Shown here: piece by piece, positions 1 through 32,000 of the stretch
Numbering within the stretch: position 1 is the first letter of the stretch
Layout: each line of letters opens with the position of its first letter
NCBI GenBank assembly: GCA_025839675.1
Contig: CP104013.1
Location: 2,220,001 to 2,252,000 of the forward strand
Length of the DNA: 32,000 nucleotides
Source: Candidatus Lokiarchaeum ossiferum
GTDB lineage: Archaea; Asgardarchaeota; Lokiarchaeia; Sigyniarchaeales; Promethearchaeaceae
Direction: 5' to 3'
The notes under the pieces: model-generated
Seen by the model: the letters and a program-made list of their open reading frames with translations, nothing else
Databases searched by the model: none
Told to the model about the DNA's origin: nothing
Position numbers and translations under genes: made by a program

Positions 1-530
1 AAGAGAGTAAAGAACATTTACTTCCTTGGATGCCATGGGCGGGAGCAGAACCTGAAGATCTACAAAAAAAAATTGAACGCTTAAGGGGAATGCGAGCAAA
101 TTTCGATTTAGGGAAGGAATATGTTTTTGGAATATTCAACAAATCTGAAACTGAATTGATAGGGGGAAGTGGACTTCATCGACGCGTTGGAGATAAGGCA
201 CTCGAAATTGGTTACTGGATTGATGTAAATTATATTAATCAAGGATTTGCTACCGAGATGGCCAAAGCTTTAACAAAAGTTGCTTTTGAGATTGAAAAAG
301 TAAAACGTGTAGAAATCCATTGTGATCCTAAAAACCTCGCAAGTGCTGCAATCCCAAAAAAGTTGGGTTTTGTACATGAAGCGACTTTACGCCATCGAAA
401 CGTAACATTTGCGGGAGAATCTCGTGGAACAATGGTATGGTCGATGTTATCAGAGGAATATCAGAATTCTTTCATCCCTCAATTAAATATATCTGTTTTG
501 GATGCGATAGGGCGGAAATTTGAGATTTAG
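1..530 (+). CDS. GNAT family N-acetyltransferase (RimJ/RimL-like), 5' end cut by window edge
   Basis: ORF 30..530. The same frame stays open back to nt 3 (ESKEHLLPWMPWA), so the gene starts upstream of the window. The core GYWIDVNYINQGFATEMAKAL...KLGF is typical of RimJ/RimL-type GNAT acetyltransferases. Confidence 0.8.
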   Translation, partial: ESKEHLLPWMPWAGAEPEDLQKKIERLRGMRANFDLGKEYVFGIFNKSETELIGGSGLHRRVGDKALEIGYWIDVNYINQGFATEMAKALTKVAFEIEKVKRVEIHCDPKNLASAAIPKKLGFVHEATLRHRNVTFAGESRGTMVWSMLSEEYQNSFIPQLNISVLDAIGRKFEI

Positions 531-635
531 ATATTCTTCAAGTTATTTTGTTGGTTTTTTTAGTATCTTAACCCCAAATTTTTTTTGAAATCCTTGTTTT
601 ATCGTTCTTATTAGAAGTACCCATAACTTAGAAAT

Positions 636-3398
636 GTGACTTTAATGAAAGAAGAATTATCAAAAGTATATGATCATCACGCCATTGAAAAGGAATTGTA
701 TGATTGGTGGGAAAAAGAGGGTTATTTCCGACCCGAAAAAGCTAAAGAATTGGGATTGATTAACCCTGATGAACCCAGTTATTGTATCACACTCCCTCTT
801 CCAAATGTAACAGGTCAACTTCATTTAGGACATGCCATCACGATTTCCTTAGAAGATTTGATGACACGTTTTAATCGTATGTGCTATAAAGAAACTTTAT
901 TTATTCCGGGCACAGATCATGCTGGGATCGCCACTCAGAATGTTGTTGAGCGAGAATTATTAAAACAAGGTATTAAACGGAAGGATTTGGGAAGAGAGAA
1001 GTTTATTGAAAAAGTATGGGAATGGAAAGATCAATACCATGCCCGTATTACCAAACAATCAAAAAGCTTAGGAATTAGTTCCGATTGGAGCCGTGAACAT
1101 TTTACCTTAGATGAAGATCTTTCTAGAGCTGTCCGAGAAGCTTTTTATCGCTTATATCAAAAGGGATTAATTTATCGTGGGGAATATATGGTTAATTGGT
1201 GCCCTGGCCGATGTGAATCCGCAATTTCGGATCTTGAAACCGAAGCTGTTGATGAACATGGCCATTTATGGTATATCAAATATCCTATCCAAACCGACAA
1301 GTGGAATGGACCTACGGATAAATGGGGGAGTGGAAATTGGGCAAAGGGAGCAGAGCAATTTATAATGGTCGCAACTAGCCGCCCTGAAACGCTTTTAGGA
1401 GATAGTGCGATTGCTACCCATTCCAAACATCCCGAATATGGCACACTCATCGGTAAACATGCAATTTTACCCGCAGTAGGAAGAAAAGTTGCAATCATTA
1501 CAGACGAACATGTTGATCCCGAATTTGGAACAGGAGCAGTTAAAATTACCCCATCACATGATCCGAATGATTTTGAAGTAGGACAAAGGCATTCATTAGA
1601 ATTCATCACAGTAATGGATCATAAATCCCGAATGCTTCCAAATTTCTGTGAATTGTATACGGGTATGGATCGTTATGAATGCCGCGAAGCGATAGTTGCC
1701 GATTTGGAAAAGGAAGGATTACTTGTTAAGGTAGAACCCCACGTTCATGCCGTAGGTCATTGTTCACGCTGTCATACAACCATAGAACCTCGAGTTTCGA
1801 TTCAATGGTTTGTCAAAACTAAAACTCTTGCTGAAGCAGCCATCGAGAAAGTGAAAGCTAAAGAAACAATCATAATGCCTGAACGGGAAGAACATCGATT
1901 TTATCATTGGATGGGCAATATTCGCGATTGGTGTATCAGTCGCCAACTATGGTGGGGACATCAAATTCCTGTATGGTACTGTAAAGATTGTGGAGAAAAA
2001 ATTTGTCCAGAACCCCATATCAATGAGGTTACGGAATGTCCCAAGTGTAAAAGCCACACAATTGAACGCGATCCAGATGTATTGGATACCTGGTTTTCAA
2101 GTGGATTGTGGCCTTTTTCCACCTTAGGATGGCCAAATACTGAATCTCCCGATTTCAAGCGATTTTATCCCACGACGACGAGAGAAACAGGCTATGATAT
2201 TCTCTTTTTCTGGGTTGCTCGTGAAATGATGATGGGGATCGAATTAACTGGAAAATCACCATACAAGTATGTCTACCTTCATGGGCTAATTCGGGATGAA
2301 AAAGGGAAAAAAATCAGTAAATCCATGGAAGATGTGGATAAATATGATCCATTGCTCATCATTGATAAACAGGGAGCAGATTCACTCCGTTATGTGTTGA
2401 TTTCCAACAGTGTTCCAGGGATGGATACGAATTTAGACCCACGCAATTTAGATGCCGCCCATAGATTCTGCAACAAAATCTGGCAGGCTTCGCGATATGT
2501 GCTAAGTAATATTCATGAAGAAGACACTATCCCACTTCTCGCAGATATTAAGTACGACCAATTACAATTTTCTGATAAATGGATTTTATCCCGTTTAAAC
2601 AACCTCATTGGAGATATCAGCAGATATATGGAGGAATTTGACTTCCTACGGGCTTCTCGGGAATTGAAGTCTTTCTTCTGGAGTGAATTCTGTGATTGGT
2701 ATATCGAACTCAGCAAAATTCATCTATATGACGAACAAAATACAAATACGGGCATTCAAAAATCAGTATTGTTACATGTTCTAAATACAGTCTATCGTTT
2801 AATGCACCCCATCATGCCATATCTTACCGAAAAATTATGGCAAGCCCTTCCCGATCAATACCATAAAGTACCAACCATCATGTATGCGAAATGGCCAGAA
2901 GTTGAAAATCAATATATCAAGGAAGATATTGAACAAAGTTTCACTGTTATTTCAGAATTTATTCGAGAAATTCGCAGAGTAAAACATGATTTTGGTGTCA
3001 GTCTTGGAATGCAAGTTCCTTTACAGATCGAATTGGGAGAGACCCCAGACGTGTTTGCCCTAGGACGACGCGAATTCGTTGAAATGGCAAAAATTGATCC
3101 TGCTCAACTCCTAATTGCTAAAAAAATTGATGCTCCAAAACAATCTGCGAAAATTGTATTGCATAATATTGCGGGATACATCCCTTTGGCCGGTATGATT
3201 GATTTGGAGAAAGAAAAAGAACGGGTAACCAAGCAGTTGGAAAAAATTGAAAAATTTATCCAAAAAATCAACAAAAAACTCAATAGTGATTTTGCCAAAC
3301 GAGCCCCGAAAGAGTTAATTGACAAAGAAAACGAAAAACTTGAAGAATATAAGCATAAAAAAGCAGAAATGGAAGAGCAACTTGCTATTTTTCAATAA
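636..3398 (+). CDS. valS: Valyl-tRNA synthetase, type 1 (with C-terminal coiled-coil tRNA-binding arm)
   Basis: 920-aa ORF. Class I HIGH motif (PNVTGQLHLGHA) and KMSKS motif (GKKISKS). The CP1/editing region and the C-terminal LEKEKERVTKQLEKIEKFIQKINKKLNSDFAKRAPKELIDKENEKLEEY match the ValRS coiled-coil arm. Start is GTG 636 or in-frame ATG 645. Confidence 0.93.
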   Translation: MTLMKEELSKVYDHHAIEKELYDWWEKEGYFRPEKAKELGLINPDEPSYCITLPLPNVTGQLHLGHAITISLEDLMTRFNRMCYKETLFIPGTDHAGIATQNVVERELLKQGIKRKDLGREKFIEKVWEWKDQYHARITKQSKSLGISSDWSREHFTLDEDLSRAVREAFYRLYQKGLIYRGEYMVNWCPGRCESAISDLETEAVDEHGHLWYIKYPIQTDKWNGPTDKWGSGNWAKGAEQFIMVATSRPETLLGDSAIATHSKHPEYGTLIGKHAILPAVGRKVAIITDEHVDPEFGTGAVKITPSHDPNDFEVGQRHSLEFITVMDHKSRMLPNFCELYTGMDRYECREAIVADLEKEGLLVKVEPHVHAVGHCSRCHTTIEPRVSIQWFVKTKTLAEAAIEKVKAKETIIMPEREEHRFYHWMGNIRDWCISRQLWWGHQIPVWYCKDCGEKICPEPHINEVTECPKCKSHTIERDPDVLDTWFSSGLWPFSTLGWPNTESPDFKRFYPTTTRETGYDILFFWVAREMMMGIELTGKSPYKYVYLHGLIRDEKGKKISKSMEDVDKYDPLLIIDKQGADSLRYVLISNSVPGMDTNLDPRNLDAAHRFCNKIWQASRYVLSNIHEEDTIPLLADIKYDQLQFSDKWILSRLNNLIGDISRYMEEFDFLRASRELKSFFWSEFCDWYIELSKIHLYDEQNTNTGIQKSVLLHVLNTVYRLMHPIMPYLTEKLWQALPDQYHKVPTIMYAKWPEVENQYIKEDIEQSFTVISEFIREIRRVKHDFGVSLGMQVPLQIELGETPDVFALGRREFVEMAKIDPAQLLIAKKIDAPKQSAKIVLHNIAGYIPLAGMIDLEKEKERVTKQLEKIEKFIQKINKKLNSDFAKRAPKELIDKENEKLEEYKHKKAEMEEQLAIFQ

Positions 3399-3489
3399 TA
3401 TTCTTTATTTAAAAACACTGAAGTATTTTTTCCTTTTTATTCTCTAGAGTTTTGAAATATCTTTATTTAAGGCGGCAAATAAACTATAA

Positions 3490-5115
3490 TTGATGAAAAC
3501 TCGTAAAGAAATTGTGATATTTGGTCTGGTATTTGTTATATTTCTTAGCTTTTTTGGGATATTTTCCATTTTTCCAGCAAATATTCGTCGAACTTACAAT
3601 CAAACAACGGTGACTTCAGATGGTGTATCAATTGTTTATGATATCTTTGAACCAAATTCAGATACACCTTCATTAAGAACTGGTGTTATTCTGGGACATG
3701 GAGTGATGGTGAATAAAAATTTCATGCGAACTATTGCCCTCGATCTTGCTTCCCAAGGGTTTGTGGCAATAGCTTTAGATTTTCGGGGACATGGAAGGAG
3801 TGGTGGAACTCTTGAGGAAGGTGATATCACTACTGATATTCTCGCCATTAAGGAAGTAATGGCTCAACGGGGAGATATTAATATGACCAATCTTGGCTAT
3901 ATAGGCTATTCTATGGGAGGTGGAGCGGGATTTCGATTATTGGATACCGATCCAGATTTTAAAGCCATGGTAAGTCTGGCAGCAGGGGGAAGAACTCAAT
4001 ATAATACCCCAAATTTGTTAATTCTTCAAGGTAAATGGGATGAAGCATTTAGTTTAACGGGAGTTTTGGAATACATGACAGATAAAACAGGTCTTTCGGA
4101 AGAAGAAATTGAAACGGATCGTTTGTATGGATCTTTTCAGAATGGAACGGCATTGAAACTGTGTATCGCCAATACTGATCATCTTCTGGCACCTTACAAT
4201 TATAATAACGTCCGAGAAACGAGATTTTGGTTTTTACAAGCCTTGAATGGAGAAACATCCCCGAATTCCACCTTCACAAATTATTTTCTGCTTCTTTCTA
4301 GTGTGATCTTAGCAACTTTATCTGGGATTTATTTATTTCTCTTAGGAACAGATCTGGTTTTATCGAAAATTTACCCTTCATTGCAACCGAAGGAACTAAC
4401 TGAAGCAAATTTAGTATTAGATCAATCTGAATTGAAAGTAGTGATGCGCAAGTATTGGATATTTGTCCTCCCCCTATCAATCCCTTGTATGGTTCTGGCT
4501 TTACCTTTGCTACCCGTCCCAATCTTTAATATGGTTCTCTTTTCAGCATTATTATTGGGACCTTCCACTGCAATATTACTTTTTCAGTTTTATATCCTGA
4601 AGAAAAATGGGATGAAATTGAAGGAGTATTATTCTCAATTTTGGACTAAATCCACCATCAAAAATTGTTTTACGGGGCTCCTTTTTGGTATGCTTTTTTA
4701 TATCATCCTTAATTTGACAATAGGATATATTTTTGGAATTGTTCCAAGCACTACCAAATGGGGATGGGCAATATTATTCTTTGTGGTTATGCTTTTCATC
4801 CAATTTAATCTTGCACAATTTTTCCAACCCGTTGTGCTTCAAGGAAACGGCTTTAATACATTAAAACAAAAATTTCGGGGACAATGGTCGGTTTTTATTT
4901 TATTTTTTAGCCCGATAGTGATGCTGGTTTTGATATCCCTTTTGATCTTCCAAAGTTGGTTCAATATACAATTTCTTCTCCCGCTACTTCCATTGATTAT
5001 AATCATAAATCTCATTTCTGGGAGGTTTTACCAAAGAAGTCATGATGTGATGATAGCTGTATTTACAAATAGTTTGTACTTAACGCTTCTCTTGATTACT
5101 CTCGCAAATTACTAG
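3490..5115 (+). CDS. Alpha/beta-hydrolase fused to a C-terminal polytopic membrane domain
   Basis: 541 aa. N-terminal TM anchor (IVIFGLVFVIFLSFFGIFSIF). Hydrolase core with HG oxyanion region (GHGVMVNK), DFRGHGRSGG, nucleophile elbow GYSMGG, and later QGKWDE and NTDH (Asp/His candidates). The last ~280 aa are strongly hydrophobic with about 8 predicted helices. TTG 3490 or ATG 3493. Confidence 0.7.
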   Translation: MMKTRKEIVIFGLVFVIFLSFFGIFSIFPANIRRTYNQTTVTSDGVSIVYDIFEPNSDTPSLRTGVILGHGVMVNKNFMRTIALDLASQGFVAIALDFRGHGRSGGTLEEGDITTDILAIKEVMAQRGDINMTNLGYIGYSMGGGAGFRLLDTDPDFKAMVSLAAGGRTQYNTPNLLILQGKWDEAFSLTGVLEYMTDKTGLSEEEIETDRLYGSFQNGTALKLCIANTDHLLAPYNYNNVRETRFWFLQALNGETSPNSTFTNYFLLLSSVILATLSGIYLFLLGTDLVLSKIYPSLQPKELTEANLVLDQSELKVVMRKYWIFVLPLSIPCMVLALPLLPVPIFNMVLFSALLLGPSTAILLFQFYILKKNGMKLKEYYSQFWTKSTIKNCFTGLLFGMLFYIILNLTIGYIFGIVPSTTKWGWAILFFVVMLFIQFNLAQFFQPVVLQGNGFNTLKQKFRGQWSVFILFFSPIVMLVLISLLIFQSWFNIQFLLPLLPLIIIINLISGRFYQRSHDVMIAVFTNSLYLTLLLITLANY

Positions 5116-5285
5116 GGAGAATTTTCTTTTTTCTTATTCCAGATTTCCTTAACTGATGTAGAATCATTGAATCTTAGCGATCTTCTGTTGAGAGCATTGA
5201 TTTCTTATACAAACAACTAAATCGCTGCGGAAATCTAGTTGATTTAAATTAAAAAGCTTGATGAAAATCAAAAAAAAAATAATGT

Positions 5286-6176
5286 TTAACTTCTTAGAAA
5301 AGCCATCTTTTCTTCCAAGTTTAATTCTTTAAAATTCCCAGTTTTTCCATCGATGGTATCTACAATAATATTCTCTAAATCGTCATTATCCACAACGGTA
5401 GATCTAATCGCAAGCTGAATTGATTCATCCAATGACATTTCATCAGAAAATTTTGTCAAAATTTCTTTAGTTATTTTTTCACGCTCATTTCCTATAGCTA
5501 CAACTCTAGTTTCATGAATAGAACCCGATGGATCAAGTAGGAAGAGTTTTGGGCGATTAGTTAAATCAAATCCGCCAATAATAAAACAAGCACCCAATAC
5601 TCGCAAGTCTTTGTTTAAGGTGAATTTGTGGAGAAAAAAAGAAAGATCTTCAACTAAAGCGTAAATATCCACAGATTCATTCTTTGTATTCTGATTCATT
5701 ATCTCTTTCGCTTTTTTCATTACTAATTTCCCGTCGGCCATGATTCCAGTCATAGAGATCTCAATTTTTTTTGAAAGTTTTTGCAGTGGTCTCGTATATT
5801 CATTATATCGTAAAGCTGAAAGATCTGGATGGCAAGCAGGGGATTTTCTTTTTAAAAGCACTAATCCATTTTTAGTTTGAATTCCTAAAGATAATAATCC
5901 CTTTTCTGAAGCAATTGTTGCATATTCCACTTGTAAAATTCTTCCATCGGGAGAAAATACTGATTCGAGATCATAGTCTTTAGACCATGCAGTTGGAACA
6001 CTAGACAAATACTGTGTTATTGCACTTCTAACAATCTCTGCTTTATTACCAGCAATTCCGGCACGAATTAAAGAATCTAAGGTTTTTTCCATATTTTCTG
6101 GAATAATTATTCGTAATTCAGGCATATTTTTCACATACTCAAAATTTTTATAGTTATATATCCATCTATAATACAT
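5286..6176 (-). CDS. Proteasome alpha-type subunit homolog with N-terminal ribbon-helix-helix (CopG/Arc-like) domain
   Basis: 296 aa. The alpha-subunit signature YDLESVFSPDGRILQVEYA is followed by a full-length divergent alpha-type body (GIMADGKLV, LGACFIIGGFD, PKLFLLDPSGS, AIGNE). It is preceded by RIIIPENMEKTLDSLIRAGIAGNKAEIVRSAITQYL, which has an RHH pattern. Alternative start ATG 6125 (MPELR). Confidence 0.75.
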   Translation of the reverse strand: MYYRWIYNYKNFEYVKNMPELRIIIPENMEKTLDSLIRAGIAGNKAEIVRSAITQYLSSVPTAWSKDYDLESVFSPDGRILQVEYATIASEKGLLSLGIQTKNGLVLLKRKSPACHPDLSALRYNEYTRPLQKLSKKIEISMTGIMADGKLVMKKAKEIMNQNTKNESVDIYALVEDLSFFLHKFTLNKDLRVLGACFIIGGFDLTNRPKLFLLDPSGSIHETRVVAIGNEREKITKEILTKFSDEMSLDESIQLAIRSTVVDNDDLENIIVDTIDGKTGNFKELNLEEKMAFLRS

Positions 6177-6251
6177 TAAATGGTTAATATAATGGAGTCA
6201 AAATACTTATTTAAAATTGATTGGTAAAAATCCCATCCAGAGGGAATAAAA

Positions 6252-6449
6252 ATGAAAATAATTGATATTCTAAGAAATTCAATAAAAACAACAATTGATG
6301 AGAGAGGAAGAATTTACATTCCTAAAATGGTTCGTGAGCAATATAATTTAGTAAGCAATGATGAATTGTTTATTTTACTTCACAAAGATTGTTTTTATAT
6401 CTATTCAAGCCAAAATCTTGAAAAATTATTTAAAAACATAAAACATTGA
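6252..6449 (+). CDS. AbrB/SpoVT (MazE-like) swapped-hairpin DNA-binding protein
   Basis: 65 aa. TIDERGRIYIPKMVREQYNLVSNDELFIL matches the SpoVT-AbrB domain pattern (GRxxIPkxxRexxxl..gdxl). Divergent from the RHH-proteasome gene. Confidence 0.6.
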   Translation: MKIIDILRNSIKTTIDERGRIYIPKMVREQYNLVSNDELFILLHKDCFYIYSSQNLEKLFKNIKH

Positions 6450-6740
6450 AAAACTAAATTCTTTTCAACAAATTAATGTAAAATTCCTCCTTTGCGCAAA
6501 AGTCATACTGAACAGAACCATTTGGTGATTGATTACCACTTGTATCATTTTATAATGCTTTTATTATGTATTTCTTTCTGTTTTACATTCAATGTTTTTT
6601 TGATTTTTGAGTAGAATCCAATACTCATTTTAATGCAAATTTTCCACAAATTTTAAGAATTACACATAGAAAAAAATCGTGTTTTGAAATATGCTTGATT
6701 TTGTCAAATAAACGTAGCACATTTATAATCTCGATCTTAC

Positions 6741-8504
6741 ATGTATGTTGTTATGAGACATATTTTTTTCCATGGGCCCAAACCTCATCCCGTAAAAGCG
6801 CCTGTTAAATTACCTCTTATCTTTTTAGTGTCTCTTTTACTTCTAAATTCCATACTCGGTTTATGTTATAATCAGAAGACTCAGATTTACTCCCAAGGTT
6901 TAATAAATAGTGAAGAAATTGAATTTAATTCCAAAGATGGAACCTTAATATCAGGGGATCTGTACTTTCCACCATTATTCAGCGAGGATCTCGCACCCTC
7001 TTCATTAAATCTGATCATAATATTACATGGATATCAATCCCATAGAGGAACTTTGACGAATGAAGCATTAAATTTGGCTATGGATGGATATGTTGTTTAC
7101 ACTCCCGATTTGCGGGGACATCAAAAATCAGAAGGAATTTTCACATTTGGTCTACAAGAACCTCAAGATATCTTAGAAGGGCTTCAGATCATTTGCGATG
7201 AGTTCGAGTCTATTGACCCAAATAATGTCGGTCTTCTTGGAAAATCATTTGGGGGCACGATTGCTTTATTGCTTTGCAACCAAAGTAGTATTTTTAAATC
7301 TTGCGTAGCAATGGCCCCAGCAAGTAACCTCTCTAAACTATTACAAAATAATCCAGGATGTCCATCATTGTTTGGGCTTTCTTATAATTATCGTTCAACC
7401 CAAGAAAATATGATTAGGAATCCATCTAATCCCAACAATAACTATGATCAATGTTCAATTCTTTTAATCCATGGCGAACAAGACTCCTTAATCGATGTTT
7501 CATATTCAATCGAGTTCTATGAATCTTTTTTGAATCCATCCAAAGACAATCTTACCATTTTATCTGATTGTAATCACCGGAATGTGGATGGAGTTGAAGC
7601 TCAACACTTAAGTTGTTCTTGGTTTGATCAAAAATTCCATGTAACCACTACTCAAAATCAGATTGTAATGTTACCATTGCTGATTTTAGATTTCTACTGG
7701 ATTCGACTTCTCTTATTTCTTATTAGTGCCGTTATTTTTGGAAATATTAGTAAAAAACTATTTTTTTCACACCTAAGCGAACAAAAACCAAATTTATCTA
7801 AAAATAATTCAGAAATGTTTCAGAACCTTGAACAAAAACATTATTTATCGGATAATAACACTCCGATATTATTAGAAGGCATTTTTTTTATTTTGGGTGG
7901 AAATTTTTGTAATTTTCTAGGTCTTAGTGCATTTTTAGGATTTTTAATTTGCCTTTGCTTCTGTGATTTTATTGCTCTAGGATTTTATCTTGGATTTAAA
8001 AAGAAAAAACAACAATTACATATAGAATGGCGAACCCTATTAAAAACACTCATATTTTCTTTAGTTTTCCCTATGATTTTGATCCCCTATAATCAAATTG
8101 GATACATTTGGAATTTTCCTCAAGTCAATGCACCGGTGTGGAGCTTCTTACTATTATATTCCCTTCTTCTATTAACAACTACTTTTGAATTGAAGCATTA
8201 TAATTTGTTAAAAAATAATTCAAAGGTACCATTCCACCAATATGATCAAACAACTATATTCCGATATATTATTTTTCTGATTTGCTTCTTTTCCCAATTT
8301 CAACAAAAATTCGCCATTTCGGTGGATTTAATCTCAAACTTAACGATCATCGGACCTGCTATAATTCTTTTCTTCATTGCACTATTTTATCTGGGAATCA
8401 TCACTTTACAAAATATCGGGGAAATTAAATTGTTTTATACGAGTGCGCCAGTGTGTTTGTTTTTTACAGCGATCTATTTTCTATTTTCAACGCGAATATT
8501 CTAA
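6741..8504 (+). CDS. Alpha/beta-hydrolase fused to a C-terminal polytopic membrane domain (second copy of this architecture)
   Basis: 587 aa. N-terminal TM (LPLIFLVSLLLLNSILGL). HGYQSH, DLRGHQKSEG, nucleophile elbow GKSFGG, LIHGEQDSLI, CNHRN. The C-terminal ~280 aa are multi-TM. Start could also be ATG 6753. Confidence 0.7.
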   Translation: MYVVMRHIFFHGPKPHPVKAPVKLPLIFLVSLLLLNSILGLCYNQKTQIYSQGLINSEEIEFNSKDGTLISGDLYFPPLFSEDLAPSSLNLIIILHGYQSHRGTLTNEALNLAMDGYVVYTPDLRGHQKSEGIFTFGLQEPQDILEGLQIICDEFESIDPNNVGLLGKSFGGTIALLLCNQSSIFKSCVAMAPASNLSKLLQNNPGCPSLFGLSYNYRSTQENMIRNPSNPNNNYDQCSILLIHGEQDSLIDVSYSIEFYESFLNPSKDNLTILSDCNHRNVDGVEAQHLSCSWFDQKFHVTTTQNQIVMLPLLILDFYWIRLLLFLISAVIFGNISKKLFFSHLSEQKPNLSKNNSEMFQNLEQKHYLSDNNTPILLEGIFFILGGNFCNFLGLSAFLGFLICLCFCDFIALGFYLGFKKKKQQLHIEWRTLLKTLIFSLVFPMILIPYNQIGYIWNFPQVNAPVWSFLLLYSLLLLTTTFELKHYNLLKNNSKVPFHQYDQTTIFRYIIFLICFFSQFQQKFAISVDLISNLTIIGPAIILFFIALFYLGIITLQNIGEIKLFYTSAPVCLFFTAIYFLFSTRIF

Positions 8505-8531
8505 ATTATGACTTTAAAATTTGCAAAACAT

Positions 8532-9152
8532 TTAATTTTTGAAATATCGAAAGGTGCATCTATCATAACCTTTTGCAATTGTTTCAAACTGTGAAAAATT
8601 CGCCCATTTTTGAAAATTATCACTGAAAATCGAATGAAATTTACAAATAATCGGTGTTAATTCAGGATGATCATTATGTAGTAAAATTTTATGCACTAAA
8701 CATTGATGAAAATCAAATCCAAACCGTGACCGTTCATTATAGGTGTATTGAAGCTGGTAATAATCGTTATCATACATTTCGAGATTATTTTTCTGTAATA
8801 AACTCAAAAAATCTTCCCAAGGATTTTCGCTGACTTCTAATGGTGCAGCTAGGGATTTAATTTGGAGATTCATAATATCACAATAGACATTGAGAGAAAT
8901 TTTTTGTAAATCATCAAAAGAAACATTTTGCTTCTCAAGAGTTATGAATAAACTCAATACAAATATAGCACTTGCACCTAAACGTTGACTGATTTCATCG
9001 GGCATTAAAAATGAATTTGATTTGTCGAGAGTTTCGAAGTTAATTCTAAATTTATCAAAGAGGATGCTCCCTTTAGCGTCCCCAAAAAAGGTTTTTAACT
9101 GAGAATTAGTTGTAATCAAGTAAAAATTTTTGGTAGAAGGATGAAAAGCCAT
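8532..9152 (-). CDS. Hypothetical protein, possibly L-2-amino-thiazoline-4-carboxylate hydrolase family
   Basis: 206 aa. The C-terminal pattern HQCLVHKILLHNDHPELTPIICKFH...ETIAKGYDRCTFRY resembles the C..PELTP..C...GxxxCxFR arrangement I remember for the ATC_hydrolase family. This is from memory only. Confidence 0.45.
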   Translation of the reverse strand: MAFHPSTKNFYLITTNSQLKTFFGDAKGSILFDKFRINFETLDKSNSFLMPDEISQRLGASAIFVLSLFITLEKQNVSFDDLQKISLNVYCDIMNLQIKSLAAPLEVSENPWEDFLSLLQKNNLEMYDNDYYQLQYTYNERSRFGFDFHQCLVHKILLHNDHPELTPIICKFHSIFSDNFQKWANFSQFETIAKGYDRCTFRYFKN

Positions 9153-9163
9153 AGAATGAAAAA

Positions 9164-9190
9164 ATAATGGAGATACAATTTTTAAATTTT
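9164..9190 (-). promoter_or_regulatory. 27-bp promoter-like module, copy 1 (upstream of 8532..9152)
   Basis: Minus-strand reading is AAAATTTAAAAATTGTATCTCCATTAT. The A/T box lies about 30 nt before ATG 9152, consistent with an archaeal TATA box and a leaderless or short-leader mRNA. An exact duplicate sits at 9600..9626. Confidence 0.5.
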
Positions 9191-9211
9191 GCCTTGGTCT
9201 AATAAAAAAAG

Positions 9212-9597
9212 TTATTTCATAAGAAGGGCAGGAGTAATATCTTGCAAACTTCGTACCCCTGTCATCAACATTGCTTTTGCAAGATCCTTCTGGAGATATT
9301 CCATTTGTAATTGAACCCCTCTTGATCCACCTCCAATCGCAGCACGAACAACATCCCTTCCAATTAGCACGGCTTCCGCCCCTAAGGCGAGCATTTTCAA
9401 TACATCAAAACCTGTCCGGACGCCTCCATCCACCAAAATTTTGATTTTTCCATCAACGGCTTTAACAATTTCAGCTAAAACGGAGGCAGTACCAGGAGTG
9501 CAATCTAGTACTCTCCCTCCATGATTGGACACCATAATGGCCGAAGCTCCTGTCTTCACAGCCATTAAAGCATCTTCCACGGTCATAATCCCCTTGA
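9212..9597 (-). pseudogene. FMN-dependent alpha-hydroxy-acid dehydrogenase/oxidase (LldD/LOX family), C-terminal third only (fragment 1)
   Basis: The ORF 9212..9586 product VSNHGGRVLDCTPGTASVLAEIV...ILVDGGVRTGFDVLKMLALGAEAVLIGRDVV...GVQLQMEYLQKDL covers only the last ~125 residues of a ~350-aa TIM-barrel enzyme. Homology stops at ~9597, where the 27-bp module begins. Confidence 0.8.
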
Positions 9598-9599
9598 GT

Positions 9600-9626
9600 A
9601 TAATGGAGATACAATTTTTAAATTTT
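9600..9626 (-). promoter_or_regulatory. 27-bp promoter-like module, copy 2 (upstream of the truncated dehydrogenase ORF)
   Basis: Exact 27/27 match to 9164..9190. It lies 14 nt upstream of ATG 9586 of the fragment ORF. Confidence 0.5.
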
Positions 9627-9651
9627 AACTAAGTATTCCAAAAAAAAAAAG

Positions 9652-9860
9652 TCTAGAAATATCGTAGGAGAAATTAATTTCAAATTCCGCATCCCAGTCA
9701 TGAGCAAGGCTTTGCGAAGTTTTTTTGAAGATATTCCATCTTGAGTCGAACTCCAAGAGAACCCCATCCAATTGCAGCCCGAACAACATACATCCCAATT
9801 AACACATATTCAGCATCAATTACGAGTATTTTAAGCACATCAAACCATATACATAACGAG
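9652..9860 (-). pseudogene. FMN-dependent dehydrogenase 3' fragment 2 (degenerate)
   Basis: ORF 9698..9895 encodes FDVLKILVIDAEYVLIGMYVVRAAIGWGSLGVRLKMEYLQKNFAK, a decayed copy of fragment 1 (FDVLKMLALGAEAVLIGRDVVRAAIGGGSRGVQLQMEYLQKDLAK). DNA similarity continues past the stop into the A-rich flank. Confidence 0.75.
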
Positions 9861-9963
9861 TTTTGAAAGTTGAGATTGTTGAGAAAAAAACACAAAAAAT
9901 TTTGGAGAAAAAAAAACCCTTTTAAAAGAAAAGCATATTTACTAATTCATCCTAAATTACAAT

Positions 9964-11799
9964 ATGATTAAGATAAAAAGATCAAAAAAATATAACTCAT
10001 TTATTTTTCAATTTTCTCTTTTATCGATTATCTTTCTTTTTCTATTGCTTCATTTTAGGACCGAAATGGTAAATAACGCAGAAAATCCGCCGAAAAATCA
10101 CAATTCAGAAGATTTCCCCGCTCCTTCCAGTGATGATTCAACAGCGTTTCTCTCAGTGTGGAATTCTCAGAAATCAAGTTATGGATCAAGTGCTCAAAAT
10201 CAAATTCATCTCCCCTTAATCTCAAATGGTAACTATAATTTCTTAGTACAGTGGGGAGATGGGAAAAAGGATAACATTACATCCTATTCGGATAGCAATA
10301 TTACCCATACATATTCAAAACCAGGGATTTATAATGTGATTATCACTGGAAAATTGGTGGGATGGAGCTTCAATTTTACGGGTGATAAAGATAAGATAGT
10401 AGAAATATCACAATGGGGGACGTTGAATTTAGGAAATGAAGGAAGTAATTTCGCGGGTTGTACAAACTTAAATCTCACTGCTACCGATGCATTAAACTTA
10501 ACGGAGACAACAACATTATATCGTGCTTTTTATGGGTGCGATAATTTAGGTAATATGGGAAATATGAGCAAGTGGGATGTTTCGAGAGTATTAAACATGG
10601 GCTCTATGTTCCTCGGCGCAGATAGCTTCAATCAAGACATTTGCAATTGGAATGTCTCAAGTGTTCTAAATATGAATAGAATGTTTTGTTATTCATCTAT
10701 GTTCAATCAAGATATCGGAAATTGGAATGTCTCGAAAGTTACGGATATGAGAGATATGTTCTATAGGACGCTTGCCTTCAATCAAAATATTGGTATTTGG
10801 AATGTCTCGAAAGTTTTGAAAATGGATTTTATGTTTTGCGGCGTAGATACATTCAACCAAGACATCGGAAATTGGGATGTATCTAATGTTATTAATATGA
10901 AATATATGTTTAATGGCGCATCTCTCTTCAATCAAGACATTGGAAGATGGAATGTTTCCAATGTTGTCAATATGGAGCACATGTTTAGTGATACATCAGC
11001 CTTCAATCAAGATATTGGAAGATGGAATGTATCCAATGTTGTCAATATGGAGCATATGTTTAGTGATACATCAGCCTTCAATCAAGATATCGGAGGTTGG
11101 GATGTTTCGAGTACCGAAAATATGAATGGATTGTTTTATTATGCATCTGTTTTTAATCAAGATATCGGAGGTTGGGATGTTTCGAGTGCAACATCTATGG
11201 CATCAGTTTTCAAAGGATCATCTGTTTTCAACCAAAATATTGGAGAATGGAATGTCTCAAATGTCAAAGAAATGGGACATATGTTTAATGGCGCATCTGC
11301 TTTCAATCAAGACCTCGGAAATTGGGATACTTCGAGTGTCTTGAATATGGATTCGATTTTTTGTTATGCATCTGCCTTCAATCAAGATATCGGAAGATGG
11401 AATGTTTCAAGAGTTACAGATATGAGGTCAATGTTCTACCGAGCAACATCTTTCAACCAAGATATCGGAAGCTGGGATATCTCAAGAGTCACAAATATGG
11501 AAGATATGTTCTTTGGGATTAAATTATCTACAGAAAATTACGACTCCTTGTTAACTAGTTGGGCACAACTTTCATTACAACATGGAGTGAAATTTAATGC
11601 AGGAAACTCTCAATACAGCTCAGGAGAAGCGGCAATAAAACGAGATTATATTATAAATACTTTTGGATGGGAAATAATTGATAATGGAGAAATTGAGAAC
11701 AATCGCCATATTTTTGGTTTTTCTTTAGAAATTTTAATTGGTTGCATTGGGATCACATCCTTAGGGTTATTCAAAAAAAAAGATCGATTTAGATTCTAA
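9964..11799 (+). CDS. BspA-like / DUF285-type repeat surface protein (26-residue-repeat family)
   Basis: 611 aa. N-terminal signal/anchor (FIFQFSLLSIIFLFLLL). Domain WGDGKKDNITSYSDSNITHTYSKPGIYNVIITG. Then 12-13 repeats of ~25 aa with FNQDIGxWNVSxVxxMxxMF. C-terminal hydrophobic helix plus KKKDRFRF. Confidence 0.85.
   Translation: MIKIKRSKKYNSFIFQFSLLSIIFLFLLLHFRTEMVNNAENPPKNHNSEDFPAPSSDDSTAFLSVWNSQKSSYGSSAQNQIHLPLISNGNYNFLVQWGDGKKDNITSYSDSNITHTYSKPGIYNVIITGKLVGWSFNFTGDKDKIVEISQWGTLNLGNEGSNFAGCTNLNLTATDALNLTETTTLYRAFYGCDNLGNMGNMSKWDVSRVLNMGSMFLGADSFNQDICNWNVSSVLNMNRMFCYSSMFNQDIGNWNVSKVTDMRDMFYRTLAFNQNIGIWNVSKVLKMDFMFCGVDTFNQDIGNWDVSNVINMKYMFNGASLFNQDIGRWNVSNVVNMEHMFSDTSAFNQDIGRWNVSNVVNMEHMFSDTSAFNQDIGGWDVSSTENMNGLFYYASVFNQDIGGWDVSSATSMASVFKGSSVFNQNIGEWNVSNVKEMGHMFNGASAFNQDLGNWDTSSVLNMDSIFCYASAFNQDIGRWNVSRVTDMRSMFYRATSFNQDIGSWDISRVTNMEDMFFGIKLSTENYDSLLTSWAQLSLQHGVKFNAGNSQYSSGEAAIKRDYIINTFGWEIIDNGEIENNRHIFGFSLEILIGCIGITSLGLFKKKDRFRF
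10516..11520 (+). repeat. Coding tandem repeats, ~75-bp period, 12-13 units
   Basis: The FNQ(D/N)IG motif recurs every 24-25 codons. Units 10927..11001 and 11002..11076 differ at only 3 of 75 nt, and all three differences are synonymous. Confidence 0.9.
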
Positions 11800-11818
11800 A
11801 TAGGCTACTAAACAACAA

Positions 11819-11828
11819 TTTTTTTTTT
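11819..11828 (+). terminator. Oligo-T tract (T10) downstream of the BspA-like gene
   Basis: Ten consecutive T residues begin 20 nt after the stop codon. Archaeal RNA polymerase terminates at oligo-T tracts. Confidence 0.45.
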
Positions 11829-11859
11829 ACTTTACTCTTATTATGAACTTAATTAAAAA

Positions 11860-12005
11860 AAACATTAGATAAGAATCTCGGTTGAAATCTCTTTCAAATC
11901 CCAAACACTTGTCATTAGCATGGCTTTTGTGAGATTTTTCTGGAGATATTCCATCTGTAATTGAACTCCTTTAAATCCTCCTCAAATGGCAGCTCGAACA
12001 ATATT
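11860..12005 (-). pseudogene. FMN-dependent dehydrogenase 3' fragment 3 (with in-frame stop)
   Basis: Minus-strand translation IVRAAI*GGFKGVQLQMEYLQKNLTKAMLMTSVWDL aligns to fragment 1 (VVRAAIGGGSRGVQLQMEYLQKDLAKAMLMTGVRSL). The A-rich post-stop flank is also conserved. Confidence 0.75.
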
Positions 12006-12445
12006 TGAATAATCGATATGAATCAATAATTCTTCTCTTCTTTAAAAGAAAATATAATAAAAATTATTGAAATAAAACAAAATTGGCGAATAAAGCGGTT
12101 CAATGGGTCAAATCTCGTGCAGAATGAAAGATCATGGGAAAAAAATTAGTATTCCAATGACTTATTATAAAATCTATTTTGATCAATTGGGAGAACTGTG
12201 AATTTACTTCATTGTACTGATCTTAATCCAATTTGCCTATTTCATAATACTAAGTGTCAACTCCAGTCAAAAAATTGAGGATGATGCAGTAAATACGCAT
12301 TATTATCACCGCTAACAATTTTTTCGTTGATTTTTTTTTAAGATATGGATTATAACTCCAAAAATTTCTAACAATACTTTCTTTGAGTGAAAGATTCTAA
12401 TCTCATAGAGAATTAATTCCAATAATTGGAATTTAGGCGATCTCT

Positions 12446-13078
12446 TTGACTAAACTAATCATCATTCAACACTGTCAATCTGAACATCACATCAATAATA
12501 TGTCCGGAGGATGGACGGATACACCACTGACATCTTTGGGAAGAAAACAAGCAGATCTCATCGGAAAAAGACTCAGAGTAGATATTTTGAACGAAAAATA
12601 TGTACTGTATGCTTCGGATTTGAAACGAGCTTATCAGACTGCTGAAGTTATTGGAAAACACTTGAATTTAGAAATTAAGATAGATAAGGATCTTCGAGAA
12701 ATTAATACGGGCATTGCTGCAGGAAAAACGAAAGATTGGGCGAATGCCCATCGGAATCCTCGAACAGAAAAGGGATTCAATTTGGACTATCGAGAATTTC
12801 CACAAGGAGAAACATGGAAACAATTCTATTTTCGAGTGTGTGATTGTATGGAGCGGATTACTAAATCCGAAAATCACAACTATATCATAGTAACCCATGG
12901 ATGCACTTTAGCTTTTATTGTTGCTTGGTGGTTAAAATATGATGTCCAAATGTTGGTTTCGTCTTACTTCTCAGCTTCCCCAGCGAGTATTTCAATTCTA
13001 CAATATAAAGAGAATTATCAACAAAATGTTTTGAAATCATTCAATGACACCTCACATTTGAAAGATTTTGGCAAATAA
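12446..13078 (+). CDS. Histidine phosphatase superfamily (phosphoglycerate-mutase-like) protein
   Basis: 210 aa. LIIIQHCQSEHH...GWTDTPLTSLGRKQA, SDLKRAYQTAE, REINTG and IVTHGCTL match branch-1 histidine phosphatases. The RHG motif reads QHC (first Arg replaced). TTG start, with no nearby ATG. Confidence 0.7.
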   Translation: MTKLIIIQHCQSEHHINNMSGGWTDTPLTSLGRKQADLIGKRLRVDILNEKYVLYASDLKRAYQTAEVIGKHLNLEIKIDKDLREINTGIAAGKTKDWANAHRNPRTEKGFNLDYREFPQGETWKQFYFRVCDCMERITKSENHNYIIVTHGCTLAFIVAWWLKYDVQMLVSSYFSASPASISILQYKENYQQNVLKSFNDTSHLKDFGK

Positions 13079-13157
13079 ATAAAGATTTTTTAGAAAGTGA
13101 AGAATTTTTTTTTTGGTTTTATGGATTCAACGATAATCTAAAAAATAGAAAAGATCG

Positions 13158-13277
13158 TGGGAAAGGAGGGCTTCGAACCCTCGATATCTGGCTATCTCAG
13201 CGAATATGGGCAATGTGAATATGTGCGCCCATATCTCATATAAGACCAGCGCATTGACCAGGCTATGCTACTCTCCC
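13158..13277 (-). tRNA. tRNA-Ile (anticodon UAU) with 45-nt canonical intron
   Basis: Acceptor GGGAGAG/CTTTCCC. D arm GCAT-AGCCTGGTCA-ATGC. Anticodon stem CTGGT/GCCAG with loop CT-TAT-A. T arm GAGGG-TTCGAAG-CCCTC. Discriminator A, no encoded CCA. The intron 13194..13238 follows position 37 and folds as bulge-helix-bulge: a 4-bp helix (C32-G, U33-A, U34-G, A35-U) between two 3-nt bulges, plus an 8-bp hairpin ATATGGGC/GCCCATAT. Confidence 0.85.
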
Positions 13278-13384
13278 ACAGTAAGACTTTCGTCTTATCT
13301 TAATTATTGCAACGAAAATTAAAAATTTTTTGGAAAGGTGCTTGAACGATTTCTTCTTGATCGATTTGATTATAAAGGAAAGCA

Positions 13385-13600
13385 AAAGTGGAAAGGGTTT
13401 CCAAATAAAAATGGAACAAAAAAGAATTAAATTTTCTTCTAAAAAAGAAATTATTTTTCATGATTAGAAAGAATAGTAAAATCAATACCATTTCATAAAA
13501 GATCGATTAATAGGCTTGTAAAAGAATTTAAACCCCGCACAATCCCACCTAAGAAACATATTCCTAGATTTTCCTTTGAGATTTGTAGTTAATCTCGATT
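13385..13600 (-). pseudogene. Decayed duplicate of the 3' end (last ~70 codons plus 3' flank) of the MFS transporter gene at 15089..16405
   Basis: Blocks ttcctttgagatt (13571-13583 vs 15287-15299) and aaaccccgcacaatcccacctaa (13530-13552 vs aaacccgccacacaattccacctaa at 15197-15220), plus aligned flanks. It is frameshifted and carries an internal deletion. Listed ORF 13300..13491 lies inside this decayed region. Confidence 0.7.
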
Positions 13601-13624
13601 CGTGAAATTAATATTTTTTCAAGT

Positions 13625-14086
13625 TTAAGAATCATTTGAAGAACTCTCATGTTCTTCTTTTACTAAATTCGACAGTACTTGTAAGGTCATTTTCTCAAAT
13701 AATTTCCTTTGATCTGGTGCAAAATCCTTAAAGTAAACCGTTATCATTTCTTCGAGCACATTTTTATAAGTTAAGAAATATTGATCAAATAAGGAAGTTT
13801 TCACGATGTGAACTTTCCGTCGATCTTCGGTATTTCTAACTCTTGAAATAATTCCTTTTTTTTCTAATGAATCCAGAAGTTGACTCAATGTTGAATTGCT
13901 TAAAGAAGCCAGTTGAGATAGTTTATGAACCGTTATTTTCTCATGGGATTCAAGCAAAAATAGAACCCTTCCTTGAGAAGCACTCAATTTTTGAAGGGAA
14001 GCCTCCCGTAATTTGCGTTCAAATACTCTATCTGATGTTTGATGAATTTGTGCGATTAACAATCCAATTGATGAAAAGTCTCTCAT
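13625..14086 (-). CDS. MarR family transcriptional regulator
   Basis: 153 aa. Winged-helix region LSASQGRVLFLLESHEKITVHKLSQLASLSNSTLSQLLDSLEKKGIISRVRNTEDRRKVHIVKT. Confidence 0.88.
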   Translation of the reverse strand: MRDFSSIGLLIAQIHQTSDRVFERKLREASLQKLSASQGRVLFLLESHEKITVHKLSQLASLSNSTLSQLLDSLEKKGIISRVRNTEDRRKVHIVKTSLFDQYFLTYKNVLEEMITVYFKDFAPDQRKLFEKMTLQVLSNLVKEEHESSSNDS

Positions 14087-14116
14087 TACACAAAGTAGTT
14101 TTTTTTCTCATATAAT

Positions 14117-14161
14117 ACTTCGGACAAGAATAATTCGGAAAGGAATATTTCGGAAACGAAT
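14117..14161. promoter_or_regulatory. Three tandem 15-bp direct repeats (candidate MarR operator) in a divergent promoter region
   Basis: ACTTCGGACAAGAAT / AATTCGGAAAGGAAT / ATTTCGGAAACGAAT. The period is exactly 15 bp and 12 of 15 positions are invariant. The repeats lie between A/T-rich TATA-like boxes for the MarR gene (around 14108-14116) and the NmrA-like gene (around 14166-14180). Confidence 0.55.
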
Positions 14162-14196
14162 TAATTTATATTTTAAAAAACCTTATTCAGAGTATT

Positions 14197-15054
14197 ATGG
14201 TAAAAATTTTAGTAACGGGAGTTCTCGGAAATGTTGGTCGAGAAGTGTTCAAATATCTACAACAATATTCTGATCCTAACACAGAAATCATCGTAGCAGA
14301 TTATGATGAGAAAAAGGTACGTAGTGAGTTTGGTAAGGAGATCAATTTTCGAAAACTAGATTATTATGATCCCAGTTCCTTTCTTACTTGTACTCAAGGA
14401 ATTACAAAACTATTTCTCATGCGACCCCCTGCAATTGCAAATATTCGCAAATTGATGGCTCCATTCATCAAACATGCAAAAAATGCGGGAGTTAAGCATG
14501 TAGTATTTCTCTCAATTATCGGTGTAAACCCGCTGGTACCACACTGGCATGTTGAAAAATATATAAAGCGATACAAAATTCCCTTCACAATGTTACGTTG
14601 TGGCTTTTTTATGCAAAATTTGAATACAACTCATCAACTTGTCATTCAAAAGGAACATGATCTGTTAATACCGGCAGGAAACGGAAAGACTGCATTTATT
14701 GATGCGAGAGATATCGGAGAAACAGCCGCGATAGTTCTAACTAAGGACAAATATATCGCTCAGACTCCAAACTTAACAGGATCTGTTGCACTTGATTATT
14801 ATGAAGTTGCAAAGAAGATGACTAATATACTTGGATTTCCAATAAAGTATTCAGAACCATCTCCCAAAGTATTCAATAAAAAAATGCTTACATATGGATT
14901 TGATCAAAAATTTATCAGGATTGTGAAACTTCTTTATTGGAATGTAAGAGCAGGGCATGCGAAGGATGTATATATAGATTTAGCTCAAATATTGAATCGC
15001 AATCCACGCACAATGGACGATTATATTAATGAATATCGCAACTACTGGATATGA
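14197..15054 (+). CDS. NmrA-like / atypical SDR NAD(P)H-binding oxidoreductase
   Basis: 285 aa. N-terminal Rossmann motif KILVTGVLGNVGREV and overall NmrA-like length and layout. Divergent from the MarR gene. Confidence 0.75.
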   Translation: MVKILVTGVLGNVGREVFKYLQQYSDPNTEIIVADYDEKKVRSEFGKEINFRKLDYYDPSSFLTCTQGITKLFLMRPPAIANIRKLMAPFIKHAKNAGVKHVVFLSIIGVNPLVPHWHVEKYIKRYKIPFTMLRCGFFMQNLNTTHQLVIQKEHDLLIPAGNGKTAFIDARDIGETAAIVLTKDKYIAQTPNLTGSVALDYYEVAKKMTNILGFPIKYSEPSPKVFNKKMLTYGFDQKFIRIVKLLYWNVRAGHAKDVYIDLAQILNRNPRTMDDYINEYRNYWI

Positions 15055-15088
15055 AGAAAGTAGAAAGGCAAAAAAAAAAGATTAGAGT

Positions 15089-16405
15089 TTATTTCTCTTC
15101 CAAGAAGGGAGTTGTTTTTTTAATAGCAAGGAAGAAGAGCGGAATCAAGGCCACTTCAACAACGATCGAGATAATAAACGGCATTTTAATACCATAAACC
15201 CGCCACACAATTCCACCTAAAATCGGTCCCAAAGCAGCGCCAATATTCGCAAAGAATAGGCGACTTCCAAAGAGTTTTCCCCGATGTTCCTTTGAGATTC
15301 GAGAGACGAACTTATCCAAGATCAAACTTTGACTAATCGCAACGGCGGTATCAAAAATGAGCAAGAAGGAGAAGAGGATCATATTTTGGACATTTATCAA
15401 AAACAAGGTGAGAAGAGCCCCGAGCAAAGCAGCAGCAATCAAACCCCAATAAATATTGATTCGTTCCACAAGAGAACCCAATTTAGGGGCGAGTAACATA
15501 GGAAGAATACTGGAGGGCATGAATATAAGAATAATGAGGGTTGGATCATCCGTGACGGTTCGCATAATGAATGTCTGCAAAAAGGGTTTACTAATTTCCG
15601 AATTGATACTCCCAATAAAATACGAAAGCATGATAAAAATTAACCCAATCAACAACATCTTTGGAATGGGAGATTTCCCTTTTATAGTTTCTTTTTCTGT
15701 AGTATTAATTAATATAGGATTACTATCGACTTCCGCAGAATGGAGAGTTAAATCCTCATCAACAGCCCTAAGAAATAGGTATCCGGCATAAAAATTCGCC
15801 CCAGCAAATAATATGATCGAACTATAGAGCAGATAGATAGGAAACTGAAATCGTTGCCCTACAATGAACAATCCAAAACCAATAATCCCCCCAACTAAAC
15901 CTCCTTTTCCAACGGCGGAAGCTCGCTGAGAATAGGCAAAACTCCGGTGATCATGATGAGATTTTTGCGCAATCAATTGATTAAAGGGAATCCAAAAGAA
16001 ACTTACAACAAAACCTAAAATTATACACGAAAGGACAAATAAAACATAAGATCGCAATAAGATCGCCAAATACATAACAAAATACGAAAGCCCTCTTCCA
16101 AAAACGCCAAAAGATCCAAGAACTTTCTTAGATATTTTATCTGCCAAGAAACCGACTATGGGAGCAGAAATAATGTTGCCCATAGTAATGAAAGAATAAA
16201 TTAGACCTAGCTGAACATCCTGCACCCCAATCATTTCAGCAAATTGAGGAATAACAAAACCTAGAAAATAAAACCCAGTGGTGCTCCAGAAAATAGATTT
16301 CACCATAGGTTGAAAATCGGAAGTAAATAAATCCGAATCTTGAAGAAGCTCAGAAGCAGGTCTTCGCTTCGGATTTTTCGCTTTTTTTACGAGTATTTCC
16401 GCCAC
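15089..16405 (-). CDS. MFS transporter
   Basis: 438 aa with about 12 hydrophobic segments. MFS-like loop motifs (GFLADKISKK, SRISKEHRGKLFG). GTG start at 16405; an internal ATG start is possible. Confidence 0.85.
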   Translation of the reverse strand: MAEILVKKAKNPKRRPASELLQDSDLFTSDFQPMVKSIFWSTTGFYFLGFVIPQFAEMIGVQDVQLGLIYSFITMGNIISAPIVGFLADKISKKVLGSFGVFGRGLSYFVMYLAILLRSYVLFVLSCIILGFVVSFFWIPFNQLIAQKSHHDHRSFAYSQRASAVGKGGLVGGIIGFGLFIVGQRFQFPIYLLYSSIILFAGANFYAGYLFLRAVDEDLTLHSAEVDSNPILINTTEKETIKGKSPIPKMLLIGLIFIMLSYFIGSINSEISKPFLQTFIMRTVTDDPTLIILIFMPSSILPMLLAPKLGSLVERINIYWGLIAAALLGALLTLFLINVQNMILFSFLLIFDTAVAISQSLILDKFVSRISKEHRGKLFGSRLFFANIGAALGPILGGIVWRVYGIKMPFIISIVVEVALIPLFFLAIKKTTPFLEEK

Positions 16406-16625
16406 AATACAAATAGTTGATCATTGCTAAAAAATATTTAGAAATTACATATTTGGAAATACATTCGTATTCGATGATATATTTCAAATATTTATGAACC
16501 AAAAATGCTCATTTCTGACAAAGATTTTATGCTATAGCTGGGTTAAAAGAAAAAATATTTATGAGCAAAAACCAAATATAAAAGTAGTTATAAAAAAAAG
16601 AAATTCTCATGTAGAATGCTTTGGA

Positions 16626-17246
16626 ATGGGAAAAATCATGTCAGAAATGCTAACTGACCTCTTACAGAACATATATTCACGTATCGCCACATTGGGTAAA
16701 TCAATCCAAACCCTTCAAGGAAGTGTTGAGTCCCTAAATACGAATTTAGGAGAGAAGGTTCAATCGTTGGTAGATTCAATCAAATCAATGACGGAATCAG
16801 TTGAAAAAGAAGGAGAAACCCAGAATCTGGTGTTTAAACAAATTGGTGAAGAAGCAGTTCAAGAAATCCAACTTTTGCAAGAACGAGTTGGCCTTAAAGA
16901 TCTTGATGAATTAACTGGCAGGCTTAACCAATTTGTGGATCTCTCACAAGAGGCACTAAAACCAGAAACGGTGGATATTTTACTCCGCGAAGTGCTTGAC
17001 TCTATCCGAGAAGTAAAGGAAGGGCCAAGTAGTAAAGAAACAACAGGGTCCAGCGAAGATCTTTTACAACGAGTGGATGATTCTTTATCAGGAAAATCAA
17101 ATCCTTCCCCTCAACCGACTCCTTCGGCATCAGTACCTCCACCAACAAGCCCTTCACCTCCAACCCCTCCACCTGCTGCACCAGATAAGAAAAAAAACTT
17201 AAAGGATTTAGGTCCTCCACCCGGGACAATCCCCCCCCCAAACTAA
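16626..17246 (+). CDS. Hypothetical acidic coiled-coil protein with C-terminal proline-rich tail
   Basis: The ORF is listed from 16494, but A/T-rich TATA-like boxes at ~16573-16600 favour ATG 16626 or 16638. The helical N-terminal ~150 aa show an 11-residue periodicity (LQGSVESLNTN/LGEKVQSLVDS/IKSMTESVEKE). The tail is NPSPQPTPSASVPPPTSPSPPTPPPAAPDKKKNLKDLGPPPGTIPPPN. Confidence 0.6.
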   Translation: MGKIMSEMLTDLLQNIYSRIATLGKSIQTLQGSVESLNTNLGEKVQSLVDSIKSMTESVEKEGETQNLVFKQIGEEAVQEIQLLQERVGLKDLDELTGRLNQFVDLSQEALKPETVDILLREVLDSIREVKEGPSSKETTGSSEDLLQRVDDSLSGKSNPSPQPTPSASVPPPTSPSPPTPPPAAPDKKKNLKDLGPPPGTIPPPN

Positions 17247-17269
17247 ATACATTAAAAGGAGAATAAAAA

Positions 17270-17722
17270 ATGTCACAAAATTACTTGCAGGATATTGCCA
17301 CATCGATTAACAGCATAACCCAATCTTTAGATGGAACAATTGCTCAAATTGAAAATTTGAATCGAGCTCTTGAAGATAATTCCAAGAATTTAATGGAATC
17401 ACTGACTGCAGTCAATGAAAATATGCGGTTAATTATTGAGGTTATTAAAAAAGGGCGCTCGAATACTAAAGAATCATTGGATGAAATTAAAAAACATATC
17501 GACGATGAGATCCAATCCCTCTGGAATGAAAAATCCCTCGAAAATATTGGAAAGGATCAAATCGAAGCGGTGAAAAAACTCAAAAATATTAATTATGCCA
17601 TTGGTGAAAATTTGTATATGACTCAAATGCTCTCTATCATTACGTCACTCCGTCAAATTTTGGGCCAAGCCAAAGCAATCAAGTTAACCAAACAAACAAC
17701 TGCAGCTTCCGCCCAAAAATAA
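17270..17722 (+). CDS. Hypothetical coiled-coil protein, paralog of the N-terminal part of 16626..17246
   Basis: 150 aa. YLQDIATSINSITQSLDGTIAQIENLNRALEDNSKNLMESLTAVNENM aligns with LLQNIYSRIATLGKSIQTLQGSVESLNTNLGEKVQSLVDSIKSMTESV. GGAG lies 12 nt upstream of the ATG. The gap to the upstream gene is 23 bp. Confidence 0.6.
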   Translation: MSQNYLQDIATSINSITQSLDGTIAQIENLNRALEDNSKNLMESLTAVNENMRLIIEVIKKGRSNTKESLDEIKKHIDDEIQSLWNEKSLENIGKDQIEAVKKLKNINYAIGENLYMTQMLSIITSLRQILGQAKAIKLTKQTTAASAQK

Positions 17723-17726
17723 TATC

Positions 17727-17735
17727 TTTTTTTTT
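17727..17735 (+). terminator. Oligo-T tract (T9) after 17270..17722
   Basis: Nine T residues begin 5 nt after the stop codon. Confidence 0.4.
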
Positions 17736-17818
17736 ACATTCTTCAATTACACCAATAAAAAAGGTGGATTCTTTATAGGAGAAAAATCTTTAAGATCGAG
17801 GATCATTATCTATGATGA

Positions 17819-18697
17819 GTGAAAAAAATGGCCCTTGGTAGCTTCTTCTTCGTAGTTGATGATGCAAAAATTGCACGTAAAGCAGTGTATTTATCCCCAG
17901 AATCACCCCAAATTGAAATTGGTGACAATGAATTTTTACGGATTCGAACAGGACATTCAGATAAATCGTATGTTCTCACCTTACTCGCCGATGCCCAACT
18001 TTTTACATATAAAAAGGAATTAGATGTCAAAAGAAAAATCGTGGAATTAATTGGAGGAGTCATTTTAGAACGTGATATAAACACAGAAATTCATAAAGAT
18101 GCATTAAAAATGTTTGTGGAAAAAATGGCCGAATTTAAAGATAAGCCCAATGGGGATTTAATTATCCTAATTGAGCAACGCCATGCCCAACATTTTGACA
18201 AACCTCAATTTATTTTGGATCAAAAAGAAATTGAAAAGCGGTTAACTGACAAGGTCAAATCCTTAAATAAGCGTGGAAAGTTTGATGAAGCCAATATTCT
18301 ATTAGATAAAATTAAAAAAATCCCAAAAAAACTTTATGCAGCCCATAATACCGCCGAGAAAGCATATAAGAACCGAGACTTTGATAAAGCGGAGCGTGAA
18401 TATGCAACTGCAAAGAAACATGCTGAAAATTTAGGGGAAAAAGATTTAGTTTCCATGTATAAATCCAAAATTAACTTAGCTCGGAAAACACCATCCTTAT
18501 TGAAAAAACGGGATGATTTTGTAGATAAAGCCCTTAGTAGTTTAAAAGCTGGCGATTTCACTAAAGCCCAACGTTTTTTCAAGAAAGCATCTGAAGCATC
18601 AGAGGACCTGATGGATTCAACCCGTTCTGAAGAATATGCACTAAAAGCGAAAGCACTCGCAGAATATGTCAGGGTTGATAAAAAATTCAATAGATAA
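17819..18697 (+). CDS. Hypothetical protein: unknown N-terminal domain plus C-terminal TPR/MIT-like helical repeats
   Basis: 292 aa. GTG 17819 or ATG 17828. The C-terminal half contains three repeats of the type (K/R)xG(K/D)F(D/T)(E/K)A...: KRGKFDEANILLDKIKK, KNRDFDKAEREYATAKKHAENL, KAGDFTKAQRFFKKASEASEDL...EEYALKAKALAEYVRV. Confidence 0.55.
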   Translation: MKKMALGSFFFVVDDAKIARKAVYLSPESPQIEIGDNEFLRIRTGHSDKSYVLTLLADAQLFTYKKELDVKRKIVELIGGVILERDINTEIHKDALKMFVEKMAEFKDKPNGDLIILIEQRHAQHFDKPQFILDQKEIEKRLTDKVKSLNKRGKFDEANILLDKIKKIPKKLYAAHNTAEKAYKNRDFDKAEREYATAKKHAENLGEKDLVSMYKSKINLARKTPSLLKKRDDFVDKALSSLKAGDFTKAQRFFKKASEASEDLMDSTRSEEYALKAKALAEYVRVDKKFNR

Positions 18698-18703
18698 GAA
18701 GTA

Positions 18704-18712
18704 TTTTTTTTT
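18704..18712 (+). terminator. Oligo-T tract (T9) after 17819..18697
   Basis: Nine T residues begin 7 nt after the stop codon. Confidence 0.4.
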
Positions 18713-18750
18713 ACTACATTTCATTTAATGAACAATTTAAGGTAATCAAC

Positions 18751-19773
18751 ATGACCATAATTGGTATACTTACAGATTTTGGAATGCGTGGCCAACATTA
18801 TGTCGCAGAAATGAAGGGAGTCGCATTAAAAATTAATCAAAATGTACGTTTTATTGATGTCTCCCACACAATAACTCCTTTTTCAATAATGGAAGCGGCT
18901 TACACATTGTATACCGTCTACGATACATTTCCAGCAGAATCTATCTTTGTATGCGTGATAGATCCAGGAGTCGGCTCGGATCGCGATATTGTAGCCATCC
19001 AAACCATAGATAATTATATATTAATAGGTCCAGATAATGGAATATTTTCCTATTTTGCCCAGAAAAACTTGATTAGCATGATAATAAAGATTACTGAACC
19101 TGATTTCTATAATCCGAGGTACGCTGAAGCATTAAAAATCGTTGAAAAACGTCAAGAATTTCAAAAGGATGTCTACACGCAAGATCAAGGGATCAATCCT
19201 TTAGAAAATTCAAACCGATTGAAGATTGATTCGGATGAAATCCCAAGATCGATTCCAGATACCACTTCAATTGCCCCTACTCAATTGACCCCAATTACAA
19301 GCACCTTTCATGGAAGGGATATAATGATGCCTGTTGGAGCTCATTTATCAAATGGTCTTGATTTGTTTAGCATAGGGGAACCAAAGGATGAATTGGATGT
19401 TATATTGAATATTGAACCCGAAATATCAGAGGATAAGCAATTTATTACAGCTAAAATTCAATATATTGATGATTTTGGGAATATAATAACAACAATTCCA
19501 ATCGTAGAATTCCAGATGTTTACTTTTAACAAAAAATGTTCCTATCATTTGCATCATAGGGAAAAAAATCACCCTATAATTGCCACCCCTACCTTTGCAG
19601 GGCATGATTCAGATCAATTATTGCTGATTGAAGGATCCAGCGGATTTTTGGAGATTTGTTGCAATAAGGCTCGAGCTGATGAGGTAATTGATGCAGCCTT
19701 GGAAGATTCATTCAAGTTAGAAATAATGGGGGCATTATTTAGCGAATTTACAGAATTCCCCTTTAGCCAATAA
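18751..19773 (+). CDS. SAM hydroxide adenosyltransferase / SAM hydrolase (DUF62, fluorinase-chlorinase family)
   Basis: 340 aa. IGILTDFGMRGQHYVAEMKGV, FIDVSHTITPFSI, VCVIDPGVGSDRDIV, GPDNGIFS and STFHGRDIMMPVGAHLSNG are the hallmark motifs. A linker of about 58 aa is inserted before STFHGRD. Confidence 0.85.
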   Translation: MTIIGILTDFGMRGQHYVAEMKGVALKINQNVRFIDVSHTITPFSIMEAAYTLYTVYDTFPAESIFVCVIDPGVGSDRDIVAIQTIDNYILIGPDNGIFSYFAQKNLISMIIKITEPDFYNPRYAEALKIVEKRQEFQKDVYTQDQGINPLENSNRLKIDSDEIPRSIPDTTSIAPTQLTPITSTFHGRDIMMPVGAHLSNGLDLFSIGEPKDELDVILNIEPEISEDKQFITAKIQYIDDFGNIITTIPIVEFQMFTFNKKCSYHLHHREKNHPIIATPTFAGHDSDQLLLIEGSSGFLEICCNKARADEVIDAALEDSFKLEIMGALFSEFTEFPFSQ

Positions 19774-19814
19774 AACCTTTTTTTTCCTAAAAATACAAGA
19801 ATGAGGGATAATTT

Positions 19815-20969
19815 ATGAAGGTATCATCTAAAACCGAGATTGTTGCATGTTTTCATGAGACAGACTTACCCAAATTTCATACGGGCAAGTTATCCTCAAT
19901 AGTTTATCCAGCAACACGGGAAGAAAAAAACCAGAAAAATCTTTCATTCATCATCTGCAGAGTATATGCTTTTACGCTTGATGGAAAATATCTTGTTCAA
20001 AGGCGTTCAGTGACTCGAAAAGTTTTACCATTAAAATATTGCGATTCCGCTTCAGGACATGTCCAATTTCATGAAAATTTCTCTTTTGAACACATTCAAA
20101 CAGAAGCATGGCGAGAATTGACTGAAGAAATGGGTGCAAAAGTAATCTATGGTCGATTTTTGGATATGAAAATAGAACATAATCGGGAAAAAGCATGTGA
20201 ATTGGCCTATAATTTTATTGCTCTTATTGAGGATGCCATCCACATTGATTTAAAAGAAGTAGCACCTGAATCGGGGTTTTACACTCAGGAAGAAATGACC
20301 ATCCTGCTAAATCAAGAAAACTTTGTTCACATAACTCACGAATATTGGAAAAGAATTATTACCCAAAATCTCCAATCAATATTAATTACTGAATATGAAG
20401 AGAACCAAAAGTCAAAACAATCTTTAACCCCCATTTCTGCCACCAATCAAGACGATGCGAACCGATTTTCAGTAGGAGCGATAGTAGGGCGATTCCAACC
20501 TTTTCATAATGGACATCTTCAATTAATTCTTGAAATCTTCCAAGAGGTAAAATTTATAAAAATTGGTATAGGCTCCTCGCAATATTCTCACACAGCAGAT
20601 AATCCATTTTCTTTTGACGAACGAAGAAAGATGATAGAGGCCGCTTTAAAAGAACAAGATATTGCAGCAAGTTATTTTCAAATTTATCCTATTCCTGATT
20701 TACATAATATCTCTAAATGGACCACAACAATGCTAGAGATTTTGGGGAATTTTGAGATTTTTTATTCAAATAGCGAATGGATCCGTCAATATTTATCAAA
20801 TCATGGCAAAAAAATTGGCGCTTTAAAAAAAATTAATTTTCAACGATTCAATGGAACATTTATCCGTTCCGAAATCATGGCAGATCGAGAAACTGCCGGA
20901 CTGATACCTTTAGCAGTTATCAATGTTCTGAAAGAAATTAAAGGATTTGAGCGAATAAAATCTCTTTAA
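19815..20969 (+). CDS. nadM: Nudix hydrolase domain fused to archaeal-type nicotinamide-nucleotide adenylyltransferase
   Basis: 384 aa. The N-terminal half has a Nudix box variant E-HIQTEAW-RELTEEMGA. The C-terminal half, VGRFQPFHNGHLQLI...IGIGSSQYSHTADNPFSFDERRKMI...NGTFIRSEI...VLKEIKGFERI, matches archaeal NMNAT with the (H/T)xGH motif. Confidence 0.85.
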   Translation: MKVSSKTEIVACFHETDLPKFHTGKLSSIVYPATREEKNQKNLSFIICRVYAFTLDGKYLVQRRSVTRKVLPLKYCDSASGHVQFHENFSFEHIQTEAWRELTEEMGAKVIYGRFLDMKIEHNREKACELAYNFIALIEDAIHIDLKEVAPESGFYTQEEMTILLNQENFVHITHEYWKRIITQNLQSILITEYEENQKSKQSLTPISATNQDDANRFSVGAIVGRFQPFHNGHLQLILEIFQEVKFIKIGIGSSQYSHTADNPFSFDERRKMIEAALKEQDIAASYFQIYPIPDLHNISKWTTTMLEILGNFEIFYSNSEWIRQYLSNHGKKIGALKKINFQRFNGTFIRSEIMADRETAGLIPLAVINVLKEIKGFERIKSL

Positions 20970-20988
20970 TTTTCACTTTATTTTATAA

Positions 20989-21534
20989 TTGCTCGAAAAA
21001 ACTGTTTTAATTATGAATGTCTTTTTTGATACTATGGCTGACTATGATGCCGATGCAGAGTTGATGGACTTAGCTAATCAATTGTTAGCTCAACTCAAAA
21101 TGAAAAATCTTACTTTGGCGACAGCCGAAAGTGCCACAGGAGGGTTTATCAGCCACCTACTCACCAATATTGATGGTAGCTCTAAAGCCTTTATAGGAGG
21201 TGTTATTGCTTATTCAGCACATCTCAAAAATTTTACACTAAAAGTCGATTATGACCTCATTAATGATTATGGGACCATTTCTCCAGAAGTAACTGAGGCG
21301 CTATTAGATGGCTTAAAACAAATAATGCTGTCGGACATAGGAATCGCAATCACGGGAGTAGCAGGATCCTATATTTTGGAGGGCAAACCACGCGGATTAA
21401 TGTATATTGGAATTGGCACACACGCTTGTAATAAAGTAAAAGAATTTCGATTTCATGGCACAAGAATGGAAATCAAACGCCAATGCGCAAAAGCCACTTT
21501 TGAATTCTTACTCGCAGAATTAGAAAATATGTAA
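20989..21534 (+). CDS. pncC: CinA C-terminal domain protein / NMN amidohydrolase (PncC-like)
   Basis: 181 aa. LTLATAESATGGFISHLLTNIDGSSKAFIGGVIAYS...GIAITGVAG is the CinA/PncC signature. TTG 20989; ATG 21013 or 21034 are alternative starts. Confidence 0.8.
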   Translation: MLEKTVLIMNVFFDTMADYDADAELMDLANQLLAQLKMKNLTLATAESATGGFISHLLTNIDGSSKAFIGGVIAYSAHLKNFTLKVDYDLINDYGTISPEVTEALLDGLKQIMLSDIGIAITGVAGSYILEGKPRGLMYIGIGTHACNKVKEFRFHGTRMEIKRQCAKATFEFLLAELENM

Positions 21535-21586
21535 GAACCGTTTTTATTTTCTGTCCAAATTCTTTAAAGGTTTTTTTGCTTATCAC

Positions 21587-22663
21587 TTGTTATCAATGGA
21601 ACCAATCGTCATCGATGGATCATTTGGAGAGGGAGGGGGTTCGATTCTCCGCATTTCAGCAGGATTGGCTTGCGTTATAAATAAACCGATTCGAATAATT
21701 AATATTCGCAAAAATCGCACCAAACCGGGATTAAGATTACAACATTTAGTTGGATTACAAGCCCTTGCATCGTTAACAGGAGGAAAAACCAGCACCATCG
21801 AAGTTGGGTCCACAGAAATCGAATTATTTCCTGGAGAGAAGTGGAGTAATAAGATAGATGTTTCAATAGCGACTGCAGGAAATATTGGATTACTAACACA
21901 GACCTTACAAAATGCTTTGTTTCTGGCACCACCACCAAATTGCGAATATAAGATCAATGTACAAGGAGGAGGAACATACGGAAAATATGCTCCCGGCCCA
22001 GATTATTTGAATAATGTTACGTATACACTTTTCAAACAAATGGGATATAATGTCAACATTGAAGTTATACAACATGGGTTTTTCCCAAAGGGTGGTGGAG
22101 AAGCTTGTATTACAATCCAGCCTAAGACAACTCTAGCAGAATATCAACCAATTTGGTTTGAGGAACGAGGAGAATTGCTCGGAATAAAGGGAGTTATCCA
22201 TGTAGAAGAACGATTATGGAAGCCAAAAGTTGCCGAAAGGATACTTGCCAGTATCAAACAGCACCTCTCTGCTCCTTTTGCTAAGAGTATTGAAGTAGAA
22301 ATCACCCCTCAATATCATAAATCGCTTTCTACAGGGGTAGGGGTTGATGTATGGAGTGAATTTTCTAACGGAGAAGTATTGGGAGCAGGTACAATTTTAG
22401 GAGAACGAGGAGTCTCGTCAGAAAAAGTCGGAAAGAAAGTTGCAGTAGAATTAAACAAAATTTTGAATGGAACAGCAACTGTTGATGAATTTGCTTCCGA
22501 TCAAATTCTACCCTTATTGTGTCTAATCGAACAACCTTCAAAATTCAGACTGGCCTCAATTTCTTCCCATTTTAAGACTAATTTGGATCTTTTAGAATTT
22601 TTCTTCCATCGAAAATGGGAACTAACCAAAACTACGGGCGGATTTTTCGTGGAATATCAATAA
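21587..22663 (+). CDS. rtcA: RNA 3'-terminal phosphate cyclase
   Basis: 358 aa. IDGSFGEGGGSILRIS, RTKPGLRLQHL, and the C-terminal SSHFKTNLDLLEFF containing the candidate nucleophile His. TTG 21587 or, more likely, ATG 21596. Confidence 0.88.
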   Translation: MLSMEPIVIDGSFGEGGGSILRISAGLACVINKPIRIINIRKNRTKPGLRLQHLVGLQALASLTGGKTSTIEVGSTEIELFPGEKWSNKIDVSIATAGNIGLLTQTLQNALFLAPPPNCEYKINVQGGGTYGKYAPGPDYLNNVTYTLFKQMGYNVNIEVIQHGFFPKGGGEACITIQPKTTLAEYQPIWFEERGELLGIKGVIHVEERLWKPKVAERILASIKQHLSAPFAKSIEVEITPQYHKSLSTGVGVDVWSEFSNGEVLGAGTILGERGVSSEKVGKKVAVELNKILNGTATVDEFASDQILPLLCLIEQPSKFRLASISSHFKTNLDLLEFFFHRKWELTKTTGGFFVEYQ

Positions 22664-22871
22664 CGAACTAAAAATATTTGAAAAAATTTCATAATTGGTC
22701 CAAGAGATTTTTTTTCTTTATATACATTCATTGAGAACTATTTGAACTTTTTGACCGATACAATCTTTTTTAGGAAAAAACGCCATTAAGTAATATATTA
22801 ACAAGGATTTCATCTATGAATTTGGATGATCTTACTCCCGTGAAGTGAAATCCCGAAATCTGTGAAAAATT

Positions 22872-23921
22872 ATGGCAAGATGTCCAAGCTGTGGTCATGA
22901 ATCTGACCTTGATACCTATATCTGTGATAACTGCGAATATAAACTCAAAGAAGAACGCATTGAGGCAATTCCGATTTTTACTCGACCAAATATCAGATTA
23001 TATAAGCCCGATAACAGATTTAAGCGCATTTATAAAGTAATCAATCCAATAAAAACCCCCATTGCTTTCCGTGACATTAATAAAAAGAAAGATGGAGGAG
23101 GACCTCGATTTATTACGTGGTTCAATGGTTTTCTCATTGGATTATGTGCGCTTGCAGTAAGTTGGCACTTAGATATTCAACTTTATCAAGGTGTAGAATT
23201 AACTCCGATGTCCATCTCATTCAGCCCATTTGCAATCACATGGGGGTATAAATGGGTTGCATTCTTAAATAGTTTTATTATCTTCCTATGTTTCTTCATT
23301 TTCGGAATTATTTATTATGTCATTATTTTCAAACTGTATAATTTTGCCTTTGGACTGGCAGCCAATTTTTCAGTCCAGCTGGATGGGTTACTGGCCATTC
23401 GGTATAACGTCAAATTGAAAAAGAGCAAACTTAATGACATGATCTCAGGAAAGAGCCGTTTGGAGAAAAAATCAGGAATCGAGGGCGAAACATCCTTCCA
23501 AACATCTCAGAAGAAAGATTTTATGACAAAACTATCCCAAACAGGCAAAAATAAAATTATGACTTACGCCTACGCCCCATTAATAATAATTAACTTCATA
23601 TCATTTTTACTAATTGCAATCGCGCTCCCTACCACAACTCTCGCAAACACGAGTGGAGTTACCTTCTCGAGTATTAGTAATACGATGAGTGATATCTGGT
23701 CATCTAAACTCTGGATGGTCTTAGATGGACTGCAATTATTAGGAATCATCTGGGTTGCGTGTACGATGAGTGTTGCACAACGAGAAATTGGCAATACCAG
23801 CACCACCCGTCTCTTAATAGGAAATATGATTATGGCGCTTATAATCGGATTTACCACAATCATGCTACGTCCTACTTTCGGGGCCAATAATTGGAATATT
23901 ATTGAATCTTTTACTAGTTGA
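22872..23921 (+). CDS. Zinc-ribbon N-terminus plus polytopic membrane protein (possibly Yip1-like)
   Basis: 349 aa. CPSCGHESDLDTYICDNCEY (CxxC-x12-CxxC) is followed by about 6 hydrophobic helices and a charged loop (KLKKSKLNDMISGKSRLEKKSG...). The Yip1 idea rests only on the overall layout and the NPIKTPIAF segment. Confidence 0.5.
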   Translation: MARCPSCGHESDLDTYICDNCEYKLKEERIEAIPIFTRPNIRLYKPDNRFKRIYKVINPIKTPIAFRDINKKKDGGGPRFITWFNGFLIGLCALAVSWHLDIQLYQGVELTPMSISFSPFAITWGYKWVAFLNSFIIFLCFFIFGIIYYVIIFKLYNFAFGLAANFSVQLDGLLAIRYNVKLKKSKLNDMISGKSRLEKKSGIEGETSFQTSQKKDFMTKLSQTGKNKIMTYAYAPLIIINFISFLLIAIALPTTTLANTSGVTFSSISNTMSDIWSSKLWMVLDGLQLLGIIWVACTMSVAQREIGNTSTTRLLIGNMIMALIIGFTTIMLRPTFGANNWNIIESFTS

Positions 23922-23976
23922 TCACATATCATCCACATAATATCCCTTTTTTTCTTCTTTTCACCCTTTATTCTTA

Positions 23977-24657
23977 TTGGTTCCTATGAATTTTTCGCCT
24001 GAATCTCCTCAACCCAAATCAATTATTACATCTCCTCAAAAGAGAACCGTAGTGGATATTAAGGCGGATTTATATTCCATTTTTCAAACAGCTGCTTTTC
24101 TAAAAGATCGTTTTGAATCGGGAATGGTGGATGCTCTATTTTATTATCGTCGTTTGAAACACTCCCATTCTGAATTAGTAGGACTTCAAAATGAACTCTC
24201 TCTCTGGAACCGTTCTTTATTGGAGATCATTGATGATTTCAAAATTGATCAAAATTTCACTTCCATTCTTTCAGTAATATCTTCGATTCAAGATTTTAAA
24301 TTCAATGAAATTGCTCAAACATGGCAACTTGATCCTTATTTATTGGCTTCAGTGGCAACGGAATGTACATCCAATTTCATTACTATTATTGATTATTTGC
24401 ATTTAATTGAAGCCTTTGAGGAAGAATTTTTCCAGCAATTGATGGGGGATCTCGAAAAAAGCTTAAGTCAAATTAATACTTTTCAGCCCTTTTTAATCCA
24501 AATTGCCCAATTAAATCAAAATCTCCCACTTTATCTCCAACAATCAGGACTTTACCAAGCTACAGACCCAACCCACATTAAAGCAATTCTCCAAAAAATC
24601 GAACAAAGTATCTATACTCTCTTTCAAGAATTTAAACAATATTTGCACATTCAATGA
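23977..24657 (+). CDS. Vps28-like protein (ESCRT-I subunit homolog)
   Basis: 226 aa, about the length of eukaryotic Vps28. The N-terminal part ADLYSIFQTAAFLKDRFESGMVDALFYYRRL aligns with human [31 protein letters not shown]. The C-terminal part SNFITIIDYLHLIEAFEEEFFQQLMGDLEKSL...THIKAILQKIEQSIYTLFQEFKQYL aligns with SLFITVMDKLRLEIRAMDEIQPDLRELMETM...SQVRQMLFDLESAYNAFNRFL. TTG 23977 or ATG 23986. Confidence 0.65.
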   Translation: MVPMNFSPESPQPKSIITSPQKRTVVDIKADLYSIFQTAAFLKDRFESGMVDALFYYRRLKHSHSELVGLQNELSLWNRSLLEIIDDFKIDQNFTSILSVISSIQDFKFNEIAQTWQLDPYLLASVATECTSNFITIIDYLHLIEAFEEEFFQQLMGDLEKSLSQINTFQPFLIQIAQLNQNLPLYLQQSGLYQATDPTHIKAILQKIEQSIYTLFQEFKQYLHIQ

Positions 24658-24819
24658 AAATCCTTTCCTTCTTTTCAAAATATTTTTTTGCTATTTTGAC
24701 CTATTTCATTCAAGAATCTTCTTTTTAAGCCAACGTGGAGTTTTCCCTATTAAATGTTTAGTTTTCTTCCCCCGAAGCGAAAATTTAATATTTTATGCTA
24801 ATTTCTCTTCCATATTATA

Positions 24820-24837
24820 ATTGCAAAATTTTGCAAT
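24820..24837. promoter_or_regulatory. Perfect 18-bp palindrome ATTGCAAAATTTTGCAAT in the eL34 leader
   Basis: The sequence is its own reverse complement. It lies 3 nt upstream of the SD-like AAGGTG (24841-24846) and 17 nt upstream of ATG 24854. Confidence 0.35.
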
Positions 24838-24853
24838 GTTAAGGTGTTAAATA

Positions 24854-25126
24854 ATGCGAGGAAATCGAAGATCCCATGCTATGCGACGCTTGATGCGACG
24901 CTTGCCAGGTAATACTACCACCACCCATTTTGTACGAAGAAGACCAAAATACGCTCACTGTCCAATAACGGGTCAAGTACTCCACGGAGTTCCCCGATTA
25001 CGACCTGCTCAAGTTCGAAAATTAACCAAAACCGAACGAAGACCAAGTCGGCCATATGGTGGAAAAATCTCCCACACTGCTTTAGCAAATGCAATTCGGG
25101 CTAAAGTTTTAGAAGATCGCAATTAA
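24854..25126 (+). CDS. rpl34e: 50S ribosomal protein eL34
   Basis: 90 aa, very basic. HCPITGQVLHGVPRLRP...RPSRPYGG matches the eL34 pattern. Confidence 0.9.
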   Translation: MRGNRRSHAMRRLMRRLPGNTTTTHFVRRRPKYAHCPITGQVLHGVPRLRPAQVRKLTKTERRPSRPYGGKISHTALANAIRAKVLEDRN

Positions 25127-25177
25127 AATCAGCGATTACAGAATTAAGTTCTCTTTTTTTTCATCCTTCTTACTTAA

Positions 25178-25789
25178 CTACGAAAAATTTTGCTTTAGAA
25201 AATCAGCAAGGTTTTGAAAATCTTTAAACAAATGAGATTTTAAACCTATTCGACTGGCGGCCGCACTATGAGTGTGAGAATCATCTATATACACAGCTTC
25301 TGAGGGTTTTATACCCAATGTTTTCAAGGCAAAGTGAAAAATTCCAGGATTAGGTTTTATCAAACCAATGCTGGATGAATTGATAATATAATCAAAAGTA
25401 TTAGAAATCGAGAGAGTCGAAAGATCTTCAGTTAGTTTATTGGTTGCATTGGTTAATAATGCCAAAGTTGCACCTTTATTACGGTATGAAGTATACAAAT
25501 CCAATATTTCATAATTAATTATACCTGGAAATGAAGACCAATCCCTTATTAATTTCATACTATCTTGGGCAGGTAAAAATTCCTGAATCCGAGAGGTAAT
25601 ATTTCTTCTCCACTCACTATCTGAGATTTCTCCCACCATCGCTTGATTCAAATCAGGATACCCAAAGGTAGTGTGCAAAAGAGTTCCTTGGGGAAGACCA
25701 TAACGCGTTTCAAACCCGGAATTCCTCTGGGCAGGAAAAAATCTAAGCACCCCATCTAAATCGGTAATAATTGCCTTCATGAAGATCAA
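25178..25789 (-). CDS. HAD superfamily hydrolase (subfamily IA-like)
   Basis: 203 aa. Motif I IITDLDGVL, motif II LLTNATN, motif III KPNPGIF, motif IV VYIDDS. Alternative start ATG 25780. Confidence 0.85.
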   Translation of the reverse strand: MIFMKAIITDLDGVLRFFPAQRNSGFETRYGLPQGTLLHTTFGYPDLNQAMVGEISDSEWRRNITSRIQEFLPAQDSMKLIRDWSSFPGIINYEILDLYTSYRNKGATLALLTNATNKLTEDLSTLSISNTFDYIINSSSIGLIKPNPGIFHFALKTLGIKPSEAVYIDDSHTHSAAASRIGLKSHLFKDFQNLADFLKQNFS

Positions 25790-25831
25790 AATGTTAAAAA
25801 GTTAATATTGTATCCTAAATTGAATTAAAAT

Positions 25832-26383
25832 ATGAATTTTTCCTTTGCGGGATTACATGGAACCGGAAAAAGCACAATTGCGAAAAAAGTTGCGGACCAT
25901 CTAAACTATACTTTTTATTCCACCGGCATGGCTTTTCGAGAGTTAGCCAAAGAAAAAAACATGTCTTTAGAAGATTTCTCTCTATACGCTGAAGATCATT
26001 TTGAAATTGATAAAGAATTAGATGGAAAAATCCTAAAATTAGCCCAAACGGGTGAAAATTATGTATTTGAAGGACAACTTCCAACATATATGTTAGGAGA
26101 ACTCAAAGATTTTGCGATCTTATTAGTATGTGATGAAAAAGTACGTATTGAACGGATGATGGACCGTGATGTCCGTACTTTTGAAGCTCAACGGCACGAG
26201 ACACTAGTACGGGAAGAAAGTGAACGCCAACGGTTCATTGACATTTACCAAATCGATGTTTTAGATCCTGCCACCATGCACAACACTTTCGATTTAATCA
26301 TTAATACGACACATTTGGGGATAAATGCAATCTTCAACATCTGTATTACAGCGCTCACGGAATTTATTCATGGTCAGCGTTAA
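25832..26383 (+). CDS. cmk: Cytidylate kinase, archaeal type
   Basis: 183 aa. P-loop GLHGTGKST, FRELAKEKNMSLEDFS, EIDKELD. It occupies the conserved archaeal position between the eL34 and eL14 genes. Confidence 0.85.
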   Translation: MNFSFAGLHGTGKSTIAKKVADHLNYTFYSTGMAFRELAKEKNMSLEDFSLYAEDHFEIDKELDGKILKLAQTGENYVFEGQLPTYMLGELKDFAILLVCDEKVRIERMMDRDVRTFEAQRHETLVREESERQRFIDIYQIDVLDPATMHNTFDLIINTTHLGINAIFNICITALTEFIHGQR

Positions 26384-26563
26384 GAAAAAAAACGAAAAAT
26401 CAAAAATTTTTTAATTTTTGCTGTATTGATCAAAATATTCTCAGCGGTTTTGTTTTTACAAAATGCTTAGAAACATTAAGATATCACCTTGGTTGAAATC
26501 TGAACTGCGGTGAGATCTTGTGTAAACTCCGTTTATGGTGACATAAATGAGGTGTTTCATACC

Positions 26564-26833
26564 ATGCCAGTATTCGAAGTAGGTCGTGTTGCATATAAAA
26601 CTCTCGGAAGAGAGGCAGGTCTTGCCTGCGTAATTGTAGAAGTAATCGACAAATCATATGTGTTAGTCGATGGAATCAAAGTTCGACGACGACGTGCCAA
26701 TGTTCGTCATCTTGCTCCAACCCCTGAAAAAATTGACATCAAAAAAGGTGCAAAAACCGCCGCTGTCAAAAAAGCAGTAATTGCTGCTAAAATGGAAGAG
26801 AAATTTTCCAATCGAATGAAATTAGATTTGTAA
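26564..26833 (+). CDS. rpl14e: 50S ribosomal protein eL14
   Basis: The ORF is listed from GTG 26510, but homology starts at MPVFEVGRVAYKTLGREAGLACVIVEVIDKSYVLVDG...RRRRANVRHLAPT (ATG 26564). SD-like GAGGTG sits at 26547-26552. Confidence 0.88.
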   Translation: MPVFEVGRVAYKTLGREAGLACVIVEVIDKSYVLVDGIKVRRRRANVRHLAPTPEKIDIKKGAKTAAVKKAVIAAKMEEKFSNRMKLDL

Positions 26834-26864
26834 GCTTCATTCTCTTTTACTTTTTTCCTCCCAA

Positions 26865-26949
26865 GCACTCGTCGCCTAGTCGTATGACGCTGGACTGGAA
26901 ATCCAGTGCGGTCCTCCGCCCGTGGGTTCAAATCCCATCGAGTGCGCCA
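26865..26949 (+). tRNA. tRNA-Ser (anticodon GGA), CCA encoded
   Basis: Acceptor GCACTCG/CGAGTGC. Anticodon arm CTGGA-CTGGAAA-TCCAG. Long variable arm GCGG-TCCT-CCGC. T arm GTGGG-TTCAAAT-CCCAT. Discriminator G followed by CCA. The D arm is atypical (GCC...GAC with a C-A mismatch and no GG in the loop). Confidence 0.75.
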
Positions 26950-26956
26950 TCATTTT
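26935..26956 (+). repeat. 22-bp direct repeat, copy 1 (tRNA-Ser 3' end; att-like)
   Basis: ccatcgagtgcgccatcatttt covers the T-stem 3' strand, the acceptor 3' strand, CCA and 7 nt of flank. It is identical to 28026..28047. Confidence 0.85.
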
Positions 26957-27093
26957 CCTGCATTCTAAATGCGATTTGAAATTAATTTTTAATCAAATCA
27001 ATTATGACTCTTTTGATTACATGATTATATCTTACAAATGTTATGATTTTCAATCCAAGATTAATTTCAGGCATTTTAAAAGAATAAAAAAAA

Positions 27094-27876
27094 TTATAAT
27101 GAAATCCAGGTACTTGCATCTTTAATTATGTTTGGATTTTGGTCTGAATCTGTTTGGAAAATCTCAATTGAAGTGAATATTCCGTTCTTATCAGAACTAA
27201 ATTCAATCTTAGCAACATTCTCATCAATGAAGTAGACCATATTTTCAAGAAGAAGATCATCAATTGTTAAGTTTGCAGAATTATTAAAGTATCCAACAAA
27301 AAAACCATGGACTATTTCGTTTGTTTGATTGATAGGAATAGTATAATTTGGATTACTTGAAGCAAAATCAGTATGCCATATGGAAGGAAACAATGAAATG
27401 TCGACGATTCCATCCTTAATATGAATATAATTGTCGGAAAAGTTATAATTACGAGTAGTAGTTCCTGAACTAACTCCACCGGATTGCATTGAACTCATTA
27501 AAGAGCAAGTATATATAATAGAATCATTTGAAAGTACAATTTTTCTGTAAAATAATTTTGCTATAGTATTGAATTGATTACTATAATTTCTAGTATTTTG
27601 ATTATATCTATGGGAAAAAGTAAGATCTTGTTCAGAAGAATTCCAATAAATTTCACTTGATGTATTAAAAAAAAACATCTCCCCAGGAGATTGTATTTCA
27701 TCTTCAGAATTAATATCATCCTTAATATGAAGATTATTTCCAAAATAAATTATAGAAAATGTGCTTAAATTAGTAATGATTAACATAAGACCAATGCATA
27801 AAATTGATTTCCTGGTAGTTAAGAAATACCACTCAAATTTATTGTTTTTTTGAACCATAATAAAGATTAGATTCAC
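27094..27876 (-). CDS. Hypothetical membrane-anchored, Asn-rich extracellular protein
   Basis: 260 aa. N-terminal TM (ILCIGLMLIITNLSTFSIIYF). Many N-x-S/T sequons (NTS, NSS, NYS, NDS, NFS, NQT, NNS, NLT). I recognise no family. The start may be ATG 27858 (MVQKNN). Confidence 0.55.
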   Translation of the reverse strand: MNLIFIMVQKNNKFEWYFLTTRKSILCIGLMLIITNLSTFSIIYFGNNLHIKDDINSEDEIQSPGEMFFFNTSSEIYWNSSEQDLTFSHRYNQNTRNYSNQFNTIAKLFYRKIVLSNDSIIYTCSLMSSMQSGGVSSGTTTRNYNFSDNYIHIKDGIVDISLFPSIWHTDFASSNPNYTIPINQTNEIVHGFFVGYFNNSANLTIDDLLLENMVYFIDENVAKIEFSSDKNGIFTSIEIFQTDSDQNPNIIKDASTWISL

Positions 27877-28025
27877 TTTTTATTTAAGTTCAATTGTCAA
27901 TTAACTTCAAAATAACCAAGTGATCTTTAGAATTTTGTATGCACTTGTTTAACTCGTTTTTGAACTTCCTATATAAGGAGTGCATGAATCCTAGAGAGTG
28001 CACATACGTAAGAATCGACTACACT

Positions 28026-28047
28026 CCATCGAGTGCGCCATCATTTT
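28026..28047 (+). repeat. 22-bp direct repeat, copy 2 (orphan tRNA-Ser 3' end; att-like)
   Basis: Exact 22/22 match to 26935..26956. There is no intact tRNA body in front of it. Confidence 0.85.
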
Positions 28048-28270
28048 TCTACCCACATTACTCAATTTGAGAATATTTTATATCCAAAACAAGAGTTTAT
28101 CACCATTATATGTTATTATCTGGTGAAAACGTTATCTTAGTCGAACAACGATCTATTTTAGGTGCTTTAATGAGTGAGAAATAAGTAACTAATCGGAATT
28201 TGATGCAAAGACCTTATATGCATTTTTAAATTTTATATAGATATAATTATTCTTATTAGAGGCAGAATAG

Positions 28271-28802
28271 TTGGAGAAAAAAAAATATGGATTCTTTGTA
28301 CTATTTGGGTTGATTATAGGTGCCACTCTTTCTGGTTTTATTATCAATGAAAAAATCAAAAGTAAATTAGCTAAAGATCAAAACAAAATTTTTTTTCAAA
28401 GTTTACCGGAAAATTTTTTTGTACATTAATTTGAAAGTACTTTGAAATATGATTACGGTCGATTCAATTTTGATGTTCTAAGAATAATCGGAAATAATAC
28501 TCAAAGTAGTATAACGATTGGCAATGAAGATAAAAATTTAAATCTGTCTTGTGATATCAATAGTAATTATTTAGATCTTCGAAATTGAAATCAAATTAGA
28601 GCCTAAAACTAAAACAATTGATGAAAATCAAATATTCAATATACCAGGATATATTTCTGGATATGTTCCTCTCTCTCTAATCATTGGGATTCTTATTGTC
28701 TATTTTGCTAATCTTCAGAAGAAAAAAATTCAAAAATTGACCTGTAATCTCATAAGTTCCCCTTTTCTTCAAATTAGTTTTTTTCATGAACTTCAAAAGT
28801 AA
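28271..28802 (+). pseudogene. Possible disrupted small surface-protein gene (in-frame TAA plus frameshift)
   Basis: TTG 28271 opens MEKKKYGFFVLFGLIIGATLSGFII...FFVH, followed by TAA at 28427. The same frame continues FESTLKYDYGRFNFDVLRIIGNNTQSSITIGNEDKNLNLSCDINSNYLDLRN to TGA at 28586. The +1 frame then reads ...IDENQIFNIPGYISGYVPLSLIIGILIVYFANLQKKKIQK. No ORF of 60 aa or more is listed in this ~900-bp stretch. Confidence 0.3.
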
Positions 28803-28827
28803 TCTAAGTTTTTTTTATTCTCTTAAA

Positions 28828-29781
28828 TTACCCCGTTTCATTGTTGTTTCCAATTGAAATAATAATATTTCCTTTTTTATGGCCAATTTCAACATATTTA
28901 TGGGCTTCAGCAATTTTTTCTAAAGGATAACTTTTATCTACAACAGATTTTAGTTTTCCTAAATGCATAAGATCTGCTAGGAAGAGTAAATCCTCATTAC
29001 TTTTTTTCATTACTCCTTGACTAACTGTCAGGAAACTGCCATTTGGATATAAAAGTTCTCGACATTTTGAAAAAGAAGTTTTTCCAACAGCATCAAAAAT
29101 ATAATCATAAAGAGTTCCACTTTTTGTATAATCATCCTTAGTGTAATCTATCACAACATCTGCGCCCAAATTTTTTACTAAAACTAAATTCGTAGTACTA
29201 CATACACCAGTAACTTCTGCCCCAAAGTATTTCGCAAGCTGAACCGCAAAAGTACCTACAGATCCTGAAGCACCATAGATTAGCATTTTTTGTCCTTTTT
29301 GGATGTTAACTTTTCTTAGATAAAATAATGCAGTCAACCCACCAATTGGAAGTGCGGCTGCTTCTTCATACGATAGATTATCGGGTTTGAGTACCATTAT
29401 ATTAGGCCCTAGAAGAAAATGGGAAGTTGGTTCTTCTGTTAAGCAGATATATTCACCATAGGCACCAAAACTAGGAGAGGCAATAACTTTATCGCCTATT
29501 TTGAATCTGGTAACATTTTTACCTATTGCCTCAATTTCCCCCGCCAACTCGCGCCCTTGAATAGTTTTCCTTGGCTTGCGGATACCAAATATTAATCGAG
29601 CGATGAATCGTACCATTGGGGGGAATTTCGACATTCCACTTCGAAGTACAACATCGGCTTGGGTGACTGTTGTAGCATGAATTCTAATCATGACTTCTTT
29701 GTTCTTTGGGAGTTGTTGCTTAACATCTTCTACCTTCAAAACTTCAGGATGACCATATTGTTTACAAACTGCTGCCTTCAT
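28828..29781 (-). CDS. NAD(P)H:quinone oxidoreductase-like MDR family dehydrogenase
   Basis: 317 aa. MKAAVCKQYGHPEVLKVEDV, GRELAGEIEAIGKNVTRFKIGDKV, LIYGASGSVGTFAVQLAKYFGAEVTGV (zeta-crystallin/QOR type, no structural-zinc Cys cluster). Confidence 0.85.
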   Translation of the reverse strand: MKAAVCKQYGHPEVLKVEDVKQQLPKNKEVMIRIHATTVTQADVVLRSGMSKFPPMVRFIARLIFGIRKPRKTIQGRELAGEIEAIGKNVTRFKIGDKVIASPSFGAYGEYICLTEEPTSHFLLGPNIMVLKPDNLSYEEAAALPIGGLTALFYLRKVNIQKGQKMLIYGASGSVGTFAVQLAKYFGAEVTGVCSTTNLVLVKNLGADVVIDYTKDDYTKSGTLYDYIFDAVGKTSFSKCRELLYPNGSFLTVSQGVMKKSNEDLLFLADLMHLGKLKSVVDKSYPLEKIAEAHKYVEIGHKKGNIIISIGNNNETG

Positions 29782-29792
29782 TTCAATCCTCT

Positions 29793-30398
29793 TTATTTTA
29801 ATCCTCGTAAAAAAATCTCCAATCCTGTTCGAACATCTTTTAGCACATTCTCATATTCTTTGGAAGAAATAGATTTGTTTTTATCCATGCCCATATAATT
29901 TTCTTTTATTCCATCGGCTAAAACAAACATGAAATCGCTCATTTTCTCCACATCACATTCTTGTATCTGATTTTTTTGAATGCAACCTTTTAATAGGTTG
30001 GCTACGAATAATCTCTCATCCTGTTCAATTTTGTAAAATGTTGCTAATCCCGAGCTCATTAAGTGCTGCAATTTCTCAGGTTCAATTTCGGTAATTTGGG
30101 GAAGAAGAATTGCCTTTTTCATCCAAAAATTGAGTTTTTCTTCAAAATACACAAGGATTTTCTTTTCACAAACCATATCCTCTTCTATTTTCTCATGTAA
30201 TTTAGTAATAAATTCTTGAAATTCATTGAGTACCAATGTTGTGAAAATTTCTTCTTTACTTTTGAAGTAATGATAAATGGAGGTCTTGTCAAACCCCACT
30301 ATTTTACCAATATCGCCAAGTGTTGTTTTCTTGTATCCGAATTTTGCGAAACATTCACCTGCAGCGATCAAAATTTGTTCTTTTTTATTTTGAGGCAT
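29793..30398 (-). CDS. TetR/AcrR family transcriptional regulator
   Basis: HTH KKEQILIAAGECFAKFGYKKTTLGDIGKIVGFDKTSIYHYFKSKEEIF. The ORF is listed from 30467, but homology begins at MPQNKKEQ (ATG 30398). It lies 11 bp upstream of the oxidoreductase gene, so a likely operon. Confidence 0.85.
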   Translation of the reverse strand: MPQNKKEQILIAAGECFAKFGYKKTTLGDIGKIVGFDKTSIYHYFKSKEEIFTTLVLNEFQEFITKLHEKIEEDMVCEKKILVYFEEKLNFWMKKAILLPQITEIEPEKLQHLMSSGLATFYKIEQDERLFVANLLKGCIQKNQIQECDVEKMSDFMFVLADGIKENYMGMDKNKSISSKEYENVLKDVRTGLEIFLRGLK

Positions 30399-30684
30399 AA
30401 CTATCATTTTCCAAATATTCAAACGATATAATGGAACATTGGATTGATAGGTTATTAAATTTTTCATTTTTTTGGATTATAAAATTCTGAGATATTATTT
30501 ACCCTGAATAAAATTTGTAGCTCAGAAACATCTTGAGAAGCTGTATAATAGTAAAGGATTACTTCAATCCTCATTTCAATAGATAATAGTAAAATCGAGT
30601 ATTTTAAAAATTGATTCAGATGCAATATAAAAAAAAAGGAATATTCGCTACTACAAAAGTTTTTTGGGAAAACAAAACCAGATA

Positions 30685-31470
30685 TCACAATCGATACAAA
30701 CACTTGAAATTATTAGATACTTGTTTAACAACAGAATCTAACTTCTTTCCTGTTTTTTCACAATATAAGTGATAATTTGAAATAACATCCTCTGGAGAGC
30801 TCTTTCCTTTTTCATTTTGAACAGAATAAGCATAAGGAGAATCAGTCTCAAATAACAAGCGGTCAAAGGGAATACTATCAATCCAAAATACCATTTCGGG
30901 TTCATCAAAATGATGATAATAGGAAAGTGAGAAATAACACCCTAAATCAATAAAATCTTGCATGAAAGTCTGAGTTATTTGGGTGCCATGGATATGGACA
31001 CGCATTTCTTCAGCATGATGCTTCCTTAAAATAGCGAGTAAATCAGCATCAGAATATAATGAATGAATTACAAGCGGTAAATCAAATTCTTTGGCCAGAA
31101 GAATTTCTTGTTCAAGGATGTACTGTTGTGCTTTGGGTGCATAATTGGGAGTTATTTCTGCATAATAATCAAGACCCACCTCCCCAATAGCTTCTGGGTT
31201 ATTTTTTTCCACATTGGTTCGCAATAATTTTAGATATTCTTGGTGCTTAGATCTATCCTTGGCAAGGTTGCGATTAATAGCGATTGCACTCAAAATTTTA
31301 GGATATTTTTTTTCATGTTCAATTAAATGAAAATAGTCCGGTGTGCTTGTATTACTCACAATATAATCCAAATTATTTTCTTGCATCAATTTGTTAATTG
31401 CAGCAAGATGTTCTGGAATATTTTGGGAAGATTCCTTGTATATTAAATGACAATGGGCGTCAATAAACAT
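30685..31470 (-). CDS. tatD: TatD family metal-dependent hydrolase
   Basis: 261 aa. MFIDAHCHL, AIGEVGLDY, LPLVIHS, HIHG, ETDSPY are the TatD metal-ligand motifs. Confidence 0.88.
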   Translation of the reverse strand: MFIDAHCHLIYKESSQNIPEHLAAINKLMQENNLDYIVSNTSTPDYFHLIEHEKKYPKILSAIAINRNLAKDRSKHQEYLKLLRTNVEKNNPEAIGEVGLDYYAEITPNYAPKAQQYILEQEILLAKEFDLPLVIHSLYSDADLLAILRKHHAEEMRVHIHGTQITQTFMQDFIDLGCYFSLSYYHHFDEPEMVFWIDSIPFDRLLFETDSPYAYSVQNEKGKSSPEDVISNYHLYCEKTGKKLDSVVKQVSNNFKCLYRL

Positions 31471-31670
31471 CTTAATCTAATTATATAATGAGTGAGACGA
31501 ATATATATTTTTAACAAAGTTATCACGTCAGTTTGATTAAATCTTTTCAATAAGCCATTGCTTGCTTTTAGGAAAGATTCATTCAATCAATAATTTGAAC
31601 ATTATCAACACTTTCTATTCTCTTAAATGATAGGCGGAGTTTTATTAAGGGATTTTAAATTTGATTAGAT

Positions 31671-32000
31671 ATGCCTCCCTTAACCAACAACAAATTAAAA
31701 AAAATTCTTAAAAGAATTAATGCCAATACTAATCTTTCGAAAAAATACAAATCACAATGGAAAACCCTCGTGAACTTCTTGGGAAACACTTTTGGGATCA
31801 AAATCGAGGCTGTAATTAAGGTAGGCACAATATCTAAAGAATCCAATAATGAAATGTGTGATTATGAAATCATTTTTACTCCTGATCCATATAAGGAATG
31901 TCAGGAACTCTACCCCTTGATTATAACCCGATTTCAAGAAATGAATCCGGATGATAATATCTCCTCGATTGAAAATAAGTTAAAATTGCGGTATAAAAAT
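31671..32000 (+). CDS. Hypothetical protein, 3' end beyond the window (not in the supplied ORF track)
   Basis: ATG 31671 follows TGA at 31662. The frame stays open for 110 codons to the window end (MPPLTNNKLKKILKRINANTNLSKKYKSQWKTLVNFLGNTFGIKIEAVIKVGTISKESNNEMCDYEIIFTPDPYKECQELYPLIITRFQEMNPDDNISSIENKLKLRYKN). It overlaps and supersedes the two short minus-strand ORFs listed here. Confidence 0.5.
   Translation, partial: MPPLTNNKLKKILKRINANTNLSKKYKSQWKTLVNFLGNTFGIKIEAVIKVGTISKESNNEMCDYEIIFTPDPYKECQELYPLIITRFQEMNPDDNISSIENKLKLRYKN

What the first reader, a model, noticed from the sequence alone, without database searches (positions are those of the whole stretch)
5286..6449. Proteasome alpha-type subunit fused to an N-terminal ribbon-helix-helix domain, divergent from an AbrB/SpoVT-like gene
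The segment RIIIPENMEKTLDSLIRAGIAGNKAEIVRSAITQYL has the strand / helix / G-x-N turn / helix layout of CopG/Arc-type RHH DNA-binding domains. It runs straight into the diagnostic alpha-subunit signature YDLESVFSPDGRILQVEYA and a complete, divergent alpha-type body. In canonical 20S particles only about 10 residues precede the YD(R) motif, and they form the gate over the axial pore. A 50-60 aa obligately dimeric DNA-binding fold at that position does not fit a standard gated heptameric ring. A 65-aa AbrB/SpoVT swapped-hairpin protein is encoded 76 bp away on the other strand. Two antitoxin/transition-state-regulator-type DNA-binding folds therefore share one control region with a proteasome-like gene. 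I am not aware of a described RHH-proteasome fusion. It could be a self-regulating or DNA-tethered proteasome-like assembly, or an alpha-fold protein recruited to a non-proteolytic role.
Basis: partly seen in the sequence, partly recalled or inferred. Interest (0 to 1): 0.75.

Follow-up and report, generated by a model that had tools for sequence, protein, structure and literature searches.

The report
DNA-binding proteasome alpha-subunit paralogue, AbrB-paired
This Lokiarchaeum gene encodes a proteasome alpha-type subunit with a ribbon-helix-helix DNA-binding domain in place of the gate tail; the same unrecognised fusion occurs in at least three archaeal phyla, usually next to a divergent AbrB-type regulator gene, and probably represses its own gene.

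Summary
The ORF 5286-6176(-) exists, but homologues all start at MPE[IV]R, so the true start is ATG 6125. That gives 279 aa and a 126-bp gap to the AbrB gene.

Residues 51-279 are an alpha-type 20S fold (Pfam, PDB, Foldseek). [quoted passage not shown] The structural test was inconclusive.

The fusion is not a Loki oddity. It is a distinct alpha paralogue clade in Asgard (Loki, Hod), Bathyarchaeota and Thermoplasmatota. Databases name it "proteasome subunit alpha", "peptidase" or "hypothetical". I found no paper describing it.

The RHH is more conserved than the body (E3, R5, K28, E30, R33 invariant). The divergent AbrB gene is conserved in 57 of 61 long-form loci.

A 14-bp dyad, TCCATWT|AWATGGA, lies at -24 in 26 of 29 Bathyarchaeota promoters, against 3 of 93 control ORFs. 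Related motifs occur in AbrB-less loci.

Gate and ring residues are kept. The activator-docking Lys66 is lost in the Asgard clade and kept in short-form Thermoplasmatota proteins. In one clade of those, a PAC2 gene ending in an HbYX motif follows the fusion.

Best reading: an autoregulatory, DNA-binding alpha-ring paralogue. Incorporation into a 20S particle is untested.

The parts
5286..6125 (-). Coding sequence of the RHH-alpha fusion (279 aa plus stop). The true start is ATG 6125-6123.
   Evidence: ORF. All homologues start at MPE[IV]R. 100% identical to the NCBI protein 'Proteasome subunit alpha [Candidatus Lokiarchaeum ossiferum]'.
6000..6125 (-). Ribbon-helix-helix domain, residues 1-42: strand 3-9, helix 10-22, turn G23-x-x-G26-N27-K28-A29-E30, helix 26-42.
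   Evidence: Pfam RHH_1 19.8 bits against a cut-off of 20.5. Family-level RHH hits. hhalign against NikR/CopG 88.7%. ParD is the best PDB profile hit. AlphaFold2 secondary structure is coil 1-9, H10-22, H26-42. E3, R5, G23, K28, A29, E30, R33 and A35 are invariant in 29-30 sequences.
5976..5999 (-). Short conserved linker, residues 43-50 (VPTAWSKD). It replaces the gate tail of canonical alpha subunits.
   Evidence: P44, T45 and K49 are invariant in the Asgard clade. Length is nearly fixed across the family, with at most a one-residue gap.
5289..5975 (-). Alpha-type proteasome body, residues 51-279, starting at the YD motif and the H0 helix (SPDGRILQVEYA).
   Evidence: Pfam PF10584 and PF00227. 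PDB sequence hits. Foldseek hits to 20S alpha chains. Y8, D9, P17, G19, R20, E25 and Y26 equivalents are kept; R10 is Leu and K66 is Pro. Scores are below the NCBIfam PsmA cut-offs.
6126..6251 (.). 126-bp control region shared by the two divergent genes. It is AT-rich and has TATA-like boxes on both strands.
   Evidence: Sequence. It has the same architecture as the closest relative L068. Promoter assignments are inferred, not mapped.
6159..6165 (-). Candidate operator half-site ATGGATA, at -40 from ATG 6125.
   Evidence: The 7-mer ATGGATA/TATCCAT occurs in 7 of 10 upstream regions of family genes. It sits at the same -40 position in L060 and L065. In the window alone it is not significant.
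6192..6197 (-). Candidate operator half-site CTCCAT, at -72. It forms the inverted repeat TCCAT-N26-ATGGA with the site at 6161-6165.
   Evidence: The same arrangement occurs in L068. Chance expectation for this spaced pattern is 1.5 per window, so it is weak on its own.
6252..6449 (+). Divergent AbrB/SpoVT/MazE-type swapped-hairpin regulator gene (65 aa). It is a conserved partner of long-form RHH-alpha genes.
   Evidence: Pfam MraZ 2.7e-5 and MazE 2e-4. NCBIfam TIGR01439 35 bits against a cut-off of 28.3. tblastn finds a homologue 86-176 bp upstream on the opposite strand in 57 of 61 long-form loci and in 0 of 16 short-form loci.

Best explanation
The gene encodes a paralogue of the 20S proteasome alpha subunit. 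In it, the roughly 10-residue gate tail is replaced by a CopG/NikR-type ribbon-helix-helix DNA-binding domain, joined through a short linker of fixed length.

Shown here:
- The fusion is translated as one protein from ATG 6125.
- It belongs to an alpha clade distinct from canonical PsmA, found in Asgard, Bathyarchaeota and Thermoplasmatota.
- Its RHH is the most conserved part, and the predicted DNA-reading residues are invariant.
- In long-form members, including this one, it is paired with a divergent AbrB-type gene across a control region of about 100-130 bp.

Inferred:
- Two RHH domains pair into the usual two-stranded ribbon.
- The ribbon reads TCCAT/ATGGA-type dyad or phased sites in the gene's own promoter or 5' region, giving negative autoregulation. 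The AbrB protein probably co-regulates.
- The alpha body keeps the H0 helix and the gate-cluster residues, so it probably still assembles into an alpha-type ring or other oligomer. That oligomer would hold several RHH dimers together.
- The oligomer may also couple DNA binding to the assembly state of the proteasome, with free protein repressing and assembled protein sequestered. This logic resembles PutA or NikR.

In the Asgard clade the activator-docking lysine is lost. The window protein is therefore unlikely to dock PAN or PAC2-type HbYX partners in the canonical way.
For: Architecture and start codon.

Alpha fold.

RHH identity.

RHH more conserved than the body: mean column identity is 79% against 57% in the Asgard set and 58% against 37% in the broad set. 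E3 and R5 lie at alternate, outward-facing strand positions. K28, A29 and E30 lie at the N-cap of helix 2. All are invariant.

Distinct clade: NJ tree. NCBIfam scores of 129 and 122 bits fall below the PsmA cut-offs of 219 and 287.

Conserved AbrB partner.

Operator-like elements:
- The 7-mer ATGGATA/TATCCAT is in 7 of 10 upstream regions from genomes of 34-64% GC. Poisson-binomial P~2e-8; experiment-wide shuffle P=0.003.
- In 29 dereplicated Bathyarchaeota loci, TCC[AG][TC]-N3-5-[AG][TC]GGA lies within 60 nt upstream of 26 fusion genes and of 3 of 93 other ORFs. There are only 27 occurrences in 117.8 kb.
- The element sits at -24 in 23 of the 26 loci where it was found by regex. Its spacer is itself palindromic (ATAT or TTAA) in 18 of 26. 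This fits a protein-bound DNA dyad better than an RNA hairpin.
- Palindromes with the same arms occur in AbrB-less loci: L001 CTCCAT-N5-ATGGAG, L060 ATGGATACA-N6-TGTATCCAT, L067 ATCCAT-N4-ATGGAG.

Ring competence: Y8, D9, P17, G19, R20, E25 and Y26 equivalents are conserved.

Link to proteasome machinery: in the short-form P0020 clade the gene is followed after 0-13 bp by a PAC2-family gene. The four complete copies end in ...VMYG, an HbYX motif. The short forms keep Lys66 in 17 of 19.
Against: - No experiment or multimer model shows DNA binding or the oligomeric state.
- The RHH structural test was inconclusive: pLDDT 65 and Foldseek E>=2.
- The window sequence itself is 0.7 bits under the Pfam RHH_1 cut-off.
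- The motif was chosen after looking at the data. The Bathyarchaeota loci are related, so part of the conservation may be inheritance.
- In the window the half-sites are 26 bp apart, and that pattern is expected about 1.5 times per 32 kb by chance.
- In long-form loci the palindrome could equally be the AbrB protein's site.
- Seven RHH monomers cannot all pair within one heptameric ring.
- I could not check whether L. ossiferum also has a canonical psmA, so a role as a bona fide 20S subunit is not excluded.
Confidence: 0.5

Rival explanations
1. It is a structural variant alpha subunit of the 20S core particle. It forms or joins alpha rings on beta rings. The RHH domains act as a protein lid, gate or ring-ring connector rather than as a transcription factor, and the upstream motifs belong to other regulators.
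For: The full alpha fold and the H0 and gate-cluster residues are retained. Short-form relatives keep Lys66, and those of the P0020 clade sit in an operon with an HbYX-ended PAC2 chaperone homologue. Databases already call it a proteasome subunit alpha.
Against: Lys66 is Pro in the window protein and is absent in 14 of 14 Asgard members. The Arg of the YDR motif is lost. Scores are far below the curated PsmA cut-offs. The body evolves faster than the RHH. The predicted DNA-contact residues are invariant across three phyla, which a mere lid would not need. No beta-type gene is linked in any of about 90 loci. An odd-numbered ring cannot pair all RHH domains.
Confidence: 0.2
2. The conserved palindrome is the operator of the divergent AbrB-type protein, which is the real local regulator. 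The RHH of the fusion binds other DNA targets or serves only as a dimerisation module.
For: AbrB is present in 57 of 61 long-form loci, and the palindrome lies between the two genes. AbrB/MazE-type proteins commonly autoregulate divergent or own promoters (general knowledge).
Against: TCCAT/ATGGA palindromes persist in loci with no AbrB homologue (L001, L060, L067), and related ATGGAT/ATAC[AG]T elements persist in short-form loci, where AbrB is found in 0 of 16. The motif follows the fusion gene and not AbrB. The RHH reading residues are invariant, matching a motif core that is conserved across phyla.
Confidence: 0.15
3. It is a toxin-antitoxin-like or defence module: two antitoxin-type DNA-binding folds (AbrB, RHH) controlling an effector, with the alpha-like domain or the Mut7-C RNase found downstream in Bathyarchaeota as the effector.
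For: AbrB and RHH are the two commonest antitoxin DNA-binding folds. The best RHH hits are ParD and VapB antitoxins. A Mut7-C (PIN-like) RNase gene follows the fusion in 14 Bathyarchaeota loci.
Against: No PADLOC hit for any component. The genes are divergent, not a co-transcribed pair. There is no toxin-family domain in the window locus. The neighbours are housekeeping genes, and no integrase or transposase family was hit among those scanned. The family forms a single clade and groups mostly by phylum, though the tree is crude.
Confidence: 0.05
4. It is an artefact: two adjacent genes (a small RHH gene and psmA) merged by a sequencing or gene-calling error.
For: None beyond the unusual architecture.
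Against: The same uninterrupted reading frame, with a conserved linker of fixed length, occurs in more than 100 independent contigs from isolate and metagenome assemblies of three phyla.
Confidence: 0.01

Closest known systems
Archaeal 20S proteasome alpha subunit (PsmA; TIGR03633 / NF003075)
   Same: It has the same fold (Foldseek TM 0.8-0.88), the Proteasome_A_N signature, and the H0 helix. The Y8, D9, P17, G19, R20, E25 and Y26 equivalents are present.
   Different: A 50-residue RHH plus linker replaces the roughly 10-residue gate tail. Identity is only about 29-31%. Scores are far below the curated cut-offs. The Arg of YDR and the HbYX-pocket Lys66 are lost in the Asgard clade. The family forms a separate clade. 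It lies outside the exosome/proteasome superoperon context, which was seen for a canonical gene in L022.
NikR and other CopG-family RHH regulators that carry a C-terminal oligomerisation or sensor domain
   Same: An N-terminal RHH with the same register (strand, helix, G-x-x-N-[RK]-[SA]-E, helix) is followed by a larger domain that could set the oligomeric state. Half-sites are separated by one to several helical turns, as in NikR operators. The NikR comparison rests on my own knowledge.
   Different: The C-terminal domain is a proteasome alpha fold, not an ACT-like metal sensor. No ligand is known. DNA binding is untested.
PutA (RHH fused to proline-catabolic enzyme domains)
   Same: It is a precedent for an RHH fused to the N-terminus of a protein with another primary job, where the same polypeptide represses its own operon when not engaged. 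This rests on my own knowledge.
   Different: PutA is bacterial, enzymatic and membrane-switching. Here the partner is a non-catalytic ring subunit.
Rpn4 / Nrf1 proteasome feedback loops, and PafBC next to bacterial proteasome genes
   Same: The concept is the same: transcriptional control linked to proteasome status (my own knowledge).
   Different: Those are separate transcription factors that are proteasome substrates or neighbours. Here the DNA-binding domain is fused to a core-particle-type subunit. The regulon is unknown, and only autoregulation is suggested.
Novel proteasome homologues catalogued by Fuchs, Alva and Lupas 2021 (PMC8665760)
   Same: [quoted passage not shown]
   Different: That survey selected candidates by conservation of active-site residues. 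The text contains none of the terms 'ribbon', 'RHH' or 'DNA-binding'. This family is alpha-type and has no catalytic Thr1.

Membership tests
Proteasome alpha-type subunit superfamily (Pfam PF00227 + PF10584) | Ntn-hydrolase alpha/beta sandwich fold with the alpha-specific N-terminal H0 helix and signature | tested here: met
   PF00227 74 bits (cut-off 22.4) and PF10584 33.9 bits (cut-off 27.7). Foldseek hits to 20S alpha chains at E~5e-21.
Canonical archaeal PsmA (NCBIfam TIGR03633 equivalog / NF003075 subfamily) | Score above the curated whole-protein cut-off | tested here: not met
   121.7 bits against 287.35, and 129 bits against 219. The Bathyarchaeota and Thermoplasmatota members also fall below.
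Canonical archaeal PsmA | Short N-terminal gate tail (about 10-12 residues) before the YDR motif | tested here: not met
   50 residues (RHH plus linker) precede YD. The Arg of YDR is Leu.
Canonical archaeal PsmA | Lys66 of the inter-subunit pocket that binds the HbYX C-termini of PAN, PA26 and PbaA | tested here: not met
   Pro in the window protein. It is Lys in 0 of 14 Asgard long-form members, against 14 of 14 canonical and 17 of 19 short-form members.
Canonical archaeal PsmA | Open-gate cluster Tyr8-Asp9-Pro17-Tyr26 and the H0 helix needed for alpha-ring assembly | tested here: met
   All are conserved in the window protein and in nearly all members. The functional meaning is inferred from knowledge of the T. 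acidophilum proteasome.
Canonical archaeal PsmA | Assembles as a heptameric ring on a PsmB ring in a 20S particle | not testable with these tools
   No multimer modelling was available and no beta gene is linked. The rest of the L. ossiferum genome could not be searched.
Ribbon-helix-helix (CopG/Arc/MetJ) superfamily | Sequence-profile membership (Pfam RHH_1 or clan relatives) | tested here: inconclusive
   The window domain scores 19.8 bits against a cut-off of 20.5. At family level 12 of 29 members hit RHH_1 (best E 3.2e-5), 6 hit ParD, 3 hit VapB and 2 hit RHH_8. The profile retrieves proteins that pass RHH_1. hhalign against NikR/CopG gives 88.7%. I accept membership at family level.
Ribbon-helix-helix superfamily | Strand-helix-helix topology; alternating polar and hydrophobic strand residues; G-x-[STN]-[RK]-[SA]-E N-cap on helix 2 | tested here: met
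   AlphaFold2 gives an extended 1-9, H10-22 and H26-42. The strand P-E-[ILV]-R-[IV]-x-[IV]-P has E3 and R5 invariant, and G26-N27-K28-A29-E30 is conserved.
Ribbon-helix-helix superfamily | Three-dimensional similarity to solved RHH structures | tested here: inconclusive
Ribbon-helix-helix superfamily | Obligate dimer that binds DNA through the two-stranded ribbon | not testable with these tools
There is only indirect support from conserved dyad motifs.
AbrB/SpoVT/MazE swapped-hairpin regulators (the neighbour at 6252-6449) | Looped-hinge-helix AbrB domain | tested here: met
   NCBIfam TIGR01439 35 bits against a cut-off of 28.3. Pfam MraZ 24.5 bits against a cut-off of 23.
Type II toxin-antitoxin or defence system | Co-transcribed toxin partner, or a known defence component | tested here: not met
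   No PADLOC hit. The orientation is divergent. There is no toxin-family domain in the window locus.

The most novel reading that the evidence does not exclude
RHH-alpha is an alpha-ring that carries its own DNA-binding heads, in one of two ways. It may be a direct sensor-effector that represses its own gene and possibly proteostasis genes when unassembled and is titrated away on assembly; this would be the first transcriptional feedback built into a proteasome core-type subunit, and it occurs in the archaeal lineage closest to eukaryotes. Or it may be a ring that tethers a proteasome-like particle to specific DNA sites.
Probability: 0.25. Interest if true: 0.85.

Novelty: new variant of a known kind. 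Interest (0 to 1): 0.7.

Why it matters
Proteasome alpha subunits are regarded as purely structural gate-keepers. I found no description of one fused to a DNA-binding domain, and I know of no established regulator of archaeal proteasome genes.

A conserved family spanning several phyla would give a concrete, testable entry point into how archaea, including Asgard relatives of eukaryotes, sense or control proteasome assembly. In this family the gate tail is replaced by an RHH. It is paired with an AbrB regulator in most long-form loci and with an HbYX chaperone homologue in one short-form clade. Its promoters carry a conserved dyad.

The finding also corrects annotation. These genes are currently labelled 'proteasome subunit alpha', 'peptidase' or 'hypothetical', and here the ORF has an over-extended 5' end. 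This could mislead counts of proteasome subunits in Asgard genomes.

Tried and rejected
1. From the precomputed gene calls I first concluded that the AbrB adjacency was not conserved. That was wrong. The small genes had not been called, and tblastn found them in 57 of 61 long-form loci.

2. The genome-contig scan with the family alignment returned only canonical alpha or beta genes and no family member. L022 looked like a full-length match but is a canonical psmA downstream of an unrelated ORF. Taxonomic distribution among species representatives and co-occurrence with canonical psmA therefore remain unmeasured.

3. The search for homologous proteins with the broad full-length profile was swamped by canonical alphas. 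With the 50-aa profile it returned only fragments.

4. PDB profile searches of the N-terminal domain gave only marginal ParD hits.

6. RNA-hairpin reading of TCCAT-N4-ATGGA(GG) overlapping the Shine-Dalgarno sequence. Pairs 4 and 5 show 8 mismatches in 52 and only one clear double change, and the 'loop' is itself palindromic. I favour a DNA dyad, but a weak mRNA hairpin is not excluded.

7. In the window, the TCCAT-N26-ATGGA pair is not significant on its own.

8. No conserved synteny with beta subunits, PAN or ubiquitin-like genes was seen.

9. PADLOC found no defence relationship.
Full report
**What is in the window**

ORF 5286..6176(-), 296 aa, and the divergent ORF 6252..6449(+), 65 aa, exist as described. 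The large ORF is 100% identical to an NCBI protein named 'Proteasome subunit alpha [Candidatus Lokiarchaeum ossiferum]', carried on a 6.03-Mb contig. The window is therefore from that Asgard archaeon.

Residues from the YD motif onward are an alpha-type proteasome subunit:
- Pfam PF00227 scores 1.6e-20 and the alpha-specific PF10584 scores 2.4e-8.
- The best PDB sequence matches are archaeal alpha subunits at 7e-24.
- The AlphaFold2 body (pLDDT around 90) superposes on 20S alpha chains at Foldseek E~5e-21 and TM 0.8-0.88.

**Start codon**

Eight full-length homologues (38-57% identical) share the N-terminal extension. Their sequences begin, or align from, MPE[IV]R (VPEVR in P0009). So do about 110 further sequences. 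The 17 residues encoded between ATG 6176 and ATG 6125 are not conserved in any of them. That stretch contains TATA-like DNA and one of the candidate operator half-sites.

The real start is ATG 6125, giving a 279-aa protein and a 126-bp intergenic region (6126-6251). An internal start at the Met of ENMEK is excluded, because residues 2-9 are conserved at protein level across phyla, with E3 and R5 invariant.

**Is the N-terminus an RHH?**

On its own, the window domain scores 19.8 bits on Pfam RHH_1, against a cut-off of 20.5. The family-level evidence is stronger:
- 12 of 29 members hit RHH_1 (best E 3.2e-5). The other hits that recur in several members are RHH families (ParD 6, VapB 3, RHH_8 2); DUF7120 (2) is uncharacterised and three single-member hits near E 0.05 are unrelated.
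- A profile of the nine close homologues, searched against 1.84 billion representatives, retrieves standalone and tandem RHH proteins at E 1e-7 to 4e-4. These pass the RHH_1 cut-off at 22.5-54.7 bits.
- The best PDB hit of the broad profile is a ParD antitoxin RHH, E=0.021.
- hhalign against a small NikR/CopG alignment gives 88.7% probability and P=2.5e-6, in the expected register.
- AlphaFold2 predicts an extended 1-9, helix 10-22 and helix 26-42. Confidence is low, as expected for an obligate dimer modelled as a monomer.
- The top four Foldseek hits are RHH antitoxins, but at E>=2. The structural test is therefore inconclusive.

The sequence has the RHH hallmarks. The strand alternates polar and hydrophobic residues (P-E-I-R-V-x-I-P). 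Helix 2 has a G-N-K-A-E N-cap.

I accept the RHH assignment at family level.

**The fusion is a widespread, unrecognised family**

The profile search, cluster look-ups and a metagenome scan (80 loci) show two forms.

- Long form, about 273-301 aa. It occurs in Lokiarchaeum, Hodarchaeota and a large clade from Bathyarchaeota (for example MDH5448135.1 and TET20474.1, both annotated 'hypothetical protein').
- Short form, about 237-262 aa. It lacks the C-terminal 40 residues or so and has an internal deletion. It occurs in Thermoplasmatota and 'Euryarchaeota' MAGs. One 90%-identity cluster has 110 members.

Source names are 'proteasome alpha subunit', '20S proteasome alpha/beta subunit', 'peptidase' or 'hypothetical'. 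None mentions an RHH.

In a crude NJ tree of the bodies alone, without support values, all fusion proteins group apart from canonical alphas of DPANN, TACK, Helarchaeota and Thermoplasmatota. All score well under NCBI's curated PsmA cut-offs. The window protein scores 129 against 219 and 122 against 287.

The RHH is more conserved than the body: 79% against 57% mean column identity in the Asgard set, and 58% against 37% in the broad set. The linker has a nearly fixed length.

Seven literature searches and a reading of the survey of new proteasome homologues (PMC8665760) found no description of the fusion.

**What the body keeps and what it has lost**

- Equivalents of T. acidophilum Y8, D9, P17, G19, R20, E25 and Y26 are conserved. 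These form the open-gate cluster and the H0 helix, which from my own knowledge are important for gating and alpha-ring assembly. This argues that the protein still forms an alpha-type ring or ring-like oligomer.
- The Arg of YDR is never Arg in the long forms.
- Lys66, the pocket lysine that binds HbYX C-termini, is Lys in 14 of 14 canonical alphas and 17 of 19 short forms. It is Lys in 0 of 14 Asgard long forms. In the window protein it is Pro, preceded by a conserved Arg. In Bathyarchaeota it is a mix of R, Q and K.

**Genomic partners**

I first read the precomputed gene calls as showing no conserved AbrB neighbour. That was an artefact of uncalled small genes. tblastn with the window's 65-aa protein finds a homologue on the opposite strand, 86-176 bp upstream of the fusion start. 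It is present in 57 of 61 long-form loci (30 of 34 after dereplication) and in 0 of 16 short-form loci. The window protein passes the NCBIfam AbrB-domain model. The divergent AbrB / RHH-alpha pair is therefore a conserved module.

In the short-form P0020 clade, the fusion is instead followed after 0-13 bp by a PAC2-family gene (proteasome assembly chaperone 2 / PbaA-like) in five loci. The four complete copies end in ...VMYG, an HbYX motif. That fits the retention of Lys66 in the short forms and ties the family to proteasome machinery.

Other recurrent Bathyarchaeota neighbours have no obvious link: an amidohydrolase, a Mut7-C RNase and a GNAT. No beta subunit, PAN or ubiquitin-like gene is linked anywhere, and the window contains no other proteasome gene. 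There are no PADLOC defence hits.

**Control-region motifs**

In the first ten upstream regions, from genomes of 34-64% GC, the 7-mer ATGGATA/TATCCAT occurs in seven. The Poisson-binomial probability against locus background is about 2e-8. Only 0.3% of dinucleotide-shuffled sets have any 7-mer in seven or more regions. Three unrelated members, including the window, have it at exactly -40.

In 29 dereplicated Bathyarchaeota loci:
- The pattern TCC[AG][TC]-N3-5-[AG][TC]GGA lies within 60 nt upstream of 26 fusion genes and of 3 of 93 other ORFs. It occurs only 27 times in 117.8 kb.
- It sits at -24 in 23 of the 26 loci where it was found by regex, and it overlaps the GGAGG Shine-Dalgarno sequence.
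- Its 4-nt spacer is itself palindromic (ATAT or TTAA) in 18 of 26, giving a 14-bp dyad TCCATWT|AWATGGA.
- The arm variation shows wobble pairs and mismatches rather than clean compensation.

I read this as a protein-bound DNA dyad rather than an mRNA hairpin. The latter is not excluded.

Palindromes with the same arms occur in loci with no AbrB homologue: L001 CTCCAT-N5-ATGGAG plus a third site 11 bp away, L060 ATGGATACA-N6-TGTATCCAT, and L067 ATCCAT-N4-ATGGAG. The P0020 clade has hexamers ATAC[AG]T / ACGTAT / ATGGAT phased about 11 bp apart. The motif therefore follows the fusion gene and not AbrB. This matches the invariance of the predicted base-reading residues E3 and R5.

In the window itself, the sites are CTCCAT (6197-6192) and ATGGATA (6165-6159), 26 bp apart, as in the closest relative L068. 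That spaced pattern is expected about 1.5 times per window by chance. The window evidence therefore rests on the comparative data.

The caveats are that the motif was chosen post hoc, that the Bathyarchaeota loci are related, and that nothing here shows binding.

**Mechanism proposed**

Shown: a conserved RHH-alpha fusion, a conserved AbrB or PAC2 partnership, and conserved dyad motifs.

Inferred:
- RHH domains pair and bind the TCCAT/ATGGA sites, giving negative autoregulation, probably together with AbrB.
- The alpha body oligomerises, presenting several RHH dimers to phased or spaced half-sites.
- DNA binding may be coupled to assembly state, by a PutA/NikR-like logic.

I put about 0.5 on this.

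**Verdict**

The start codon needs correcting, and the scope is much broader than one Asgard genome. It is a new domain-architecture variant within the proteasome alpha family, apparently undescribed, with a plausible and directly testable regulatory role.

Noticed in passing
window 3490-5115 (+) and 6741-8504 (+): Two large proteins flank the AbrB / RHH-alpha pair. Each has an N-terminal alpha/beta-hydrolase or serine-peptidase domain (S33/S9/S15-like Pfam hits) and a long hydrophobic C-terminal half. In L058 a Peptidase_S9/APH-like gene is likewise convergent with a short-form fusion gene. This could be coincidence or a link to peptide breakdown.
   Followed up: partly
L061/L062 6742-7509; L136 4723-5508; L137 1431-2083; L139 4698-5498; L140 4736-5509: A PAC2-family gene (proteasome assembly chaperone 2 / PbaA-like) lies immediately downstream of short-form RHH-alpha genes in five loci (L137 is cut by the contig end). 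The four complete copies end in ...VMYG, an HbYX motif. In L061 a PrsW-protease gene precedes the pair.
   Followed up: partly
L067 2685-2804 (-) and L060 5704-5886 (-): In two AbrB-less loci a different small divergent ORF (39 and 60 aa; K[IV][ST]..EE[ST]YW[KR]L...RC.[ST]W.E) occupies the position of the AbrB gene. The two are similar to each other (tblastn E~3e-5 in the small database) and have no Pfam hit.
   Followed up: partly
L074 4987-5460 and 13 other Bathyarchaeota loci: A Mut7-C (PIN-like) RNase gene follows the fusion gene on the same strand in 14 loci. A GNAT acetyltransferase is convergent in a further 6 and nearby in 2 more, and an amidohydrolase lies beyond the AbrB gene in 18.
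   Followed up: no
window 6231-6245; Bathyarchaeota loci about -95 to -80 from the fusion start: A second inverted repeat lies next to the AbrB start codon. It is TCCC-N7-GGGA in the window, GGGAAT|ATTCCC in L068 and CCCGC-N3-GCGGG in Bathyarchaeota, followed by a TTCCCA-A-rich-TTTAT stretch that resembles BRE/TATA. It may be the AbrB operator or promoter.
   Followed up: no
window 9212-9586 (-): A 124-aa ORF matches only positions 227-348 of the 350-position FMN-dependent dehydrogenase profile (3.3e-44). It appears to be a 5'-truncated gene remnant.
   Followed up: no
window 9964-11799 (+): A 611-aa protein has five DUF285 repeats (575 bits, 'Mycoplasma protein of unknown function'). This is a repeat family unexpected in an Asgard archaeon.
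   Followed up: no
L068 383-1063 (protein P0011): The closest relative of the window gene is 88% identical over the RHH. It loses similarity after about residue 57 and continues as an unrelated 226-aa ORF. This is probably a frameshift or a chimeric 1-kb contig.
   Followed up: no
L101 1485, L102 2927, L132 4001, L134 232: In four metagenome loci the codon aligned with the conserved Met1 is ACG or ATA rather than ATG, GTG or TTG. This could be sequence error or a non-canonical start.
   Followed up: no
Genome-contig collection: The family-specific peptide pattern [AS]GNKAE[IL]VR confirmed no family member among 185,579 species-representative genomes. Yet NCBI MAGs and the L. ossiferum genome carry the gene. 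The cause is unexplained; the stretches may be masked or the genomes may not be representatives.
   Followed up: no

What the first reader, a model, noticed from the sequence alone, without database searches (positions are those of the whole stretch)
9164..28047. Recurrent pattern: cargo genes flanked by same-orientation duplicates of a host gene's 3' end, three times in 19 kb, with no recombinase
Three independent loci show the same geometry. The FMN-dehydrogenase 3' fragments surround the BspA-like gene. The MFS 3' end is duplicated around MarR+NmrA. The tRNA-Ser 3' end is duplicated around a secreted-protein gene. In each case the insert is small (1-2 kb, one or two genes). The displaced copy is decaying, and in the two protein-gene cases the duplicated stretch includes the stop codon and 3' flank. 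I see no integrase, transposase or terminal inverted repeats in the window. This density suggests an active cassette-type insertion process acting in trans and targeting gene 3' ends (protein-coding genes as well as tRNA genes). The alternative is repeated decay of larger integrated elements down to their cargo. Either would matter for how this lineage acquires accessory and bacterial-type genes.
Basis: inference. Interest (0 to 1): 0.7.

Follow-up and report, generated by a model that had tools for sequence, protein, structure and literature searches.

The report
Recombination scars beside swapped accessory genes
In a cultured Asgard archaeon (Lokiarchaeum ossiferum B35), three small gene inserts are flanked by leftover copies of a neighbouring gene's tail; comparison with sister strain B36 suggests these are scars of ordinary recombination and an old tRNA attachment site, not a new gene-insertion machine.

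Summary
The repeats are real. There are three direct copies of an FMN-dehydrogenase 3' end, a decayed MFS 3' end after MarR+NmrA, and a 22-nt exact tRNA-Ser 3' repeat. All beat chance, and no recombinase lies within about 42 kb.

The window is Ca. Lokiarchaeum ossiferum B35. Sister strain B36 (about 97% identical) changes the reading:
- **FMN-dehydrogenase.** B36 has an intact 352-aa gene and no DUF285/BspA gene there. Copy A in B35 is the recently truncated resident gene. It is joined to foreign DNA (C, DUF285, B) at a 4-nt microhomology.
- **MFS.** The MFS fragments of B35 and B36 differ in sequence, start point and junction.
- **tRNA-Ser.** Both strains carry a tRNA-Ser repeat with homologous arms but unrelated cargo.
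- **Turnover.** Six segments were replaced in about 30 kb. Strain identity is mosaic (74-100%). The most divergent patches are the 3' ends of MFS and TatD, next to the variable cargo.
- **Junctions.** The loci share no junction motif, and fragment start points all differ.

Best reading: homologous exchange of diverged alleles swaps 1-2-gene cargo, and out-of-register illegitimate joints leave 3' fragments. The tRNA-Ser repeat is probably an old att remnant. A dedicated trans-acting cassette system is not supported, though not excluded.

The parts
9164..9599 (-). FMN_dh copy A: the resident gene's 3' end (codon 223 to stop) plus a 48-nt 3' flank. An intact 124-aa ORF lies at 9212-9586. A 27-nt TATA-like element lies at 9164-9190.
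   Evidence: Pfam FMN_dh E 3e-44. It is 96.9% identical to the B36 locus, where the gene is a full 352 aa. It differs from the B36 protein at 4 of 124 residues.
9600..9852 (-). FMN_dh copy B: a decayed 3' fragment (about codons 286-351) plus flank. Its first 27 nt (9600-9626) are identical to 9164-9190. The B|A joint lies at 9599/9600.
   Evidence: The joint shows TTAT microhomology when compared with B36.
9964..11799 (+). Cargo 1: a DUF285/BspA-like surface protein gene (611 aa) with about 13 internal 75-nt repeats. It is absent from this locus in B36.
   Evidence: Pfam DUF285 E 7e-176. Repeat family D1. Strain comparison.
11807..12035 (-). FMN_dh copy C: a decayed 3' fragment (about codons 299-351, with an in-frame stop) plus flank. 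It ends about 8 nt from the DUF285 stop codon.
12036..13095 (+). Remainder of the putatively imported B35-specific segment: 375 nt of non-coding DNA, then the His_Phos gene (12446-13078). The His_Phos block (12411-13095) is only 87% identical to B36.
13157..13277 (-). tRNA-Ile(UAU) with a 45-nt intron. It is a conserved anchor between variable segments.
   Evidence: Rfam tRNA 50.7 bits. ARAGORN run with introns allowed. The 200-nt identity window starting at 13141, which contains it, is 99% identical to B36.
13420..13600 (-). Decayed MFS 3'-end fragment with a 48-nt internal deletion. It lies directly after the MarR stop codon.
   Evidence: Shuffle test 410 vs 261+-19, 0 of 1000. Alignments.
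13625..15054 (.). Cargo 2: MarR (13625-14086, - strand) and an NmrA-like reductase (14197-15054, + strand). Both are present in B35 and B36.
   Evidence: Pfam. Strain comparison.
15075..16405 (-). Intact MFS transporter gene (15089-16405). Its last ~250 nt plus flank (15075-15325) is the duplicated stretch. Its last ~450 nt are the most divergent patch between the strains (14-20%).
   Evidence: MFS borders the conserved block in a 72%-identical relative that has a different downstream gene.
26865..27001 (+). tRNA-Ser(GGA) (26865-26949) and repeat copy 1 (26935-27001). The exact 22-nt core is 26935-26956.
   Evidence: The L14e-tRNA-Ser adjacency is conserved in MK-D1 and another Lokiarchaeon.
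27094..27876 (-). Cargo 3: a 260-aa ORF with an N-terminal hydrophobic segment, 27.5% GC, and no Pfam or PHROG match. In B36 an unrelated 70-aa ORF takes its place.
28005..28092 (+). Conserved right arm (28005-28025) and repeat copy 2 (28026-28092, with the exact core at 28026-28047).
28049..31020 (-). A further B35-specific segment: 780 nt of AT-rich non-coding DNA, a zinc-ADH gene (28828-29781) and a TetR gene (29793-30467). Next to it, the last ~335 nt of TatD are 14-36% divergent from B36. No duplicate was left here.

Best explanation
The three loci are scars of ordinary gene turnover at the edges of a hypervariable stretch of the Lokiarchaeum ossiferum B35 chromosome. They are not products of a dedicated cassette-insertion system.

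What the two-strain comparison shows directly:
- One- and two-gene segments are swapped between diverged lineages.
- Strain identity is a mosaic, and the 3' ends of the genes bordering the cargo (MFS, TatD) are the most divergent patches.
- Where the joint is in register, the bordering gene simply gets a new 3' end and nothing is duplicated (TatD next to ADH+TetR).
- Where one joint is illegitimate and out of register, a same-orientation fragment of the bordering gene is left beside the cargo. Examples are the B|A joint at TTAT and the B36 MarR|MFS joint beside TTCTT.

What is inferred:
- The swaps occur by homologous recombination with crossovers inside the conserved genes that border the cargo. 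The out-of-register joints work like homology-facilitated illegitimate recombination or unequal exchange.
- In B35, a ~3.5-kb segment (His_Phos allele, non-coding DNA, C, DUF285, B) probably came from a lineage about 13% diverged. It replaced a 255-aa gene plus the first 222 codons of FMN_dh, which leaves copy A as a fresh truncation.
- Fragments are 3' ends because variable DNA is tolerated mainly where gene 3' ends face it.
- The tRNA-Ser repeat is the exception. Its exact 22-nt core, and arms conserved in both strains around unrelated cargo, fit best an old tRNA-targeted site-specific integration whose integrase is lost or lies elsewhere.
For: - Source and sister strain identified.
- B36 has an intact FMN_dh (352 aa) beside ATC_hydrolase and no DUF285, B or C.
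- B35 9604-12410 (2807 nt) replaces 1620 nt of B36, with a TTAT microhomology at the B|A joint.
- The adjoining His_Phos allele is 87% identical, against about 96.7% in the main shared blocks.
- The MFS fragments of B35 and B36 are only 75.6% alike, start at different positions and have different MarR junctions. In B36 the MarR C-terminus is encoded by the fragment, beside a shared TTCTT.
- The FKBP single-gene indel is bounded by a 9-nt direct repeat.
- There are six replaced segments in about 30 kb.
- Identity is mosaic: 100% over 21230-23430, but 14-20% divergence in the last ~450 nt of MFS and 14-36% in the last ~335 nt of TatD, with sharp edges at the cargo.
- No displaced TatD fragment was found.
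- No shared junction motif, no terminal inverted repeats, and no recombinase in 42 kb of B35 or 30 kb of B36.
- tRNA-Ser: exact 22-nt core, and a B36 repeat with 1 mismatch, homologous arms and unrelated interior.
- HFIR joints use 3-10-bp microhomologies (PMC6382021).
Against: - No donor lineage was found. The nearest relatives apart from B36 are at most 73% identical in protein, so the import is inferred rather than seen.
- The 27-nt perfect identity between the flanks of A and B, beside 70% identity elsewhere, is not predicted by a simple single illegitimate joint. It needs promoter constraint, conversion or a two-step history.
- All four fragments are 3' ends. Three of the duplicated stretches are of similar size (~200-250 nt), which a random-offset model does not predict.
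- The tRNA-Ser duplicate also extends ~45 nt into the flank, like the protein-gene cases. That hints at one common process rather than two.
- How DNA moves between Lokiarchaeum cells is unknown.
- Only about 42 kb of a 6-Mb genome was examined.
Confidence: 0.55

Rival explanations
1. All three loci are remnants of conventional integrase-bearing integrative elements. These would have targeted the 3' ends of FMN_dh, MFS and tRNA-Ser, carried a surrogate 3' end as phage 21/e14 does at icd, and then decayed down to their cargo.
For: - The geometry matches: intact gene or copy, cargo, then a displaced same-orientation 3' fragment that includes the stop codon and flank.
- tRNA-Ser has an exact 22-nt core, and the arms are conserved in both strains.
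- The 3' ends of MFS and TatD are unusually divergent between strains, as surrogate ends would be.
- The tRNA-Ser insert has 27% GC against 36% for the core.
- Partial tRNAs and degenerate remnants are known to mark old integrations, for example in tycheposons.
Against: - No integrase or integrase fragment lies within 42 kb of B35 or 30 kb of B36.
- There is no identical core at the MFS or B/C duplicates (13 nt at most).
- Fragment start points differ between copies and between strains.
- The datable joints are microhomology joints that removed resident DNA, which site-specific integration does not do.
- TatD received a new 3' end with no displaced copy left behind.
- The inserts are trimmed almost exactly to gene boundaries, with no junk DNA.
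- The att and arm patterns are absent from IMG/VR.
Confidence: 0.22
2. An active process acting in trans inserts 1-2-gene cassettes at gene 3' ends. The process could be a recombinase encoded elsewhere. Alternatively, cassettes could loop out by recombination between their direct repeats and re-enter another genome by single-crossover (Campbell-type) recombination, using the captured 3' end as a homology arm.
For: - Four of four fragments are 3' ends plus flank.
- The inserts are tightly trimmed to one or two genes with their promoters.
- The same sites carry different cargo or different fragments in two strains only 3% apart.
- The tRNA-Ser arms are conserved around unrelated interiors, which looks like cassette exchange.
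- Small circularizable integrated elements of 1.3-2.6 kb exist in other Asgard archaea (PMC11529989).
Against: - There is no common junction motif or core.
- Start points vary.
- The present duplicates are 70-77% identical, too diverged to recombine.
- The B|A event deleted 1.6 kb of resident DNA, which a Campbell insertion would not do.
- There is no evidence of circular forms or of the same cassette at a second site. The DUF285 homologue search found nothing above 56% identity.
Confidence: 0.08
3. The pattern has a purely local origin. Old tandem duplications of gene 3' ends arose by slippage or unequal sister exchange, and unrelated genes were inserted between the copies later. No horizontal import is involved.
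For: - A and B are head-to-tail with a 436-nt period and share a 27-nt identical flank. This is the signature of a tandem-duplication joint.
- Short direct repeats bound other indels.
Against: - A and B are 30% diverged, while the strains differ by 3% and B36 lacks B and C entirely.
- The adjoining His_Phos allele is 13% diverged, which indicates imported DNA.
- The B35 and B36 MFS fragments are not orthologous.
Confidence: 0.08

Closest known systems
Homology-facilitated illegitimate recombination (HFIR) and unequal homologous exchange. HFIR was described for natural transformation in Acinetobacter, S. pneumoniae and P. stutzeri, and is summarised in PMC6382021.
   Same: - One side of the new DNA is bounded by homologous sequence, though more diverged than its surroundings.
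- The other side is a joint at a 4-5-nt microhomology.
- Resident DNA is deleted and foreign DNA is gained.
- No element-encoded recombinase is involved.
   Different: - HFIR has been shown experimentally only in naturally transformable bacteria. No DNA-uptake or cell-fusion route is known for Lokiarchaeum.
- The donor was not found.
- HFIR does not explain the 27-nt perfect patch at the B|A joint.
Integrative genetic elements that target the 3' end of a tRNA or protein gene and carry a surrogate 3' end. Examples are phage 21/e14 at icd (from my own knowledge) and tycheposons with partial-tRNA arrays and degenerate remnants (bioRxiv 10.1101/2020.12.28.424599).
   Same: - Direct repeats of a gene's 3' end bracket the cargo.
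- The tRNA-Ser case has an exact 22-nt core that overlaps the tRNA 3' end.
- The cargo consists of accessory genes.
   Different: - There is no integrase in cis, nor any remnant of one.
- The protein-gene duplicates have no exact core and variable start points.
- The inserts are only 1.1-1.9 kb.
Integrase-less att-flanked elements: CIMEs of streptococci (from my own knowledge), and archaeal 'gene capture' after SSV-type integrases split their own gene on integration (PMC7253208).
   Same: - Cargo is bounded by attL- and attR-like repeats with no recombination genes.
- Two strains show different cargo between conserved arms at the same tRNA site.
   Different: - No split integrase halves lie next to the repeats.
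- No helper element has been identified.
- Mobilisation has not been shown.
Integron gene cassettes
   Same: The units are single-gene or two-gene accessory units inserted one at a time.
   Different: - There is no IntI or attI.
- There are no attC-type imperfect inverted repeats at the cassette ends.
- The cassettes here carry their own promoters and sit at three different genes.

Membership tests
Site-specific integrative element (tyrosine/serine integrase) or its remnant | A recombinase gene, or recognisable fragments of one, inside or beside the repeat-bounded segment. | tested here: not met
   No integrase or transposase Pfam family appears on any called gene from 0.8 kb left of the window to 9.5 kb right of it, or in 30 kb of B36. 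PHROGs gave nothing specific. The non-coding stretches were translated in six frames but were not scanned against integrase profiles.
Site-specific integrative element (tyrosine/serine integrase) or its remnant | An identical core sequence at both ends, one copy overlapping the 3' end of the target gene. | tested here: inconclusive
   Met at tRNA-Ser: 22 nt exact, with 0 of 100 shuffles reaching it for the 15-mer. Not met at MFS (longest exact match 13 nt) or B/C (13 nt). A/B share 27 nt, but in the 3' flank at the far end of the duplicate.
Site-specific integrative element (tyrosine/serine integrase) or its remnant | The same crossover position in independent events. | tested here: not met
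   FMN_dh fragments start at codons 223, 286 and 299. MFS fragments start near 15325 in B35 and near 15268 in B36. The tRNA-Ser repeat is at the same position in both strains, but this may be a single ancestral event.
Site-specific integrative element (tyrosine/serine integrase) or its remnant | An empty site in a relative, with a precise junction at the core. | tested here: not met
   B36 has no clean empty site at any of the three loci. It lacks DUF285 but through a 1.6-kb vs 2.8-kb replacement. It carries MarR+NmrA, and its tRNA-Ser site is occupied by other cargo.
HFIR / illegitimate-recombination scar | A short (3-10 bp) microhomology at one joint, with loss of resident DNA. | tested here: met
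   The B|A joint shows TTAT, with 1620 nt of B36-type DNA replaced by 2807 nt. The B36 MarR|MFS-fragment joint lies beside a shared TTCTT. The FKBP indel is bounded by the 9-nt repeat AATCATTCT.
HFIR / illegitimate-recombination scar | A homologous anchor on the other side, with the imported tract more diverged than its surroundings. | tested here: met
   The His_Phos block is 87% identical, against about 96.7% in the main shared blocks, and it abuts the conserved tRNA-Ile. Divergent 3' patches are also seen in MFS and TatD.
HFIR / illegitimate-recombination scar | An identifiable donor sequence. | tested here: not met
   No lineage carrying the C-DUF285-B arrangement or the B35 His_Phos allele was found. 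The collections seem to hold no close Lokiarchaeum relative other than B36.
Integron cassette array | IntI, attI and attC sites (imperfect inverted repeats) at the cassette boundaries. | tested here: not met
   There is no integrase. Inverted repeats near the junctions are only A/T-rich, low-identity matches. Rfam finds only the two tRNAs.
Transposon / insertion sequence | A transposase, terminal inverted repeats and a short fixed-length target duplication. | tested here: not met
   None is present. The duplicates are 67-436 nt long and of variable length.
Integrase-less att-flanked element mobilised in trans (CIME-like) | Excision or mobilisation by a helper-encoded recombinase. | not testable with these tools
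   This needs read-level evidence of circular forms or whole-genome recombinase catalogues. Only +-10-kb windows of the genomes could be fetched.

The most novel reading that the evidence does not exclude
Lokiarchaeum moves 1-2-gene cassettes without an element-encoded recombinase. A cassette bracketed by direct repeats of a host gene's 3' end plus flank loops out as a small circle. It can then re-enter another genome by host homologous recombination, with the captured 3' end acting as a portable homology arm. Alternatively, a recombinase encoded elsewhere does the same at tRNA and protein-gene 3' ends alike. The shared '3' end plus flank' shape at all three loci, the tRNA included, would then reflect one process that feeds accessory and bacterial-type genes into Asgard genomes.
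Probability: 0.1. Interest if true: 0.7.

Novelty: new member of a known kind. Interest (0 to 1): 0.35.

Why it matters
Asgard archaea have large genomes rich in acquired genes, and how those genes get in is poorly known. Comparing two cultured strains that differ by 3% gives base-pair views of gene gain and loss here. It shows single-gene swaps, mosaic homologous exchange and microhomology joints. This argues that ordinary recombination between diverged lineages can drive accessory-gene flux in this lineage, without element-encoded recombinases. It also warns that 3'-end duplicates without an integrase should not be read as a new insertion system until a sister genome has been checked.

Tried and rejected
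- **Short FMN_dh proteins.** The top 120 homologues of the 124-aa FMN_dh fragment are all under 220 aa, which suggested a family of short proteins. Two contexts showed that these are contig-end partials or fragmentary assemblies, so the idea was dropped.
- **tRNA-Ile 3' or 5' repeats.** I looked for repeats that would make the MarR-NmrA region a tRNA-Ile island. None was found in B35 or B36.
- **Distant Lokiarchaeia from GTDB** (MK-D1, Harpocratesius and others). Only the core block 16494-26833 and the L14e-tRNA-Ser adjacency are syntenic. These genomes are too distant for junction analysis.
- **DUF285 homologue search.** The results are swamped by repeat proteins, with no orthologue above 56% identity.
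- **Metagenome scan with the His_Phos allele.** It returned only relatives at 56-65% identity with no synteny.
- **IMG/VR scans** for the att core, the arm-plus-core pattern, the tRNA 3' half and the 260-aa cargo. All were empty.
- **Search for remnants.** I looked for a displaced TatD 3' fragment, for remnants of the B36 255-aa gene or FMN_dh 5' part in B35 non-coding DNA, and for similarity between the strain-specific non-coding stretches. None was significant.
- **Possible second copy of the B36 tRNA-Ser insert upstream of MFS.** It was not significant.
- **Gap-permissive alignment survey.** The first attempt was invalid because scores grew linearly in AT-rich DNA. I redid it with stricter gap costs.
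- **Genome-wide survey.** This was not possible.


Full report
**What the window is.** It comes from Candidatus Lokiarchaeum ossiferum. The 124-aa FMN_dh fragment and the MFS protein match, at 100%, proteins of a 6,035,313-bp genome of that name. A preprint identifies that strain as B35, and identifies a second cultured strain, B36 (CP163304.1, 6.27 Mb, ANI 97.2%). Genes 16494-26833, followed by tRNA-Ser, form a block that is syntenic across Lokiarchaeia including MK-D1. The DNA to the left of 16494 and to the right of tRNA-Ser is not syntenic.

**Check of the observation.** All three sets of repeats exist and exceed chance.
- FMN_dh has three direct copies on the - strand. A is 9164-9599 and holds an intact 124-aa ORF matching the last third of Pfam FMN_dh (E 3e-44). 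B is 9600-~9852 and C is ~11807-12035. Identities are 70-75% with E values of 1e-11 to 5e-23.
- B and C bracket a DUF285/BspA gene (9964-11799). A lies head-to-tail with B. A and B share a 27-nt identical stretch of 3' flank.
- BLAST missed the MFS copy. It is nonetheless clear in alignment and scores 410 against 261+-19 for 1000 dinucleotide shuffles. It lies at ~13420-13600, directly after MarR.
- The last 15 nt of tRNA-Ser(GGA) plus 7 nt of flank recur exactly 1.09 kb downstream. The next 45 nt are also similar (27/45 against a null of 13.7+-3.2).
- A sensitive search of all intergenic DNA against all genes, over 41 kb, found only these 3'-end fragments.
- No recombinase gene and no terminal inverted repeats are present.
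- Independent Logan assemblies reproduce the structure.

There are two corrections. This genome has no intact FMN_dh. Loci 1 and 2 are 1.4 kb apart and separated only by His_Phos and an intron-containing tRNA-Ile(UAU), which default ARAGORN missed.

**The sister strain.** I fetched 30 kb of B36 covering window 6263-36931 (L016 and L024). The main shared blocks are about 96.7% identical; three smaller blocks are 82-89%. Six segments are replaced or are indels:
- R1: 9604-12410 (2807 nt) against 1620 nt in B36.
- R2: 45 nt against 1169 nt. B36 has an Arf-family GTPase gene after tRNA-Ile.
- R3: 13436-13636 (201 nt) against 1442 nt.
- R4: the interior of the tRNA-Ser insert.
- R5: 28049-30669 (ADH+TetR) against 277 nt.
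- R6: a FKBP gene present only in B36.

**Locus 1.** B36 has a full 352-aa FMN_dh next to ATC_hydrolase, preceded by a 255-aa gene. It has no DUF285 gene and no B or C copy.
- Copy A differs from the B36 protein at only 4 of 124 residues. The homology stops at codon 223. At that point B35 reads ...CTCCATTAT|ACTCAAGG and B36 reads ...CCTGTTAT|ACTCAAGG, a joint with 4-nt microhomology.
- A is therefore the resident gene, freshly truncated. It is not a decaying displaced copy.
- The neighbouring His_Phos allele is only 87% identical between strains.
- I infer that the segment from near tRNA-Ile to 9604 (His_Phos, 375 nt of non-coding DNA, C, DUF285, B) was imported from a lineage about 13% diverged. 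The import would be anchored homologously on one side and joined illegitimately inside FMN_dh on the other.
- The C-DUF285-B arrangement is older, and its origin cannot be resolved. A, B and C are roughly equidistant.
- One detail stays unexplained. The 27 nt next to the joint are identical in the flanks of A and B, and differ by one base from B36. This element looks like a TATA box placed about 27 nt before the start codons of both ATC_hydrolase and the truncated ORF.

**Locus 2.** Both strains have MFS-NmrA-MarR followed by an MFS 3' fragment, but the fragments are not orthologous.
- They are 75.6% alike, while the flanking DNA is 94-97% alike.
- They start at different positions and have different joints to MarR.
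- In B36 the last residues of MarR are encoded by the fragment itself, beside a shared TTCTT. The B36 fragment is followed by two extra genes.
- The last ~450 nt of the intact MFS gene form the most divergent patch in the block (14-20% against about 4% in NmrA). The patch has a sharp edge at the MFS/NmrA boundary.
- In a relative with 72% MFS identity, MFS again borders the conserved block but is followed by a different gene.

**Locus 3.** B36 also has a tRNA-Ser 3' repeat (CCCATCTAGTGCGCCAT, one mismatch) about 710 nt downstream of the tRNA.
- The roughly 40 nt on the left and roughly 45 nt on the right of the insert are homologous between strains (about 75-82%).
- The interiors are unrelated. 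B35 has a 260-aa ORF at 27.5% GC, and B36 has a 70-aa ORF.
- The exact core and conserved arms resemble a site-specific att remnant.
- The weaker similarity running 45 nt into the flank resembles the protein-gene duplicates instead.

**A clean counterpart.** Next to the ADH+TetR indel, the last ~335 nt of TatD are 14-36% divergent between strains, and the divergence drops abruptly to about 1-2%. No displaced TatD fragment exists. Here the cargo changed together with the bordering gene's 3' end by in-register exchange. Elsewhere the strains are identical for 2.2 kb at a stretch (21230-23430). The FKBP indel is bounded by a 9-nt direct repeat.

**Mechanism.** The evidence fits recombination between diverged lineages.
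- Crossovers inside the conserved bordering genes exchange 1-2-gene cargo.
- When one joint is illegitimate and out of register, a same-orientation piece of the bordering gene remains.
- This explains the variable fragment start points, the lack of a common core or junction motif, the loss of resident DNA at R1, and the divergent 3' patches.
- It works like homology-facilitated illegitimate recombination, whose joints use 3-10-bp microhomologies (PMC6382021).
- I infer that fragments are 3' ends because variable DNA is tolerated where gene 3' ends face it.
- I treat the tRNA-Ser repeat as a probable old integrase-made att remnant. Partial tRNAs and degenerate remnants of this kind are known from tycheposon islands. 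Archaeal integrases that disable themselves on integration are also known (PMC7253208).

**Rivals.**
- Decayed integrase-borne elements carrying surrogate 3' ends would give the same geometry and the same divergent 3' ends. They do not explain the variable start points, the microhomology joints with deletion, or the absence of any integrase remnant.
Four of four fragments are 3' ends plus flank, and the same sites carry different cargo in strains only 3% apart. However, I found no shared motif, no circular form and no second site.

**Limits.**
- Only about 42 kb of B35 and 30 kb of B36 could be examined.
- No donor lineage was found.
- Viral-contig scans were empty.
- How DNA passes between Lokiarchaeum cells is unknown.

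**Verdict.**
- The pattern is a new instance of known kinds of scar in an organism of high interest.
- It does not establish a new insertion system.
- Interest is 0.35.

Noticed in passing
window 13157-13277 (- strand): A tRNA-Ile with anticodon UAU and a 45-nt intron in the anticodon loop. Default ARAGORN missed it. Rfam and ARAGORN with introns allowed both find it. The 200-nt identity window that contains it is 99% identical to B36. Most archaea read AUA with a modified CAU tRNA, so a UAU tRNA-Ile is worth a note.
   Followed up: partly
window 9164-9190 and 9600-9626: A 27-nt identical TATA-like element (AAAATTTAAAAATTGTATCTCCATTAT on the - strand) sits about 27 nt upstream of the ATG of ATC_hydrolase, and also about 27 nt upstream of the ATG of the truncated 124-aa FMN_dh ORF. 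The fragment may therefore be transcribed as a leaderless mRNA. B36 has one copy, with one mismatch.
   Followed up: partly
window 13637-36931 compared with L016/L024: Identity between strains B35 and B36 is strongly mosaic. There is no mismatch over 21230-23430, most other shared stretches are 92-98% identical, and some patches are 74-90% identical. This suggests frequent homologous exchange among Lokiarchaeum lineages in the same sediment.
   Followed up: partly
L016 14779-15411 (B36); the corresponding site in the window is 13096-13140: B36 carries an Arf/Ras-family small GTPase gene directly downstream of tRNA-Ile. B35 lacks it, and no tRNA repeat bounds the insert.
   Followed up: no
L024 16598-17476 (B36); the corresponding site lies about 2.1 kb beyond the window's right end: A single FKBP-type gene is present only in B36. 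In B36 it is bounded by the 9-nt direct repeat AATCATTCT, which occurs once in B35. This is either a clean microhomology deletion or an insertion.
   Followed up: partly
L016 12314-12793 (B36 MarR): In B36 the MarR ORF runs into the MFS 3' fragment. Its last nine residues (VDIGSAFGN) are translated from MFS-derived sequence.
   Followed up: partly
window 28049-28827: A 780-nt stretch at 26% GC has no ORF of 60 aa or more and lies between the tRNA-Ser repeat and the ADH gene. It is absent from B36 and shows no detectable similarity to neighbouring genes. It may be a fully decayed gene or element.
   Followed up: partly
window 10544-11518: The DUF285/BspA gene contains about 13 tandem 75-nt (25-aa) repeats at 61-77% identity. 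The Logan assembly of the same sample breaks inside them.
   Followed up: no
one search hit list: All 120 best database matches to the FMN_dh C-terminal fragment are under 220 aa. The two that were inspected are a contig-end partial and a fragmentary assembly. This looks like a search or ranking bias rather than biology.
   Followed up: partly

What the first reader, a model, noticed from the sequence alone, without database searches (positions are those of the whole stretch)
22872..24657. Vps28-like ESCRT-I homolog encoded away from other ESCRT genes, directly after a zinc-ribbon polytopic membrane protein
The 226-aa product aligns by eye with eukaryotic Vps28 over both domains. This includes the strongly conserved FIT(V/L/I)(M/I)DxLxL helix of the C-terminal four-helix bundle (here FITIIDYLHL) and the terminal helix (IKAILQKIEQSIYTLFQEF versus VRQMLFDLESAYNAFNRF). 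In described Asgard genomes ESCRT-I/II/III and Vps4 genes tend to cluster. Here the neighbours are rtcA, eL34 and a 349-aa membrane protein with a cytoplasmic CxxC-x12-CxxC ribbon and about 6 TM helices (possibly Yip1-like), ending 55-65 bp upstream in the same orientation. A Vps28 paired with an integral membrane zinc-ribbon protein would be a different way of anchoring an ESCRT-I-like module to membranes. It may also be a second, specialised Vps28 paralog.
Basis: partly seen in the sequence, partly recalled or inferred. Interest (0 to 1): 0.7.

Follow-up and report, generated by a model that had tools for sequence, protein, structure and literature searches.

The report
Lokiarchaeal Vps28 beside a Yip1 membrane protein
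This gene is a fast-evolving copy of the already known Lokiarchaeal ESCRT-I subunit Vps28, sitting in its usual genomic slot next to an Asgard-specific zinc-ribbon/Yip1 membrane protein; the pairing is conserved and apparently undescribed, but nothing yet shows that the two proteins work together.

Summary
ORF 23977/23986..24657 encodes a genuine Vps28 homolog. The evidence is a profile-profile match to bona fide Asgard Vps28 (99.7%, E=2.4e-26, full length), and a wider family profile whose top nine PDB hits are all Vps28, covering both domains. ORF 22872..23921 is an N-terminal CxxC-x10-CxxC zinc ribbon fused to a Yip1-domain membrane protein.

The window is from Ca. Lokiarchaeum ossiferum and holds no other ESCRT gene. 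The pair is conserved in three deep clades; in one clade, 35 of 36 metagenomic loci have Vps28 directly downstream. However, it lies inside an equally conserved ~12-gene block (…SAM_HAT–NMNAT–RtcA–ZnR-Yip1–Vps28–eL34–Cmk–eL14).

Lokiarch_10170, the Vps28 already tested by yeast two-hybrid (Hatano 2022), occupies the same slot. So this is its positional ortholog (19% identity), not a second paralog. It was already published that Vps28 lies apart from the ESCRT cluster.

A physical Vps28/ZnR-Yip1 link remains untested. Rate covariation showed no specific signal, the ribbon is not NZF-like, and Foldseek did not recover Vps28. I rate this as a new member of a known kind, with a modestly interesting and apparently unreported gene association.

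The parts
22872..23921 (+). ZnR-Yip1: 349-aa Asgard-specific membrane protein (NCBI locus tag NEF87_001848, annotated hypothetical / zinc ribbon)
   Evidence: ORF; 100% match to P0014; family alignments A4 and A8; family found only in Asgard-labelled MAGs
22872..22946 (+). N-terminal zinc ribbon, C4-x2-C7-x10-C18-x2-C21 (aa 1-25), predicted cytoplasmic; the four Cys, R3 and G8 are invariant across all three clades
   Evidence: Pfam Zn_ribbon_3/DZR/Zn_Ribbon_1, weak but present in 15 of 17 members; invariant columns; nearest solved relatives are generic ribbons of bL32 and RpoP
23040..23876 (+). Yip1-type membrane domain (about aa 57-335) with hydrophobic segments at 80-98, 125-164, 229-258, 279-302 and 312-334
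   Evidence: Pfam Yip1 PF04893: P0025 32.0 and P0026 32.4 bits (cutoff 28.6); the L015 homolog covers profile 2-171/173; L019 and L021 match the N-terminal half; hydropathy; AF2 helices
23364..23555 (+). Long Lys/Arg-rich loop (aa 165-228) inserted in the Yip1 domain, low pLDDT, predicted cytoplasmic by the positive-inside rule (inference)
   Evidence: AF2 pLDDT 36-48 over aa 181-220; the Yip1 profile is split at this position; variable length in alignment A8
23922..23985 (+). Short intergenic spacer with a T7 run (23947-23953), a possible archaeal oligo-T terminator and/or part of a promoter region; co-transcription is unresolved
   Evidence: Sequence; T-runs and short spacers (42-165 bp) in homologous loci
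23977..24657 (+). Vps28 ortholog (226 aa from TTG 23977; more likely 223 aa from ATG 23986)
   Evidence: positional orthology with Lokiarch_10170
24049..24324 (+). Vps28 N-terminal core domain: helical hairpin H25-47/H53-75 plus three short helices (the ESCRT-I headpiece / Vps23-binding region in eukaryotes)
   Evidence: AF2 model; family profile A5 hits the Vps28 N-terminal domain chains 2f6m_B (2.6e-4), 2p22_B and 6vme_E; hhalign A1 vs A6 covers aa 21-226
24334..24642 (+). Vps28 C-terminal four-helix bundle (H120-143, H149-163, H167-189, H198-222) with the invariant TSNFIT..DYLHL helix
   Evidence: AF2; Pfam VPS28 aa 125-172; PDB 2j9w, 2j9u, 2j9v and 2g3k are the top hits; invariant columns
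16494..22663 (+). Upstream part of the conserved block: three unannotated helical proteins (16494..17246, 17270..17722, 17819..18697), SAM_HAT, Nudix/NMNAT-like, CinA and RtcA
   Evidence: Pfam; the same order in L001, L006, L021 and L103
24854..26833 (+). Downstream part of the conserved block: eL34 (24854..25126), Cmk (25832..26383), eL14 (26510..26833). The HAD hydrolase on the minus strand (25178..25789) was not found at this position in any other locus examined
   Evidence: Pfam; synteny

Best explanation
The 223/226-aa gene is the Ca. Lokiarchaeum ossiferum ortholog of the ESCRT-I subunit Vps28. By homology (inferred, not shown here), its N-terminal helical hairpin joins the ESCRT-I headpiece with the UEV/Vps23-like and steadiness-box proteins, and its C-terminal four-helix bundle contacts ESCRT-II (Vps22). 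In this way it would pass ubiquitin-marked cargo on to ESCRT-III and Vps4. The gene is not a specialised extra copy. It sits in the standard Lokiarchaeial position for Vps28, inside a conserved block of about 12 genes: three unknown helical proteins, SAM_HAT, NMNAT-like, (CinA), RtcA, ZnR-Yip1, Vps28, eL34, Cmk, eL14. This position is far from the ESCRT-II/III/Vps4 cluster. The upstream gene encodes an Asgard-restricted membrane protein made of a cytoplasmic zinc ribbon and a Yip1 domain split by a basic loop. Vps28 and ZnR-Yip1 are the two fastest-evolving genes in the block, which explains why the window protein falls below Pfam's VPS28 threshold and is annotated 'hypothetical'. The adjacency most likely reflects long-standing shared chromosomal context, and perhaps co-regulation, in a housekeeping translation/secretion neighbourhood. 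A direct physical partnership is possible but unproven; I put it at about 25%.
For: Identity: Pfam VPS28 is the only hit (E=0.004, aa 125-172). 9 of 13 close and 47 of 53 wider relatives hit VPS28, best 5e-45. The A1 profile's top four PDB hits are all Vps28 C-terminal domains. The A5 profile's top nine PDB hits are all Vps28, both C-terminal (2e-10) and N-terminal (2.6e-4; human 2e-3). hhalign of A1 against 27 bona fide Asgard Vps28 gives 99.7%, E=2.4e-26, over aa 21-226. The AF2 model (pLDDT 78) shows a hairpin followed by a four-helix bundle. Orthology: Lokiarch_10170 (sequence from Hatano 2022 Supplementary Data 1) lies in the same slot behind a 311-aa ZnR-Yip1. The pattern scan found one copy in each of the MK-D1 and H. 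repetitus assemblies. Block conservation. From the ZnR-Yip1 side, 35 of 36 loci have Vps28 immediately downstream. Function of the ortholog: Y2H interactions of Lokiarchaeal Vps28 with the UEV/Vps23-like protein, the steadiness-box protein and Vps22 (PMC9192718). Rates: mean p-distance Vps28 0.66, ZnR-Yip1 0.52, RtcA 0.49, eL14 0.36.
Against: The window protein alone scores below Pfam's gathering cutoff (17.4 vs 24.5 bits) and has no phmmer hit in the PDB. Foldseek with the full-length model found no Vps28 and nothing below E=0.4. The direct hhalign to a single solved C-terminal domain sequence is weak (E=0.0016, 16% probability). Identity to Lokiarch_10170 is only 19%, so orthology rests on synteny plus profile homology. 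I could not scan the L. ossiferum genome for additional Vps28 copies or locate its ESCRT cluster. No binding or expression data exist for this protein.
Confidence: 0.8

Rival explanations
1. Functional module: ZnR-Yip1 is a dedicated membrane partner (anchor, receptor or cargo adaptor) of Vps28/ESCRT-I. Its cytoplasmic zinc ribbon and conserved IExIP..F.RP linker, or its basic loop, would bind Vps28 and so bring ESCRT-I to the membrane. This would be analogous to the yeast Vps36 NZF-N finger binding the Vps28 C-terminal domain.
For: Adjacency, with the same strand and order, is kept across three clades whose ZnR-Yip1 proteins are only about 30% identical and whose Vps28 proteins are about 19-30% identical. 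35 of 36 loci in clade B keep the pair. The junctions RtcA|ZnR-Yip1 and Vps28|eL34 are broken by insertions in several loci (L003, L012, L013, L015, L019; L009, L013), while the pair stays 40-165 bp apart. The ribbon cysteines and the E28/E31/R38 linker residues are invariant. [quoted passage not shown] Thorarchaeial Vps28 is often fused to a membrane-binding BAR domain (PMC10307638), which shows that Asgard Vps28 does get coupled to membrane binders.
Against: The whole block is conserved about as well as the pair, so synteny alone does not single out these two genes. The rate-covariation residual is r=0.16, rank 10 of 15 gene pairs. The pair is split by a DEAD-box helicase gene in L010 and by a MITE-like element in L011, and Vps28 is absent after ZnR-Yip1 in L058. 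The ribbon matches generic ribbons (bL32, RpoP), not NZF. An oligo-T run lies between the genes. In Odinarchaeia, Vps28 sits in the ESCRT cluster and no ZnR-Yip1 is detectable in the 7.8 kb locus, although the contig ends 112 bp upstream of Vps28. No complex prediction could be run.
Confidence: 0.25
2. Pure inherited synteny: the two genes are neighbours only because both were captured long ago in a stable, highly expressed housekeeping array next to eL34-Cmk-eL14, and they have no shared function.
For: Functionally unrelated genes (RtcA, NMNAT-like, CinA, Cmk) are conserved in the same array at the same frequency. There is no specific rate covariation. T-runs in every spacer suggest separate transcription units. 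Exceptions occur in L010, L011 and L058.
Against: Gene order preserved at about 30% protein identity is unusual for unrelated genes in archaea. Both genes are Asgard-specific and membrane-trafficking-related, unlike their neighbours. A separate ESCRT-I/Yip1 association has been reported in Hodarchaeia.
Confidence: 0.5
3. Second, specialised Vps28 paralog: a canonical Vps28 lies elsewhere, and this copy has a separate role with the membrane protein.
For: The window protein is very divergent from Lokiarch_10170 (19% identity) and below the Pfam threshold. Makarova et al. 2024 report many extra Vps28-C-containing proteins in Lokiarchaeia. My genome scan used patterns that a Lokiarch_10170-type copy would not match.
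Against: Lokiarch_10170 itself occupies the same slot between ZnR-Yip1 and eL34/Cmk/eL14, as do all 40-58%-identical relatives. The block contains single-copy ribosomal protein genes, so each genome has one such locus. Divergence scales with that of the neighbouring genes.
Confidence: 0.07
4. Not a Vps28 at all: a generic all-helical protein with a chance motif resemblance.
For: Foldseek was negative. Direct matches are sub-threshold.
Against: There is a continuous chain of significant homology to Pfam-verified Vps28 over the full length. All top PDB hits are Vps28 and nothing else scores comparably.
Confidence: 0.03

Closest known systems
Lokiarch_10170, the Vps28 of Ca. Lokiarchaeum sp. GC14_75 (KKK45392.1; used by Hatano et al. 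2022, PMC9192718)
   Same: Same two-domain architecture and length (218 vs 223 aa). Same syntenic slot: RtcA, ZnR-Yip1, Vps28, eL34, Cmk, eL14. Both lie outside the ESCRT-II/III/Vps4 cluster. Profile-level homology over the full length.
   Different: Only 19% identical. The window protein belongs to a separate, faster-diverged clade (L. ossiferum, MK-D1, Harpocratesius) with the motif TSNFITxxDYLHL instead of TSSFITLMDALKL. It is below the Pfam threshold and annotated 'hypothetical'. No interaction data exist for it.
Eukaryotic Vps28 (yeast and human ESCRT-I; PDB 2J9W, 2J9U, 2G3K for the C-terminal domain; 2F6M, 2P22, 6VME for the N-terminal domain)
   Same: N-terminal helical hairpin core plus C-terminal four-helix bundle. 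The conserved helix-1 motif (FITVMDxLxL) and the terminal helix align co-linearly.
   Different: Very low sequence identity (23% over the C-terminal domain). Asgards lack Vps37 and full-length Vps36 (PMC9192718). The gene is embedded in a ribosomal-protein neighbourhood.
Eukaryotic Yip1/YIPF family (Pfam PF04893), and the Hodarchaeial UEV-Vps23/ubiquitin/Yip1/Rab-like cluster (bioRxiv 10.1101/2023.07.25.550441)
   Same: A multi-span Yip1 membrane domain with a cytoplasmic N-terminal extension. Genomic association of a Yip1 protein with an ESCRT-I subunit in an Asgard.
   Different: Here the N-terminal extension is a zinc ribbon. The Yip1 domain is split by a basic loop of about 60 aa. The partner gene is Vps28, not Vps23. 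No Rab-like GTPase is in the block. The window protein itself does not reach any Pfam Yip1 score; only its relatives do.
Yeast Vps36 NZF-N zinc finger bound to the Vps28 C-terminal domain (PDB 2J9U)
   Same: A small four-cysteine zinc module encoded next to or with an ESCRT component. The CxxC-x10-CxxC spacing equals that of NZF fingers (NZF consensus recalled from memory).
   Different: No sequence similarity to NZF/RanBP2 fingers. The NZF signature Trp and Asn are not at the corresponding positions (A2 and S11 in the window protein). The ribbon is attached to a membrane protein rather than to ESCRT-II.
Thorarchaeial Vps5-BAR/Vps28 fusions (Eme et al. 2023, PMC10307638)
   Same: Another case in which Asgard Vps28 is linked, there by fusion, to a membrane-associating module.
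   Different: That is a fusion to a peripheral BAR domain, whereas this is adjacency to an integral Yip1 protein. The lineage and mechanism are different.

Membership tests
Vps28 (ESCRT-I subunit; Pfam PF03997) | The protein itself scores above the Pfam VPS28 gathering cutoff | tested here: not met
   17.4 bits vs cutoff 24.5, E=0.004, aa 125-172 only. VPS28 is nevertheless the only family hit.
Vps28 (ESCRT-I subunit; Pfam PF03997) | Significant full-length homology to verified family members at profile level | tested here: met
   hhalign A1 vs A6 gives 99.7%, E=2.4e-26, 199 columns. All 27 A6 members hit VPS28 at E<=1e-3. 47 of 53 relatives hit VPS28, best 5e-45.
Vps28 (ESCRT-I subunit; Pfam PF03997) | C-terminal four-helix bundle with the conserved helix-1 motif | tested here: met
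   AF2 helices 120-143, 149-163, 167-189 and 198-222. PDB C-terminal domain chains 2j9w, 2j9u, 2j9v and 2g3k are the top hits (A1: E=0.014; A5: E=2e-10).
Vps28 (ESCRT-I subunit; Pfam PF03997) | N-terminal helical-hairpin core domain (ESCRT-I headpiece) | tested here: met
   Family profile A5 hits the N-terminal domain chains 2f6m_B (2.6e-4), 2f66_B, 2p22_B, 2caz_B and 6vme_E. AF2 shows a hairpin at 25-47/53-75. This is met through the wider family profile, not through the Loki-only profile.
Vps28 (ESCRT-I subunit; Pfam PF03997) | The predicted fold retrieves solved Vps28 structures | tested here: inconclusive
Vps28 (ESCRT-I subunit; Pfam PF03997) | Binds Vps23/UEV or steadiness-box protein and ESCRT-II | not testable with these tools
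   Shown by Y2H for the positional ortholog Lokiarch_10170 (PMC9192718), not for this protein.
Yip1 domain family (Pfam PF04893) | Sequence match to the Yip1 profile | tested here: met
   The window protein has no Yip1 hit even at E<=1. However, 9 of 17 family members hit (best 1.1e-7), P0025 and P0026 exceed the cutoff (32.0 and 32.4 vs 28.6 bits), and the L015 homolog covers profile 2-171/173. This is met at family level only.
Yip1 domain family (Pfam PF04893) | Five-span topology with cytoplasmic N-terminus | tested here: inconclusive
   Hydrophobic segments at 80-98, 125-164 (one long helix or two spans), 229-258, 279-302 and 312-334. The AF2 model has pLDDT 66. No topology predictor was available and no solved Yip1 structure was found.
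Yip1 domain family (Pfam PF04893) | Interaction with Rab/Ypt GTPases | not testable with these tools
   No small GTPase gene is in the window.
NZF / RanBP2-type zinc finger (the known Vps28 C-terminal domain ligand in yeast Vps36) | Sequence signature of NZF fingers | tested here: not met
   No zf-RanBP hit in any member. The profile against the PDB finds only bL32, RpoP and ArnA ribbons. Only the Cys spacing (x10) coincides.
Operon / co-transcribed pair | A single transcript spanning both genes | not testable with these tools
   Same strand and a 55-64 bp spacer, but a T7 run lies at 23947-23953 and T-runs occur in all homologous spacers. No RNA-seq data were available.

The most novel reading that the evidence does not exclude
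The zinc-ribbon/Yip1 protein is the integral-membrane receptor of Lokiarchaeial ESCRT-I. Its cytoplasmic ribbon and linker would bind Vps28, giving these archaea, which lack ESCRT-0, Vps37 and a GLUE/NZF-bearing Vps36, a protein-based way to place ESCRT-I on membranes. This would also make a Yip1-ESCRT connection older than eukaryotes. The placement beside eL34/Cmk/eL14, near SecY and EMC3 in clade B, would then reflect constitutive co-expression with the translation and membrane-insertion machinery.
Probability: 0.2. Interest if true: 0.7.

Novelty: new member of a known kind. Interest (0 to 1): 0.4.

Why it matters
Asgard ESCRT-I is central to arguments about how eukaryotic membrane trafficking arose, and two of the Asgards carrying this clade's Vps28, L. 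ossiferum and P. syntrophicum MK-D1, are in culture. In that clade Vps28 has diverged so far that it is labelled 'hypothetical' in L. ossiferum. A recent study of the MK-D1 ESCRT system does not mention Vps28 at all. Pinning down the gene, with its reliable syntenic landmark RtcA–ZnR-Yip1–Vps28–eL34, makes ESCRT-I testable in organisms that can be grown and imaged.

The conserved ZnR-Yip1 neighbour is a concrete, cheap-to-test candidate for the unanswered question of how Asgard ESCRT-I reaches membranes. In the GC14_75 locus it is the gene immediately upstream of Lokiarch_10170, presumably Lokiarch_10160. If the link is not real, the result is still a useful annotation correction and a caution that conserved adjacency inside a housekeeping block is weak evidence of function.

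Tried and rejected
2. Foldseek of the ZnR-Yip1 model (pLDDT 66) against the PDB found nothing. The family profile against the PDB found only generic zinc ribbons.
3. NZF-like ribbon idea: rejected on sequence grounds.
4. Second-paralog idea: rejected after retrieving the Lokiarch_10170 sequence from Hatano's supplement and finding it in the same slot.
5. Evolutionary-rate covariation used 33 non-redundant loci, residual distances and Mantel tests. ZnR-Yip1/Vps28 gave r=0.16, rank 10 of 15, so there is no specific signal. The method is crude.
6. Using submitter taxon labels to claim that the pair spans Thor, Heimdall and Hod lineages: rejected, because 100%-identical proteins carry 'Thorarchaeota' and 'Heimdallarchaeota' labels. 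I describe three sequence clades instead.
7. The search for related loci with the alignments A5 and A8 failed because they are too diverse. Narrower alignments A7 and A9 were used.
8. NCBIfam gave no informative hit.
9. The supplements of Makarova et al. 2024 are not held.
10. The bacterial promoter/terminator scanner was not used, because it does not model archaeal signals.
Full report
**Origin and anatomy**

The window matches Candidatus Lokiarchaeum ossiferum. The Vps28-like product is 99% identical to a 'hypothetical protein' on a 6.27 Mb contig (P0001). The membrane protein is 100% identical to NEF87_001848 (P0014).

The first is 22872..23921 (+, 349 aa). The second is 23977..24657 (+, 226 aa from a TTG), and the database homolog starts at ATG 23986 (223 aa). 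The spacer is 55 or 64 bp and contains a T7 run at 23947-23953.

Pfam confirms the neighbours. Upstream lie a Nudix/NMNAT-like gene, CinA and RtcA. Downstream lie eL34, a minus-strand HAD hydrolase, cytidylate kinase and eL14. A Pfam scan of every other substantial ORF in the 32 kb found no ESCRT-III, Vps4, ESCRT-II, UEV or ubiquitin gene.

**Is it Vps28?**

On its own the protein gives only a sub-threshold Pfam VPS28 hit: 17.4 bits against a cutoff of 24.5, E=0.004, covering aa 125-172, with no other family matched. It gives nothing by phmmer against the PDB.

Family-level evidence is decisive.
- A profile of 13 close homologs (A1) has four Vps28 C-terminal domains as its top PDB hits (2j9w at E=0.014).
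- 9 of those 13 homologs hit Pfam VPS28.
- An exhaustive profile search of 1.84 billion representatives found 67 relatives. Of 53 near-full-length relatives, 47 hit VPS28, the best at 5e-45.
- The profile of these 53 (A5) has nine Vps28 chains as its top PDB hits. They cover the C-terminal bundle (2j9w at 2e-10; yeast at 1.5e-7) and the N-terminal ESCRT-I core (2f6m_B at 2.6e-4; human 6vme_E at 2e-3).
- To avoid circularity I compared the Loki-only profile A1 with an independent alignment of 27 distant members, all of which hit VPS28 (A6). hhalign gives 99.7% probability, E=2.4e-26, over aa 21-226.
- The AF2 model (pLDDT 78) shows a helical hairpin with short helices, followed by a four-helix bundle.

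**The upstream protein**

It begins with a zinc ribbon, C4-x2-C7-x10-C18-x2-C21. Generic ribbon families hit 15 of 17 members.

9 of 17 family members hit Pfam Yip1. Two exceed the gathering cutoff, at 32.0 and 32.4 bits against 28.6. Different members match the N-terminal half, the C-terminal half or the entire profile; the L015 homolog matches with aa 57-305 on profile positions 2-171 of 173.

The domain is interrupted by a basic, low-confidence loop at aa 165-228. The ribbon cysteines, R3, G8, E28, E31 and R38 are invariant in all clades.

No solved structure resembles the protein. The ribbon's nearest solved relatives are bL32 and RpoP, not NZF fingers. The family was found only in Asgard-labelled sequences.

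**Conservation of the pair**

Every Vps28 locus with enough upstream sequence has a ZnR-Yip1 homolog upstream on the same strand. These include the cultured P. syntrophicum MK-D1 (L013), Harpocratesius (L004, L011) and several MAGs. It is directly adjacent except in L010 and L011, which carry the insertions described below.

The same holds for Vps28 relatives that are only 20-30% identical, in L015-L019 and L021.

A metagenome scan seeded with the distant ZnR-Yip1 type returned 43 full-length loci. Of the 36 with at least 500 bp downstream, 35 have Vps28 within 8-108 bp.

ZnR-Yip1 falls into three clades that are about 30% identical to each other:
- Clade A: L. ossiferum, MK-D1 and Harpocratesius.
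- Clade B: GC14_75-like sequences.
- Clade C: L015 and L016.

Submitter taxon labels in clade B (Thor, Heimdall, Hod, Promethearchaeota) are unreliable, because two 100%-identical proteins carry different class labels. I therefore do not claim that the pair extends beyond Lokiarchaeia-like genomes.

In an Odinarchaeial contig, Vps28 instead sits in the classic cluster with Vps22, Vps25, Vps4 and two Snf7 genes. No ZnR-Yip1 is detectable in that 7.8 kb locus, although the contig ends 112 bp upstream of Vps28.

**Ortholog or paralog**

Hatano et al. 2022 give the sequence of Lokiarch_10170, the Lokiarchaeal Vps28 they used in Y2H. It is only 19% identical to the window protein, but 40-58% identical to clade-B Vps28s.

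Its own contig shows this order: three unknown proteins, SAM_HAT, NMNAT-like, RtcA, a 311-aa ZnR-Yip1, Vps28, eL34 (uncalled, found by tblastn), Cmk, eL14, and EMC3 on the opposite strand. This is the same slot as in the window.

Because the block contains single-copy ribosomal protein genes, each genome has one such locus. The window gene is therefore the positional ortholog of the known Lokiarchaeal Vps28, not a second specialised copy.

Divergence tracks the rest of the block. Against clade B, the window's identities are RtcA 40-43%, ZnR-Yip1 29-31%, eL34 36-40%, Cmk 41-48% and eL14 51-58%. Vps28 evolves fastest of the six block genes compared (mean p-distance 0.66) and ZnR-Yip1 second (0.52).

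**Does adjacency mean function?**

For:
- The order persists at very low identity.
- The junctions on either side are broken by insertions in several loci, while the pair stays 40-165 bp apart.
- Both genes are Asgard-specific and membrane-related.
- Thorarchaeial Vps28 is often fused to a BAR domain.

Against:
- The entire ~12-gene block, including unrelated enzymes, is conserved about equally.
- A rate-covariation test using the other block genes as controls gave r=0.16, rank 10 of 15 pairs.
- The pair is split by a DEAD-box helicase gene in L010 and by a MITE-like element in L011. Vps28 is missing after ZnR-Yip1 in L058.
- Oligo-T runs lie in every spacer.
- The ribbon is not NZF-like.

I could not run a complex prediction. 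I therefore put a direct partnership at about 20-25%.

**Relation to the literature**

Vps28 in Lokiarchaeia is known, and its location outside the ESCRT cluster is published: the genes are 'not tightly clustered' (PMC9192718). Makarova et al. 2024 describe Vps28 and many Vps28-C proteins in Asgards.

None of the three main papers mentions Yip1, L34 or a zinc-ribbon membrane protein next to Vps28 in its main text. 'Lokiarch_10160', the tag I presume for the upstream gene, occurs in no paper in the searchable library. The 2025 MK-D1 ESCRT study does not mention Vps28 at all.

The new elements are modest:
- Recognition of the divergent clade-A Vps28 in the cultured strains.
- A robust syntenic landmark for finding it.
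- A conserved and apparently undiscussed ZnR-Yip1 neighbour.

**Verdict**

This is a new, divergent and unannotated member of a known kind. It comes with a testable but currently weakly supported hypothesis about a membrane partner. Interest: 0.4.

Noticed in passing
window 16494..18697 (ORFs 16494..17246, 17270..17722, 17819..18697): Three unannotated, mostly helical proteins (250, 150 and 292 aa) are conserved in the same order upstream of SAM_HAT in clades A and B (L001, L006, L021, L103). This extends the syntenic block to about 12 genes. They give only sub-threshold coiled-coil-type Pfam hits: Sec8_C for the 150-aa protein, and COG4_N in 3 of 3 homologs of the 292-aa protein at E of about 1e-3, all below the cutoffs.
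   Followed up: partly
L103/L104 (GC14_75 contig) compared with window 21587..26833: Despite the shared genus name, the Lokiarchaeum sp. GC14_75 locus is as distant from the L. ossiferum window as any clade-B sequence (eL34 36%, eL14 51%, RtcA 40%, Vps28 19%). MK-D1 is much closer (eL34 65%, eL14 72%).
   Followed up: partly
P0113 vs P0114: Two ZnR-Yip1 proteins that are 100% identical in their best BLASTP alignment, both 302 aa, are labelled 'Candidatus Thorarchaeota archaeon' and 'Candidatus Heimdallarchaeota archaeon' in NCBI records with ACFF-series locus tags. A 59%-identical relative is labelled Hodarchaeota. Class-level labels of these MAGs cannot be trusted.
   Followed up: partly
L011:5311-5891 (Harpocratesius repetitus): An insertion of about 557 bp lies between ZnR-Yip1 and Vps28. 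It is flanked by 34-nt imperfect inverted repeats and a TCTGTTAATC direct duplication, so it looks like a MITE. It is absent from the otherwise near-identical spacer of L004.
   Followed up: partly
L010:4493-5851: A 452-aa DEAD-box-helicase-like ORF is inserted on the same strand between ZnR-Yip1 and Vps28. It is the only locus where a gene separates the pair. The helicase assignment is by motif inspection only; no Pfam scan was run.
   Followed up: partly
L058:32-1396: This is the only locus of 36 in which ZnR-Yip1 is followed directly by eL34 (226 bp gap) with no Vps28, implying loss or relocation of Vps28 in that lineage.
   Followed up: no
window 25178..25789 (-): A HAD-family hydrolase on the opposite strand sits between eL34 and Cmk. 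No other locus examined has a gene at this position, so it appears to be a lineage-specific insertion into the eL34-Cmk-eL14 array.
   Followed up: partly
window 23922..23985 and homologous spacers in L003, L012, L013, L004, L006, L018: Clade-A spacers between ZnR-Yip1 and Vps28 share a motif resembling CATC(C/T)AGATA(A/T)CATAT followed by a T-run (CATCCACATAATATCCCTTTTTTT in the window). It could be a BRE/TATA promoter for Vps28 and/or a terminator for the upstream gene.
   Followed up: no
window 9212..9586 (-): A 124-aa ORF matches only the C-terminal third of FMN-dependent dehydrogenases (profile positions 228-348 of 350, E=8e-44). It is probably a truncated gene or pseudogene.
   Followed up: no
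window 9964..11799 (+): A 611-aa protein contains five DUF285 repeats (E=7e-176).
   Followed up: no
window 27000..29000: GC content drops to 27% against about 35% elsewhere. The 260-aa ORF 27094..27876 (-) has no Pfam hit and appears to have an N-terminal hydrophobic segment. This may be a recently acquired or fast-evolving region.
   Followed up: no
L017, L019, L021, L103 downstream of eL14: In clade B the block is followed on the opposite strand by EMC3/TMCO1 (DUF106). In L017, L019 and L021, SecY and the ribosomal genes P1, uL10, uL1 and uL11 follow as well. ZnR-Yip1 and Vps28 therefore sit in a translation and membrane-insertion neighbourhood.
   Followed up: no
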